From an uncultured Rivularia sp. (GTDB lineage Bacteria > Cyanobacteriota > Cyanobacteriia > Cyanobacteriales > Nostocaceae), in assembly GCA_963665115.1 (NCBI GenBank), contig OY762007.1:6720001-6784000 (forward strand): a stretch of 64,000 bases of DNA. Reading direction: 5' to 3'. The position numbers and the translations under genes are program-made. This document shows, piece by piece, positions 1 through 64,000 of the stretch (position 1 is its first letter; each line of letters opens with the position of its first letter). The notes beneath the pieces are model-generated. The model was not told the origin of the DNA. It did not search any database and saw only the letters and a list, made by a program, of their open reading frames with translations.

Positions 1-1552
1 AAACACCAATCGTTTCTAATTTCTCAGACGACTCCAAACTATTAAAAGGAGAACCCGTATCCTTCTGCTTCAACACCAACAGCGTGATATCATCAAACAC
101 CTCTTGTAAACCAATATGCGATCGCACATCTTCAATTACGGCATCTTTAATTTCCGTAGCACTCAAGTGACGGTTTTGTTTGATAATTTCGCAAAGCTTT
201 TCGATTCCGTAGAGGTTTTTATTCATGTCTTCAGCTTCGGTAATTCCGTCGGTGAATAGTACCGCAACATCACCAGCACCTAACTGTATCTTTTGCTCAC
301 CAACAAAATCGGCAATTTCATCATCTAAACCGATAGGGAAACCTAGATCGGTAGTATCCAGAAGTTCAAGTTCCCCATTACTACGTATTACAATGACTTC
401 CTCATGTTGCCCACTTAATTTGAGTTCCCCATCGCTATAGTCAATGAGAGACAGAGTAAGATTCTTACCGGAATCCATCCGCTGAATATTTTTGTAAATG
501 GTGCGGTTTAAAATGTCCATAAACCTTATCGGGTTGGTTTCCTCAACTTCTTGCAGAGTGCGGACAGCAGTTTGCACCATCAACATCAGCATTCCACTTT
601 CCAAACCATGTCCGGTTACGTCACCAATACCAATTTTTATTTTTCCATCAAGATTGAGAACATCATAATAATCCCCACCAACTTCATCAGCAGGTTCCAT
701 ATATCCAGCAATATCTAGTCCTTCAACTGACTCCAATTCCGAAGACTTGGGTAGAATCATTCGCTGTAAACGTTTGGTAATATCTAATTCCGACTTTAGG
801 CGAATATTGTCAGCTTGCAAGCGTTCGTTAAGCTGAAGAATTTCTGCATTCGCTGTTTCCAGTTCCTGGTCGGATATTTGCAAGCGCTTAAAGCTACGAG
901 ATAAGAGGACAAAAAAGTTTGCTAACGCTAAAGCCATCCCCGCAATCTGAATCAGCTGCAAATATCCAGTTTTTGTTTGAGCTATTTTTTCTTGTTCAAT
1001 AGTTAAATCATTCATTAAGTCCAGAAGCTTTAGATTATTCTCCCTCCCATATGCAACAGCAGCTTCCAAATCTTTGAATTGAATTAATCTGTCTGCGTTA
1101 AAAACGGGCTGAAGCTTTTCTTTGTAGGGATTCCAAATTTCCAGAGCTTCTCGGATAATTTGTCTTCCCTTCTCAGTCTCTACTGCCTTTAAATATACAG
1201 ATTCCCCGTCAGCGCCCTTAACGCTTTTTCCTGTTTGAAACGCCTTTAGAACATCGTCAAACAACTGATAAGACTGACTTAATCTTTCTCGGGAATCTTG
1301 AATAGAATCACCAGCTTCTTGTTGATTTTGAACTTCTAATAGCGATTTTGTCATTTTTTGAGAAAGCGTCCTTTGCCTTCCCGCCAAATTGATACTAACT
1401 GTATCTTTTTTCAGCAAAGTTGAAAAAATAAAGGTAGGAATTAAAACTCCTAAGTTAAAACATAAGAACAATCCTGCGGAAATCAAAATTGGTCGATATT
1501 TATTATCGCTGAATATAGCTCTCCACAAAAGTTTATTACTTGCGTCTTTCAT
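1..1552 (-). CDS. Membrane-anchored SpoIIE/PP2C Ser/Thr phosphatase with PilJ/NarX-like sensor domain (3' end runs off the window)
   Basis: Not in the ORF track because it is open at the left edge. Manual translation from ATG 1552 gives MKDASNK..., a TM helix, INLAGRQRTLSQKM (PilJ/NarX-like P-box), then PP2C motifs VGGDYYD, IGDVTGHG, FTDGITE and DDITLLV. Confidence 0.85.
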   Translation of the reverse strand, partial: MKDASNKLLWRAIFSDNKYRPILISAGLFLCFNLGVLIPTFIFSTLLKKDTVSINLAGRQRTLSQKMTKSLLEVQNQQEAGDSIQDSRERLSQSYQLFDDVLKAFQTGKSVKGADGESVYLKAVETEKGRQIIREALEIWNPYKEKLQPVFNADRLIQFKDLEAAVAYGRENNLKLLDLMNDLTIEQEKIAQTKTGYLQLIQIAGMALALANFFVLLSRSFKRLQISDQELETANAEILQLNERLQADNIRLKSELDITKRLQRMILPKSSELESVEGLDIAGYMEPADEVGGDYYDVLNLDGKIKIGIGDVTGHGLESGMLMLMVQTAVRTLQEVEETNPIRFMDILNRTIYKNIQRMDSGKNLTLSLIDYSDGELKLSGQHEEVIVIRSNGELELLDTTDLGFPIGLDDEIADFVGEQKIQLGAGDVAVLFTDGITEAEDMNKNLYGIEKLCEIIKQNRHLSATEIKDAVIEDVRSHIGLQEVFDDITLLVLKQKDTGSPFNSLESSEKLETIGV

Positions 1553-2005
1553 ATTTTATATATGCTTATATTGAATGGAAAAAATTGAAATTAGCAGATC
1601 GAATGTCGAAATTTAATTTTACGAACTAAAGAATATTGCCATACAAAATAATTAATGAGCTTTAAATCATTTGTTTATTTTCAGAAAGACTTCTGCCATT
1701 TTCCTAACTCATCGTTTCTAGCAAATATTTGTTCTAAAACTTGAGATTGAAAATAACTATTATCCAATCTTGTTGTTGCTGCTGCTAACTCTTTTACTTG
1801 CTCGATATAGAGTAATAATTCCTGAATTTTATTAAAATACAGATTGTTCAATTCGCTCTTATTGGTTGGCAATTGACTCTATTCTTATTTCTAAATCGGC
1901 TTTTTATTATTTAACTTCCAGTAGCTATGTTTCAAGACTTTTTATTTGTGCCAAAAGCCCCGCATTAGATTAAAATTTCTGGGGATATCACTTTTTTAAA
2001 AATAA

Positions 2006-2374
2006 TTATTGTAAATCTAAAGCTAACCCCGGCATTAATCGCTGTAAATTTTTTAATGATTTACCTTGCCAAGGAATACTATTAGAACCAAGAATTTTCA
2101 TCTGGACTGACTTTTTCTTTCGCATCCCAATCACAAATTTGGATAGCATACTAATTCCCGAACTATTGAGAAATTCTAAACGCTGTAGATCGAGAACCAT
2201 ACTAGGTGGTTCAGTAGAAGCTACGTCATTCAATATTTTCAAAATAGGTGCATAATCTTGCATTCCAGTCAATCTTAGTGCGCCATCAAAATTAATAGCA
2301 CCACTATTTTTGTCATACCAAACGTTATAGTTTTCACCCTTAATTTGCATTCCAATAAAGCTCCTTGTATCCAA
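2006..2374 (-). CDS. STAS-like / anti-sigma-antagonist protein (Slr1659/SiaC-like)
   Basis: LDLQRLEFLNSSGISML matches the STAS phospho-serine motif; lies next to a kinase-like gene and a PP2C gene. Confidence 0.7.
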   Translation of the reverse strand: MDTRSFIGMQIKGENYNVWYDKNSGAINFDGALRLTGMQDYAPILKILNDVASTEPPSMVLDLQRLEFLNSSGISMLSKFVIGMRKKKSVQMKILGSNSIPWQGKSLKNLQRLMPGLALDLQ

Positions 2375-2409
2375 CCTGTTTGTAGATGAAATATTTGTGT
2401 ATAAATACC

Positions 2410-3045
2410 TTAAACAGCCAACTCAACCATAGTTGTTACTGTCATAACTGGAGAATCTTTCTCGACAATATCAAATTTCCACCCTAGCTTGGCAGAATAA
2501 TCGTTAACTATTGTCAAAAAACCCAAACCAGAACTAGAAGTATTTTCATCTTCTGCATTTTCTTCTAATTTACGAATGAAAAGCTCATCTGGGTCAGAAT
2601 TTAGTAATTCCTTAATAAAGTTCTGAAAATTTTCTGCTTGTGAAGCAAGAATACTATTATCCACAAATAGTCGAATCTTATTATTTTCTATCTGGGTATG
2701 TAATGTAATTGGATATAAAGCAGTTGTGTCAGCATATTTCATTGAATTTTCTAACAATTCATTAGCAATATAGCTCACAGCACTTTTCATTTCAGCTAAC
2801 TTATCTATGCTGTCAGGTTCCGAAGGTTTAATTGGAAAAAATGTAGCTAAATAATTAGCAATATAATCCGCTGATAAACCATTATTACGCCAGCGCTTTT
2901 TTATTGGAATAGCGGATGGCGAAAAGCCTACAGTTAGATGTTCATCTTGTTGCGGTCTTTCCACATAATCACCAAAAACCTGAGCTTTTTCTAGATTATC
3001 TTTGGTGAATAAATTTTCTAGAAAGTTTCCAAATATCTGAATCAC
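2410..3045 (-). CDS. GHKL/HATPase-like putative Ser kinase (Slr1658/SiaB-like)
   Basis: N-box IANELLENSMKY and G2-like SSGLGFLTI. Confidence 0.7.
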   Translation of the reverse strand: MIQIFGNFLENLFTKDNLEKAQVFGDYVERPQQDEHLTVGFSPSAIPIKKRWRNNGLSADYIANYLATFFPIKPSEPDSIDKLAEMKSAVSYIANELLENSMKYADTTALYPITLHTQIENNKIRLFVDNSILASQAENFQNFIKELLNSDPDELFIRKLEENAEDENTSSSGLGFLTIVNDYSAKLGWKFDIVEKDSPVMTVTTMVELAV

Positions 3046-3437
3046 GGTTATCTTATCCCCAGTGACCTGTTCGTGTATAAAAAATTTATGCTCGTTCGTA
3101 TTTTAATCTGATGCTTTAACAAATTAACTGGTTATATTCCATTAGGGTTTTTATCCAGCAACGTCTGTTTGATTGATACTCTGCTAAATATTGCAACTTA
3201 CAATCATATCCCCTGCTAGTATCTATTAACTATATTGCAACCATATTATACTTTCGGCTTCAGTCAATACACTGAATAGCTATGTTTTATTACACGCAAT
3301 CTAATTTAACGAATCGACTTAGGCATATTAACTAATACTACTGATTTCAGATTAGCTACCTAAATATATTTACGTATTTCTATGTAATAAATTAGCTTAA
3401 TTAGTTTACTTAATCTACTAATTACGCAAAAGCTAAA

Positions 3438-3466
3438 GAACCCGGTTTTTTGAAAAAACCGGGTTC
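3438..3466. terminator. Perfect inverted repeat, probable terminator or REP-like element
   Basis: GAACCCGGTTTTTT-G-AAAAAACCGGGTTC downstream of the ycf65 stop. Confidence 0.55.
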
Positions 3467-3575
3467 CTAAATTCTCAAGTTGGCGCAGTCCGAAAGTGGG
3501 ATGTATGTGAGAATGCTATTTCAAAGCAAAAATTCTGCACAGTAATTAGCAACAGAAATCAAGTGGGACGCAATC

Positions 3576-3917
3576 TTAATTACTACCTGTAAAGATGACT
3601 TCAGGAAATTTGCCTTGAGCCTCTGTCATTGGTCGTTTTCTACCTTCTTCTTGCCAATAATTAATAACTTCCGTAGCCTTATTAAGCAACTCAACCCGCT
3701 CCACTTCAGCAATCCAGTGTTTCGACTCTAACTCATTTTTTAACTCTTCCCACGCATCAGTACGGGGCCAGAAAAAGTATTTAGTCAAAGGGCTAAAACC
3801 CTTGCCTACGACCTGATCGACAGCCAAAGCCACGTTATCATCCAACCATAGAATCTTCAAAATAAACTTGGATAATAGCTCTTGAGTTTGATTTTGCTCT
3901 TCCATATATTTCAGCAA
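3576..3917 (-). CDS. ycf65: 30S ribosomal protein PSRP-3/Ycf65
   Basis: [18 protein letters not shown]...[15 protein letters not shown] is the PSRP-3 family signature. Confidence 0.9.
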
Positions 3918-4104
3918 CCATTAATAACGACAGCAATCGACTATTTTAACTTAATACCTTACCATCTGAGCAATTAGGATGGGGAGATTGGGAGATGAGC
4001 GAGTAGCGAGTAAAGAGTAAAAGTATGCTTTCGGGTGAGATGAACATGGTTTCTCAAGAGTTCTGAAGAGGTATCTAATATGCTTTTAACAGAACGATAT
4101 TTTT

Positions 4105-4200
4105 TTCTACTTGCTACTTGCTACTCACTACTCACTGATAACTCCCTACTGGTAACTGGTCACTGATTACTGTTAACTGTTAACTGTTAACTGTTAACTG
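4105..4200. repeat. Heptamer short tandem repeats (STRR-type)
   Basis: CTACTTG/CTACTCA units and (TGTTAAC)x4, typical of Nostocales intergenic DNA. Confidence 0.8.
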
Positions 4201-4206
4201 AAAACC

Positions 4207-5013
4207 GTGACTCAAGAAAATTCAATTCCTGCCATTGTTGTTTTTGATATTGATGGTGTAGTGCGCGATGTGTCGGGTTCCTATCGACGAGCGCTAGCAG
4301 ATACTGTAGAGGAATTTACAGCACAAGCATATCGTCCTACAGCAGACGATATTGATGCTCTTAAGTCCGAAGGTGTGTGGAATAATGATTGGGAAGGTTC
4401 TCAAGAATTAATTTATCGTTACTTTGAAACTCAAAAACAATCCCGCCAACAATTAAATCTTGATTACAATTCGATTGTCGCCTTTTTCCAATCGCGTTAC
4501 CGAGGTACCGATCCTAATAATTTGACTGGATATATTTGCGATGAACCATTATTGTTGCAACCGAGCTACTTAAATCAACTTACTGAAGCTGGAATTCTTT
4601 GGGGATTTTTTAGCGGTGCAACTCGCGCTTCAGCTACCTATGTTTTGCAACAACGTCTCAATTTACAATCTCCCGTATTAATTGCAATGGAAGATGCACC
4701 GGGAAAACCAGATCCTACGGGACTATTTTCTACACTTGAGTTACTTGAAAATGGTGTTGATAATATTAATAATTCACCACCAGTAATTTACGTAGGAGAT
4801 ACAGTTGCTGATATGTACACCGTAGAGAAAGCGCAAAATAATCAACCAAATCGTACTTGGATTGGTGTAGGAGTATTACCACCTCACGTACAGCAAACAG
4901 CGCAAAAATGCGATGCATACAAGCAGTCACTTAAAAAAGCCGGAGCAACGATAGTTTTAAGTAACGTGCAAGAATTAACTCCGAGAAAGATTGAGCAATT
5001 ACTTCAGAGTTAG
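4207..5013 (+). CDS. HAD-superfamily hydrolase (TIGR01548-like)
   Basis: Motif I FDIDGV, GKPDP, YVGDTVAD. Confidence 0.85.
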   Translation: MTQENSIPAIVVFDIDGVVRDVSGSYRRALADTVEEFTAQAYRPTADDIDALKSEGVWNNDWEGSQELIYRYFETQKQSRQQLNLDYNSIVAFFQSRYRGTDPNNLTGYICDEPLLLQPSYLNQLTEAGILWGFFSGATRASATYVLQQRLNLQSPVLIAMEDAPGKPDPTGLFSTLELLENGVDNINNSPPVIYVGDTVADMYTVEKAQNNQPNRTWIGVGVLPPHVQQTAQKCDAYKQSLKKAGATIVLSNVQELTPRKIEQLLQS

Positions 5014-5111
5014 GAGTTGAAAAGAACTTCAGCTTCGGTATCGGAGGAAGAGAATATTGCTTCCCCTGCTCTCTTTCGCCCTTTCCCTTCATCCCCCATC
5101 CCCATCTACCC

Positions 5112-6419
5112 ATGTTAAAAAGAGAACTTGCTGCTCACGAGCAAGCAATGGAAATTTTAAATAATCTTGCGGCTTCGTTTCATATTGTGACAATTAGCCG
5201 CATTAAAGGAATTTTGAACGAAGAATTATTAAGAAAAGCGCTCGATATTACCCAAAGTCGTCATCCTTTACTTAATTCAGCAATTGTTGCAAAGTCAAAT
5301 AGTTTTTGGTTTGAAGAAGGAGCAGATAAAATTCCATTATTAGTTGTGAAAAAGCAGCAAATACAGCAGTGGCAAGAAGTTGTTATCGAAGAATTAAATC
5401 AAAAAATTAATAGTGATAAAAATCTGCTGCGAGTAACACTTGTTAACTTTAAAGAAGAAGAAAATATTTGTTATCTCATCACAACCATACACCATGCAAT
5501 CGCAGACGCTTCATCATGTATCCAATTGCACTCAGAAATATTAACTAATTGTCAAACAATTACAGAAGGGAAAGCGGGAAGCAATGTTACTCAGTTACCT
5601 CAATTACCTTCTATTGACAAATTAATACCAGAATACCTTCAGGGTTTTACTGGAAAAATAGGTAATATTCTTTATCTATTGAACTTGAAACTACAGTTAT
5701 TGCGTTATCAACCTATAACTGTAGGTTTTGAAAAAAGCATACAAATACAATCTCGTAGCTGCGGTATGGTGCATAGAAAGCTCAATTCAGAATTAACTGC
5801 ACGCTTAGTAGATGTTTGTCGGCAAGAAAAAACGACAGTACAAGCTGCTTTGGGTGCTGCAATGTTGTTTGCAGTTGCCAAAAAAACTAATCTTTCTCAA
5901 AGAAAAAATACTTGTTTAAGCTTTCGCTCATCTATCAATTTACGTCCGCGTTTGCAACCACAAATAAATAAAGAGCATCTAGGTTCAATTGTTTCTAGTC
6001 TATTTTCTTTTCATAATTTAAAAGAAAATAATAATTTCTGGGATTTAGCACAAGATATTAAACAAAAACTTGAAAAAGGTTTAGCAACTAGCGATGCATT
6101 CAGATTCCTTTTAGTATCTAAAAAGCTTTTAACATCTTTTTTAAATAATCCTTCTCAATCACCGGGTAGCGCTTATTTAACTAATATTGGTCGCATTACA
6201 ATTCCACACGATTACGGTCAATTTCAATTAGAAGAAATTAGCTTTGTTCCAGGGCAAGCAGCATTTGGAGGTATTTTTACTGCTGCTGTTTCTACTTTTC
6301 GAGGAAGTATGTTATTGAATTTTATGTTTTCTCAACCTTCAATTAGTACCGAAACGGTAGAAACTTTGGCTTCGGATATGATTTGTATGATTTCTGATAT
6401 TTGTAATCCAAAAAAATAA
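5112..6419 (+). CDS. Stand-alone condensation-domain / CoA-dependent acyltransferase (PapA5/alcohol acetyltransferase-like)
   Basis: HHAIADAS (HHxxxD catalytic motif), RHPLL, INLRPRL, TNIG. Confidence 0.75.
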   Translation: MLKRELAAHEQAMEILNNLAASFHIVTISRIKGILNEELLRKALDITQSRHPLLNSAIVAKSNSFWFEEGADKIPLLVVKKQQIQQWQEVVIEELNQKINSDKNLLRVTLVNFKEEENICYLITTIHHAIADASSCIQLHSEILTNCQTITEGKAGSNVTQLPQLPSIDKLIPEYLQGFTGKIGNILYLLNLKLQLLRYQPITVGFEKSIQIQSRSCGMVHRKLNSELTARLVDVCRQEKTTVQAALGAAMLFAVAKKTNLSQRKNTCLSFRSSINLRPRLQPQINKEHLGSIVSSLFSFHNLKENNNFWDLAQDIKQKLEKGLATSDAFRFLLVSKKLLTSFLNNPSQSPGSAYLTNIGRITIPHDYGQFQLEEISFVPGQAAFGGIFTAAVSTFRGSMLLNFMFSQPSISTETVETLASDMICMISDICNPKK

Positions 6420-6491
6420 ACTCCCCATTCCCTTGCAGAGAAGGGGGCTGGGGGGTTAGGTTTCCGAGATGTTGATATTAATAAACAAAGT

Positions 6492-7739
6492 TTAGCTATT
6501 ACTTTTCCAAATATTACGCCAACCTAACGTATATAGCAAACTTTTCAAAACACCGTAAATTCCTTGAATTTGATATCCTAAAAATGCTCGAATAATCCAT
6601 GTTTTCAAGGAATTCTTAGGATAATAAATCAAGATGAACTTAAGCATTCCCCATATCCCTTGAGTAATGCGAGTAGTATAAACAGCGTCGCCATAACTTT
6701 TGAAAGACTTGGGTTGTACTGGATCTCCTATGTGTAAAAGCGGTACGCTGTTCCAAGGATCGAATTCTGCAAATTTTTGAGAAAAATTCCAAGTTGGACG
6801 AACAAACTTTGTAGCCTGCTCGTTTAACATACAGGCGGTGAAACTAAATATGCTATTGCTGATACCTGCTATATCGCAGTTGCTGAATAAGAAAAAGTCG
6901 ATGTAAAACCCAATCCCTGAGTCTTTCATCCTTTCGGGTAGCTCGATATTCAAATCTTTATAGGTGATAGGCGAAAATTTTTGAAAATCATCAATTACAC
7001 TATCCAAATCATCGCTACACAGAAAAAGAACCGGATTTTCTAATTCATCCCAGATACTTTCAAGCCATTCGCACCACCATTTTGAAGGAACCACAAGAGT
7101 AAACCCAGCCATTGGCACTGAAAAAAAATCACCCCGCCTAATATGAACTCCAACTATTGTTTTACCTTGGGAACGAAGAACTTCTAATCCATCTAATAAC
7201 GCTGACTTTAAATCGTTAACAGGTTGAAACCAGGAGCGAATTTCTTCTTTATATGGTTGTAAATAATGAGTGTGAACCTGAAAAAAACCCCATAAATCAA
7301 CATTCGTCAAATTATTTTCAATTATTTCTTCTCCTGGAATCCGAAAACTGTTTTGATGTGATAGTTTCTCTATGTAAGGAATGAATTCGGGAATATAGTC
7401 AAAAAGATTGGGACCATAATACGATTTTTCAACAGCTAAAGGTAAACGCTTAGAAATTGGTGCATCCTCAAGTCCGAATAAAGTTTGCCCTATCCAAGGA
7501 GAGCATTCCATTTTAGAATTAGTTTTTTTAGCACAGACTTTTAGAAAAGCATATTGTAATAGCTGGTTTCCAAATCTTCCTAAATCACCTAAAGACGACA
7601 TAGTAATAACAGGTTCGTTAGAAACTATAGCGTCATTGGTCGATGATTTTATAATTTTATCAGCATCTTTTTTAAAAGTTTTAAAGACACTAAATCCTCT
7701 ATCCGTCTCGCTTTTACGAGCATATTTATCTTTTGCCAT
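6492..7739 (-). CDS. Alpha-1,2-fucosyltransferase-like glycosyltransferase (GT11)
   Basis: GRFGNQL, GVHIRRGDF and SNSIFS are GT11 motifs. Confidence 0.8.
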   Translation of the reverse strand: MAKDKYARKSETDRGFSVFKTFKKDADKIIKSSTNDAIVSNEPVITMSSLGDLGRFGNQLLQYAFLKVCAKKTNSKMECSPWIGQTLFGLEDAPISKRLPLAVEKSYYGPNLFDYIPEFIPYIEKLSHQNSFRIPGEEIIENNLTNVDLWGFFQVHTHYLQPYKEEIRSWFQPVNDLKSALLDGLEVLRSQGKTIVGVHIRRGDFFSVPMAGFTLVVPSKWWCEWLESIWDELENPVLFLCSDDLDSVIDDFQKFSPITYKDLNIELPERMKDSGIGFYIDFFLFSNCDIAGISNSIFSFTACMLNEQATKFVRPTWNFSQKFAEFDPWNSVPLLHIGDPVQPKSFKSYGDAVYTTRITQGIWGMLKFILIYYPKNSLKTWIIRAFLGYQIQGIYGVLKSLLYTLGWRNIWKSNS

Positions 7740-7842
7740 TAAGCCCCGAATTATTGAAATAAATACTGTTTACTAATCAGAATTTATTCTTAATTGCAGG
7801 GTCTTAATGTTAGTTCATAACACGAAAAAAAATCTTATGTTG

Positions 7843-9120
7843 CTATCTTTGAACTATCACTGGTTTCCTTGTAGTTACAGCTTTTTCAATAATATCCGCA
7901 GCACGTTTTACACCTCCAGCATTACGAATTGCTGTTTGTAATTTCAAAGCATTTTGTTTGTAAGAATCTTCTGTTAATACCCGCTTAATACTTTCTCGCA
8001 AACTAGAAACATTCAATTTTTTCAAGGTAATAGCTTCTCCCGCACCACTCCAAGCTGTACGTGCTGCAACTCCAGGCTGGTCATTAGTAACGGGTATGGC
8101 TACCATTGGAACTCCATACTTCAAACATTCCATCGTTGTATTCATTCCAGCATGAGTAATCATCAAAGTAGCTTTTTCGAGTAGTTCTAATTGAGGTGCA
8201 TACTCAACAACTAAAGGATTTCCTGGCAAATTTGGTAATGATTCTGGTTTTGCGGAACCCCCTAAAGAAATTACCAACTGAACATCTAATCCCTCACAAG
8301 CTGAGGCTATTTTGTAAAAAACTGGAATTAAACGATTTTGTAAGGTTCCCATCGAAGCGTAAATCAATGGTTTTTCTGTTAACTTTTCATAAGGAAAAGG
8401 AACGGGTGCCCGACTAGCTGAAGAATGGTAGGTTCCGGTGAAATGAAACCACTTAGGTAATTGCTTTCTAGGAAATTCAAATTCAGCAGGTGCTTGACTT
8501 ATTTGAGCTAATTGTGAGTAGGCTTCATTAGGGTGAGAATGTAAAGGTAAGTTCCACTTTTTACGATACTCGTCAATTACGTCTCGAATTGGTTTGGCAA
8601 CTTGATTAACTAAGGTATAACCCATTTGGTTACGTAAACGTGCCCAAAAATTTGGGCTATACTCCCACAAAGTATTAAAAGGAGGAATGCTAGGTTCTCG
8701 GTTCAGTACCACTGCACTACAAACCGTAACGAAAGGAATATCGATAATATCTGCAACAGTCCCTCCCTCAATCGAACCTTGGTTTACCAACAAAGCTTCT
8801 ACACCTGTTTCTTTGAGTAACTCAGGAGCATCACGAAGTTTTACAGCTGCCATATTTTTAAGTAATTCAACTGTATACCTTAATGCAGCTAGTCCGCGCA
8901 TATCCCCCAACTTGGCAAATGATTTTGCTGTCGAACCAGATGGAAAATCTTTCTCTCCTACCGCTAAGAATTCTATCCCTGCTGCTTCCACCTTGGATTG
9001 AGTATCTATTTCTCCGCAAAAAGTCACACGATGACCGCGCTGCTGAAGTTCCTGTCCCAACGGAAGCATAGTATTTAGTGGACCAGTTGAGCCAGGACAA
9101 AGAATACCATAATGAGTCAT
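7843..9120 (-). CDS. UDP-glycosyltransferase, MGT/GT1 family
   Basis: YASMGT and PSPG-like box APQLELL...ITHAGMNTTME...GVPMVAIPVTNDQ. Confidence 0.85.
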   Translation of the reverse strand: MTHYGILCPGSTGPLNTMLPLGQELQQRGHRVTFCGEIDTQSKVEAAGIEFLAVGEKDFPSGSTAKSFAKLGDMRGLAALRYTVELLKNMAAVKLRDAPELLKETGVEALLVNQGSIEGGTVADIIDIPFVTVCSAVVLNREPSIPPFNTLWEYSPNFWARLRNQMGYTLVNQVAKPIRDVIDEYRKKWNLPLHSHPNEAYSQLAQISQAPAEFEFPRKQLPKWFHFTGTYHSSASRAPVPFPYEKLTEKPLIYASMGTLQNRLIPVFYKIASACEGLDVQLVISLGGSAKPESLPNLPGNPLVVEYAPQLELLEKATLMITHAGMNTTMECLKYGVPMVAIPVTNDQPGVAARTAWSGAGEAITLKKLNVSSLRESIKRVLTEDSYKQNALKLQTAIRNAGGVKRAADIIEKAVTTRKPVIVQR

Positions 9121-9327
9121 GATAAATGCTTTTTACTCCAACTATTTTGTTATATTCCTAATATTTATTTAGGTGCATTCCTAACTAACTTATGCACAAA
9201 TTACTAACAGAAAATAAATTAGTGGAGTTTTCAATGTATCAATCCAATTTTAAGTATAAAAATATTAAAAGCACATGATGCAAAAGAGCAACAAGTGCAT
9301 TTATTTAAACATTATCAATAAGTAAAA

Positions 9328-10143
9328 TCACTGCAATTTCAAAAACTTATCTAAAGCAGCGACCATACTATCGGGCCAGCGTCGCACGTTTTTCACCCAA
9401 TCAATATCTTTATAACGACGATCTAATCCATAAGCTGCTACCCAATTGCTCTCGGCTTCACCTTTTTCTCCTTTTGCCCAAAGTGCTGCGGTAAGGGATG
9501 CGCGTACATCGGGAAACTGAGGATATTTACGGATAATATTTTTCATCTCTCGTATAGCTTCATCTTTTTGACCAGTCTCATAAAGCGCGAGAGCATAATT
9601 AGCACGAGCAAAAGCGAAATTTGGAGCTTTTTCCGCCGATTTTTGATAGTCTGCTATAGCTTCATACCATTGTCCCAAACCAGCTTTGGCATTTCCCCGA
9701 TTATTGTACGCCATTGCATCCGACGGATCTAATTTTAGAATATAGTCATAATCAGCGATCGCCTCATCCCATCTTCCCAAACCTTCTAAAGCAGCTCCTC
9801 TATTTAAATAAGGATCTGTCACATTAGGAGCAATTTCTATAGATTTGTTAAAATCTGTTAGCGCTTCTTCTAACTTGTTTTGACTAATTCTAGAATTCCC
9901 TCGATTACTCCAAACTGCGGGATTGTCAGGGAATTTCTCAATGATTTTTGTCCAATACTCTTCAGCTTCAGCAAAATCACCTTTATTAGTAGCAGCGAAA
10001 GCTTTATTCCCTAACTCATCTAGCTGTTTTAATTCTTCTTTTGTTGGTTCAGAAGTTTGAGTGGTTAGAGCGAAAACAGGCTCAACCCAGCTAAATAATA
10101 AAAGTAAACTTAGTAATATTCCGATTAGTTTCATCATAATCAA
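9328..10143 (-). CDS. Exported tetratricopeptide-repeat protein
   Basis: Signal peptide followed by repeated 34-aa TPR units (AYNNRGNAK...A.ADY). Confidence 0.9.
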   Translation of the reverse strand: MIMMKLIGILLSLLLLFSWVEPVFALTTQTSEPTKEELKQLDELGNKAFAATNKGDFAEAEEYWTKIIEKFPDNPAVWSNRGNSRISQNKLEEALTDFNKSIEIAPNVTDPYLNRGAALEGLGRWDEAIADYDYILKLDPSDAMAYNNRGNAKAGLGQWYEAIADYQKSAEKAPNFAFARANYALALYETGQKDEAIREMKNIIRKYPQFPDVRASLTAALWAKGEKGEAESNWVAAYGLDRRYKDIDWVKNVRRWPDSMVAALDKFLKLQ

Positions 10144-10245
10144 TGAAATTGATAGTAGTTAGTAGATAGTAATTAGTCGATAGTAGTTTAGAAATTGAAC
10201 AATCAACTACTAACAACCAACCACTAACAACTAACTATTTTGACG

Positions 10246-11357
10246 TTAGGAGAGCAAAGACAACTGTTCGTTTGGTGGTTTAAAACCCAGATGCTTGTAA
10301 GCCGCAGGTGTTGCTACCCTACCACGAGGAGTCCTTTGTAAATAACCAATTTGCATCAAATATGGTTCGTATACTTCTTCAATTGTTTGGGTATCCTCAC
10401 CCGTAGCGGCGGCAATCGTGTCTAATCCTACCGGGGCCCTCCACTAAACTGTTCTACTATCACGCTTAACATTGTTCTGTCAGTCCAATCTAAGCCGCAG
10501 GGATCTACCTGGAACAGTTGTAGCGCCTCTCCTGCGACATTTTCATTTATTTTACCGGATGATTTAACCTCGGCATAATCGCGAACTCGCTTGAGCAATC
10601 TATTGGCAATACGCGGCGTTCCTCTGGCTCTACGTGCAACTTCTAATGCCCCATCTTTAGTTACTTCGGTTTTGAGTACTTGAGCAGTTCGTAAGACAAT
10701 TTGACTGAGTTCTTCTACTTCATAAAATCTCAGTTTTTGAATTAAACCAAAGCGATCGCGCAAGGGAGAACTCAGCGCTCCGACACGGGTTGTTGCTCCA
10801 ACTAAAGTAAACTTTGCTAAAGGTATACTGCGGGTACGAGCGCTAGAACCTTTGCCTACAGTAATATCTAAACGATAATCCTCCATCGCCGGATATAATA
10901 TTTCTTCAGTCATCCGAGAGAGGCGATGAATTTCATCAATAAAGATAATATCTCCAGGTTTAAGATTAATGAGCAGTCCCATAATATCTCTAGGACGTTC
11001 CAAAGCGGGAGCGCTGGTAATTTTGTAGTTTACTCCCATTTCAGATGCTAAAATCATTGCCATTGTAGTTTTACCCAGCCCCGGAGGACCATAAAGCAGC
11101 AGGTGATCTAATACTTCACCTCTGGATTTAGCTGCTTTGATTGCAATGTCAAGTACATCTTTTAAATCTTTTTGCCCAATATAATCGGCAAATTGCTGTG
11201 GACGAATAGCAACTTCACTATTATCAATATCATCTGTAGCTGCTTGGGGTTGCAAAAGTTTTTCGTCACTTGGTTTTTTCGCAGCTTTTTTCAGATGACT
11301 CTTTTCCTTGTCTGGTTCTTGAGGCTGGGGCTGTTTTTTAGAGGAGATAATCGCCAT
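10246..11357 (-). CDS. ruvB: Holliday junction branch-migration helicase RuvB (apparent +2 frameshift near 10432-10439, probably artefact)
   Basis: [26 protein letters not shown]. The C-terminal [25 protein letters not shown] continues in another frame to a TAA at 10246. Confidence 0.95.
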
Positions 11358-11530
11358 AGTCCGCTCATAGATAGTGTTTTACTTGTTCTAAAAGTGAGAG
11401 CAATGCTTGTTTTCATCACCGTAAAAAATGCGAGAAAACACTGATGCCAAAATTTTTTTTGTCGAGTAAGCTTCGTCAGCTTTAAAATTTATATTTCAGG
11501 TAAATACGATGGGAGTGCTTTCATAAAATC

Positions 11531-12298
11531 ATGCTAGCTAAGAGAATCTTACCGTGCTTAGATGTCAAGGCGGGACGTGTTGTAAAAGGAGTTAATTTTG
11601 TAGACCTTAAAGATGCTGGCGATCCAGTAGAGTTAGCAAAGGTTTACGACGAAGCTGGTGCAGATGAGATAGTGTTTCTGGATATTACAGCTACTCATGA
11701 AGATCGAGGCACCATTATCGACGTAGTTCACCGAACCGCAGAACAGGTATTTATTCCACTCACCGTAGGTGGAGGAATCCAAACCTTAGAAAATGTTAAA
11801 GAACTGTTACGAGCTGGCGCAGATAAGGTTAGTATTAATTCAACAGCGGTACGAAATCCAGACTTTATTAATCGGGCCAGCGATCGCTTTGGTAATCAAT
11901 GTATTGTTGTAGCTATTGATGCTAAACGAAGGTCAGATACAGAGAACTTTGGTTGGGATGTCTATATTCGTGGTGGACGGGAGAATACTGGTTTAGATGC
12001 CCTAAAATGGGCCAAAGAGCTTGAAGAAAGAGGCGCAGGAGAACTATTAGTAACAAGCATGGATGCTGATGGAACTCAAGCCGGTTATGACATTGAATTA
12101 ACAAAGTCAATCGCAGACTCTGTAGGAATTCCAGTAATCGCTTCCGGCGGCGCTGGAAATTGCGAACATATATACTCAGCCGTTACCGAAGGTCAAGCGG
12201 AAGCGGCACTATTAGCATCGCTTTTGCACTACGGACAGCTTAGTGTAGCGCAAATCAAGAACTACTTAAATGAGCGAAAAATTCCAGTGCGAAATTAG
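11531..12298 (+). CDS. hisF: Imidazole glycerol phosphate synthase cyclase subunit
   Basis: [33 protein letters not shown]. Confidence 0.97.
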
Positions 12299-12405
12299 CT
12301 TTAGAAAGAAAAAATGAAGCGATTATCAATATCTAAATTAGCTCAACACGGTTCTTAGAAAGGATGTTAATATAAATTAACAATAATTAATATAAATTAA
12401 GAAAT

Positions 12406-12600
12406 ATGTTGATTCCAATTTTAGTATTTGATGTAGCTTTAGTAGCTTGGTCTTTACACCTAATGGAAAGGGCTGTTGAAGACAAAGAATTTTCATTGAT
12501 GTTGGCTGGTATGTTGGTTGCCCTAGCAGCCGCCGCGATGATGGTAGTTTACTTCCTGATGGGGCACTGTATGAGCTACTTACTACAAGCTTCATCATAA
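12406..12600 (+). CDS. Small hydrophobic hypothetical membrane protein
   Basis: 64-aa ORF with ATG start and two hydrophobic helices, downstream of hisF. Confidence 0.6.
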   Translation: MLIPILVFDVALVAWSLHLMERAVEDKEFSLMLAGMLVALAAAAMMVVYFLMGHCMSYLLQASS

Positions 12601-12700
12601 TTTTTTAATTGCTAAATAATTAGTGTTATTGTTATTTTTCTTAAAACTTGTATATTGACAAATAGTAGAGAATTAAGGCATCATTAAAGATGCATTTTGC

Positions 12701-12773
12701 GGGGTTATAGCTCAGTTGGTAGAGCGCCTCAATGGCATTGAGGAAGTCAGCGGTTCGAATCCGCTTAGCTCCA
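12701..12773 (+). tRNA. trnA: tRNA-Ala (anticodon GGC)
   Basis: Cloverleaf with acceptor GGGGTTA/TAGCTCC carrying the G3:U70 Ala identity pair, anticodon arm CCTCA-ATGGCAT-TGAGG and T-loop GGTTCGAATCC. CCA is not encoded. Confidence 0.97.
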
Positions 12774-12804
12774 TATTTTGAGTAAGTTATAGATTAAAAC
12801 CTGG

Positions 12805-12877
12805 TGTGACTTTACCCATAACTTTGCCGCAACGGCAAGCTTATGCTTCCAATAAAATGTGGCAAACTTATGGTTCC
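12805..12877. repeat. tRNA-proximal transposon end with TnsB-binding sites
   Basis: Terminal site 12805-12830 plus CGGCAAGCTTATGCTTCC (12833-12850) and TGGCAAACTTATGGTTCC (12860-12877). Confidence 0.85.
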
Positions 12878-13047
12878 ATTTTTTCGTTATAATTTTTAAC
12901 ATATGTTCTGTGCTTCATCTTGTCTTACGAAGTAACACATTAATTATGGTTAGCTTAGTGATTTTTTACTTATAAATACTTGACTTTTTCAAATCTTGTG
13001 AAATGAACCGTATTACATAGTGAAGTACATAATGTGGGTTTTAAGCT

Positions 13048-14415
13048 TCATAACCCAAGTTCGCGATTTGCTTCTTTAAGAGCTAATCTAACCTTCTTGT
13101 ATCGGAAGTAACCTGGCTTGGAAACTAGTTTTGAAACAGCAGATTCAGAGGGATATTTACCTTGATTATGTAGCTTTAAAGCAACTAGCCGCACTTCCTG
13201 GCAGCACTCCTCTAATGTTTTTTTATGGTAATCTTTCTGATAGCTGATATACCTGGCAGAAATAGCGCGACATAAATCTGGAAAATATTTGTAAATCGTT
13301 CTTCTATCAATTCCTAACCGTCTAGCTACTTCTTCCATCGATAAAACAGGAGACTCATCATTTGTGAGTAAAGCTTCTAAGTCGGATTTAACTTTCTCAG
13401 AATTAAATGGCTTACTCTTTTTTCTTGATTTGCTTTTAACTTCAGTTGTTAATAATTTCTTTGAGATGCATAAATTATTAGGTTCTTCTGTCAAAAAGCT
13501 GAGAATTGATACTCCAAGAAAGTAACAAATATTTGTTAGTGCTTTAAGAGAAGGTGAATTTTTACCTTTACACCAGAGCCAAACAGTATTTCTGGGAATA
13601 TTAATTTGACGAGCAAATTCAGCTATATTTCCTTCTGCAATTTGCTCAACCCATTTAGATAGATTGAGAGCGATTGTATTAGAAGATAAAGAATCATTCA
13701 AATATGGAGTAGCAGCAATCAATTCTCCAATAGTTTTAGCAATCCATATTTTCTGTTCTAGCTCATTTTTTTTCAAAGTGTTCCTGTTGGCTGATTCTTG
13801 GGATAGAGTCTGCCCTAACCACTTTCCACATTTTGAACAATATCCTGGTTGCGATCGCCAAGCCAGCGTAGTGTTTTTTTGATGACAATTACGACACTCA
13901 AAAATTAATTGATAGTTGTGATATGGGCATATTTCCACTACATCTAGCGACCAAAGTAAAGGCTCATAAATTAATTGTTTTTTCTCGTACCATTCTTGGT
14001 AACAAATTGGACACCAAGCCCTAACAGGGCGCAGTAAATTTCTAGAAGGGAATAATTTACACCAAGTTAGTAAAGTGAGAAAGCATAAATTGTCACGTAG
14101 TGTTAATTTCTGTAGAGCTTGAACTAAGTCCTGTGCCATGACACCGCTACCGTTTAGCGCAGTAGTGTATTTATAGATTTTGTGTAAATTAGCACTTCCA
14201 TACTTTTTGTTAACAAGTGCTGCGAGTTCCTTTTCCATTAAAACCCCTGGATTAACACAATGAGCCTCAGCTAATCGAGATATGTAACCAGTTAAGCTTT
14301 CCACTAATGGAGTGCCAATACCAACAGGCTCTAATTGATATAACCGACTACGAGATGGAATAGCAAGCTTCTTTAAATCCCAAGTTTCGTATGTTTCTAA
14401 TGCACTAGCTAACAT
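13048..14415 (-). CDS. tnsD: TnsD-type target selector (TniQ domain plus C-terminal HTH DNA-binding region), ~455 aa
   Basis: SRLYQLEPVGIGTPLVESLTGYISRLAEAH TniQ N-terminus, zinc ligands WCPIC/CPYH/CRNC/CSKC, C-terminal HTHs. Start reassigned to ATG 14415, which overlaps the tnsC stop. Confidence 0.88.
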   Translation of the reverse strand: MLASALETYETWDLKKLAIPSRSRLYQLEPVGIGTPLVESLTGYISRLAEAHCVNPGVLMEKELAALVNKKYGSANLHKIYKYTTALNGSGVMAQDLVQALQKLTLRDNLCFLTLLTWCKLFPSRNLLRPVRAWCPICYQEWYEKKQLIYEPLLWSLDVVEICPYHNYQLIFECRNCHQKNTTLAWRSQPGYCSKCGKWLGQTLSQESANRNTLKKNELEQKIWIAKTIGELIAATPYLNDSLSSNTIALNLSKWVEQIAEGNIAEFARQINIPRNTVWLWCKGKNSPSLKALTNICYFLGVSILSFLTEEPNNLCISKKLLTTEVKSKSRKKSKPFNSEKVKSDLEALLTNDESPVLSMEEVARRLGIDRRTIYKYFPDLCRAISARYISYQKDYHKKTLEECCQEVRLVALKLHNQGKYPSESAVSKLVSKPGYFRYKKVRLALKEANRELGL

Positions 14416-15556
14416 CTTCCTGTACTCCGATAGGATCTCTTTTAGGTTTGCGTTTGCCAACCTTTTTTGAAGGACGGGTAGTTTTTGGAGTTTCTTCTGG
14501 TGGCGCGATTGATTTTGCGCCAAGTCCTAATGCAGAACGTAAGTTTTGTACATCTGCTTCTGTTTCAGATAATTGTCTTTCTCCTTCTTGAATTTCTTTA
14601 AACATCCTCTTACATTGAGCAACCGACCAAGCGCGTTGTTGCAAGTATTTGAGCGAAACGGTTGCTGCTTCTCTATTGAGAGCATCTTTAAAAGCGCGTG
14701 TTAACCAATTTTTCAGTATGCCAACACATCCTAAAGTACGCTCATAAAAATATTCCCAATGACTAACTAAATCTGGAGTTTGTGCTAGCGGCATATGCTG
14801 TTGGAAAGTTAACAATACGCTTTTGAAAGCCTTTACGTCTTCTGGATTATCAGCACAATAGCGGCGAAAATGAATATCAACGCTACGCCGCGAGAGTTGA
14901 CCGCTTAAATTACGAAATGTAAGTAGTTCGTATGTTCCTAATAGACAGTGCAAAATCCCTGTCATATTTGCTAGAGATTTGAGACAATCTAATTGATCTT
15001 GAAGCTTGTGTCCGCTTGCCATCTTGCTAAAATGTTGTGCTTCATCTACAAAAAATACGTCAGGATGGCGATGCTTGAGAGCATTTTCTAAAGCTCTGCG
15101 TAAAGCAGGTGCATATACTTTCGACCCAAAATTTATTTTGCCAAAATTATCGCGAGAGATACCACGCACACCATAATCAAACTTGTAATCGATTAAAGGT
15201 TCTTCTAAGGCGATTAAGGCACGTGTGTAGTAATCTTTCCAATTAAAGTTTCTCGATTCTGGGGCTACGGCTTCAACACCAACAACAGGAACACGACCGC
15301 GATCGCTTTCCAGTAATGATAATGCTAGTTCTGTTAATTTCTGCTCAACACGGAGTCGCAAAGTTGTTTTACCGACACCGCTAGCACCGTAAACAAAGAT
15401 AAATGATGCCCCTGCGGGTTCGGCAATTGTTCGCATGAGGATGTCATAGACTTCCATAAGTCGAGGATGCGCTACGGTGTAATTCTCAAAGTAAGCAAGC
15501 CTTTCTGTAGGAGGTTGTTTGAGGAGTTCAGGCGAAAATCCAGTAGATTTTGTCAT
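14405..15556 (-). CDS. tnsC: TnsC AAA+ ATPase
   Basis: Walker A GASGVGKT, Walker B FFVDEAQH, QLSRR arginine finger; located between tnsAB and tnsD. Confidence 0.92.
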   Translation of the reverse strand: MTKSTGFSPELLKQPPTERLAYFENYTVAHPRLMEVYDILMRTIAEPAGASFIFVYGASGVGKTTLRLRVEQKLTELALSLLESDRGRVPVVGVEAVAPESRNFNWKDYYTRALIALEEPLIDYKFDYGVRGISRDNFGKINFGSKVYAPALRRALENALKHRHPDVFFVDEAQHFSKMASGHKLQDQLDCLKSLANMTGILHCLLGTYELLTFRNLSGQLSRRSVDIHFRRYCADNPEDVKAFKSVLLTFQQHMPLAQTPDLVSHWEYFYERTLGCVGILKNWLTRAFKDALNREAATVSLKYLQQRAWSVAQCKRMFKEIQEGERQLSETEADVQNLRSALGLGAKSIAPPEETPKTTRPSKKVGKRKPKRDPIGVQEDVS

Positions 15557-15558
15557 AA

Positions 15559-18273
15559 TTAAAACTCCTCGTAAACTACAAGTGTATCTGGGACAATCAC
15601 TTCATCTTCAGCCATTTGAGTATCAGTATTTTCAAAACTAGCTTGAATAATTTTTGCTTGTTCGTTACGGCTTGTTGTTGTTTTCCCGCCGTCAATTACC
15701 CTAAAGACTTCCCTAACTTCTGCATCATAGGAACGCTGTTCTAGTAGAGCTTCTTGTGCTTCTACTGATGCTAAAAATTCTGCTAGATTCTTAGCAGAAA
15801 CTTGAGATTGCCGTCCATGATTTGAGGAGCGTTTGCGTAACTCAGCACTAGCTAACTTCAATTCCTTTTCTGAACGACCTTGGAATTCTGCATAATATTG
15901 AGAAATACACTCTACCCACTGTTTTCCAACAAAAGCGTGAGCGATACCAATATTAAATGGGTCGTATCTTATCTTCACAGAAGTATTTTCAATTTGGGGG
16001 TCGCGAAAACTATTAGACCAGTAGTAGATTGAGTTAATTTTTACACCACGTCCAATTTGAACTTTTGCTTTCCCACTTGAAGTTGTAGGTAGGGTAAGAA
16101 TCTGAAAGTTTTCGTCGTAAGAAATCATGCGGTGAATCCGACTGCCACCAATTGCTATCCCCGCAGCAAATGCATCTCTCGGACTCTGGAAAAGTGCTGG
16201 GTGTTCGTTTGTATCGTAAACTTTGTAAGCCCAAGTACAAAGATGTTCATAAAGTGAACCAAGTGTCCATACAGCAAGATTTTTAGGGTTCACTGATTTG
16301 GTTACTTGGCGGACGTTACGGGTTATTTGTGTATTACCGAGTAAGTTATGGACAAATTGAGTATTGGATGTGCCAAATAGGCGTTCGCAAACCGAACCAA
16401 AACGAGCTTTGGCTGGGGGTCTTTGTTTTTTCGTACATTCAAAAGTAGCTAGTAGTGTTTCAAAGTAAACGCTGTGAAACTCTGTACCGTTGTCTACGAC
16501 TACAATTTGGGGAAGCCTACCGTGACGCTTAACACAAATTCTTAGCGCCATTAAGCAAGAACGATATGAAGGTGAGTCAAAGGTTAGGTAAACTGCCAGC
16601 AATCGCCGTGAGTAAGCATCTACAAGAAATGTCGCCCAAGGTCTGCCAAGATTGCGACCTGTACGAGAGCAAACTAGCTCTACATCTAACTCGGTATGAT
16701 CTATATGTCCAATTTCAAAGGGGCGATCGCCATGTCTTGGGGTAGTTGTAGTCAGTTCATAATAGAAGGATTCATGCTTGTAAGCGGCACGACGACCTTG
16801 ACGTTTTTTAGTTTGTTCGTAACCAGTACGGCGTTTTACTTCTTTGGTAAATGCTTTGTAACTCGGAGCAATTACACCAGATTGTTCGCAAGCTCGAACT
16901 AAAGCCCCGTGAACCTCCCGCATTCTTTTTTGTTTTAAAGTTTCATAGTCTTCTAAAATAAATTTCTCCATAATTGCTAAGGTGTCTTCGGGCAACTTGC
17001 GCTGACGATTACCTTTGACACTGCGATGGGACAAAAGCCCAATGTAGCCGCAACCGTATTTTTGCTGTGCAGTTAGATATTTAGCTTTCCAGTCACGAAT
17101 GGTACGGGCTGATGTTGTTTCGTTTTCTGGGGGATGTCCGTTTAAGTAAGGTTCGATAGTTTTGTAGCGTTCAAGGGCTTCTGCTTGGTCTTCTGGACTA
17201 GCTTGATAAAATCGCTGCCAAGATTCTTTGCTAATAGCTGTTGTTTCTGGTGTTTGGAGACTTGTGATTTTTCCTTGGCGAACCAGATTCTCAAATACAG
17301 CTTTTTTGAGTTCAATTAACTGATTATTTTCTGCGCCAAGTATAATCTCTGTTTTGCCTACGTGGATGATATTTAAACCTTTGCCGTCCCAAATAACAGG
17401 TGTTCCAATGGTTAGATTGATTACAGGAGAGATAGCCGGAAGACTTACACTTGGCTGCTCAACCATTAATCTATAAGCGCTGGCAGTTTCTTCGTCACGA
17501 AAGATGAGACATCTTTCTGGTTCTGCAAGTGGTGTAGTATTTAAATCAAAATAGATTTGCTCTTGCGTAATTAAGGTGTAGATGTCGTCAGATTTAGCAC
17601 CTGTTGACTGTTCGAGTAATTCGGCTAAAGTGATTCCTGGTTGAGACGAAACAATTTCCACTAATGATTGAGCGATCACTTCTTCCACTACTAGGGATTC
17701 GGTTCGGTAATAATCTTCTAAAAATTGCAAATTACGTTGCAAGACCCAATTAATTTCCCTATCTGAACGAATGTGGTAATAAAGCCCAATCTTTTCAGCA
17801 TATACTTCTCCTGGCGGACAATGCCATTGATTATCTTCTTGAGAGTAAAAGTAACGATTGGGGTTTTTCTCTGCTAGTTTTTTCAAATCCTGCTCAGTTT
17901 TACACTCTTCCCAACCAGCAGAATTAGTTCGGATGACAAAGAAATCCGGGGTATGGAAAACGCCTAATTTACGTCCGTTACTTCCTTGATAGTCAAGTTT
18001 AATTTGTGGTGGTTGATCGTAGAATTCTAAAACATCTCGATTGTGTTCTAACTGATAAATAATTGGCAGTTCAACCCGATGAGACTCAAATTGAATTGTG
18101 AATCCCATCTTGCGACTAGGGTAGCGTCCCGAAACATTCTTGCTACCGCCACCAACGCGACGGGATGGTTCAGATGAGCGAACTTTCTCAATTATTTTTT
18201 GCCCTGCCTCGGATATTTGAAGGCGAGCAACCCATTGTTCAAATTGCTCTTTCATATAGTCTTTACTAAGCAC
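15559..18273 (-). CDS. tnsAB: TnsA-TnsB fusion transposase
   Basis: N-terminal TnsA endonuclease motifs (FESHRVE, QP, TPDF, EECK) fused to a DDE integrase core (HIDHTELD, VVDNGTEF, CERLFG) and a Mu C-terminal-like region; 904 aa. Confidence 0.92.
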   Translation of the reverse strand: MLSKDYMKEQFEQWVARLQISEAGQKIIEKVRSSEPSRRVGGGSKNVSGRYPSRKMGFTIQFESHRVELPIIYQLEHNRDVLEFYDQPPQIKLDYQGSNGRKLGVFHTPDFFVIRTNSAGWEECKTEQDLKKLAEKNPNRYFYSQEDNQWHCPPGEVYAEKIGLYYHIRSDREINWVLQRNLQFLEDYYRTESLVVEEVIAQSLVEIVSSQPGITLAELLEQSTGAKSDDIYTLITQEQIYFDLNTTPLAEPERCLIFRDEETASAYRLMVEQPSVSLPAISPVINLTIGTPVIWDGKGLNIIHVGKTEIILGAENNQLIELKKAVFENLVRQGKITSLQTPETTAISKESWQRFYQASPEDQAEALERYKTIEPYLNGHPPENETTSARTIRDWKAKYLTAQQKYGCGYIGLLSHRSVKGNRQRKLPEDTLAIMEKFILEDYETLKQKRMREVHGALVRACEQSGVIAPSYKAFTKEVKRRTGYEQTKKRQGRRAAYKHESFYYELTTTTPRHGDRPFEIGHIDHTELDVELVCSRTGRNLGRPWATFLVDAYSRRLLAVYLTFDSPSYRSCLMALRICVKRHGRLPQIVVVDNGTEFHSVYFETLLATFECTKKQRPPAKARFGSVCERLFGTSNTQFVHNLLGNTQITRNVRQVTKSVNPKNLAVWTLGSLYEHLCTWAYKVYDTNEHPALFQSPRDAFAAGIAIGGSRIHRMISYDENFQILTLPTTSSGKAKVQIGRGVKINSIYYWSNSFRDPQIENTSVKIRYDPFNIGIAHAFVGKQWVECISQYYAEFQGRSEKELKLASAELRKRSSNHGRQSQVSAKNLAEFLASVEAQEALLEQRSYDAEVREVFRVIDGGKTTTSRNEQAKIIQASFENTDTQMAEDEVIVPDTLVVYEEF

Positions 18274-18467
18274 TTAACGCTTTATTTTTTGGATCTATCA
18301 AACCAGGAACTGCTACGTATTTAGTTTTTATAGTACTAGCGAACTATCGGATATACGCTACGCGCAAGCTGCGGCTAACGCAATACAAGTTTTTCAAATT
18401 TTTGTATTATTCAATGCCCGCTCCACATCAGCTTAAGACCTTGTTTAGCTGATGTTATATTATTTTA

Positions 18468-18501
18468 ACACTTATAGTGTGCAAAACTTCACTGATAGTA
18501 G
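18468..18501. promoter_or_regulatory. Putative C-box-like operator between tnsAB and xre-tniQ
   Basis: Palindrome ACACT-TAT-AGTGT (18468-18480) and degenerate CACT-GAT-AGTA (~18490-18500). Confidence 0.5.
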
Positions 18502-18537
18502 GTAGATTTTACAGCGATACTAGTTCACTATTATTTT

Positions 18538-18798
18538 GTGGCACTAAAACACTTCAGTATTGAGTACCGTTTTGGCAGAGCGATTAGGCGGCGAAGGCGA
18601 GAGCTAGATTTGTCCCAAGAGGAACTGGCTGAGAAGTCAGGGCTTCATCGCAACTACATCTCAGGTATAGAAAACGGAGAGCGGAACCCTTCATTGAAAA
18701 ATATTGCTAAGTTAGTGGCAGCTTTGGAGATATCTGTCTCCGATCTGTTTGTGAATTACCGCATCGAGGTTAAAGGTGAATCAGAAGCTAGTTCCTGA
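18538..18798 (+). CDS. Xre/HTH_3 regulator resembling RM controller (C) proteins
   Basis: LSQEELAEKSGLHRNYISGIENGERNPSLKNI HTH; divergent from tnsAB and upstream of tniQ. Confidence 0.88.
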   Translation: MALKHFSIEYRFGRAIRRRRRELDLSQEELAEKSGLHRNYISGIENGERNPSLKNIAKLVAALEISVSDLFVNYRIEVKGESEASS

Positions 18799-18848
18799 CA
18801 TTTGGCTTTTAAAACTAAAGTGCGAGCGTTTAGGTTAATCCCAGAGGG

Positions 18849-19846
18849 ATGACTATGACTATTTACTTAGAACATTGGAACCTAAAACCTCCAGAAATAC
18901 CGCAACGGAGTAGGTTATTTTGTCTTGAACCTGTGGCGGTGGGAACTCCCTATGCAGAAAGTCTTAGTAGTTATCTTCATCGTTTAGCGCAGGAGCATTG
19001 TTTAACCTCTCAAAAACTGGTTATGGGAGAAATTGCGCCACTTATCCTCAAAAATGAAGATAAATCTGAGCTATTGAAAAAAAATGTGAGTCACCTGTTG
19101 GGAAATAGCGACGCTAAACCAGCTATCAACGGAATGCGAGAAATGACAGGACAGTTAGTCACTGTCTTAGAAGAGTTAACAATGCGTCAAGATTTACGCT
19201 TTTTGACCCTTTTAAGCTGGAAAGGAATGATTCATGACAAGGGGTTATTTCGGAACCATCGCGCTTGGTGTCCCCTTGTTGTTTGGAAGAGTGGAAGCAG
19301 GAGAACAAAACTATCTATGAGCCGTTATTATGGTCATTTAAGGACGTAGAATTTTGTTTGATTCACAAACAGCGATTAATAGAAGAATGTCCTCATTGTG
19401 GTTCGCATTTACCTGCGATCGCTAAGTTGTCATCTGCGGGATTTTGTTCTCGTTGTTACGGGTGGTTAGGACAGGAAATTAAAGGCGAAGAGGAAATTGA
19501 GAAATATCGAGTTAAGATTCAAGGAATTAGCGAATTAATTGCACTTACTCCACAATTAGGATATGAACCCATCCCAATCGAGTTAACCCGAAAATTACAA
19601 CTAATTTTGTTAGTGTTTGAACAAGCAATTGGGAAAGATTTGCTGTTATTGGGAGATTTAGGGAGAATTATGGAATCTTTGAAGATAGCCTCAAAAACAA
19701 ATCAAAATCAACCTTATCATTTGGTAAAGTTGATTATTCCCGTGTGCGAGAAGGCGAAGATTAGTGTATCCCAGTTGTTTGGGTCAGATTTTAAGGAATT
19801 GGGCAAGATATTATTCGAGAATTTTGGTCTGGAATTAAAGTTGTAG
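18849..19846 (+). CDS. tniQ: TniQ, predicted Cascade-associated target selector (~331 aa; apparent frameshift in C-run 19272-19275)
   Basis: SRLFCLEPVAVGTPYAESLSSYLHRLA. Joining the two ORFs restores RAWCPCC...CLIH...CPHC...CSRC zinc fingers. Confidence 0.85.
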
Positions 19847-20414
19847 AAATTTTTAAATAACATTACACCCCAATTCGGGTTTTGCTGAATCGTGCGGATG
19901 AATTGGGAATTTCACATTATATCGGAAAGTGCAGTGCTACGTCTCTACATAGGGTTTGCTGAAAATACTTTGGTTGGAGTTAGGAATGGGAAATACTTTA
20001 ACCTCTATGTGTTGACAGTTTTTTGAAGTCCACAAAATTAGAGATACCTTTGTTTTAAGCCTTATACTCCTATAAAGATTTCACTTTCTTGTCGAAAAGT
20101 CTTTTGAAACGCTTATAGTGCTGCTTGCTATGCAGAATCTCCCTATCATCGAATCGAGTGGCAGTTTCAGAAGATGGGGGGATGCGATCGCCATTCCCTA
20201 TAACAGAACCGCAGTAACAAATAAACTATTATTAGCTGCGATTAAACCCAGGCATGAACGTCACAATCACATAAGAATCACAAAGAACTAAACATACAAA
20301 GTCTAATGATAATAAGGCTTTCCGCCTTTTATATTTTTAAAATGCAATGCTTATGCAGCGTCTCAGTCACATAACAGTGACATAAGAATTATACAAAGTA
20401 GGCTTCAAGACGAT

Positions 20415-21872
20415 TCATGCCCAAAATGGTACATACTTTGCGTGCTTTTTAGAAGTATTTTCTGGATCGTAAGGTTTTACTAAGTCCGCATCTATTGTGT
20501 CTGAAATAATACGAGATGCCATTGAGTAATTCTTATCTTTTATAGAAAAACGCTCTCTTAGCGATGAATTGGTCATGTAATCATGTGACACATAGCGCAA
20601 GCAAGCGTGTTGGTAACAAGCTCTAACTCTATCTGCTTTATCCATATCTGACAATTTTTTGTAAGCAAAAAGTGTTGCTTTCGTATGGTTGCTTGTGACT
20701 ACAAACTCAGGGGCTGGTAACTGGAAAAGTTCTACTGCGTTGATAACTTTATCAATACCAGTTCCTCGTTCTTCACAAATATTTATACGACGCATAAAAG
20801 CAGCTAAGTCCTCATTACGAGAACGAGGTGGTTCATCAATAAACCGCATTGTATCTATAAGTGGCACTCCTGGATTGGTAATCTCAATCCGATCCGAAAA
20901 AATTTCAATTATCGATCCGGTGCCAGTCATATTAAAATCTTGGTGAATAATTGCGTTTGCAACTAATTCTCGAATGGCAATTTCTGGATACATTCTTTGT
21001 TCTTCACGAAAAGCTTTACCAATCCGTTCATTTTTAGGTAATTGATTATTAATAAATTCCACTACTTCTTCATAATCAATAGCATAGCCTTTAAAACCTG
21101 TTCGTTCTCGCTGAGTTTCAATCCTATTTTTTCCTTTATAAATTACAACCCGGATTGCTTTTCGTGACAATCGCTCAAACATTTGTAAGTCTTTAGCGAA
21201 AAGAATAGCACCTAAATTTGTTATATCAAAAAAAACATCGGTTTTTTTGACAATAAGCTTTTCTGAAATTAATCGGTTTAATATGCCATCTCTATTTTCT
21301 GGTAATGGCTGTTTTGTTAAATCAAAATAGGCTGGGTAATTTATATTTTTGATTACCTCATCTACCATTAATTTTTCTAAAGCAATGCTTTTTTCAAATG
21401 GTTCTAGAGAAAATAAAACCCATAGTTGTCTTTCTTTTTCTTCAAAATCTCGAAGCTTTTTTTTGTAAGTTCCTATACGAATATATTCAATCCCTTTAAA
21501 ACGTACAGGAACGTGAGTCGCTTTAGGTATTTCAAAAATGACTATATCCTTACCTTCATAAGGGAATTCATGTATTTTAAAATTGATTCGAGGAGATAAT
21601 TGTGTCGCTAACCAGTTTTCTAATTCTTGATTTCCAATTTTTTCTAATCGAGGCTTAAAATTAGTACCAACAATATCATGGTTATCGTTATTGATACCCC
21701 AAACTAAATAAGCAGTATTTTTACCATGCAGAGTAGCTGAATTTGATAACGCCGATAAGTATTCACCTATGTCTTCTGGGCTACTATTATTTACTTTAAA
21801 TTCAACCCATTCTGTTTCATGGGGTAGAGATGTTAATCCTGCCAACAATGATTCTAAATAATCTGCGTCCAT
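20415..21872 (-). CDS. AlbA_2/Schlafen-like N-domain + HATPase_c_4 (RecG C-terminal-like) + wHTH protein
   Basis: ETEWVEFK...LSALSN...LVWGI (AlbA_2); AIRELVANAIIHQDF, IEITNPG, RNEDLA, CEERGTGI. Confidence 0.8.
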   Translation of the reverse strand: MDADYLESLLAGLTSLPHETEWVEFKVNNSSPEDIGEYLSALSNSATLHGKNTAYLVWGINNDNHDIVGTNFKPRLEKIGNQELENWLATQLSPRINFKIHEFPYEGKDIVIFEIPKATHVPVRFKGIEYIRIGTYKKKLRDFEEKERQLWVLFSLEPFEKSIALEKLMVDEVIKNINYPAYFDLTKQPLPENRDGILNRLISEKLIVKKTDVFFDITNLGAILFAKDLQMFERLSRKAIRVVIYKGKNRIETQRERTGFKGYAIDYEEVVEFINNQLPKNERIGKAFREEQRMYPEIAIRELVANAIIHQDFNMTGTGSIIEIFSDRIEITNPGVPLIDTMRFIDEPPRSRNEDLAAFMRRINICEERGTGIDKVINAVELFQLPAPEFVVTSNHTKATLFAYKKLSDMDKADRVRACYQHACLRYVSHDYMTNSSLRERFSIKDKNYSMASRIISDTIDADLVKPYDPENTSKKHAKYVPFWA

Positions 21873-22182
21873 TTTGTTAATTCAGACTTACCATAAATAA
21901 TTAACTACTAAAAAATTTTGCTCCAATTTGATTGGAATAATTAATTCAGCTAAAATCACATACTCTGCTTTGCTCAAATAGGTTTTTAAGCAGAAATAAA
22001 TTATTTTTAATTACCCAAATAAATCTCTAAAGAGAAAACGTTTCTCAAAATTTTGGGAATTGCGATTTTACGGGGGAAATTGCAAAATCAGTTATTAATT
22101 ATATCTTATGGCTACTACATACCTTACCTAAAAGGCTATTTAAAAAGTATTTTGAAATTAGTCAAAATCTTCCCCTACCTAT

Positions 22183-25153
22183 TTAGTAATACTGCTTTAT
22201 GTATTCGTAAGCTTTCTCAAACAACTCTTTATCCTTGTGGAGCGTATATTTCAACAGCGTTTTTCGTAATGCTTGCTTAACTTCCCTCTCCCCAGCGCTG
22301 GTTTGCTGCCAACCGGGAAACCTGACCAGACGCACGATTTCATCGATATCATTGACTATTCGTTCAACCATTTTCGGGGTTTGGTCGTTGCGAACTTCTG
22401 TAAATAATTCGGTTAGTGCTGCTTTACCCCTGTCTTCGTCTTTTTCAACGGGATTATCTTTCTCTGCTAGAAGTAAATCCTTTGCTAAGTCAAGTAATTC
22501 TTTAAGAAAGGTAACGCTATAGATTTGTCCTTGTTCGTGACGTTCTTTCATCGCTTCTAAGCGTTCTGATAATTCTCGGAAGCGGGGATTCCCGATATGT
22601 TTACGAAGACGATTAGCGATTTTTATCTCGATTTCTTGCGACTTTTTGCGGGGATTGGGAGAATCAAGAACTATTTCTAATACTTCGGCATTAAGGACTA
22701 TTTCGTCTAGGTCATCGCGAACTGCTTCTACACTAATATTTTCGTGGATGAGTTCGATGGTTTTTGCCCCTAATGAATGCCAAATAAGTCTACCCATACC
22801 TGTTGTCGGTTGTACGGACACGTAAACTTGGGACAGCCATCTGTAATCAACTTCGTATTGTTGCAAAATCGGGTCAGGTGAAATTGCTTCCCACAGGTTA
22901 GAAAGGTAGCTGTAATCTTCTGCGAAAGTATCGCGGGTATTGTTATTAGGCAAACACTCCTGTGCTGCTATAAGCCCTTCATAACCTGTAAGGCTACGGT
23001 CTACTCCCAAAAAGTAACCAAGGCATTTTTGTATTGCTCCTGGTAGCTTGTTTTTTAAGATGGAAATTCCGGATACTACTTGTTGAAACCCTTCCTCGTC
23101 AAACTCTAGCGCTTGGGCGACATCATCAAATACACCCAAATAATCTACTACTAAACCGTGGCTTTTTTGATTGCCGTAGGTGCGGTTGGTGCGGCAAACG
23201 GCTTGCAGTAAGGTATGTGCTTTAAGGGGTTTATCTAAATACATCGCTTGTAAAATAGGTGCATCAAACCCTGTCAGCAGTTTGGCTGTGACTACCAAGA
23301 TTTTCATTGGGGTCGGTGGAATCGCGGAATCGATCCAGGAGTTTTTCTTCTTGGTCGCGGGTGCGTTGATAGGGTTTGAAGCGTTCGTCCTTACCTGTGG
23401 CAGAGATTATAATTTCGATGGCTTCGCTGGGCAGGTGTTTTTCTAGTTCGGCTTTATAGAACAAGCAACATTCTTGATCGTAGGTGACGACCATTGCTTT
23501 AAAGCCGTTGGGAGCGACTTTTTCTTTGTAATGTTGGGCAATGTCGGCACAGATGTTTGTTATTCGATCGGGGACTTTTACCAGCACCGCCATTCTTGAT
23601 GCTGTTTTGGCAAGGTTGTCCCGGTCTAAATCGGATAATCCTCCAGTTAACTCAGCGTAAGCTTGGTCAATTGCATCATGGTCAATATGTATTTCCACCA
23701 AACGTGGCTCAAAATGTAGAGGTAAGGTTGCTCCGTCGCGGATGGATTCTTCAAAGCCGTAGCGACTCATGTAACCGCGTTCGTCTTCTTCTGCACCAAA
23801 AGCATAAAAGGTGTTTCTGTCCCTTTGGTTAATTGGTGTACCTGTAAAGCCAAACAGAAAAGCATTCGGTAGTGCTGCTCGCATTTTAATTCCCAAGTTG
23901 CCTTCCTGAGAACGGTGTGCTTCATCTACCAGAACAATGATATTTTCACGAGGGTTGAGAACTCCGTCGGCTTCTCCAAATTTAAAAATAGTGGTGATAA
24001 TAATCTTGCGCGTGTCCTGCTTGAGCAACCTTTCTAGCTCTTCACGGGTTTCTGCTTTCACCAAGTTGGGTATATCTGAAGCATGAAAAGTGGCGCTAAT
24101 TTGGGCATCTAAATCAATGCGGTCTACAACAATCAGTACTGTGGGGTTACGCAGTTTGGATTGTAAACGCATTTTTTGAGCCGCAAATACCATTAATAGC
24201 GATTTACCTGACCCTTGGAAATGCCAAATTAAGCCTTTTCTGGGTCTACCCGCAATAACGCGGTCAATAATCAGATTAGCAGTTTCGTATTGTTGATAGC
24301 GGCAGATAACTTTGATGCGGCGCTTTTTCTTATCGGTAGCAAATAATGTGAAGTGATTGAGAATATCAAGAATAACGCTGGGATTAAGTAGAGAAGCAAT
24401 CGTATGTTTGAGGGCTGCAAGGCTAGTAGGAGGTGCGTCATCATCAAGTCGCCAAGGACACCAGAGGTCTAAGGGCATACGAATGGAACCGTAGCGTAAT
24501 TCTTTGCCTTCTGTGGCTACGCTGAAGACGTTACAGGCAAATAATTCGGGGACATATTTTTCATAATCATCATGCACCTGCAATGCTCCATCTACCCAAC
24601 TAACTGCTTTTCGCACCGGAGTTTTGGCTTCTATTAGGATAAGGGGAAAGCCGTTAACCAGCAGCACTAAATCGGCTCGGCGTTCTTCTGCACCAGCGCG
24701 GTAAGTGTATTGGGTGGTGAGAATATATTGATTATTTTCTAGATTGTCAAAGTCAATCAGGCGGACGGGTGTGTGTTCGTAGTTGGTGCCAAAAGGCATG
24801 GTGCGATCGCCACGCAACCAAGTGGTAAATTCTTCGTTAGCGCGGATGAGTCCATCACTGCGGACTGACAGTACTATTGCCCGTAAGCGGTAGAGAACTT
24901 CTTCTGCTCGGTTAGGGTTAGCGGCGATTTCAGGATTGAGCCGAATTAAGGCATCGCGGACAAAGCTTTCAACGAATACTTCTTGTGGTTGGCGGGGGAT
25001 ATTTTGTGAGGGGAGATAGTGCCAACCTACACCGTTGATTTTTTGATTGGTGCATGATAAGCCAGGTTGAAGTGATGCGGTTTGGGTCACTTTACCGCAG
25101 AGGATATCACGGACAAAGGCTTCGACGGTGTTGGATTCGTTGAAATTATTCAT
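22183..25153 (-). CDS. hsdR: Type I restriction endonuclease subunit R (apparent +1 frameshift at 23309-23312)
   Basis: ADLVLLVNGFPLILIEAK nuclease motif, HFQGSGKS, DEAHRS, FTGTP, LLTGFDAP, QAVCRTNR spread over two joinable ORFs. Confidence 0.9.
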
Positions 25154-25854
25154 GCTTTATCTATTAAGAACAAAACCTAGAACTTTTTTTTTGAATTCTT
25201 GCAATAAAAATAATCTTTTTTTGAATTTTTTTTCAGTAGACTTTAAATTACATAAATTAGCTACTACTTCCTTTTGTCGCTCTAGATTGGGAATAGGGAC
25301 ATTTTGCGCTAAAAGTTCTGAACCACTAATATTTTTTTGAACACCACCGCGTGCCAATGAAGATGTTAGTTGCTGTCCTATAGGAGACAAAAAAAATTCA
25401 TTCAAGTATTCCGGTAACATCTTTTTATTAAGACGTAATCTGATGAGGAAAGCCGCCGCAGGAATGGTAGGAACATTTTGAGAACGATAAACTGCTGTAA
25501 TTCCACAAGTACCGCTACGACTAATCACAATATCCCCTTCTTTTAGCAAATGCTCCTTGTATTGCTCAGTAACTAGTTTTACTCGTGGAATTGTAGAGTA
25601 GTTAATATTTCCATCGCCATCTAAATCGGTCGTGCGAAGTTGCCAAAGTTCTCCATTATCGTCATAGAGTGAGTTACTAAATCGAGGTCCATAACGGGAA
25701 TCCTCAATTACTTGCTTTAGCTTAATAGTTTTTAAGTTTTGATCGGCAGAGAATGAATAGTGAGCAAATGATTTCCGAGTAGTTTGCGTCACTAAAATAG
25801 TCTCTACATAAGATTCGATAGTTTTTTCAACTGCACAAATAAGGTCTTTAATTC

Positions 25855-28020
25855 GTATCCCCTCAAAATTTCGGGGTATCGGCTGTCTTGAATGTCAACT
25901 ACGATAAAAAAAAGCAGCGGCGCAACTGGGGAACCGCTACGCTGATTTGACGGTACCAGGTAGGGGCAGATAGATTTTACATAGGCACAGAAAATAATCG
26001 TGCCCCCACCTGGCACTCCGCTGTCGCCGCCAAATCTTCCCCAGTTGCTGGATCTCTCGTGAGAGCAACAAATAAATAAAAATAATCAAAATCAAGAAAT
26101 TGATTAATAGCGGAAGTTGCAAATAAGGTAAATTGTAAATATGCTATCAAAGTAACTAAAAAAGTTTCAATCGCTTATAAAAACTATGAAGAAATAGATG
26201 TGGTTAATCCATGCACTTTACAGTATTCTACAACCAAGGATATGAGGGTTTAGCACAGTCTTAATATACAGGGGTGTTATTGAGGCATCCATGACCAACC
26301 ATAGGAATTAGAAGAAGATTTCTTCCGAATAATTGTCCCCAAAGATGGAATATTTTCAACTTGAGAAATGCGGTCACGCATATACTCATAAAAACTGATA
26401 CCCAACTTACGAGTAGTGTCAACAAGGGACATAAAAACATCCCACGCTTTTGTGCCTTGTTTTGTCTGGGTTGCGTAACTGATGTTACGTCGTTGTACCA
26501 TAGTCCTAGCAGCTAATTCGGCAGGGTTGTTATGCAATAGTAATTCTGGATGCTCCAACACGAGAAGCAACTCGTTTACTTTCAAAGTAGTTAATCGTTT
26601 TCGCTCATCTAACTGTTGATAACCACTTTTTTCTGTAAAAAGTGTCCAAAATTCCATTTCTAGTTCGTGAGCTTTATCCCAACTTGGAGAATCTCGATAA
26701 GATAATAATTTTCTGTAATATTCCCAGAATCTTTCTAGAAAATTATCTAAAAGTTTTTGATGGCAAGGTATAAGCGGACTTAATTTCTTATAATGTCGTC
26801 CTTCATGCACCCAACAAAGAGCCAAATCCGATGTTATTAACTTGAACTGCGGAGCATCATCGCATACTAGAGTTGTAATTACTGGTACAGTTGATTGCTG
26901 ATGATAAAAAGCAATTGCTGCCGATTCATATATGCGAGAACGGTGTTGAGAACCAAGTCTACTTAAGTACTCACCAATCAAAAAATTAAACTCAGTTTCG
27001 GTAAAAGCCTTCTGTTGAGATAGTAATTTTAGTTTATTAACCCACTTAATTGGAACTTTAAAAGTCTCCAAAAGTTCATAGGTCATCTCGTTGAGAACAA
27101 AGGAGAGTTCGGTTGTGTTTTGAAATACTTTTAATACAGTCAAACGGTCTTTGTATCGCGTTGTTTGGTAAATTGTGTACAAGGGGTTACAAATCACATT
27201 TGTTGTATGGTTCACTCCTGCAACACGCGCACCTGTTTGGTCAAAGTGTTGCCAAGGACTGCTGGCTAACCCTTCCTTGTATACTTCTTCGTATTCAGCT
27301 TCAAAATATTCTTGGTTTTTAATTAATAAATTTGATATTGTTCCTGCACTAATCGAGATACCAATATCTTCTAAAAATTCTAATAACTTCCCTTGGGTCA
27401 TGTTTCCACCATAATATAGACTCATGACCAAAGCTTTTACTCCTGGACCAAATTCACCTTCGTAACCTGTTGGTAGTTCCGCTAAATAAGTTTTTCCTGT
27501 TTCTGGTGAGTAGTATTTTTGCTTGCGGAACAGTATGTTATCTGGCTTAAGTAAAATGTCTTGGACTACTACTTCCTCATAACCCTTGAACTGTGCGTCT
27601 GCTGGTAATTGTTCTTGTGGGTAAACTACAATCTCTTCTCGGTTTATCTTGATAGACTCGTTTTTACTTGCTTTACTGTGTTCTTTTGCTATTTTTCGTT
27701 CTTTTTCTGATGAATAGTTTTTCTTAAACCCTTTGTTTTTATTCGCTTTGATGTCTGGTTTACCTTGTTCACCTTTTAAGCGGTTGTTTTCATCACGTAG
27801 TTTTTGATTTTCTTCTTCTAATTCTTTGATTTTTACATTTAGCTGTTCTATTAAGTTGAGTAATACTTCTACCGTTTGACGCACGTCCTCGTCTGCAATC
27901 TGTTTTGGGTCGATTGATTGCAATAATGCTGTGACTAATTTTTTAGATGATCGTTTTTGCGTCATGCTTCATATTCTACGACGCAAGGTGTACCTTTACC
28001 CCATTTTTTTGAGCGGATAC
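25855..28020 (-). mobile_element. IS66-family insertion sequence (single-ORF, ISBst12-like), copy 1, 2166 bp
   Basis: GTA...TAC ends with imperfect TIR (GTATCCGCTCAAAAAAATGGGGTA / GTATCCCCTCAAAATTTCGGGGTA); 8-bp TSD TTTAATTC at 25847-25854 and 28021-28028. Confidence 0.9.
26277..27965 (-). CDS. IS66-family DDE transposase
   Basis: N-terminal coiled coil, HFDQTG, LVCDD, LCWVHEGRH, HNNPAE; same translation as 39978-41666. Confidence 0.88.
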   Translation of the reverse strand: MTQKRSSKKLVTALLQSIDPKQIADEDVRQTVEVLLNLIEQLNVKIKELEEENQKLRDENNRLKGEQGKPDIKANKNKGFKKNYSSEKERKIAKEHSKASKNESIKINREEIVVYPQEQLPADAQFKGYEEVVVQDILLKPDNILFRKQKYYSPETGKTYLAELPTGYEGEFGPGVKALVMSLYYGGNMTQGKLLEFLEDIGISISAGTISNLLIKNQEYFEAEYEEVYKEGLASSPWQHFDQTGARVAGVNHTTNVICNPLYTIYQTTRYKDRLTVLKVFQNTTELSFVLNEMTYELLETFKVPIKWVNKLKLLSQQKAFTETEFNFLIGEYLSRLGSQHRSRIYESAAIAFYHQQSTVPVITTLVCDDAPQFKLITSDLALCWVHEGRHYKKLSPLIPCHQKLLDNFLERFWEYYRKLLSYRDSPSWDKAHELEMEFWTLFTEKSGYQQLDERKRLTTLKVNELLLVLEHPELLLHNNPAELAARTMVQRRNISYATQTKQGTKAWDVFMSLVDTTRKLGISFYEYMRDRISQVENIPSLGTIIRKKSSSNSYGWSWMPQ

Positions 28021-28522
28021 TTTAATTCTATACTGTTCTTCTAAAGAAGGTAAATAAAACTCAAAATTCGCCAGACTCGTCCAATTTGTTCTCGGAGAAA
28101 GTGACCCAGATGAAGTCCCTACAGCATATTCAAAAAACCGCTCCGTTTGACAAATAAATGGCACTAGTTCAGGAAGTAGCACTTTAGGATCAGCGCTTTC
28201 CAACACATAAATATCACCAGAGCAAACACCTTCAAAATCAGCAACAGCAACCTTTCGCTGATAGGCTCGACGCTTACCAAATAAAACTTGTCCCGGCTTA
28301 AATTTGCTAGTAAAAGTTATTCCTTCAGCCACAAGACCCCAACGCCGAATGCGTAAATCATTGGGGTCAATATGCTCAAGTCCCACATATCGCTCAATAC
28401 CTTCTGCTTCTGGGTTCGCAGCACGGTCTTTACATAGACGTACCACATCGCCAAATTTTACCAATTTACACCCTGTTTTCAATGCATCAGCTTGTATCAT
28501 TACCTACTAATTCTAATAACCT

Positions 28523-29620
28523 TTAAAAACGCAAATTTATCTTAAATTCATGCATCCAAAATATAGGAATCAACTTATCATGTTGTAATCGTCCTACAAC
28601 AATACCGGGATGAATACTAATACGCTGTGCAAAATCAGTCACACGTTTTTTAGATTTAAGTCTTCTTAATTCTACTTCATACTGAGGTGGTATCAAGAAA
28701 TCCCGCGCCCATTTATCGGCTTCGCGTTCTTGTTCCGATTCCAAACTTTCTCCACTATCCCATTCATCTAGAAAAATCTTTTCTTTATCATGAAGCAGAA
28801 TATGCGCTGCTTCATGGAAAAAATTAAACCAGAAGCGGTCGTTGGTTTTACCGTAAAGTGAAAGTTGAATCATTGCTTTATGGGGATTCAACCACCTGGC
28901 TACACCACTAACGTGCGCTCCTTTAATTGATGGTACTAAGACAAGCACAACCCCAGCTTCCCAACACAACTTTTGCATCTGTTGTTTAAATTCTTCTGGT
29001 GGCAATAGTGTCAACTTGCGAATTTCCCACACCGCTTTTTTAAATTGGGCTTCATTGTATTTGGGACAATCCTGTTGTTCTGCTTCTATTTCTCCCAAAC
29101 GCAACCAAGCAGAAATAGCACCAACGTCACTTTGTTCTTTGCGAGTGCGACGAAAGCGACCTTCCATGCCTGCATAGTAATTCTCCCACTCTTCCGGGGA
29201 AGCAACACCAAAAAGTTGCAGTAACTTTTTTACTAAAGCTGGTTTATTATTAGGGATTATACGGCACTTAGGAATCACACCTTGGTTCATCAATTCCTTG
29301 ACTGGTAATTTTTCCAACCACCACGTCCACTTTTTTAAACAGTTCTCTTCTTCTTCTTTTTTTGCTAAGGCTGCACGATATTGGGCTTCACGACTAAGCC
29401 AAAATGCTGCTGTACTTCCTAAAACCCGTTCTAGCTTTAAGGCAGTTTCTTGATTGATCGGCGCTTTACCATTGATGAGTTGGCTAACGTGTTTTGTAGT
29501 GTAGCCTAACCGCTCTGCTAACTGTGCTTGTGTCCAATCACGCTCTTCCAATAAATCAGCGATAGTATCACCGGGAGGAGATACCCAATCTGGAGTAAAG
29601 GAACGGGTTGTCTCAGTCAT
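28523..29620 (-). CDS. higA: HigA-type antitoxin (HTH) fused to an ImmA/IrrE-like metallopeptidase domain
   Basis: SPPGDTIADLLEERDWTQAQLAERLG HTH and FFHEAAH (HExxH). Start reassigned to ATG 29620, overlapping the toxin stop (ATGACTGA). Confidence 0.8.
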   Translation of the reverse strand: MTETTRSFTPDWVSPPGDTIADLLEERDWTQAQLAERLGYTTKHVSQLINGKAPINQETALKLERVLGSTAAFWLSREAQYRAALAKKEEEENCLKKWTWWLEKLPVKELMNQGVIPKCRIIPNNKPALVKKLLQLFGVASPEEWENYYAGMEGRFRRTRKEQSDVGAISAWLRLGEIEAEQQDCPKYNEAQFKKAVWEIRKLTLLPPEEFKQQMQKLCWEAGVVLVLVPSIKGAHVSGVARWLNPHKAMIQLSLYGKTNDRFWFNFFHEAAHILLHDKEKIFLDEWDSGESLESEQEREADKWARDFLIPPQYEVELRRLKSKKRVTDFAQRISIHPGIVVGRLQHDKLIPIFWMHEFKINLRF

Positions 29621-29942
29621 GATAATTACCAATGAAAATAATGCAAACAGCAGTAACTTTCGACCAATCAATACTTCCATCCTTGGTTAAAGGTATGGGG
29701 TCGTCATATGGCTTGAATACAAGTCTTATACCACCTTCTAGGCATATTGCGAATTCACCAGCCCTATCTCCTGTTAAAGGATGGGGACGACCTGCAATTA
29801 ATTCCCTGACACAATTAACACCAGCAAGGTCAGCTATCCGGGCTTTCAATTTCTTAGCACAGTTTGCACCCAATTTTCTTTGCGCTAGTTTTTCTTCTTC
29901 GCATAATTTTTGCAATTTGCAATCGCCGAAAGTGATTTTCAT
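29613..29942 (-). CDS. higB: HigB/RelE-like toxin (killer-suppression family)
   Basis: RPHPLTGDRAGEFAICLEGGIRLVFKP; toxin-first order upstream of higA. Confidence 0.8.
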   Translation of the reverse strand: MKITFGDCKLQKLCEEEKLAQRKLGANCAKKLKARIADLAGVNCVRELIAGRPHPLTGDRAGEFAICLEGGIRLVFKPYDDPIPLTKDGSIDWSKVTAVCIIFIGNYHD

Positions 29943-30022
29943 GCGCTAGCATATTAGTACAATTTTACCATCTCAAATAACAAAGTGGTTATGTCCAGAA
30001 AACATATCATGTCAACTGATGC

Positions 30023-30098
30023 TTTACCGTTTTGGTAAATCAATTTTTTATACTGTATTCAAACTAGTTGTATTAAAAAACTTTACCATTTTGGTAAA
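30023..30098. promoter_or_regulatory. Two palindromic operators upstream of higB
   Basis: TTTACC-GTTTT-GGTAAA (30023-30039) and TTTACC-ATTTT-GGTAAA (30082-30098). Confidence 0.6.
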
Positions 30099-30107
30099 TA
30101 AATTTTT

Positions 30108-31601
30108 CTACAAGGAATCGAGCATATCAACTAAGGCATCCATTTCTTGCCAAAAAGCTCTACTACCTTGTTCCCAATCTGACCAAGCTTCAGTCAGGGT
30201 TTTTACTTCCTCGTTTTGATTATTAACTGTTATTCGCCGCACATAAAGCGGAATAGATAAACTGTAATCTTGAGCAGCAATATCTTCGACAGTCGCCACT
30301 TTAGCAAAGCCGGGGTCATCTGTATAACTTTGATACGCATTGAGAATACGTGACTGATGGTCTGGCTTGAGGAAGCTTTGCCCCTGCATACGGGCTACTT
30401 CATTTACTGCATCAATAAATAAAATTCCTCCTTGCCGTTCTGCGGGCTTAGAAGTACGGCAAATAATGATACAAGCTTCCATTGGTGAGTTATAAAACAA
30501 GTTTGGTGCCAAACCAAGGACACATTCGACCAAATCAGCTTCAACCAACTTCTGCCGCATCTGGGCTTCTTCTTTGCGGAATAATACCCCATGCGGAAAG
30601 AGAATTGCACAGCGTCCCGTTTTTGGGTCAAGACTTTTGAGAATGTGCTGAAAAAAGGTATAGTCAGCCCTTCCTTGAGGTGGTGTCCCTAAAAAGTTAC
30701 GTTGCCAGGAGTCAGTTTGAAATGCTTCCCGGTTCCACTGTTTAATCGAGTAGGGTGGATTGGCAAGAACTACATCAAAAGTCCGCAACTGGTCATTTTC
30801 GGTAAAAGCAGGATATTCTAGGGTGTCACCGCGCATAATTTGGTAATCATCAACACCATGTAGTACCAAATTCATGCGGGCAATGGAAGCGGTCATGTGG
30901 TTGCGCTCCTGTCCGTAAAGCTTGAGGGTACGATGTTCTTTCCCTGTACGCTTCACCTCAGTTAATGCCGAAATCAACATTCCACCCGTACCGCAGGTTG
31001 GATCGTAAATGCGATCGCCAGATTCAGGTGCGAGCATCTGCACCATCAAATATACAACTGTACGGTTTGTGTAAAATTCTTGGGCTGTATGTCCGCTATC
31101 GTCAGCAAATTTTTTAATTAAATACTCGTAAGCATTACCTAGTTCATCTTCAGGAACATTCTCTAAGGACAATACCACAGTAGAAAAATGCTCTAACAGA
31201 TTTTTGATAACCGAATCAGGTAAACGTTCTTTATTTGTCCAGGGGGCATCTCCAAAAATACCATCTAACCGACCGGGGTTAGCGGTTTCAATAGCTCGCA
31301 TCGCATCTTGTAAAGCTTTACCAACATCTTTGGCAACAATGCGAACATCTTTCCAGTGAGCATTATCAGGGATAATAAAACGGTCATTGGCAGTATCGCG
31401 GGCATAATTAACATCATCCGTATCAGCTAAAGCTTGAGTAAATTCCTCATCCCAAACATCAGATAGCCGCTTGTAAAACAGCAAGGGAAAGACATATTGT
31501 TTGTAGTCACCCGCATCAACTAGCCCACGCAAAATGGTGGCTGCTCCCCATAGATAACTCTCCAGGGCTTGTTGTGTAATTTGTTCGCTCACTCCAGCCA
31601 T
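30108..31601 (-). CDS. hsdM: Type I RM methyltransferase subunit, NPPY type (predicted m4C)
   Basis: DPTCGTGG motif I, VLANPPY motif IV, EFYTNR. Confidence 0.9.
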   Translation of the reverse strand: MAGVSEQITQQALESYLWGAATILRGLVDAGDYKQYVFPLLFYKRLSDVWDEEFTQALADTDDVNYARDTANDRFIIPDNAHWKDVRIVAKDVGKALQDAMRAIETANPGRLDGIFGDAPWTNKERLPDSVIKNLLEHFSTVVLSLENVPEDELGNAYEYLIKKFADDSGHTAQEFYTNRTVVYLMVQMLAPESGDRIYDPTCGTGGMLISALTEVKRTGKEHRTLKLYGQERNHMTASIARMNLVLHGVDDYQIMRGDTLEYPAFTENDQLRTFDVVLANPPYSIKQWNREAFQTDSWQRNFLGTPPQGRADYTFFQHILKSLDPKTGRCAILFPHGVLFRKEEAQMRQKLVEADLVECVLGLAPNLFYNSPMEACIIICRTSKPAERQGGILFIDAVNEVARMQGQSFLKPDHQSRILNAYQSYTDDPGFAKVATVEDIAAQDYSLSIPLYVRRITVNNQNEEVKTLTEAWSDWEQGSRAFWQEMDALVDMLDSL

Positions 31602-33100
31602 CCCCCTTCTTGCATTACCTGCCGCAGACGTTCCTCAGCTTCTCGGCATTGTACCAGAGCATCTTTAAAAGATGCGATGGCTTCGTCTAAAGGTGGAATA
31701 TCGGCTCCTATTGGCGGTAAAACATAACGAGAAATGTTGAGCGTCCATCCTTCTTTTTCAATTTCCTCCAGAGAAACCACACGCACGCGGTCTTGTACAT
31801 CTGTAAATTTCTGATACCAACTTAGAATTTCGGTAGCGTGTTTCGGTTCTAAGAAATTTTGGGCGCGTCCTTTACGAAACAGTGTTGAAGCATCAACAAT
31901 TAATACCTTACCTGCTCGTGCTTCAGCTTTACGCTGACGCAGTACCAATACACAAGCAGCCAAGCCAGTGCCGTAAAACAAGTTTGGTGCTAATCCAATA
32001 ACTGCTTCAATCACGTCCATTTCCAGCAGCGTGCGTCGAATTTGCCCTTCTACACCACCGCGAAATAATGCACCTTGGGGTAAGACAACAGCCATTCGTC
32101 CATGTGGCTTCGCCATTGACTTGACCATGTGTTGTACCCAAGCAAAATCACCACTACTATCTGTAGGCAGACCAGCAAAAGCACGCCCCCAGGGGTCAGT
32201 TTCCCAAACTTCCCGTCCCCATTTTTGTAAAGAGAATGGAGGATTCGCAATTACTACATCAAACTCAGCTAAACCACCCGTGTTGGGATTAGTAAAAACA
32301 GGAATACGCAAGGTATCGCCGCGTTCAATTGCAAAATCTTCAACTTCGTGTAGGAATAAATTCATCCGGGCAGTGGAAGCAGTGGTTAAATTCTTCTCTT
32401 GCCCGTATAACTTGCCAAAGAATGTCCGTGCGTCTCCCCCTTTATTACGTACATGGTCAACAGCAGCCAGTAACATTCCTCCAGTACCGCAAGCTGGATC
32501 GTAAACCGTTTCCCCCTCTTTAGGTTCTAATATATCCACCATTAGCTGTACCACGCTACGTGGTGTATAAAATTCCCCAGCTTTCTTTTTGGTTGTATCG
32601 GCGAATTTTTTAATTAGGTATTCATAAGCATCGCCCATGACATCGTTATGGACGCGCTTATTGCTGAGGTTAAGCGCAGAAAAATGTTCAATAAGGTCTT
32701 TGAGTAGTTCGTCAGATAGCTTTTCTTTGTTCGTCCACTGAGCATCACCGAATACACCGTATAAATGCTTTTGATTGGCTACTTCAACATTACGTAGGGA
32801 ATTTTGTAAAGCAGTACCCACATTACTGGATGCTTCTCGCACATCTTGCCAGTGACTATCTTCAGGAATTTGAAAGCGATGTTCGTCAGGAAAATCTTCT
32901 CCGTACTCTTCAATCATTTTCTGACGCTCTTCATCCCAAACATCACAAATCCGCTTGAAGAATAATAACGGCAGAATGTAACTTTTCCAATCAGTACGGT
33001 CAACAGGACTACCGCGTAATATGTTTGCTGCCTCCCATAAATGAGATTCCAGTTCTTGCAGCGTAATAGGGGCATCATCAAACAGCGATCGCTGAATCAT
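31589..33100 (-). CDS. hsdM: Type I RM methyltransferase subunit, NPPF type (predicted m6A)
   Basis: DPACGTGG motif I, VIANPPF motif IV, GEFYTPR. Confidence 0.9.
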   Translation of the reverse strand: MIQRSLFDDAPITLQELESHLWEAANILRGSPVDRTDWKSYILPLLFFKRICDVWDEERQKMIEEYGEDFPDEHRFQIPEDSHWQDVREASSNVGTALQNSLRNVEVANQKHLYGVFGDAQWTNKEKLSDELLKDLIEHFSALNLSNKRVHNDVMGDAYEYLIKKFADTTKKKAGEFYTPRSVVQLMVDILEPKEGETVYDPACGTGGMLLAAVDHVRNKGGDARTFFGKLYGQEKNLTTASTARMNLFLHEVEDFAIERGDTLRIPVFTNPNTGGLAEFDVVIANPPFSLQKWGREVWETDPWGRAFAGLPTDSSGDFAWVQHMVKSMAKPHGRMAVVLPQGALFRGGVEGQIRRTLLEMDVIEAVIGLAPNLFYGTGLAACVLVLRQRKAEARAGKVLIVDASTLFRKGRAQNFLEPKHATEILSWYQKFTDVQDRVRVVSLEEIEKEGWTLNISRYVLPPIGADIPPLDEAIASFKDALVQCREAEERLRQVMQEGGWLE

Positions 33101-33250
33101 CAGTTTCCGTACACAAATAAAAGAGCAGCTTTATATAGCGTGGACAATTATAGGACAAAAACCCGCTTTTGTGCTTAATTACGGCAAGGTTTAAGCATAT
33201 CTAATCATCTAGCGACTGTTATGTAATATGATGCTTCTATTTATTGCCAA

Positions 33251-33601
33251 ATGGCAATTGACCTGGCTATGGGTATTGCTCCAAAAATTCCTACTCAGAG
33301 ACACTGGGATGCGTTTAACGCATACCTAAAACCCCTAAACGATTTGATGGAACTCGAAGAGTTTCTTCGGCACTGGGAAGTGTCACGAGAAGAATTAGCT
33401 TTTATTTGCGACTGTTCCTTAACAACAGTCAATCATTGGTTTTCTCAAGGCATTGACAGGAGAGTACCAAGCCAAAAACACAAGCAGCGCCTAGCTTTGG
33501 TACACCATATTTGGACTGCAATTGATACAGAACCGGAGTATTTACAAAAGCTACGGGAAATGTATCGCCAAAAACCGCGCAAAAATCGTAACAATCCTTA
33601 A
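33251..33601 (+). CDS. Small HTH DNA-binding protein
   Basis: VSREELAFICDCSLTTVNHWFSQG resembles an Xre-like HTH; flanked by palindromes. Confidence 0.65.
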   Translation: MAIDLAMGIAPKIPTQRHWDAFNAYLKPLNDLMELEEFLRHWEVSREELAFICDCSLTTVNHWFSQGIDRRVPSQKHKQRLALVHHIWTAIDTEPEYLQKLREMYRQKPRKNRNNP

Positions 33602-33800
33602 TTGCCAAATGGCAAGTTTTTATTGCCATCGTGGCAATAAACAATTTATGGTCATTAATTGAGTAAGAATTTCTAGAAAAAGAACTTGTAACGAATTCTT
33701 TGGTTTTTCAATCATAGCCAAGGGCTTTATTTGCCTATCGTACAGATTATTTTCAGGCAGATATCTTAACACCCGCACTTGTGGTAATAACGGCAAACAA

Positions 33801-35567
33801 ATGGATTCCATCTCAACCTTTGACATTACTAAATACCCCTTATTCGATGTCATGAAAGACATCAAATTTGGACGCATTCAATTACCAGATTTTCAACGAG
33901 ATTGGGTATGGGACGATATTCATGTGCGGCGTTTGTTGGCAAGTATATCGCTGGCTTATCCCATTGGTGCAGTCATGATGCTGCAACAAGGCATCCAAAG
34001 TCAACAATTTAAACCTCGCTTGCTTGATGGTGTGGCAAATTCTGCTTCTCAATTGCCAAACTTACTTGTACTCGACGGACAGCAAAGACTGACAACTTTA
34101 TTCATGGTGCTATTGTCCTCCCAACCCGTTACTATTAAAGACCTTAAAAGTCATAAGTTAATCAAAAAATGGTACTACCTAGATATTGAAAAAAGCCTCG
34201 AACCAAATTGCGATCGCAAATCAGCAATAATCGCATTACCCGAATTAAAAATTATGCGAACTCGAAATAGCGATTTGATTGACTGTTCCACACCAGAAAA
34301 CGAATATGAAAACCTTTTATTCCCCTTATCAAAAGTATTCTCTTATTCCGAATGGCGCAGTAAATTTTCTAAATATTGGCAGTATCAACCACAAAAGCTC
34401 GAACTGCTTGACACTTTAGAATTAGAAGTCCTTAAAAAGTTTGAGCATTATCAAATACCAGTAATTAAACTGCGAGATTCTTTACCCAAAGAAGCAGTAT
34501 GTCAGGTTTTTGAAGACACTAACACTGCTGGGTGCGACTTGAATTTCTTCGATTTAATGAGTTCGAGTTATTGCGTAGGCGACTTCAGCCTTCGAGATGA
34601 TTGGAAAAGCCGCGAAAGCCGCTTCCAATCCTTCAAGGTGTTACGAAAAGTTCGTAACACTGATTTTGTCCAAGCAGTTACGTTGGTAGCTGGTTATACT
34701 CGCAGAATTGAAGCAATCAAGCAAGGCTGGAACTTAGATAAATTACCTGGTGTATCCTGCGGTCGTTCTGAAGTATTAAAGCTGACCAAAGAAGAATACA
34801 TATTATGGGCAGATCCGGTTCATCGGGGTTTTGAAGAAGCCGCTCGTTTTCTACACAGTCAAAAAATCTTTGATGCTAAGGATATCGCTTATCCCATTCA
34901 GTTAGTTGCTTTGAGTGCAATTTTAACAATTCTTGGAGAAGGTTCCCGTTCTTATCAAGTACGCAGTAAGCTTGAACGCTGGCTATGGTGTGGAATGTTT
35001 GGCGAAATTTATACCCGGTGGCACGATGCACAAGCTGGAAGAGATGTAGTTGAAGTTCCAGGATGGGTTTCGGGTGGTGCGGTACCTTTTTGCATTACCC
35101 AAGCAGATTTCTCTTTACAAAGATTGATTAGCGTTAGAAAACGACTTGGTGCAGTATATCAAGGTTTTTCAGCATTACTACGTCGAGAAGGTGCAGTTGA
35201 TTGGATTACAGGCGAAGAAATCAACGATGTTGTTTATTTTGACGAACAAATTGACTCGCATCATATCTTCCCTATCGCTTGGTGTCGCAAACAAGGCATT
35301 GACCCCAAAATTTATAACTGCCTTGTTAATCGTACTCCCCTAAGCGCTAAGACTAACAAAAAAATCGGTAGCAAGGCTCCTTCGCTCTATTTGAAAGAAT
35401 TTGAAAAACAAGGAATAGCAGCAGGAAGACTGGAAGAAATATTGCGATCGCACTGTATCGAATTTAATGTTTTACAATGCGATAATTTTGAAGCATTTTC
35501 CCAAGCTAGAGCAGAAGCCCTTATGAAGCTTATAGGTAAGGCTATGGGTAAAAACTTGACTTTTTAG
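33801..35567 (+). CDS. gmrSD: GmrSD-type (DUF262 + DUF1524/HNH) type IV restriction protein
   Basis: FQRDWVW, LDGQQRLTT, FEDTN (DUF262); IDSHHIFP...NRTPL...N (HNH-like DUF1524). Confidence 0.82.
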   Translation: MDSISTFDITKYPLFDVMKDIKFGRIQLPDFQRDWVWDDIHVRRLLASISLAYPIGAVMMLQQGIQSQQFKPRLLDGVANSASQLPNLLVLDGQQRLTTLFMVLLSSQPVTIKDLKSHKLIKKWYYLDIEKSLEPNCDRKSAIIALPELKIMRTRNSDLIDCSTPENEYENLLFPLSKVFSYSEWRSKFSKYWQYQPQKLELLDTLELEVLKKFEHYQIPVIKLRDSLPKEAVCQVFEDTNTAGCDLNFFDLMSSSYCVGDFSLRDDWKSRESRFQSFKVLRKVRNTDFVQAVTLVAGYTRRIEAIKQGWNLDKLPGVSCGRSEVLKLTKEEYILWADPVHRGFEEAARFLHSQKIFDAKDIAYPIQLVALSAILTILGEGSRSYQVRSKLERWLWCGMFGEIYTRWHDAQAGRDVVEVPGWVSGGAVPFCITQADFSLQRLISVRKRLGAVYQGFSALLRREGAVDWITGEEINDVVYFDEQIDSHHIFPIAWCRKQGIDPKIYNCLVNRTPLSAKTNKKIGSKAPSLYLKEFEKQGIAAGRLEEILRSHCIEFNVLQCDNFEAFSQARAEALMKLIGKAMGKNLTF

Positions 35568-35743
35568 TCTAAGTTAAGACACTGAGATTGTTCTCATCAA
35601 TAAATAAAATAAATTTATCTTTTAGTTTACAGCCATGTCTCTAAGCCAAAAGAATAAGCTAAATAGCTTACGTAAACGTCACTTTATCAAAAATACCCTT
35701 CTTAACTGAATAAGTTGTTACGCATTTAGTTTGTATAAGACTA

Positions 35744-35765
35744 GCGAGCAAGATGCTCGCACTAC
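35744..35765 (-). repeat. GTAG-type REP-like palindrome
   Basis: Minus strand reads GTAG-T-GCGAGCA-TCT-TGCTCGC. Confidence 0.55.
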
Positions 35766-35915
35766 AATATTTTCAGGTTTTAGCATTACGCAATTTAGCT
35801 GCATATCAGCTTACAACACGGATAAGAGGGGCAGTAGAAAGAGATACTTATTAGTTGAGTCTGTGATTCTAAAAATTCCCAGCCATTTTCTACTGTCACA
35901 ATATTAGTACACGGC

Positions 35916-36094
35916 TTGAGCAACGCCTAACGGCATAAAGCCAAGACTCACGGTAAATCCACATTCGAGCTTGTAGCTAATCAGGTGAGCAACGCCTAAC
36001 GGCATAAAGCCAAGACTCACTCATGATTTTTGAATCCCAATTTTAAATTCAATATCTGGTGAGCAACGCCTAACGGCATAAAGCCAAGACTCAC
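35916..36094 (-). CRISPR. Minimal CRISPR array: 3 x 36-bp repeats, 2 spacers (33 and 38 nt)
   Basis: Repeats at 35916-35951, 35985-36020 and 36059-36094. Minus-strand repeat GTGAGTCTTGGCTTTATGCCGTTAGGCGTTGCTCAC with hairpin ATGCC-GTTA-GGCGT. The distal copy has a variant last base; the array follows cas5. Confidence 0.93.
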
Positions 36095-36340
36095 AGCAAA
36101 GGCTGAAACCCTTGAGTGATGAAGGCTCACTCACAATTTTACAAGTACCCCTCAACCGGAGATCCCAAAAAGACAAAACTTATTAATTTTTTGTATTTCT
36201 TCAACCTCTAAAACTCAATCCCCTTAACTCTTTTAAGGATTTGCAAGTACCTTTTCCAGTTATAAATCGCTATATCCCTTAACGTGTAAACTTTCCCGCC
36301 ATTCTTTTACTTCAATCCTCTTCCCCAGCAAAGGTGCTTG
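36095..36340 (-). promoter_or_regulatory. CRISPR leader
   Basis: AT-rich non-coding stretch between the cas5 stop and the first repeat. Confidence 0.6.
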
Positions 36341-36980
36341 TCAAATCGGAGATTGAATCATTGTCCACGCCAAATCAGGAGGTGACAATCTATCCATTTC
36401 CTCAATTCGATACCTTAAAAATCGGGTATTTCTTGACCCCACATGATCAACCCAATAGGGTAAGGTTAACCAACCTCGATTATCCATAATTACCCAATGT
36501 CTCACCTCCCCTAGATAATCTTCGGAGACAAGTTTGATTGATTTAATCAACTGATCACTTTCTCCCAAAAACAAACAACCGAACCGTCTTACTAGCTCAG
36601 GATGCTCAAAAGCCAACTGTATCCGCTCCCTCAAACTTGGTTGTATCTTCTCTCCTTCGGAAACGAACCCAAATCAAACACTGCAAATTAGATAAAATTT
36701 CTTGATAACCGGGAATCACATTCTCCGGGTGGCTAAAATCAGCATTCTTAAACCGCCTCATTTGACGCAAAATTCGCGACTTTTTGGGACTTGATAACAT
36801 TGCGATCGCCAATTCCACCCCACAGTGGCGATAGACATCCGTTTCTCCTACCAAAGACAACAACATCCCATATACTGTTGCTGGAGGAGGAACAGAATAG
36901 GTTTTTCCCATTTCTCTTGCATGGGACTCCCGAAAAGTCGCAAATGGAACATCCAAATAAAGAATTGATGGTGCAACCAT
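36341..36980 (-). CDS. cas5: Cas5, type I-B (apparent +1 frameshift at 36661-36663)
   Basis: LYLDVPFATFR...TYSVPPPATVYGML Cas5 signature. Removing one base gives WVRSEGEKIQPSLRERIQLAFEHP...LFLGESD. Confidence 0.88.
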
Positions 36981-36985
36981 TTTGA

Positions 36986-37945
36986 TTATTCTAAGCCCAA
37001 ATCTCTTTTTATGACCGTTTTCAAAGCTTCAATCAGTTCATTTCTATTACGATTAATATTCACCTCATTAAAAGGGGAATTATCAAAATTATCTAATTGC
37101 TGTAACTCCTTAACAATTGTTCCCCCAATCCACAATTGCTTAGGGTCAATTTGTCCGCATTCCACTTCATCTATAAACTCTTTTGTCAGTTTTGCTTCCT
37201 TACTTTTAGGATCGCAATATTCAAAGCAATAAGAAACATATGAAGCAAAATTATTTGTCCATTGAAATACTAAACTATCGGGAAAGAAAGGATAATTAAA
37301 AGCATTACTACTACCTCCTACTTTGGGCAGATTCATAATCCCATCTATCAGAGGTAAAATCCGCGAAAAGTCTTTGAGATGAGTAGCATTAATTCCAAAA
37401 TAGTATTGATATCTAGTTGCATGATATTCGGTGAAATGAAGTGATGTACTATCCTTTTCTCTGCCACTTTTTGCCCCTAACTTGACTGCACCGTCATAGG
37501 GAGTGAGCGAAACAGCCATATTCATCCCTAAAGCACCCAATCGTTGATTAGGAGTGCTGACTTTTGTTTTTTTCTTTTTCCTCTTGGTTGTTGAAGTCTC
37601 CTCCTCTGTTTCCGCAGACTCTAGTAAAGCAAACCCAAAAATATCATCATCATAAAACTGTTCTGGATCGAAATCTTCACTTGTTAACCGATTAATATGT
37701 TCATCTTCGTCCCAAACTCTATTAACTAAATAACCTTGCTTTTGCAGATAAAAACGTAACGCCCAACGAATTGCACTTGAACCTACAAAAGAATGAATCC
37801 TACCATTCCAATAGCCTTTTTGTAGAATAGTCTTATTGCCTCGTCTAATGTCATGATTTAAGGAAGCTAACCCATAACCAGTGAGGACTGTTCCGTAAAG
37901 GTAATAATTGGGTATATTGTTATCATTCTTCTTCTGACTCATCAT
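36986..37945 (-). CDS. cas7: Cas7 (DevR/Cst2-like), type I-B
   Basis: VGSSAIRWALR, FYDDDIFGF, MAVSLTPY, PKVGG; lies between cas8 and cas5. Confidence 0.9.
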   Translation of the reverse strand: MMSQKKNDNNIPNYYLYGTVLTGYGLASLNHDIRRGNKTILQKGYWNGRIHSFVGSSAIRWALRFYLQKQGYLVNRVWDEDEHINRLTSEDFDPEQFYDDDIFGFALLESAETEEETSTTKRKKKKTKVSTPNQRLGALGMNMAVSLTPYDGAVKLGAKSGREKDSTSLHFTEYHATRYQYYFGINATHLKDFSRILPLIDGIMNLPKVGGSSNAFNYPFFPDSLVFQWTNNFASYVSYCFEYCDPKSKEAKLTKEFIDEVECGQIDPKQLWIGGTIVKELQQLDNFDNSPFNEVNINRNRNELIEALKTVIKRDLGLE

Positions 37946-38339
37946 TCATTTCTTCTAGTTGTTGATTGTTTGTTAATGAATTATCATCACTATTGGTAGG
38001 TTTATCCTTGGGCTTATAACTGGCGATCGCTAACAATGCCCAAATTCTTAATTCTTGCCAAGATGATTTTTTAATTAATAGTGCAATCTCTTGCTGATGC
38101 TGAATAAAATATTTATTTAATCCCCCTCTTACTAAAAAGTCAGACAAATATTCCTTAAACGATAATTCATCATAACAATAGTTTAGCTCTGCCCTTAATC
38201 GCTCAACTTTCTTCTTAATTGGAGGATTTTTCCCTTCCTCAGTTTTGGCATAAATTTTAGCAAAGTTGCCCTTCATGGCTTGCTGAAATACCTTAATAAA
38301 AATCAGATACTGCTTGTCTTCTTCACTATTATCTGCCAT
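37923..38339 (-). CDS. cas11: Putative Cas11 small subunit translated from an internal start in cas8 (138 aa)
   Basis: In-frame ATG (MADNSEEDKQY...) preceded by AGAAGGA about 9 nt upstream; internal Cas11 starts are established in I-B/I-C/I-D large-subunit genes. Confidence 0.6.
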   Translation of the reverse strand: MADNSEEDKQYLIFIKVFQQAMKGNFAKIYAKTEEGKNPPIKKKVERLRAELNYCYDELSFKEYLSDFLVRGGLNKYFIQHQQEIALLIKKSSWQELRIWALLAIASYKPKDKPTNSDDNSLTNNQQLEEMNDESEEE

Positions 38340-39500
38340 TATTACGAGTCCTTCTCTATTGAAAAATAACTGGTTAAATAAATATTCTTCTGAATCCTCT
38401 ATCACCAATTTTTCCCAAAAATTAGACCACCAATGGTTTCCTTTCACTAAATTATCAGCAATCAAGGAGCGAATCGGATTTACTTTAACAAAAATTTTCT
38501 TAAATTTAATTTTCTGATAATTGGTTTTAAAGTACTTTTGAACCTGTTGATAAGTAGTTAAAGTATTCTTGTCAAATTTAATTTCTTCTATTCCCATCAA
38601 TGTTCTTTGACGAGAAGCTTGATTAATTTTTTCATATAACCAAACTTGACAAGCTTGATAGTAGCCGCCCTCAGTGTGAATATCGTCTAAACTGTAATAA
38701 ATTAATCCTGCTTCACCAAGTTTACTAACATGAAACTGTTTAGTTTCTAATTGCTGTAATCGCCATCTTCTTTGAGAAGCATCTTCAAAATCTTTGATTT
38801 CTGGAATTACTACCAGGTAGCGATGGGGTTTCTTTTCCTTCAAATCCTCTGATGGAATATGAAATAAGCAATAATGACAAATAACTGGTACAAATAATAA
38901 TGCGAAAGCGTATTCAGGTTTTTCTTCCAGTTTTGCAATATTCCGCGTCTTAGCGTGACGAACAATTCCCCCTAAATACAACCAACTGGTTATTCTCACA
39001 TAATCGCGTCTCAGTTGTTGGGTATCTGTATCGCATAACTTCTCTGCAAAGGTCTGATGTGCATACCAAGTTAGGGGTTTGTATTAATACTCGAATTTTT
39101 GTTCTTCAACCGTTAATTCAGTATCAACTAGTTCTCCCGCTTTATAAAACCGATTATGACGTAGAAAAACAGCACACATTCCCTCATGAATATGAATTTT
39201 ATGGCTTAAATCTATTGCATCATTTTCTAGCCCTGCCAAACAAATTAAACCTGTATCATCTAGTTTAAAAGACTCGTTAATTAACCAAGATAGGGCAACT
39301 AAATCACTTCCTTCCCAGGATAATTCAATAGTGTCAGCAGTCAAATCCCATGATATATATCCTCCCCTTTGACGAGATGAGGGATATTGCTGTTCTAACC
39401 GCTTTAAAGTCATGTAAAGTCCCGTCATTCCAGCGCGGTGAATGATTGTCGTATCCGCAGCATCGAGAGATAGGGAAATTTTGGGTTGGGTAGCAATCAT
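37923..39500 (-). pseudogene. cas8: Cas8 (type I-B, Cmx8/Myxan-like) with an in-frame nonsense codon at 39084-39086
   Basis: IHRAGMTGL N-terminus. The frame continues past TAA (KFEY*YKPLTWYAHQTFAEKLC...) into the 358-aa ORF, giving ~525 aa in total. Confidence 0.85.
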
Positions 39501-39977
39501 GTAATGGTTTCCTTTTCTTCCTTATTGCGAGTCGCTGGGACAAATATTCCACACATCATCTTTCGTTTCCCCCCAATACCTTGTTCTTGCAAGGTTAAGG
39601 AATCTTCAGGGTTGAGTTCGTTCACTTTTACGCCAAATCCTCTAATTTTAAACTGTTTCCCTTCTTTACTGATGGTTAATTGTCTTCTTTGAGGTGTTCC
39701 ATCTTGTCGGGTAAGAAGTTCGATTTTTCCTTGTATTTCTAAATTATCCAGTTGCCGTTGCACGGCTTCAATAAAATTACTAGGGTCTTGAAACCCTTTG
39801 ATTACTACTAACCTGGAATAAACGCTTTCTGAGGAAATTAAAGGTTTGTAGTCGGGAATATCTAGTTGATAAGAATTTTTACCTATGTGAAAAGCTTGAC
39901 CTGCTAAATAGGGATATAATAAGTATCCGCTCAAAAAAATGGGGTAAAGGTACACCTTGCGTCGTAGAATATGAAGC

Positions 39978-41666
39978 ATGACGCAAAAACGATCATCTAA
40001 AAAATTAGTCACAGCATTATTGCAATCAATCGACCCAAAACAGATTGCAGACGAGGACGTGCGTCAAACGGTAGAAGTATTACTCAACTTAATAGAACAG
40101 CTAAATGTAAAAATCAAAGAATTAGAAGAAGAAAATCAAAAACTACGTGATGAAAACAACCGCTTAAAAGGTGAACAAGGTAAACCAGACATCAAAGCGA
40201 ATAAAAACAAAGGGTTTAAGAAAAACTATTCATCAGAAAAAGAACGAAAAATAGCAAAAGAACACAGTAAAGCAAGTAAAAACGAGTCTATCAAGATAAA
40301 CCGAGAAGAGATTGTAGTTTACCCACAAGAACAATTACCAGCAGACGCACAGTTCAAGGGTTATGAGGAAGTAGTAGTCCAAGACATTTTACTTAAGCCA
40401 GATAACATACTGTTCCGCAAGCAAAAATACTACTCACCAGAAACAGGAAAAACTTATTTAGCGGAACTACCAACAGGTTACGAAGGTGAATTTGGTCCAG
40501 GAGTAAAAGCTTTGGTCATGAGTCTATATTATGGTGGAAACATGACCCAAGGGAAGTTATTAGAATTTTTAGAAGATATTGGTATCTCGATTAGTGCAGG
40601 AACAATATCAAATTTATTAATTAAAAACCAAGAATATTTTGAAGCTGAATACGAAGAAGTATACAAGGAAGGGTTAGCCAGCAGTCCTTGGCAACACTTT
40701 GACCAAACAGGTGCGCGTGTTGCAGGAGTGAACCATACAACAAATGTGATTTGTAACCCCTTGTACACAATTTACCAAACAACGCGATACAAAGACCGTT
40801 TGACTGTATTAAAAGTATTTCAAAACACAACCGAACTCTCCTTTGTTCTCAACGAGATGACCTATGAACTTTTGGAGACTTTTAAAGTTCCAATTAAGTG
40901 GGTTAATAAACTAAAATTACTATCTCAACAGAAGGCTTTTACCGAAACTGAGTTTAATTTTTTGATTGGTGAGTACTTAAGTAGACTTGGTTCTCAACAC
41001 CGTTCTCGCATATATGAATCGGCAGCAATTGCTTTTTATCATCAGCAATCAACTGTACCAGTAATTACAACTCTAGTATGCGATGATGCTCCGCAGTTCA
41101 AGTTAATAACATCGGATTTGGCTCTTTGTTGGGTGCATGAAGGACGACATTATAAGAAATTAAGTCCGCTTATACCTTGCCATCAAAAACTTTTAGATAA
41201 TTTTCTAGAAAGATTCTGGGAATATTACAGAAAATTATTATCTTATCGAGATTCTCCAAGTTGGGATAAAGCTCACGAACTAGAAATGGAATTTTGGACA
41301 CTTTTTACAGAAAAAAGTGGTTATCAACAGTTAGATGAGCGAAAACGATTAACTACTTTGAAAGTAAACGAGTTGCTTCTCGTGTTGGAGCATCCAGAAT
41401 TACTATTGCATAACAACCCTGCCGAATTAGCTGCTAGGACTATGGTACAACGACGTAACATCAGTTACGCAACCCAGACAAAACAAGGCACAAAAGCGTG
41501 GGATGTTTTTATGTCCCTTGTTGACACTACTCGTAAGTTGGGTATCAGTTTTTATGAGTATATGCGTGACCGCATTTCTCAAGTTGAAAATATTCCATCT
41601 TTGGGGACAATTATTCGGAAGAAATCTTCTTCTAATTCCTATGGTTGGTCATGGATGCCTCAATAA
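39978..41666 (+). CDS. IS66-family DDE transposase
   Basis: Same 562-aa translation as copy 1. Confidence 0.88.
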   Translation: MTQKRSSKKLVTALLQSIDPKQIADEDVRQTVEVLLNLIEQLNVKIKELEEENQKLRDENNRLKGEQGKPDIKANKNKGFKKNYSSEKERKIAKEHSKASKNESIKINREEIVVYPQEQLPADAQFKGYEEVVVQDILLKPDNILFRKQKYYSPETGKTYLAELPTGYEGEFGPGVKALVMSLYYGGNMTQGKLLEFLEDIGISISAGTISNLLIKNQEYFEAEYEEVYKEGLASSPWQHFDQTGARVAGVNHTTNVICNPLYTIYQTTRYKDRLTVLKVFQNTTELSFVLNEMTYELLETFKVPIKWVNKLKLLSQQKAFTETEFNFLIGEYLSRLGSQHRSRIYESAAIAFYHQQSTVPVITTLVCDDAPQFKLITSDLALCWVHEGRHYKKLSPLIPCHQKLLDNFLERFWEYYRKLLSYRDSPSWDKAHELEMEFWTLFTEKSGYQQLDERKRLTTLKVNELLLVLEHPELLLHNNPAELAARTMVQRRNISYATQTKQGTKAWDVFMSLVDTTRKLGISFYEYMRDRISQVENIPSLGTIIRKKSSSNSYGWSWMPQ

Positions 41667-41894
41667 CACCCCTGTATATTAAGACTGTGCTAAACCCTCA
41701 TATCCTTGGTTGTAGAATACTGTAAAGTGCATGGATTAACCACATCTATTTCTTCATAGTTTTTATAAGCGATTGAAACTTTTTTAGTTACTTTGATAGC
41801 ATATTTACAATTTACCTTATTTGCAACTTCCGCTATTAATCAATTTCTTGATTTTGATTATTTTTATTTATTTGTTGCTCTCACGAGAGATCCA

Positions 41895-42037
41895 GCAACT
41901 GGGGAAGATTTGGCGGCGACAGCGGAGTGCCAGGTGGGGGCACGATTATTTTCTGTGCCTATGTAAAATCTATCTGCCCCTACCTGGTACCGTCAAATCA
42001 GCGTAGCGGTTCCCCAGTTGCGCCGCTGCTTTTTTTT
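41895..42037 (+). ncRNA. Putative structured RNA / terminator element in the IS66 3' region (mirror copy at ~25906-26048, minus strand)
   Basis: Nested complementary arms GCAACTGGGGAA/TTCCCCAGTTGC, GATTTGGCGG/CCGTCAAATC and GTGCCAGGTGGGGGCA/TGCCCCTACCTGGTAC, followed by a GC stem and a T8 run. Confidence 0.4.
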
Positions 42038-42417
42038 ATCGTAGTTGACATTCAAGACAGCCGATACCCCGAAATTTTGAGGGGATACTATAATAAAGGG
42101 ATTTGTTGGTGATGAATCCGGATTTTTAAACGAGATTGAGCCGCGATCTCAAGCAAATTGTTCCTAGTTGGTATTCCAGCAATCGGATGGATTCCAATAG
42201 ACTTCAGTTCGTGAAGACCAGGACAAATCCTTGACAAAGCACTATAGATAACATAGCCATTATCAAGAGGAATAGGTGCGCCTCTTAGCTTAAAAGTTAA
42301 GTCTACATATTCCTCACTTGGAATTAATAGGGCTGCCATAGATGAAAATTTATCTCCGACACCAGCCAGCATAAACCGCTTCTGCTCTTTCCTGCTTTCT
42401 ATATTCGATTGAACTCG

Positions 42418-42572
42418 CGGCAGGCTTATCATTCCATTTTGAACTAGCGGCAAAATTATGGTTCCAAGATGCCAATTTCATCAAAAATTGGCTGACGTAA
42501 GAATGAGGGTTATGGTGTTGTTGGCGGCAAAGTTATGGTTCCAGTAGCGGCAAAGTTATGGGTAAAGTCACA
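42418..42572. repeat. cas-proximal transposon end with TnsB-binding sites
   Basis: CGGCAAAGTTATGG-type sites at 42548-42572 (terminal), 42525-42542, 42448-42465 and degenerate 42418-42435. Confidence 0.88.
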
Positions 42573-42987
42573 CCTGGCGACTATAAGTCGCGGCTATACA
42601 AGCAAAACCCACCGTGGCAGGGGTTGATATTCTTTATCGCTTTTCTGGTTACAAGTCAAAGCCTTATAATACACTTCTGGAACGCAGAGCCTTGCATTTA
42701 TACTGGAAGCAGAGCCTCCGGCTATGGATTTTCAGCCAGAAGCTGGGAACCAGTAACCAATCCAAAATCCAAAATCCAAAATTGAAATGACTGTACAATT
42801 GCTCAGACGGAAATTTACAGCGGTTTCAAATTTGGTATCAAAAATTTCATCACCGAAATAATAATTTCGCATTATTCCCATAAACTAAAAAGACGTAGCA
42901 TTGCTACGTCTCTACAAAATTAATTCTTATTCTTAACCCCTGCCACGGTGGGTTTTGCCTGTATAGCCGCGATTTCAATCGCCAGGT
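42573..42987. repeat. ~54-bp inverted repeat pair enclosing a mosaic of short dispersed repeats (MITE/REP-like)
   Basis: CCTGGCGACTATAAGTCGCGGCTATACAAGCAAAACCCACCGTGGCAGGGGTT (42573-) versus its near reverse complement at 42934-42986. The interior holds (AATCCAA)n and a GTAG-type palindrome (42891-42915). Confidence 0.7.
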
Positions 42988-43005
42988 AAGTTTAACACTT
43001 ATCTT

Positions 43006-43818
43006 CTAAGACTCCGGCGTAGGAATTGGCTTAATATCCTTTGCCTTATAAAAAGTCTCTAAACTATCTTTATCGCCAACAAATCGCCAATGCCAAGGTT
43101 CGTAACTTACACCTTGAGAATTATCTTTAGGAAACGAAAGTTCAAATCCGTACCGTGCAGCATTTGCTTCTAACCATTTAAAGGCTTTGGTGTTTTCAAA
43201 TTTTGTGCTTAAGTTAGTTGCTGGTACTGCACTATCACCAATATCTACAGCGTAACCCGTATGATGTTCGCTATGTCCGGGAGGGGCGCTGACTGATGCT
43301 CTTTGGGCTGGTGTTTGATTGCGCTGGGCACCGATATTAAAAAATAACTTTTCCTGTTCTTTTACCGAGCGAAAACCTGAAATGGGTACCAATCTTATAC
43401 CAGCTTTTCGAGCATCTTTCACCATCTGCTGAAACTTTTTACCTGCGGATTTTCGTAACCTTATCCGTTTTCCGCTGGCATTAACTGCTACGATTTCTGA
43501 TTCTGGAGCTTCTTTGTATTCTAGATGCCCTAACAATGCTTCTTTTTCGGCAGAATCGTTAGCTTGTGTAGTCGGAGAAGCTGAATTAGTCGGCAAAGGT
43601 TGCTGTTTTGCAGTATTTTTCGGTGCAGCAATGTAAAAGATCAAACCACTGATTGCAGCAAGCAGAGCAAAACCCATTACTCCGGCGATCGCCAAAAAGG
43701 ACGGGCGTAAACCTAGCTTGGGAGACGCATCAGGAGTATCGCGCAAAGCTTGGGGAATATCTTCGCTAATTTCGGAGGGGGTTGAGTTTTGTGCTTCCTC
43801 GTAAAACTCATTATTCAA
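43006..43818 (-). CDS. D-alanyl-D-alanine carboxypeptidase (M15B/VanY-like)
   Basis: SGFRS, SAPPGHSEHHTGYAVD, YEPWHWRF; one TM helix. Confidence 0.9.
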   Translation of the reverse strand: MNNEFYEEAQNSTPSEISEDIPQALRDTPDASPKLGLRPSFLAIAGVMGFALLAAISGLIFYIAAPKNTAKQQPLPTNSASPTTQANDSAEKEALLGHLEYKEAPESEIVAVNASGKRIRLRKSAGKKFQQMVKDARKAGIRLVPISGFRSVKEQEKLFFNIGAQRNQTPAQRASVSAPPGHSEHHTGYAVDIGDSAVPATNLSTKFENTKAFKWLEANAARYGFELSFPKDNSQGVSYEPWHWRFVGDKDSLETFYKAKDIKPIPTPES

Positions 43819-43918
43819 GGCTCAACTCCGTTTGGAATGTTCGGTAATTATTAGAGATTGTAGACTGTAGAGAAAGAAACCTGTTAGATAGTAAGTTACA
43901 TATGCAATTCCTGATTTT

Positions 43919-44839
43919 GTGTTAGAAAACATCTTAGAACTTTACTTTAAACTGATTGCAACGGTTTCAATAGGATTTTTATTAGGGCGCTGGCTACCGA
44001 ATACAGCTTTAAATCGCTTAGGTAAGTTCCTATTTTGGATCGGAGTACCGATAGGAATTGTCGCTTTTTTACGCAAAGCCGATTTATCAGGAGCAATTTG
44101 GATTGCACCCGCAGTAGCTTACGGAGCCATGTTACTTGGAGCATTTTTTGCTTGGTTAGGAATAAAATTGCAAAGTTATTTTACAAGTACAGTCCCATTA
44201 CCGCCTACTCAGGGAAGTTTAATTATATCGGCAATGGCAGGAAATACGGGTTTTCTTGGTTATCCTATCGCGTTGGCAGTATATGGAACTCAGTATTTTG
44301 CCTGGGGATTATTTTACGATTTATTAGGTTCGTTGTTTGTGACTTGGGGTTTTGGCTCAGTAATCGCAGCCCGTTTTGGCGGTAGCGCTACTAACTTTTG
44401 GCAGATTAGCAAAGTAATATTAATCAATCCTGCTTTATGGAGTTTTGGATTCGGCTTGTTGTTTCGACAAGTAGAAATTCCTTTCTCCGTAGAATTTGTA
44501 TTGGACAAATTGGGTTGGAGTGGCGTAGGTTTATCATTAATTTTAATAGGAATGCGATTGAGTAAGTTGACTTCTTGGCACAATTTACCCCAAGCAGGAA
44601 TTAGCATCGCCATCAAAATGCTGTTAATTCCCCTGGTATTTGGTATCACCTTCAGATTTTTGGGTTTAACAGGTACGAGCGCAAAAGTAATTTTACTGCA
44701 AACAGCAATGCCCCCGGCTTTCTCCACTTTAATAATCGCCGAAATATTCAATCTCGACAGCGACTTAGCAGTTACCACAGTAGCAGCAGGAACATTACTA
44801 TTGCTTCTAACCCTTCCGATGTGGCTCTTAGTATTTTAG
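43919..44839 (+). CDS. AEC (auxin efflux carrier) family transporter
   Basis: Multi-TM protein with GNTGFLGYP, NPALW, AMPPA. Confidence 0.85.
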   Translation: MLENILELYFKLIATVSIGFLLGRWLPNTALNRLGKFLFWIGVPIGIVAFLRKADLSGAIWIAPAVAYGAMLLGAFFAWLGIKLQSYFTSTVPLPPTQGSLIISAMAGNTGFLGYPIALAVYGTQYFAWGLFYDLLGSLFVTWGFGSVIAARFGGSATNFWQISKVILINPALWSFGFGLLFRQVEIPFSVEFVLDKLGWSGVGLSLILIGMRLSKLTSWHNLPQAGISIAIKMLLIPLVFGITFRFLGLTGTSAKVILLQTAMPPAFSTLIIAEIFNLDSDLAVTTVAAGTLLLLLTLPMWLLVF

Positions 44840-45100
44840 AATTGGGAATTGGGCATAGGGCATAGGGCATAGGGAGTTGGGCATTAGAAATAGTTAGGAG
44901 TATTGAGTAAGGAGTAAGGAGTAGGGAGTAGAGAGTAGCAAGTAAATCACTTTTTTATTATTGTCATAAATGTCGGTACTTCTGCCCGTCTATTTTTACT
45001 CGCTACTTGTTACTCATTACTCACTACTCACTACTTTAATAATGTCCCCTTGTCCCCTTGTCCCCTTGTCTCCCCATCCCTAATTCCCTAATTCCCATCA
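44840..45100. repeat. Heptamer short tandem repeats (STRR-type)
   Basis: (GGGCATA)n, (GAGTAAG/GAGTAGG)n, (TACTCAC)n, (TGTCCCCT)n, (TCCCTAAT)n. Confidence 0.8.
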
Positions 45101-45102
45101 AA

Positions 45103-45621
45103 TCAACACGGCTGACTCACCTTCTCGGCAAGTTCGGCTGGACTTGTAAATTCATAATTTTCAAATGGTTGATGTATCCAGGGGTTGTCGGATAAGTAAT
45201 CGGCGTAGTAGTCGGGGACTATTTCCGAACAAGCTTTATACCAGATAACGGCGGTACGAATCTCTTCTATGGTGGTTTCGCTATTTTTCTTTAACCAAGG
45301 AATAGTCTCTTCGAGCGTAACCCCTGAATCTACTAAGTCATCAACTAAAAGGATTCGCGAACCTAATGATTCATCAGTCATTGTTAAATGTTGAGAAAAG
45401 GTCAATTGACCCCTTTCTTGCTTGCCCGCACCGCTGTAAGATGATGTTGCTAATATTGCTAGCGGTTGCTTGTATATACGGGATATAATATCCCCCACTC
45501 GCAGTCCACCCCTGGCAAGGCAGACTATTTGATTGAATTCCCAGCCGGATTGATAAATTTGAGCAGCTAGTTGTTCTATTTTGTGGTGATAATCTGACCA
45601 CGAGACATAAAGGTCTGGCAT
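45103..45621 (-). CDS. Purine phosphoribosyltransferase (xanthine/guanine PRT-like)
   Basis: LARGG, PRPP-binding motif ILLVDDLVDSGVT, WIHQPFE. Confidence 0.85.
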   Translation of the reverse strand: MPDLYVSWSDYHHKIEQLAAQIYQSGWEFNQIVCLARGGLRVGDIISRIYKQPLAILATSSYSGAGKQERGQLTFSQHLTMTDESLGSRILLVDDLVDSGVTLEETIPWLKKNSETTIEEIRTAVIWYKACSEIVPDYYADYLSDNPWIHQPFENYEFTSPAELAEKVSQPC

Positions 45622-45686
45622 AAGAGAGGTAATTTAAAACTAATAGTAGATGCCAAATCCTTTATTGTAATACGAGTGTAGGTATT

Positions 45687-47118
45687 ATGAGCGATTCTAT
45701 GGCTGATGGTTATCCTCAAAAGGTTGATAAAGATAAAAAACTCAACTTAAAAACCAAGTTGGCTTACGGTGCTGGGGATTTGGGACCGGCTATTACTGCA
45801 AATATTTCCGTATTCTTTCTGTTAGTTTTCTTTACTAATGTCGCGGGTATTCCGGCGGGTTTAGCTGGCAGTATTTTGATGGTGGGCAAAATTTGGGATG
45901 CTGTCAATGACCCGCTTGTAGGAGTTTTGACAGATCGAACCGAATCTAAACGTTGGGGTCGCCGTCTTCCTTGGTTACTGTATGGTGCGATACCTTTTGG
46001 TATTTTCTTCTTTTTGCAGTGGATTGTACCAAGTACCAATGTTTGGGTATTGTTTTGGTATTACGTCATTATTGGAGTGATATCTCAAGTATTTTATACG
46101 GTAGTCAATTTGCCTTATACAGCAATGACTCCAGAATTAACTCAAGATTACGACGAACGAACCAGCCTTAATAGTATTCGCTTCGCTTTTTCTATTGGCG
46201 GTAGTATTCTTTCATTATTGTTAGCACGATTAATATTTGCTTTAATTGATAATCGTCAACAGCAATATCTAGCTTTAGCAGCAGTTTGTGCTGTAATTTC
46301 GGTTTTAGGACTATTTTGGTGCGTTTGGGGAACTCGCGAAAGGGTTTTAGCTTTTGAAGCGAAACGTACTCAAAGCGAGGAAAGCGAATCTATTCCTTTC
46401 GGGGAACAAATCAAAATCGTCTTCAATAACAAACCTTTTTTATTCGTAATTGGTATATACCTTTTCTCCTGGTTGGGGGTACAAATAACCGCTAGCGTTA
46501 TTCCTTATTTTGTGATCTATTGCATGAGGCTAAAGGAATCAGATGTACCGACAGTAATGATTGGGGTACAGGGAACCGCTTTATTAATGTTGTTTGTTTG
46601 GGGTGCATTAAGTAAACGAGTGGGGAAAAAAGCCGTTTACTTTATGGGAATGTTTTTATGGATCATCGCAGCGACGGGATTATTTTTCTTACAACCCGGT
46701 CAAATTGGTTTAATGTACGTTTTAGCAGTACTAGCAGGTTGTGGGGTATCTGTTGCTTATCTTGTACCTTGGTCTATGATGCCAGATGTAATTGAATTAG
46801 ATGAATTACAAACCGGACAACGCCGTGAAGGAGTATTCTATGGCTTTATGGTGTTACTACAAAAATTTGGTTTAGCTTTCGGTTTATTTCTAGTCGGAAT
46901 CGCTTTACAAACTTCGGGTTTTCAAGAAAATATTCCCGGACAAACTGAACTACCAATACAGCCAGATGCAGCACTATCAGCCATCCGCATCGCTGTAGGG
47001 TCCAATTCCCATTGGATGTTTAATTGGCGGATTATTTTTAACCTATTTTTATCCCATCACCCGCGAAATGCACGCCGAAATGTTACTTAAACTCGAAGAA
47101 AAACGGAAAAACAGTTAA
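45687..47118 (+). CDS. GPH/MFS_2 sugar:cation symporter (apparent +1 frameshift at 46998-47000)
   Basis: WDAVNDPLVG, WGRRLPW, PYTAMTPELT, RREGVFYG. Corrected C-terminus ...YFYPITREMHAEML...KRKNS*. Confidence 0.88.
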
Positions 47119-47434
47119 CAATTATCAATTATCAATTATCAAAGAGTTCAGAAAGCGAAGGGAGCGGAGGAAGCTGAGGGAGCAAATCCAAATTCAAATT
47201 CTTTTTTCTTTCCTTGTCTCCTTGTCTCCCCATTCCCCCATCCCCCCTCATCAATTTCGCAGTGGAAGTATATCTAATGGCATAGGCTGGGCTGCAAGTG
47301 CTGCAATTACTGGTCTTTTATTACTATGGCTGATGAATAATCATCGCCAAAACCTGCCATCGGGCTAATGTATCTTAGCTGGGGTAATGTTACTTATAGA
47401 AATGTAACTATTAGTAACTTTATTCAAATTAATA

Positions 47435-48118
47435 ATGGTAGATACAAGTTTACAAGAAATTACTACTCAATTAGAAAGTTCTTCTTTAAGAGATCGGATG
47501 GTAGCTCTTGCTTCTTTGAGGAATATCCCCGCAGAGGATGCTGTCCCTTTAATTAAAAAGGTGCTTGATGACGAATCTCTGCAACTGCGCTCGATGGCGA
47601 TATTTGCTTTGGGGATTAAACAAACACCGGATTGCTATCCGATTTTAGTCCAAACAATGGAAACTGACTCGGATTATGGCATTAGAGCCGATGCTGCGGG
47701 TGCTTTAGGATATTTAGGTGATACTAGAGCTTTAGAACCACTATCGCGAGCATTTTACGAAGATACCGATTGGTTGGTACGTTTTAGTGCTGCTGTAGCG
47801 CTTGGTAATTTGAAAGATACTCGTGCTAAGGATGTACTTTACAAAGCCCTCGAAAGTGAAGAAATTGTCATCCAACAAGCGGCGATCGCAGCGTTAGGAG
47901 AAATCAAAGATATTGAATCTGTAGATAAAATACTCCGTTTTGCTCAATCGGATGATTGGTTAGTACGTCAGCGTTTGGCAGAAGCTTTGGGCAATCTTCC
48001 AACTGATAAAAGTATCTCAGCTTTGAAGTATTTAGAAAAAGATAGCCACAACCACGTTAGTGAATCGGCAAGAATTTCGCTATCAAGACTTGAACAAGCG
48101 AACAATCAAATGGGATAA
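47435..48118 (+). CDS. nblB: HEAT-repeat phycobilisome degradation protein NblB-like
   Basis: PBS-lyase HEAT repeats (DYGIRADAAGALG, DWLVRFSAAVALG). Confidence 0.7.
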   Translation: MVDTSLQEITTQLESSSLRDRMVALASLRNIPAEDAVPLIKKVLDDESLQLRSMAIFALGIKQTPDCYPILVQTMETDSDYGIRADAAGALGYLGDTRALEPLSRAFYEDTDWLVRFSAAVALGNLKDTRAKDVLYKALESEEIVIQQAAIAALGEIKDIESVDKILRFAQSDDWLVRQRLAEALGNLPTDKSISALKYLEKDSHNHVSESARISLSRLEQANNQMG

Positions 48119-48345
48119 TCAGTATTCTTGCTTAATACGGGGAGTAGAAAATAGAAAGTAGGGAACGGGGAATAGAGAATAGGGAAGAATCAAAACCTTT
48201 AACCTTTAACCTCTCTCTTATGGAATGGGGAGAGAAGGCTCGTCTAACATTTGATTTTCTTAACTTTCTCGAAACATAGTACTTGCTTGCTGTTACATTT
48301 TAAAAAGCGAGATTATAAAAATTTGATGTCAGGTAATTTCTGAAG

Positions 48346-48912
48346 ATGAATATTGAAGAGTTTTTTGAATTAAGTGCTGGTAAATGGTTTTCTCATCGTA
48401 CTAGCCATCATTTGGCTTTTAAACAATCAGAAGGCGGTAAATCAGATATTATTATTGAAACTTTAGCAGATGACCATCCAGAAGTAATTAAATTGTGCGA
48501 GCAACATCAAGTTGAACCTAGCAGTGGAAATAGTGGTGCTAGAGTAACCTGGAACGGCACAATGGAATGGGATAAAGAAAAACACGAAGGTTCTACAGTT
48601 TTAGTTGCAATCCCAAATGCAGAAAACCCTAGGATCGGAAAGTTACTGCGAGAAATGGGCTACGCAGAAAAAACTCCAGTTGCCGGAACTTACAAAATGG
48701 GCAGCGATGATGCGCTTACCTTAACTACAGAATACGAAACCATGTGGTCTGAAGAACGTTTGTGGTTCGCAAGTCCAAATTTACGGATGCGTGTTGGTAT
48801 TCTCAAGCGCTTCGGTGGTTTCAGCATGGCTTCTTTCACCTCTGAGATTCGCATGGGTGGAAATCCATCTGCTGCGAAAACAGATGATGCAGCAGCTAAC
48901 ACTGCATCGTAA
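48346..48912 (+). CDS. cpcS: CpcS/CpeS-type phycobiliprotein lyase
   Basis: [48 protein letters not shown]. Confidence 0.85.
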
Positions 48913-48955
48913 TTCATAATTCATGCATTGGTGAATCGAAATACAAATTACTAAT

Positions 48956-48982
48956 GTAGAGACGTAGCAGTGCTACGTCTCT
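48956..48982 (+). repeat. GTAG-type REP-like palindrome
   Basis: GTAGAGACGTAGCA-G-TGCTACGTCTCT; related copies at 42891-42915 and a half copy at 19931-19948. Confidence 0.65.
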
Positions 48983-49001
48983 TTTAGCGCGAACACCTCT
49001 A

Positions 49002-50606
49002 TTACGAACCAGTTGATGTATTTTTCTTACTAGCAGTCTTATTAGGTCTGCTTCTTGGCGTTTTAGCTTGTGCTGCTTGATTCGAGTTAGTTTCAAGCTT
49101 AGTTACTGTCTTAGCAACATTATCGATCTGAGTTTTTATCGTCTCAAATCCCGCTAATTTTTCCACAACAGCTTTTAACTGTTCTTGTTGATTATTTAGC
49201 TGTGTATCTATTTCCCCTAAATTCAAATTCTGTTTAGATTGAGTATTTGCTTTATCTAACTGAGCAATATTTTTCTCGATTTTTTCTGTAGTTTTAGTTA
49301 AATTATCAACCTTACTTGAAACTGAAGAAACTGCCTCTATTTTTTCACTCAGTGCCTGTAATTCCTTTTGTGTCTGACTATTGCCTTCTATCGTTTTAGT
49401 TAAGCTTTCTCTGGTATGAGTATTAGTTTTATCTAACTGATTCAGATGTTTTTCAAGCTTGTCTGTAATCTTATTTAAATTCTCTACTTTGTCCGAAACA
49501 GAAGAAACAACTTCTAATTTTTCGCTAAAGGCTTTCAAGCTTTTTTGAGAAAGAGTATTATTACCTTCTATAGTTTTAGTCAGGCTTTCTCTAGTTTGAT
49601 TGTTAGCTTTATCTAGTTCGTTTAAATAGGTTTCGAGTTTTTCTGTAGCTTGAGTTAAATTATCAACTTTACCAGAAACGGAAGAAACGGCTTCTAATTT
49701 TTCAGTGAGTACTTGTAAGTTTTCCTGATAAATATTCTTGCTATTGTCTATTGCTTGAGTCAGACTTTCTCTGGTTTGAGTATTAGCTTTATCTAAACTA
49801 GCGAAATTAGTTTCCAATTTCTCTGTAGTTTGAGTTAAATTATCAACTTTACCGGAAACGGAAGAAACAGCTTCTAATTTTTCGCTGAGTGCTTGTAACT
49901 TTTCCTGTTGCTGATTACTGGTATTTTCTATTGCTTGAGTTAGATTTTCTCTGGTTTGAGTATTAGCTTTATCTAGTTCGCTTAGATGAGTTTCGAGTTT
50001 TTCTGTAGCTTGGGCTAAATTATCAACTTTACCAGAAACGGAAGAAACAGCTTCTAGTTTTTCGCTGAGTGCTTGTAAGTTTTCCTGTTGCTGATTATTA
50101 GTATTTTCTATTGCCTGAGTTAGATTTTCTCTGGTTTGAGTATTAGCTTTATCTAAACTAGCGAAATTAGTTTCGAGTTTTTCTGTAGCTTGAGTTAAAT
50201 TATCAACTTTTCCCGAAATAGAAGAAACAGTTTCTAATTTGTCGCTGAGTGATTGTAAATTTGTTTGAGAAAGATTATTGCTACTATCTATTGCTTGAGT
50301 TAGATTTTCTCTGGTTTGAGTATTAGCTTGATCTAAACTAGCAAAATTAGTTTCGAGTTTTTCTGTAGTTTGAGTTAAATTATCAACCTGCTTTTTTAAG
50401 ACTTGAGAAGATTCGGCTTGATTTTTACTACTATCAGCAACTATTTGAGTTAACTGCTTATTCAATTCACTTGTATCTTCTACAAGCTTTAATAACTTTT
50501 CCTGTTCAACCTTACTTGCACTAATAGCACTTTTTATTTGAAAAACCAATATAGTAACTATTAATACAAAAAATACTGATACCGTGGAGAGAATTTGCAG
50601 TGTCAT
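49002..50606 (-). CDS. Membrane-anchored coiled-coil protein with ~60-aa tandem repeats
   Basis: N-terminal TM helix; unit KVDNLTQATEKLETNFASLDKANTQTRENLTQAIE...LSEKLEAVSSVSG repeated with a 180-bp DNA period. Confidence 0.8.
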   Translation of the reverse strand: MTLQILSTVSVFFVLIVTILVFQIKSAISASKVEQEKLLKLVEDTSELNKQLTQIVADSSKNQAESSQVLKKQVDNLTQTTEKLETNFASLDQANTQTRENLTQAIDSSNNLSQTNLQSLSDKLETVSSISGKVDNLTQATEKLETNFASLDKANTQTRENLTQAIENTNNQQQENLQALSEKLEAVSSVSGKVDNLAQATEKLETHLSELDKANTQTRENLTQAIENTSNQQQEKLQALSEKLEAVSSVSGKVDNLTQTTEKLETNFASLDKANTQTRESLTQAIDNSKNIYQENLQVLTEKLEAVSSVSGKVDNLTQATEKLETYLNELDKANNQTRESLTKTIEGNNTLSQKSLKAFSEKLEVVSSVSDKVENLNKITDKLEKHLNQLDKTNTHTRESLTKTIEGNSQTQKELQALSEKIEAVSSVSSKVDNLTKTTEKIEKNIAQLDKANTQSKQNLNLGEIDTQLNNQQEQLKAVVEKLAGFETIKTQIDNVAKTVTKLETNSNQAAQAKTPRSRPNKTASKKNTSTGS

Positions 50607-50890
50607 CCCTAGTTTTATCCTTAACGTAAATATAGTTAATTATTCATCCTAGATTTATTATTAATAAAATATAGAATGATACATCATCATATAGTAAGTA
50701 AAGCCATATTGTAGAGTAAAAACTTTACTATTCGAGATTATTTTCATAAAAGACGAATCTTTAAGGTGAAATAATGCGAAACAATAGTAACACTAACTCT
50801 TGCTGCAATACGGTGAGAGCAGCTTAGAACCAGCGTTACGAATTATTAAAGATTCTTTGCCTTTAACTCTACAACACTTAGATGTTTAAA

Positions 50891-52370
50891 TTAAATATTC
50901 AAAAAACTAGCAAGTGTTTGCGGTAATGGCAGCACAATCAAAATTAAGAGCGCAATTGCTAAAAGTCCGAAAAAATCCCGTTTATTATCCAGTTCAGTCA
51001 CATCGTTCAAAGCGGGTTCGTCTGCTAAACGTACAAGAAATATCAAGCAAATTGCCCACACTAAATATTGCTGCTGAACAAATGAAAGTAACAGCAGTAA
51101 CAAACGAGCTATATATCCGATAACCATTGCTGTTTTTTGTCCAAACATGGCGTGAACAATATGCCCGCCATCAAGTTGCCCCACAGGCATCAAATTCAAC
51201 GCCGTAACAATTATTCCTAGAACACCAGCTATAGCTACTGGATGTAAGTCTATTGCCACGCCGGAACTTAGCTGAGCGCCCAGGGTTAATTTGGAGAGTA
51301 GCGCTATTAATATTGAATGGCTCGGATTTAATGCATCAGGGTTTAACAGCCGTGCATTTTCTTCTATCGGAACTACCTGAGAATTAGCTAAACCCCATAT
51401 CAACAAAGGTAAACTTGCTAAAAAACCAGCAATTGGCCCCAGCAATGCTAACGTCAAATAAAGCTTTGCGATTAGGTACTGGACTACGCATCCGAATAAA
51501 TGCACCAAGTGTTCCGAGGAAAAAAGGGTTGGGAATAAAATAAGGCAGTGTAGTGCGAATTTTATAAAACTTTGCCGTCAAATAATGACCCATTTCGTGT
51601 ATACCTAAAATAGTTGTCAACGATAAGGCATACGGCAACCCCGGCAACATTAAGACAGGATCTGACAATATCTCTTGAGCTTTAACACCAGTTATTGTCG
51701 CTCCCACAAAAGTAGTAGTTATTAGAGTAGCTCCTAGTAATAGCAAGGCTAACCCTGGTTTAGTTAATTTTTCCTTTTTCCCTGCATCAGTTTTCTTCTG
51801 CTGATGGTTAGGAACTAACAAAAATATTGGTTTATCATTAAGGTCTTTTTGAAAAATTAAAATGAAGCGATCGCCAAATTGTGCTTCGATATTTTCTTTG
51901 ATCTGCTGATAAGCTTTATCCCCTGAAGTTCTTAATTGACCTCGACAAATCACAGCTTGGGGACGATATTCAATATTGTGAATATAGTATAAAGACCAAG
52001 GAAAACACGAACGAAGTTTAGTTTCTTCCTCTGGCTCAATAGGACGCACTGGTGCAGATTCTACGGTAGGATGTATAGCCGGTTGTGTTGCGTCGGATGG
52101 TGCTAGTGATTTTTGCTCTTTATCTTTGACCGAAATACGACCCCAATTAAATAGCACACAGTACAAAACAAAAGAAACTGCTAATGAACCAAAAACTAAT
52201 GTTGATGGTATTCGAGTATCGTACTTTATTGTCCAACCAGTCCATATTATCGGTGGTGCCATCAATACTAACCACAACAGCAAAGCAGGAGTTCTTGTCA
52301 CTTTCGCAACATTTCGTCTGAGGGTATAGTAAGTAAATATTCCTAAAATAATGAGAAGCCAGGATGTCAT
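50891..52370 (-). CDS. Site-2 protease (M50) family membrane metalloprotease (apparent +1 frameshift at 51437-51440)
   Basis: HEMGH and NLMPVGQLDGG motifs in two joinable ORFs (SIAGP junction). Confidence 0.88.
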
Positions 52371-52475
52371 TTTGTTTTCATTGATTCTGTTGGCAATTTA
52401 AAGCTGTAGTATTAATACTGCATATTAATTAATGTCAAAAGACGGACTTATAACCCGAATTTTGCATTCACTTTT

Positions 52476-53294
52476 ATGTGTGGTCAAATCGCGAAAGCCT
52501 TTTCTTTTAAAGAAAAGAGAATCCAAAATTCCTCCATCCACAATCGAATTTTTCGTTTTATCAATACAAATTCAAAACCTTTCTCCTTGACACAATCTTT
52601 TCCTATGCGCTCACCATCTCAAGAGCCGAGTAATCATACACATAAGCCACCAAGGGCAATTTTGAACTCAATTAAAGCATTTCCTCCCAATAGGGATACT
52701 TTAGGAGGAACCGCTTACTTTATTGTAAGAAACGAAGGCAATATTTTGATTGACTCTCCGGCTTGGGACAAAAATAATCAAGATTTTCTAGAAAGTAATG
52801 GTGGTGTACGTTGGTTGTTTATCAGTCATCGCGGTGCCATTGGTAAAAGTGAAGAAATTCAGAAAACTTTTGGCTGTGAAATTTTAATTCAAGAGCAAGA
52901 AGCTTATTTACTACCTGAATCAAAGGTAACTGCTTTTAGCGATAAATTTACTATTGATTCAGTATCGCAAGCAATTTGGACACCCGGTCATTCTCCCGGT
53001 TCGTCTTGTCTTTACCACAATTCGGAGGGAGGAATATTGTTTTCAGGAAGACACTTAGTTCCCAACCGACAAGCCGAGCCAGTACCTTTAAGAACATCTA
53101 AAACCTTTCACTGGCACCGACAAATTAAAAGCATTAAGTTATTACTAGAGAATTTCACACCCCAAACACTTAAATACATCTGCCCCGGCGCAAACACCGG
53201 CTTTCTCCGAGGAGAACGTTTGATCGATAACGCTTACACTAGTTTAGCTAATCTTGATTTAGCAGAATTACTTAGGGCAACATCTCTTCTTTGA
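52476..53294 (+). CDS. MBL-fold metallo-hydrolase-like protein (true start possibly ~52605)
   Basis: NILIDSP, LFISHRG, WTPGHSPGS, LFSG. Confidence 0.75.
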   Translation: MCGQIAKAFSFKEKRIQNSSIHNRIFRFINTNSKPFSLTQSFPMRSPSQEPSNHTHKPPRAILNSIKAFPPNRDTLGGTAYFIVRNEGNILIDSPAWDKNNQDFLESNGGVRWLFISHRGAIGKSEEIQKTFGCEILIQEQEAYLLPESKVTAFSDKFTIDSVSQAIWTPGHSPGSSCLYHNSEGGILFSGRHLVPNRQAEPVPLRTSKTFHWHRQIKSIKLLLENFTPQTLKYICPGANTGFLRGERLIDNAYTSLANLDLAELLRATSLL

Positions 53295-53381
53295 GAATTG
53301 GTTGGGGGATTGGAGAGGGGGTAGACAAGAGGAATTTTAACCTTTGACCTTAACTACTCCCTACTCCCTACTCCTAACTGG

Positions 53382-54650
53382 TCACTGATAACTGCTCACT
53401 GTTGACTGTAAAAGTTCTACTGCTGCTTGATATTGAACGTCATCGGAAGTGGCTATCCGATCGATTTTTATTGGTTCTGAGGAAACTACTTTGTCTGGAG
53501 TAATGCCTAATTTATTAATATCTCGATGTAGTGGTGTTTCATATTTAGCGATTGTTACCGCTAAACCGGAACCGTCTGATAATTCAAATAATGATTGGAT
53601 TAAGCCTTTTCCAAAGGTTTTTTCTCCTACGAGAGTTGCACGTTTGTTGTCTTGTAGGGCACCAGCAAGAATTTCGCTGGCGCTTGCCGATCCTTGGTTT
53701 ACCAATACAGCTAATGGATCTTTTGTTAATGCTGGGCCAAAAGATTCAAAGTTCCCTTGGATGCCTTGACGGTTTACTGTATAAACTACAATACCTGAGT
53801 CTAACCACAGTCGAGCAACTTCTATTCCAGCTTGTAACAAACCACCGGGATTATTTCGCAAGTCCAGAACGTAGCTATCTGCCCCTTTTTCTTCTAATTC
53901 GCTAATTGCATGAGCTAATTCCGCTGGAGCGTTAGCATTAAATTGAGTCAGGCGGATGTAGCCAATATCTAAATCTTTATCTTTTTGTAATTTAGCAATT
54001 ACCGGATTCAAAGTAATGCGATCGCGGATGATGGAAATTTCTTTTGGAGAAGTGCCGTCTCTCTCTATAACTAAGCTCACAGCAGTTCCGATTTTACCGC
54101 GCATCAAGGAAGCTGCTTTGTCGAGAGTAATATTTTCTGTGGGTGTGTTTTCAATTTTGATAATGCGATCGCGTGCTTGAATGCCTGCTTTTTCAGCCGG
54201 AGAACCTGCAATAGGTGTAACTACTTCTAACTTACCTGTTTCGGGATTTAAAGCTATTTGCAATCCTACCCCTGTTAATTCTCCAGAAGTATTGACTTGC
54301 AAACTGCGATACTGCCGGGGATCTAAAAACCTTGTAAAAGGATCATCAAGGCTTTTGAGCATATTTTGAATTGCTGAGTACGCTGTTTGACTATCTTTTA
54401 GCCTTGCTTTCAAAGCTTCTTGCCTTACTTGTGCCCAATTTTGATGGTTAAATGTATCATCTAAATAAGTTCGATTCACAATCCGCCAAGCTTGGGATAC
54501 TAGTTTCTGTTCGTCTGTTAAAGCGGCTGCTGGGAAGCAAAAACTACCAAATGCGACCCAAAAAGCCAGAATCAATGATAAAATACCCCGAAAAACCTTT
54601 AAATTATCCATAAACTCGATTTTTACTTTTATTTCAACCACTTTACACAT
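53382..54650 (-). CDS. ctpA: Carboxyl-terminal processing protease (S41A)
   Basis: LDDPFTRF, PDZ GVGL, LDLRNNPGG, SASASEI, TFGKG. Confidence 0.9.
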   Translation of the reverse strand: MCKVVEIKVKIEFMDNLKVFRGILSLILAFWVAFGSFCFPAAALTDEQKLVSQAWRIVNRTYLDDTFNHQNWAQVRQEALKARLKDSQTAYSAIQNMLKSLDDPFTRFLDPRQYRSLQVNTSGELTGVGLQIALNPETGKLEVVTPIAGSPAEKAGIQARDRIIKIENTPTENITLDKAASLMRGKIGTAVSLVIERDGTSPKEISIIRDRITLNPVIAKLQKDKDLDIGYIRLTQFNANAPAELAHAISELEEKGADSYVLDLRNNPGGLLQAGIEVARLWLDSGIVVYTVNRQGIQGNFESFGPALTKDPLAVLVNQGSASASEILAGALQDNKRATLVGEKTFGKGLIQSLFELSDGSGLAVTIAKYETPLHRDINKLGITPDKVVSSEPIKIDRIATSDDVQYQAAVELLQSTVSSYQ

Positions 54651-55018
54651 CTCAAAGCAGCTTTCGCGAGCTTCGATAAGATGAAATCTATCTCTCGATT
54701 ATGTTACTTTTTTTATAGAAGTGTTTTTTGTCGCGAGTAATTTCGGGCGACTGACTTCTAATAGTTGGGTCAATAGCGCCCATGAAACGCTATGATCTAG
54801 TTTGTATCGATCTCTTTTTTTTTGTGGCTCGGATACAAGCAGAACGCAATACATTCCCTCTTGAGAGAGTGAAAATGTTTCTTAAAACTATCATTACTCT
54901 GACAGTTTAAAAGTAAATTCACTTTCTGACAGGTTCGTTCAAAATCTCGGTTGGCACGTGTGGCCAATGCAAGCGAGATAATTATCAACCGCAATCTTTA
55001 TCTAGGAATCTGGGTTGT

Positions 55019-55667
55019 ATGACCAACGTAATTGACTGGTTTGATGAGCGCTTAGAAGTTCAAGCGCTTGCAGATGACGTTACAAGCAAGTATGTTCCTC
55101 CCCACGTAAACATTTTCTACTGCTTGGGTGGAATTACTCTTACTTGCTTTTTAATCCAGTTCGCAACTGGATTTGCAATGACTTTTTATTACAAGCCAAC
55201 CGTTGCTGAAGCTTATTCTTCAGTAGAGTACATCATGAACGAAGTCAGCTTCGGTTGGTTGATTCGTTCCGTTCATCGCTGGTCTGCCAGCATGATGGTG
55301 TTAATGATGATTTTGCACACCTTCCGGGTTTATTTAACTGGTGGTTTCAAGAAGCCCCGTGAATTGACTTGGGTCACAGGTGTTGTTCTAGCTGTAATTA
55401 CCGTATCTTTCGGTGTAACTGGCTACTCTTTGCCTTGGGATCAGATAGGTTACTGGGCTGTGAAGATCGTTAGCGGTGTACCAGAAGCGATTCCCGTAGT
55501 TGGAGTTTTAATTTCTGATATGTTACGTGGCGGTTCTAGCGTAGGACAAGCTACTTTGACTCGCTACTACAGCGCTCATACCTTTGTACTCCCTTGGTTG
55601 ATTGCAGTATTTATGCTGGCGCATTTCTTGATGATTCGCAAGCAAGGTATAAGTGGCCCCATTATAA
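55019..55667 (+). CDS. petB: Cytochrome b6 (extra C at 55657-55660 hides the normal GISGPL* end)
   Basis: [30 protein letters not shown]. Removing one C gives the 215-aa protein ending GISGPL. Confidence 0.97.
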
Positions 55668-55911
55668 TTTCGAGCAAAATCTTTTGATTTGAACGAAATT
55701 TTAATCAGGCTAAAACAGGCACAATATGCCATCTGCAAAACTGCAAGCGATCGGTTATTTGTTTTAAAATTGGTCTAATAACAGACCGCCGAAAGCAAAT
55801 ACTTGAATATATCAGTTTTAGAGGGTGTAAATTCCTTTATGACTGCCTATTAGCCGACGGTTTAACCGAAATTCACAATACTCAACTTAAATAGAAGAGT
55901 ACCTAAAAAAA

Positions 55912-56394
55912 ATGGCAACATTAAAGAAACCGGATCTAAGCGATCCACAATTGAGAGCCAAATTAGCTAAAGGCATGGGTCACAACTACTATGGTGAACC
56001 TGCTTGGCCTAATGACTTGCTCTACGTTTTCCCAGTTGTAATTATGGGTTCCTTTGCTTGTATCGTGGCTCTAGCAGTGCTAGATCCTGCGATGACAGGA
56101 GAACCAGCGAATCCTTTTGCAACACCTTTGGAAATCTTGCCTGAGTGGTATTTGTACCCAGTTTTCCAAATTTTGCGTTCGCTTCCTAACAAGCTTTTGG
56201 GAGTATTGGCAATGGCTGCCGTACCTCTGGGACTGATTCTTGTTCCTTTCATTGAGAACGTTAACAAGTTCCAAAACCCTTTCCGTCGTCCTGTAGCTAC
56301 CGCAGTATTCCTGTTCGGAACTTTGGTAACAATCTATTTGGGTATCGGCGCAACTTTACCTTTAGATAAGTCTCTTACTTTAGGACTCTTCTAA
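55912..56394 (+). CDS. petD: Cytochrome b6f subunit IV
   Basis: [15 protein letters not shown] and PEWY motif. Confidence 0.98.
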
Positions 56395-56420
56395 ATCCGC
56401 TGTTCGTGAAGGTGTTATAG

Positions 56421-56484
56421 CGCCTGTGGGGTTTCTCGTATTGAGTGCTTATTAATAGGTACTCGTGAGAAACTCTAACAGGCG
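56421..56484 (+). terminator. Long stem-loop 3' of petD
   Basis: CGCCTGT...GTTTCTC...GAGTGCTTA/TAGGTACTC...GAGAAAC...ACAGGCG followed by a T-rich tract. Confidence 0.6.
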
Positions 56485-57137
56485 TTAATTTTTTCAAAAT
56501 TTATATGCTTACTAAATTTTAGAAATTAACAGCTGAGAATCGGGATAAATATTTTTGTCAAATATAATACTTTTAAATAATTTTGGTTATAGACTTAATT
56601 AGGATGTTAAAGTATCGGGGCAACCCGCGTAATCTTTGTATAGTAAGGATTATTTACCTCTAAAGTCAACATTTTTCTTAAAATCGTTTTTTTGTCTACT
56701 TCCTATTCTCCTCAACCCTTTTGTACGACTATTGAATGGCGCATCACAAGTACGGATATAGTTATAGCTTTTGAACCAAAGATCGAAAGCATTGCATAGT
56801 AAACTATAATCTTGAACACCTTAAAATTATTTTCCTTCTAATGCTTGACTAAATTCCCCAACTTATATCAACAAAAATATCAACTGAAAACAAACAGCAT
56901 TGTCTTAAAATCGTAATATCATACTTAAAGAGATCTAGTAACGTGGTAAAATAATTTACATAAATAGGGTTTGTGAACTTGAATACGTATTTAAGCGCAT
57001 GAAGCACCCAAAGGTGAATTTAAAGTATATTTGGGATTTTTTAAATTAAGAAGAGCAAATCAGATTTTTAAATCTGAGCTTTATAAACTATAAAAGATGT
57101 AAGTAAAGTTAATCTATTAATATTTAAGTCAAGGTCA

Positions 57138-57578
57138 ATGCTAGCAATTGTGGAGCAAGACCATCTGACGGTTAAGAGCGAACTTAAGCTTCTAAACCAG
57201 GTACAACAATGGTTTGAAAAATTCTGTCTGCGTAATTTATCCGGGCTTAGTTGGCTGGAAAGTCAACAGTATCGACTTAATTTGGCATTAGCTGAAGGCT
57301 TTACAAATGCCGTTCGTCATGCACATCAAGCTTTACCACCAGAAACAAACATTGATATTGATGTATTGCTATGGAATGACAAACTGGAAATTAAAATCTG
57401 GGATTACGGTAAGCCATTTAATCCAGATGCAATAGCCGAACCAGAACCCGGTACTTTACAAGTAGGAGGGTACGGGTGGTTTCTATTAAGACGATTGGCC
57501 GATGAAGTCGTTTACGAACGCGATACGGATGGCAGAAACTGTTTGCTCATCGTCAAGTATGGTACGCATGAAAAATAA
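57138..57578 (+). CDS. Anti-sigma factor / RsbW-like Ser kinase (HATPase_c_2)
   Basis: LALAEGFTNAVRHA, IWDYGKPF, GGYGWFLL. Confidence 0.85.
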   Translation: MLAIVEQDHLTVKSELKLLNQVQQWFEKFCLRNLSGLSWLESQQYRLNLALAEGFTNAVRHAHQALPPETNIDIDVLLWNDKLEIKIWDYGKPFNPDAIAEPEPGTLQVGGYGWFLLRRLADEVVYERDTDGRNCLLIVKYGTHEK

Positions 57579-58451
57579 TCGAGACTAATAATGTTTGTAA
57601 AATTTTTACGTCAATTCAAAAATTAGTTTTATTGCACTGAATTTTCGGTAAATATATCAGAATCTGGTTTGGTTCCTGTTAGCGTCAGCAATAAGGAACC
57701 ATATCTGTTCGCATGGTGACAAAACCAGGGTTATAGCCGTACAAGGAATGCTAAATTATTGGCATAAAAGGCTATGAACTCTACTATACATCGATTATCG
57801 GCTTAAAAAATTACAACCTAAACTTATACCGTTTTCTTTCTCTATTCCCTATTCCCTGTTCCCAGATCCGGCGTTCCCTCTTCTACGACTATTTAATGCC
57901 GCATAACAAGTAAGGCTATACCCGGATTTCTCACATAAGATGACAGATTATTTACTTTAAATATTGAATTAAAGAAGTTTTTGATATGAAAAAATCAATA
58001 TTTTTTTAATCGGAATTTGACTAAAATTTAAGCAAAATTTACAATTACTTTAAACAAGAAATAAATGTATAAAATAATTCTTGAAATACCGTATACACAG
58101 CATTAGAGTTACAGTTTTTATTTTGTTAGAATTTGACAGCGAGGGAGACTCAAAAAGTAGCTCATAGCTTGTCTTTCATAGCGTGCTGTGCGGCTCCAGG
58201 GCTTAGATAACTTAGCCCTAGTTGATTGTGGAATATATTTGTAGCGATTTTTTTTAATTTAAAAAATAGTAAAAGTAGAAGGAGTAAAGGCACAATCTTT
58301 AAAACAGCATCGTCTAAAAATACTTGTGTGTGTAGCTATTATTTTCGCTGCCATATTACTAACATAAAGCTATTAAACAATAAAATTAGTGTTACTGCGA
58401 TTAAATAATGCATCGTTATCAACCGCAGCAGCAATAAGGAGAATATAAAAA

Positions 58452-59646
58452 ATGTTACTAACGCCATCAGATCAAAAAACTTACTTAAACTTAATTAACA
58501 GTAAAGATAATAAAAAACTCAACCACATTTTCGTTTTTTTAGAAGTTTTTTCTCGCGAAGGTGGAATTCAATCTTATGTAAAAGATGTGTTTCAAGCTTA
58601 TAACACATTGTCAGAACCGCTTCGTGGAGAAGTCTTTTTGTTACGAGATGAAAAAGGTTGTGCAAATCCTTTTGAATCGGAACGATTACAATTCCATTAT
58701 TTTAAAGCTAAGTCTTCTCAAATAGCACGGATGAAGATGGCTTTGGTCCTACTGAAACGTTTAATTCAAGAACGTCCAGATCGTGTATTTTGCGGTCATG
58801 CTTACTTAGCACCTTTAGTTGGTACGTTATGTCAACCTTTAGGAATTCCTTATACCGTAATTACTCATGGTAAAGAGGTTTGGGAACCTTTACCTCAGTT
58901 GACTAAAACTAATCTCCAAAGAGCTTCACAAATTTGGACTGTCAGTCGCTATACTCGTGAGATTGCCAGTACTGCCAATAGTTTAAATACCAGTAAAATC
59001 CAAATAATGCCTTGCGCTGTCGATGGCGATCGCTTTACTCCTGGAGACAAACCAGCGGATTTATTAGAACGTTACGATCTCGCAGGAGCCAAAGTTCTGA
59101 TGAGCGTAACGCGATTATGGTCTGGTGATATTTACAAAGGAGTAGATGTTACGATTCGAGCATTATCACAAATAGCTGAAGTTTTTCCCGAAGTTAAATA
59201 TTTAGTAATTGGACGTGGTGACGATCGTCCCCGCTTAATGCAGTTAGCCAAAGATTTAGGGGTAGAAGATAAAGTAATTTTTGCTGGGTTTCGTCGCCAC
59301 AGAGGAATTAGTACGCCACTATCACCTTGCTGATGCTTATATTATGCCGTCTCAAGAAGGTTTCGGTATTGTGTATTTAGAAGCAATGGCTTGTGGTGTA
59401 CCCGTACTATCCGGTGATGCTGATGGTTCGGCTGACCCATTACAAGATGGTAAATTGGGATGGCGAGTACCTCATCGCGATCGCGATTCTGTAGCAGCAG
59501 CTTGTATCGAAATTCTCAAAGGAGATGACCGACGTTGTGATGGAGAATGGTTGAGAAAGGAAGTTCTTTCTGAATTCGGTATCAAAGCCTTTCAAAAACG
59601 ATTGCTTTCTCAGTTTTTATCAACAACTAAAACGAGTAGGGAGTAG
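58452..59646 (+). CDS. Glycosyltransferase family 4 (apparent +1 frameshift near 59286-59291)
   Basis: GGIQSY, TRL...YKG and EGFGIVYLEAMACGVP across two joinable ORFs. Confidence 0.85.
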
Positions 59647-59809
59647 GGAATAGTGAGTAATCTGGATTTTTGATTCTTAATCCCGTAATTCCTTCGTCTC
59701 CTTGTCTCCCCATCTCCCTCTCATCTGTATAATTTTTTAAAATTTTTTAACCTTTTATTTGTAGGACTTGCCTTGACTTTGGGATAAACTCGCTATCCTA
59801 GAAAGAGAC

Positions 59810-60196
59810 TTGGATTATTTTAAAATGAGCTTTAGAACATTTCAATCAAATTTCTCACATTTGCGTCCTTGGCTCACCTTATTCGCAATTGTTTGGTTGC
59901 TGGGTACATTCGGCTTGGGTTGGTTAGTCAATTCGTTATTAATTATTCTTGGGTTGCTATTTTTAGTACCTATTGTGGCTTTTTTCGGTTTTCGCTGGTG
60001 GTTGCAACGTAGTTTGATTGTTGATAACTGTCCGGTTTGCTCAACTGAGATTACGGGTTTAAACAATACTCAGCTAGAGTGTCCTAGTTGTGGCGAAAAG
60101 TTGCTTGTGGAAAACCGAAATCTCAAACGTTTCACCCCAGAAGGAACTATTGACGTAACAGCAATAGAAGTACCTGCAAAATCAATTGAAGATTAA
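59810..60196 (+). CDS. Hypothetical membrane protein with zinc ribbon
   Basis: Two TM helices, CPVC...CPSC, C-terminal GTIDV. Confidence 0.7.
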   Translation: MDYFKMSFRTFQSNFSHLRPWLTLFAIVWLLGTFGLGWLVNSLLIILGLLFLVPIVAFFGFRWWLQRSLIVDNCPVCSTEITGLNNTQLECPSCGEKLLVENRNLKRFTPEGTIDVTAIEVPAKSIED

Positions 60197-60677
60197 CGAT
60201 GGGTGGCGTTATTTAAGATCGGAACAGAGAATATAGGTGTCAGTTTAAATAGCAAACACGAGCTACCGAAACAAAAATAGTAGGTAGTTTCGCTTTATTA
60301 AAAAAAACTGGCGCTATTAAAGGATTGCGACAGATGAAAAACTTAAAACTATTACTAATTTCTCTTTGATAATGCGACGCACCTACATCAAATTACAGAT
60401 TATAATGTAGCCTTATCGGCGACTCCTCTATAAGGACATTGACCGTTAGCGCAGCGTCTCCGGAGGAGATGCTTTGAAGCCCTATGCCCCAGGGACTTGC
60501 TATGAGATTGTTTCTTAAATTTGTAGGCTGCGGTTAGCAATTATTTGATTATACCTATATATTGAATTTTACCATAAATCTTGCCTCGGCTTTCAACGAA
60601 GCCTCTTCACTGCGCTTCTGCGGGAGACTTCCCACCGAGATAGCTAAAATACAAAATGGGGTAGCCTTGACTTTTAA

Positions 60678-61118
60678 CTATTTTTGTGGCATCTTCTGTT
60701 GAGATATTGAGAGGGTGTAACTATTCTGTTGTTCGGACAAATCGCCTATATACAGCGAGTACTTACCTGCCTGCCAATATCCAGAAATTTCTGGTTTCTC
60801 TTGGGAATAATTATCCCCTAATACGCAAAAACGACCTTCTGGACCGTCAATTAACAGTGTTGGTTTTCCCTTACTTTCTACTGTTAAGCGTAAATAAGGT
60901 AGTGATTCTGCAACTTCCAACATTTTATTTGGTGTTGCACTAATGTTACCGCAATTACTTTTCTCAAATCCTCCAGATTTACCGCTAAGAATTAACGGAT
61001 CGGGTTGAAAATCGCGATCGATTTGTACTACTTCGGCTCTGACTAATTGAAGGTTAGCCAAAATTAAGGCGATCGCCAAAACTATAGGAAAAAATTTAAT
61101 TAACGTAGAGGTTTTCAT
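60678..61118 (-). CDS. Exported hypothetical protein
   Basis: Signal peptide; PTLLIDGPEGRFCV...GKYSLYIG. Confidence 0.65.
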   Translation of the reverse strand: MKTSTLIKFFPIVLAIALILANLQLVRAEVVQIDRDFQPDPLILSGKSGGFEKSNCGNISATPNKMLEVAESLPYLRLTVESKGKPTLLIDGPEGRFCVLGDNYSQEKPEISGYWQAGKYSLYIGDLSEQQNSYTLSISQQKMPQK

Positions 61119-61465
61119 TTTTACAGTAATGTAAGAAGGTAATTTTATCTAGCCGTATTAAAAAACGGTGCTGCACCGTTGTTCTGGATTTGAGACGAGC
61201 AAAATCTTATTTCTGGTTATTTCTAGTTTAAATATTGTTAATCCGTATGTTTTGAATTCAGATTGTAACTAAATCCACTGTTATATATTTGAAGTAAGAA
61301 TTATTTTCTAGAAAGACATAGTGTATCAAACGATTATATTGGGTAATCAATAGTTTTCTTATACACAGCTATATTAGATAGAATCACATACAGAACCGCC
61401 AATTACGGTATATAGGTTTATTTGTTGTCATATAAATTTCCCTTCCGGTGAGGTAAAAAATATTA

Positions 61466-61813
61466 ATGAATCCTCAAACACAAGAAAATTTGAACGAGTA
61501 TCGCCTCCAGAAGCTAGTTACTCAAATCGATTCTGACTCAGCAGAACTTACTCCTTTACCGATTTTAACAACTTCCAGCCTGAATAGTAATAGTATTATT
61601 TATTACATTGTAAAGTGCATGAATTGGTTTTACCATTTACCAGCTATAGCCAAACTGGTAGTTGTGATTGTAGGAATTTTTGTCAGTTTTGCTATGTTGC
61701 AGGCAGCACTAAAACTGATTGCTTCTGTTATAAGTATGGCATTGCTGGCAGGATTAGTGTACCTTGGATACAATTTTTTCGTGGCTGGCAACAGTTCTCA
61801 AGTCAAAGAATAA
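61466..61813 (+). CDS. Hypothetical membrane protein
   Basis: GAGG RBS upstream; two C-terminal TM helices. Confidence 0.6.
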   Translation: MNPQTQENLNEYRLQKLVTQIDSDSAELTPLPILTTSSLNSNSIIYYIVKCMNWFYHLPAIAKLVVVIVGIFVSFAMLQAALKLIASVISMALLAGLVYLGYNFFVAGNSSQVKE

Positions 61814-61872
61814 TTTATTTCTGCCTACGCGACCTTTTTTGCGTAGAAATCAATTTATAGGAATGGTGGTAA

Positions 61873-64000
61873 ATGGCAACTCCAACGGTAAGGAGAAGTA
61901 GCAAACAATTGGGACACCCAAAACAACCCCGAAGAACTAATCCGCTTTCGCTTTCTTCGCGGCGGGTTGCGGCTTGGGTAGCAGAAATCACGCTGTGCGC
62001 TGTCAGCGGTTTGGTGCCTTTTGGCATTGGTGCGTATACAAATACTAAAACGAATATGGAGCGTGTACCGCTTAATCCGGTACTGGTAGCAGCAGAAAGA
62101 ACAATTGCTTATCCTTTGGCTTTACCCGTAAGTTATGGTACTCGTAATGTCGCGTGGTCTACGAATTTCTTGTGGACGATCGCAATCTTAGCTCCTCTGT
62201 CACTTTCGTGCTGGCAATGGTATTTGCTAGCTAAAACCGGCAGTACTACTTCTAAGCGTTTGTTTGGCATTAAAGTAGTAACTGAAAAAAATCAACCGCC
62301 CGGTTTTAGGGCTGTTTTGCTGCGGGAAGGAAGTCGTTTTGCTCTACCAATTTCCGTAGCCTATATGTTGTGGCGCTACACTTTTTTGTTTCCAAACCTT
62401 GCTTTTTTCGCGGTATTAGTATTGTTAATGTCGCTTGCTGAAGCAATGGGTTTTCCGATGCTGCGGCAAGGTCGCTCAATTCACGATAGAGTTGCAGATA
62501 CTTATACTGTGGATGCCACCATTCCTTTCAACCCGTCATTATTACGCAGAAGGAATAAATCTAAGTGGGGGCAGGGAGATGAAGAAGCAGCCATAGAATC
62601 AATTGTAGTTACACCCCAAGACCAAGAAAAGGGTAGTTTATGGGTTTGGATGCGGCAAAACCCCAGCCTGACTTTGCTCGGAGTGGCGCTGTTGAGTATG
62701 GCTGGTGTATTAATCACTTTAGTCGGAACTCAAATTTATATTCAAACTAAAGAAAATCAAAAAGCAGTTATCACGAGTAAAAGCAAACAGTTTTTGGCAC
62801 TCGAACAACAATATTATGCCAATTCTGGAGTTAATAAACAAAATACAGTTGTAGCTTTAGGAACCCTTAGAGATACCCAAGCAACCATATTTCTCGCTGG
62901 TTTGCTGGTGAAAGAAAATGACCCAAATTTGTTAAAAAGTATCCAGCAAGCTTTAGTAAGTACTGGTCTTCAAGCCATTCCAGAACTTAAGAGGATGAAT
63001 CTTTTATTAGAACGTGAGTTGGATTCCCTATCTAGTAATCAAACCAGAGAAAGGCAAATTCGAGAAAAAAGTTTGTATGCCAATCAGCAGGCAATTAATA
63101 ATATTCTATCTGTTTATAACGGTAAAACAAATGGTATAGATCTAAGCCGCATCAAATTATCTCAAAACGATTCTACAAAAAATTCTGGTTCCAATTTAGC
63201 GTTAGACAAAGTTGATTTATGGGGAATTGATTTCAAGTACGCAAATTTGGATAAAGCTAGTTTTAGCGGTAGTCGTTTCCGTGGACCCTGGTGAAGATGG
63301 TCGTTGGGATACTTATGATGATTGGATTACCGATTTTAGTCAAGCCCAATTAAAACAAGCCGATTTAAGCGGTGCTAATCTTAGTCGCGTCTTAATGTTT
63401 CGTACTAATTTAAGCCGTGCCAACTTGAATCAAGCCAACTTATCCGCCGCACGTTTGGTTGGTGCCAACCTCAGTAGCGCTAGGTTAGCAAAAGCCGATT
63501 TACGCAATGCTGTTTTAGAAAATGCCAGTCTTACAGGAGCAGATTTAGGTGAAGCGAAATTAAACGATGCCGATTTATACGGCGCTCGTTTAGGTCGCGT
63601 TGTCGCGATTGGGACGCAATTGTCTAACGCTAATTTAATCAAAACCGAATGGCAAGAAGCGGACTTGTCTTCAGCTTATCTTGACCGCGCCAATCTAAGT
63701 AATGCTAATCTAAGTGCCACGCGACTGACTGGTGCTATTTTACGCTCTTCTAACTTGCAGAACGCTAACTTACGAAATGCCGATCTTAGTCTTGCAGATT
63801 TGCGGGGTGCAAATTTAGCAGGAGCAGATTTTCAAGGAACAATACTCTCTCCGAGGCAGCAAAATCCACCAGCAGACAAGTTTGTAGAAACCCCCACTAC
63901 AGGAATTCAATCTGCTGTCATCACAGGAGTTGATTTTAGCCAAGTTAAAAATTTAGACGACAATCAAAAAGCTTATATTTGTACTGAGGGAGGTTTTCAT
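61873..64000 (+). CDS. hglK: RDD-domain + pentapeptide-repeat membrane protein, HglK-like (apparent +1 frameshift at 63286-63288; runs off window)
   Basis: RRVAAW...IHDRVADT RDD motifs and TM helices. After correction, a long A(D/N)Lxx pentapeptide array continues to the window end. Confidence 0.6.

Follow-up and report, generated by a model that had tools for sequence, protein, structure and literature searches.

The Tn7-like element in the window (the whole 64,000-nucleotide stretch that was analysed) is very probably a type I-B2 CRISPR-associated transposon (CAST) of the PmcCAST family. It was likely inserted behind tRNA-Ala(GGC) via TnsD; a later stop codon in cas8 and an IS66 insertion in cas6 likely disable RNA-guided targeting, while tnsAB, tnsC, and tnsD would still allow homing to the tRNA gene. 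A preliminary description had presented a complete type I-B CAST with two target selectors. The I-B2 class and both selectors (TniQ with Cascade and TnsD with the tRNA) hold, but "complete" does not, given the lesions in cas8 and cas6. The family is known, and the element is an unremarkable member of it that has partly decayed.

The element spans 29.8 kb and begins 32 bp behind an intact tRNA-Ala(GGC) gene (12701-12773, plus strand), which is the host attachment gene named in the preliminary description and the single Ala(GGC) copy in the genome. As also described there, it is bounded by perfect 26-bp terminal inverted repeats (TIRs; 12805-12830 and 42547-42572) of the Tn7 type (TGT...ACA) and by a plus-strand CCTGG target site duplication (TSD). 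The TSD lies at 12800-12804 on the tRNA side and at 42573-42577 on the distal side, where a host inverted-repeat (REP-like) arm also begins with it. The predicted empty tRNA-Ala site was found in a relative, G009 (L014), in which one CCTGG is followed by the same host repeat. Ends, duplication, spacing, and empty site, like the gene content and lesions given below, are observed directly. The tRNA-proximal end (12805-12878) comprises the TIR and repeated sites of about 15 to 20 bp at 12816, 12832, and 12859, which are likely TnsB sites; its first 70 nt match the ends of three related elements at 63 to 66 of 70 positions. The distal end (42447-42572) has sites at 42447, 42524, and 42547 and includes the other TIR. 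Within the 8.69-Mb genome, the TIR 26-mer has no further copy at up to three mismatches and one more at five.

The transposition genes lie on the minus strand and are unbroken. The fused tnsAB transposase gene (15559-18255; 898 aa) is one frame with TnsA_N, TnsA_C, and rve domains, which matches PDB 9BW1 over its full length and retains E62 and D519, both replaced by Ala in the 9BW1 construct. The AAA+ ATPase gene tnsC (14405-15556; 383 aa) encodes a near-full-length match to PDB 8FCU with Walker A (GASGVGKT) and Walker B (VFFVDE) kept. The tnsD gene (13048-14415, ATG at 14415; 455 aa) encodes a TniQ core with C-terminal HTHs, about half identical to the TnsD of PDB 8V32 (E value of 5e-133). 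The second, shorter selector of the TniQ family is encoded separately on the plus strand, where an xre (HTH_3) regulator gene (18538-18798; 86 to 88% identity in related elements) precedes tniQ (18849-19846). The tniQ product matches PDB 8FCU_P, and the gene is a 331-aa open frame in two (X1 and X3) of three sequencing runs of the same organism (X1 to X3).

By analogy with PmcCAST and McCAST, TnsD would bind the 3' part of the tRNA gene and, once bound, load a TnsC heptamer, and TnsAB would join the ends some 31 bp downstream and thereby create a 5-bp duplication; both this binding and any present activity of the element are what we infer. A second route would run from Cascade and crRNA through TniQ and TnsC to TnsAB and would require full-length Cas8 and Cas6. 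Because tnsAB, tnsC, and tnsD are unbroken, TnsD-dependent tRNA homing likely still works. It is unlikely, though conceivable, that the whole element, homing included, is a dead fossil like the remnants in other members of the genus. Decay is common here, with end-only or partial remnants at this site in 4 of the 19 relatives examined and broken tns genes in G015 and G019, and no second copy of the element was found in its own genome. However, a single copy is expected because there is only one target tRNA. Moreover, the three tns genes are full length, show zero differences between the window and X1 to X3, and keep the catalytic motifs that were checked; both ends are perfect; and the IS66 copies are 100% identical, so that the cas6 lesion is recent.

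The Cascade genes follow in the order cas6-cas8-cas7-cas5 on the minus strand, and they, the tnsAB-tnsC-tnsD set, and the separate xre-tniQ pair were all identified as first reported. cas7 (36986-37945; 319 aa) is unbroken, and cas5 (36341-36980) is a 212-aa open frame in X1, X2, and X3, equal in length to the PDB Cas5. An in-frame TAA interrupts cas8 (37923-39500) at 39084-39086 (codon 139), where L005 has CAA and L008 has GAA; downstream of this stop, the embedded cas11 frame (from about 38339) is unbroken. cas6 (39497-42339) is interrupted by copy 2 of an IS66-family element (39923-42088, plus strand; 2166 bp, 8-bp TSD TATAATAA), one of 10 identical copies genome-wide, and both halves of cas6 share one frame. 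The gene families are those of MYXAN-type I-B (TIGR02807, TIGR03485/6, TIGR02585, and TIGR02586). Both the TAA and the IS66 insertion are present in the contigs of all three runs, which show no other letters at codon 139 and, where cas6 is interrupted, continue into the IS; since rare variants are lost from contigs, a minor intact cas8 or cas6 allele would escape this comparison. The two breaks are real lesions.

RNA-guided insertion by this copy is likely dead because of these two lesions and because no second I-B Cascade exists in the genome: neither another cas5-8 set nor the same CRISPR repeat was found elsewhere in it. Complementation in trans by a host I-B system was considered and rejected, since no such system was found in the genome; canonical I-B cas3 queries gave no tblastn match anywhere in it. 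The three cas1 loci of the genome lie away from the element, beside arrays with different repeats. The reported absence of cas1, cas2, cas3, and cas4 inside the element was borne out by tblastn for cas3 and cas4-cas1, with two canonical I-B loci as queries, and by ORF scans only for cas2.

In all, the cas, tniQ, and hsdR genes carry five breaks, the other three being frameshifts that lengthen short base runs: (i) +1 nt in cas5 at 36661, found in the window only and missing from all three runs; (ii) +2 nt in tniQ at 19272; and (iii) +1 nt in hsdR at 23309, the last two found in the window and X2 and missing from X1 and X3. Similar insertions occur in 10 of 96 host genes, ruvB included, or about 1 per 10 kb of coding sequence, which is too many for a living strain and speaks against real frameshifts. 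Given this rate and their absence from three, two, and two of the three runs, respectively, the frameshifts in cas5, tniQ, and hsdR are probably assembly errors. There is a small chance that those in tniQ and hsdR are real in the sequenced subculture, in which case the RNA arm would have three real lesions: X2 carries both insertions at full depth. Against this stand X1 and X3, which lack them and show no substitutions across the same contigs, as well as the short-run character and host-gene frequency of the insertions. It is highly improbable that all lesions are artefacts of assembly in a complete element with both pathways active. Indeed, three of the five breaks are missing from some or all of the runs, and the assembly does contain such insertions in host genes, but the cas8 TAA is a substitution shared by X1, X2, and X3, and the contigs pass from cas6 into an IS that has its own 8-bp TSD.

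The mini-array noted in the preliminary description consists of three 36-nt repeats and two spacers (35916-36094), spacer 1 of 33 nt (35952-35984) and spacer 2 of 38 nt (36021-36058). Its orientation, judged from the leader side, appears to be that of the minus strand. A likely leader occupies 36095-36340 (minus strand), the first 45 nt or so being kept in five of six related arrays, and repeat folding gives a weak signal on the minus strand (z of -2.05). The spacers match their own genome at chance level only (at best 16 nt exact or 19 of 20), and their best E values are 0.6 against plasmids and 2 against phages. An exact 22-nt part of spacer 1 had no match in IMG/VR. Among 370 genomes of the family, spacer 1 had one partial match (21 of 22 nt), and spacer 2 had partial AT-rich matches only (best E value of 2.7e-4). 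That tRNA-Ala was reached through a crRNA-guided homing spacer, as in type V-K and I-F3 CASTs, is scarcely credible despite the presence of an array and a Cascade operon, because both spacers match the host genome at chance level only, the spacers of the six related arrays all differ although five adjoin tRNA-Ala(GGC), and the insertion site tracks the TnsD clade.

The cargo includes type I restriction-modification (R-M) genes. On the minus strand are a gene for a Schlafen AlbA_2 and HATPase_c_4 protein (20415-21872); hsdR (22183-25153; a 989-aa open frame in X1 and X3); hsdS (25157-28500), interrupted by IS66 copy 1 (25855-28020, minus strand; 8-bp TSD GAATTAAA), with its halves in one frame of 389 codons; and an HTH_3/Peptidase_M78 gene with a 109-aa upstream ORF (28523-29942), which we take to be a HigA/HigB-like pair, the ORF having no Pfam match. 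Two hsdM genes follow (30108-33100, minus strand), the upstream one with NPPF (31589-33100) and the downstream one with NPPY (30108-31601), which is the order of m6A/m4C type I systems. A 116-aa ORF without a family match and a gene for a GmrSD_N (DUF262) protein (33801-35567) lie on the plus strand (33251-35567). The two IS66 copies have opposite orientations; an inversion between them was rejected, because each keeps its own TSD and the interrupted genes are colinear.

The comparison with PmcCAST proteins that had been proposed gave near-full-length matches to 9BW1, 8FCU, 8FCJ (Nostoc sp. 210A), and 8V32. PmcCAST (Tn7744, type I-B2, from the Peltigera membranacea cyanobiont 210A) has the same fused TnsAB, TnsC, TnsD, and xre-TniQ, the same cas6-8-7-5 order with embedded cas11, ends with an identical opening sequence (Table S1, row 57, PMC9881144), and insertion about 30 bp behind a tRNA. 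By the PDB matches, TnsAB, TnsC, TniQ, and the Cas proteins are nearly identical (about 90% identity), whereas TnsD is only about half identical and, according to the available text, targets tRNA-Val instead of tRNA-Ala(GGC). Further differences are the broken cas8 and cas6 and the cargo, which combines a type I R-M system of the m6A/m4C type with other defence-like genes. As far as the consulted descriptions go, McCAST and CyCAST (type I-D) belong to the same TnsAB-fusion family with TnsD homing 29 to 33 bp behind a tRNA, but use an I-D Cascade, whereas the one here is I-B by its MYXAN-type HMMs; AvCAST (type I-B1) likewise has two target selectors and a cas3-less I-B Cascade, but a glmS-targeting TnsD and a separate TnsA. 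Cas7 does not group with cas3-linked I-B systems, a grouping of the cas genes that would have counted against the preliminary description: it falls in a Tn7-linked clade of 14 rows (SH-aLRT of 100; Tn7 ends or tns genes checked in six related genomes), apart from the cas3-linked I-MYXAN loci. These canonical cyanobacterial loci share the Cas families, but their Cas7 is just 36 to 41% identical and on a separate branch, and in six of eight a full-length cas3 lies beside cas8, in contrast to none in this element. Close Cas7 relatives were found in a family-level search, and none among 400 genomes sampled across the class.

The TnsD tree, which includes nine rows without a detected tRNA, places the TnsD of the window in a clade (100/100) of six distinct proteins, all of which adjoin tRNA-Ala(GGC), while a separate five-row clade is entirely at tRNA-Val(GAC). 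The exceptions are two tRNA-Ala(TGC) rows, one within an Ala(GGC) subclade, and three distant TnsDs (47 to 50% identical) are likewise at Ala(GGC). In each of the 11 distinct Ala loci whose end could be detected, 30 to 32 nt separate that end from the tRNA, and other elements at the tRNA-Ala(GGC) site have different TSDs (CAATT, CCCTT, and ACATT), which indicates independent insertions. Compared with a tRNA-Val(TAC)-linked element in G611, identities are 89% (TnsAB), 87% (TnsC), 88 to 90% (TniQ), 91% (Cas7), and 84% (Cas8), but 48% for TnsD; compared with an Ala-linked element in G575, they are 92, 89, 88 to 91, 92, and 84%, respectively, and 84% for TnsD. Because core, ends, and Cas proteins resemble Ala- and Val-linked relatives to about the same degree, TnsD is likely the part that was exchanged and that determines the target.

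A tRNA-Ala target for TnsD has been published before: Chacon Machado and Peters (2025, PMC11837452) give Val, Ala, Leu, and Leu* as targets in the legend to their Fig. 6. Table S1 of Hsieh and Peters (2023, PMC9881144), in the part available, contains a Mojavia pulchra element (JAHHHN010000012.1, our L002) whose TnsD is 83 to 84% identical to that of the window and which lies at tRNA-Ala(GGC). From such tRNA-Ala-targeting TnsAB-fusion elements of cyanobacteria, this copy differs by its broken Cascade. Our full-text literature search returned no paper joining tRNA-Ala, Tn7-like, and TnsD, the Ala target appearing only in that figure legend, and "Ala" is absent as a whole word from the supplement text of PMC9881144. 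In the available text, homing experiments concern only tRNA-Val (PmcCAST) and tRNA-Leu (McCAST and CyCAST), so that the tRNA-Ala(GGC) TnsD clade appears to be without an experimental test there.

The family has already been reconstituted, structurally solved, and catalogued, and with its programmable arm broken this copy carries little weight as a discovery. Repairing it would add little because the tRNA-Ala target is published and three related genomes (G575, G617, and G689) carry unbroken tRNA-Ala copies, which are better starting material. For genome mining, it is a caution that three of the five apparent breaks in cas, tniQ, and hsdR likely stem from faults of the assembly, whose coding sequence contains roughly one spurious insertion every 10 kb. 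We consider it slightly better than an even chance that the Ala(GGC) TnsD acts as a plug-in selector, the core being otherwise identical to that of PmcCAST, and would redirect PmcCAST homing from Val to Ala(GGC) without cross-reaction, and that the two halves of such elements decay separately within the genus: the transposase and TnsD are kept here, whereas in G019 Cascade, TniQ, and array are unbroken but the transposase is missing. An Ala(GGC) TnsD on a core about 90% identical to that of PmcCAST offers an inexpensive way to obtain a second homing site and to learn the rules of TnsD specificity. If the plug-in reading is true, it would provide a second, orthogonal landing site for the existing PmcCAST kit and a matched natural pair showing how TnsD distinguishes tRNA genes.

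The Tn7-like element spans 29,768 bp (window 12805-42572). Its first and last 26 bp form a perfect inverted repeat, CCTGG lies on either flank, and a tRNA-Ala(GGC) gene (12701-12773) stands 31 nt ahead of the first transposon base. A search of the 8.69-Mb genome with up to 3 mismatches returned no further occurrence of the terminal 26-mer. The preliminary description's perfect 26-bp terminal repeats and CCTGG target site duplication (TSD) at tRNA-Ala(GGC) are confirmed. The empty tRNA-Ala site with one CCTGG that it proposed looking for in related strains was found among the hisF-tRNA loci of 19 genus relatives: in genome G009, the tRNA is followed by 29 nt, a single CCTGG, and a host inverted repeat also found past the element. 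Four of the 19 (G014, G017, G019, and G024) carry end or tnsD remnants at the site, and the remaining 14 showed neither the CCTGG site nor a transposon end in the 90 nt inspected. The host inverted repeat (window 42573-42990), which we take to be REP-like, has 41-nt arms spaced by 309 nt and opens with the TSD.

Pfam and NCBIfam matches comprise TniQ, AAA_22, TnsA_N/TnsA_C/rve, HTH_3, MYXAN-type Cas6, Cas8, Cas7, and Cas5. In the comparison with PmcCAST, a known I-B2 CAST, near-full-length PDB matches were obtained for TnsAB (9BW1), TnsC and TniQ (8FCU), and Cas5, Cas6, Cas7, Cas8, and Cas11 (8FCJ, source organism Nostoc sp. 210A), whereas the full-length match of TnsD to 8V32 is far weaker. 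8FF4 is described as the PmcCAST complex (PMC11915506), and the PmcCAST ends listed in Table S1 of PMC9881144 start with the same sequence as the ends of the element. Identities to a tRNA-Val(TAC)-linked element (genome G611) are 89% for TnsAB, 87% for TnsC, 88 to 90% for TniQ, 91% for Cas7, 84% for Cas8, and 48% for TnsD; the corresponding values for a tRNA-Ala-linked element (G575) are 92%, 89%, 88 to 91%, 92%, 84%, and 84%. Thus, the element core is judged equally close to Ala- and Val-linked relatives, with TnsD as the odd module. Divergence from the Val-linked TnsD is greatest past the N-terminal core (57% identity over residues 1 to 210, 38% over 211 to 320, and 45% over 321 to 455). Module exchange has been reported in this CAST family (PMC9881144).

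Grouping of the cas genes with canonical cas3-linked I-B systems, which the preliminary description had named as refuting it, was not what a Cas7 tree showed. Among its 25 rows, taken from class-wide and family searches (14 from the close group, 8 from a group of 36 to 41% identity, and 3 more distant), the window Cas7 falls in the close clade with an SH-aLRT of 100, obtained by a quick tree method that warns of long branches meeting. An 800-aa Cas3 adjoins cas8 in six of the eight 36-to-41% loci, and both cas4-cas1 fusions scanned from these loci are cas1_MYXAN. Neither these Cas3 nor these cas4-cas1 proteins matched anything inside the element, and the Cas3 queries had no match in the whole genome. 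The cas genes of the element are therefore classed as CAST-type. Elsewhere, the genome (G000) has three cas1 loci and CRISPR-like arrays with other repeat types (contig C1: 7608-9389, 88749-89359, 737288-738767, 1699382-1705858, 4763121-4764370, 8685226-8690033, and others).

TnsD relatives are present in 65 of 389 family genomes (E ≤ 1e-100), and among 32 million genome contigs searched, 10 TnsD loci turned up: 8 at tRNA-Ala(GGC), 1 at tRNA-Ala(TGC), and 1 cut off. The TnsD tree combined the 30 best loci of the family search with these 10; after L005 and L097 had been dropped for their short segments, it comprised 38 rows, of which 34 are different. The clade of the window's TnsD (100/100) holds six distinct proteins, all at tRNA-Ala(GGC), and all five rows of a distinct clade are at tRNA-Val(GAC). 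Two rows are at tRNA-Ala(TGC), three distant TnsDs are likewise at tRNA-Ala(GGC), and for a second five-row clade and four other rows no tRNA was found within 1.5 kb. Loci L112, L114, L115, L117, and L118 form a TnsD clade with good support, the same ends, and no ARAGORN tRNA within 1.5 kb; their target is possibly the intron-containing tRNA-Leu named in PMC9881144. At every tRNA-Ala(GGC) locus with a detected end, 30 to 32 nt separate that end from the tRNA, a distance matching the reported gaps of McCAST (29 ± 1 bp) and CyCAST (30 to 33 nt). TSDs at the same site differ in G617, G689, and G015, and the insertions are thus considered independent; the flanks show a one-base mismatch in G575 and are unmatched in G611. 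Over 41 nt around its T-arm, the host tRNA-Ala(GGC) differs at 9 or more positions from each of 51 other tRNA genes scored, which would leave room for tRNA discrimination. A tandem pair of long TnsD-like genes (about 527 aa and 453 to 460 aa) stands behind tnsC at tRNA-Ala(GGC) in L006:8381-11353, and also in G465, G643, G605, and G708. The gene order is unusual in L008:7586-11326, where a tRNA-Ala(GGC)-linked TnsD gene is directly head to head with cas6-cas8 rather than behind tnsC. According to the legend of Fig. 6 in PMC11837452, the targets of this TnsD group are Val, Ala, Leu, and Leu*, and Table S1 of PMC9881144 includes the element on the L002 contig, which sits at tRNA-Ala(GGC). An experimental test of a tRNA-Ala TnsD was not seen in the literature searched, which is no proof of absence.

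Apparent breaks affect tniQ, hsdR, hsdS, cas5, cas8, and cas6. Three public runs on the same organism from one study, available as contigs only (X1 to X3), carry the locus with zero substitutions in its unique parts. An extra base in cas5 (36661) is missing from all three, and of these runs only X2 has the extra nucleotides in tniQ (2 nt at 19272) and hsdR (1 nt at 23309); the cas5, tniQ, and hsdR frames without the extra bases encode 212, 331, and 989 aa, respectively. The control consisted of aligning this genome to 96 ORFs that are open in G003, a close relative (103,851 aligned bases in 11 stretches), with 20 events near ORF ends excluded. The inner 80% of the ORFs contained 13 frameshifting events, 10 of which lengthen a short base run of this assembly by 1 or 2 nt (ruvB included); the others are one 25-nt gain and two at a single hisF site with an extra base in G003. 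This rate predicts 2 to 3 such insertions in the element's coding sequence, where 3 were observed, although G003 is a different species with its own errors and some control events may be true pseudogenes. ruvB (window 10428-11357) has a +2 insertion near 10434 relative to three relatives, and the X2 contig is 2 nt longer than X1 upstream of 12600, a difference that would fit this insertion. With +1/+2 insertions in 10 of 96 tested host ORFs, frameshift findings elsewhere in the assembly should be treated cautiously.

The cas5, tniQ, and hsdR frameshifts are probably assembly errors. By contrast, the cas8 lesion is a substitution inside one frame of 525 codons, whose codon 139 reads TAA (CAA in L005, GAA in L008), and on this X1, X2, and X3 all agree with the window. 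IS66 copies, each with an 8-bp TSD, lie in cas6 (39923-42088) and hsdS (25855-28020). The genome holds 10 identical copies of this IS66-family element (a single ORF of 562 aa), every one of them flanked by intact matching 8-bp TSDs, and this suggests a recent burst; two lie within the approximately 30-kb element. The genome yielded no second cas5, cas6, cas7, or cas8 of the element's type and no other array with its repeat. In the restriction-modification cargo (22183-33100), two hsdM genes (NPPF, then NPPY) precede hsdS and hsdR, as in the m6A/m4C type I systems described in PMC5100572; because hsdS is split by IS66, the system is likely inactive. A 116-aa cargo ORF (33251-33601) just upstream of a DUF262 gene had no match in Pfam, NCBIfam, or PADLOC. 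Past the element, a 534-aa ORF (49002-50606) is made of 180-nt (60-aa) tandem repeats.

Unbroken tnsAB, tnsC, tnsD, tniQ, and cas6-8-7-5 genes exist at tRNA-Ala(GGC) in G575, G617, and G689 (halves on two contigs). The two other large copies in the genus are each broken differently from the window copy. In G015, tnsAB, tnsD, and cas8 are broken; in G019 (L150, G019:C1:3009000-3028999), cas6-8-7-5, tniQ, and the array are unbroken, tnsD is partial, and xre, tnsAB, and tnsC were not found in the 20 kb fetched, a mirror image of the decay in the window copy. The tRNA-Ala(GGC) site seems to have been entered and vacated repeatedly.

It is established for this CAST family that TnsD, TnsAB, and TnsC suffice for tRNA homing and that, in RNA-guided insertion, TniQ bridges TnsC and the I-B Cascade; acquisition of spacers is presumed to occur in trans (PMC9881144, PMC10293859, PMC11406308, PMC11915506). 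Spacers differ among related arrays, and targets of the two spacers were identified neither in the organism's own genome nor in plasmids, phages, IMG/VR, or family genomes. The element would have arrived behind tRNA-Ala(GGC) by TnsD homing. Because tnsAB, tnsC, and tnsD are full length, the Walker A/B motifs and the acidic residues that are Ala in the 9BW1 construct are kept, and both ends are perfect, this route is likely still competent; the RNA-guided route is likely dead. The element is thus a genuine type I-B2 CAST whose TnsD is of the Ala type and whose CRISPR arm was likely disabled recently.
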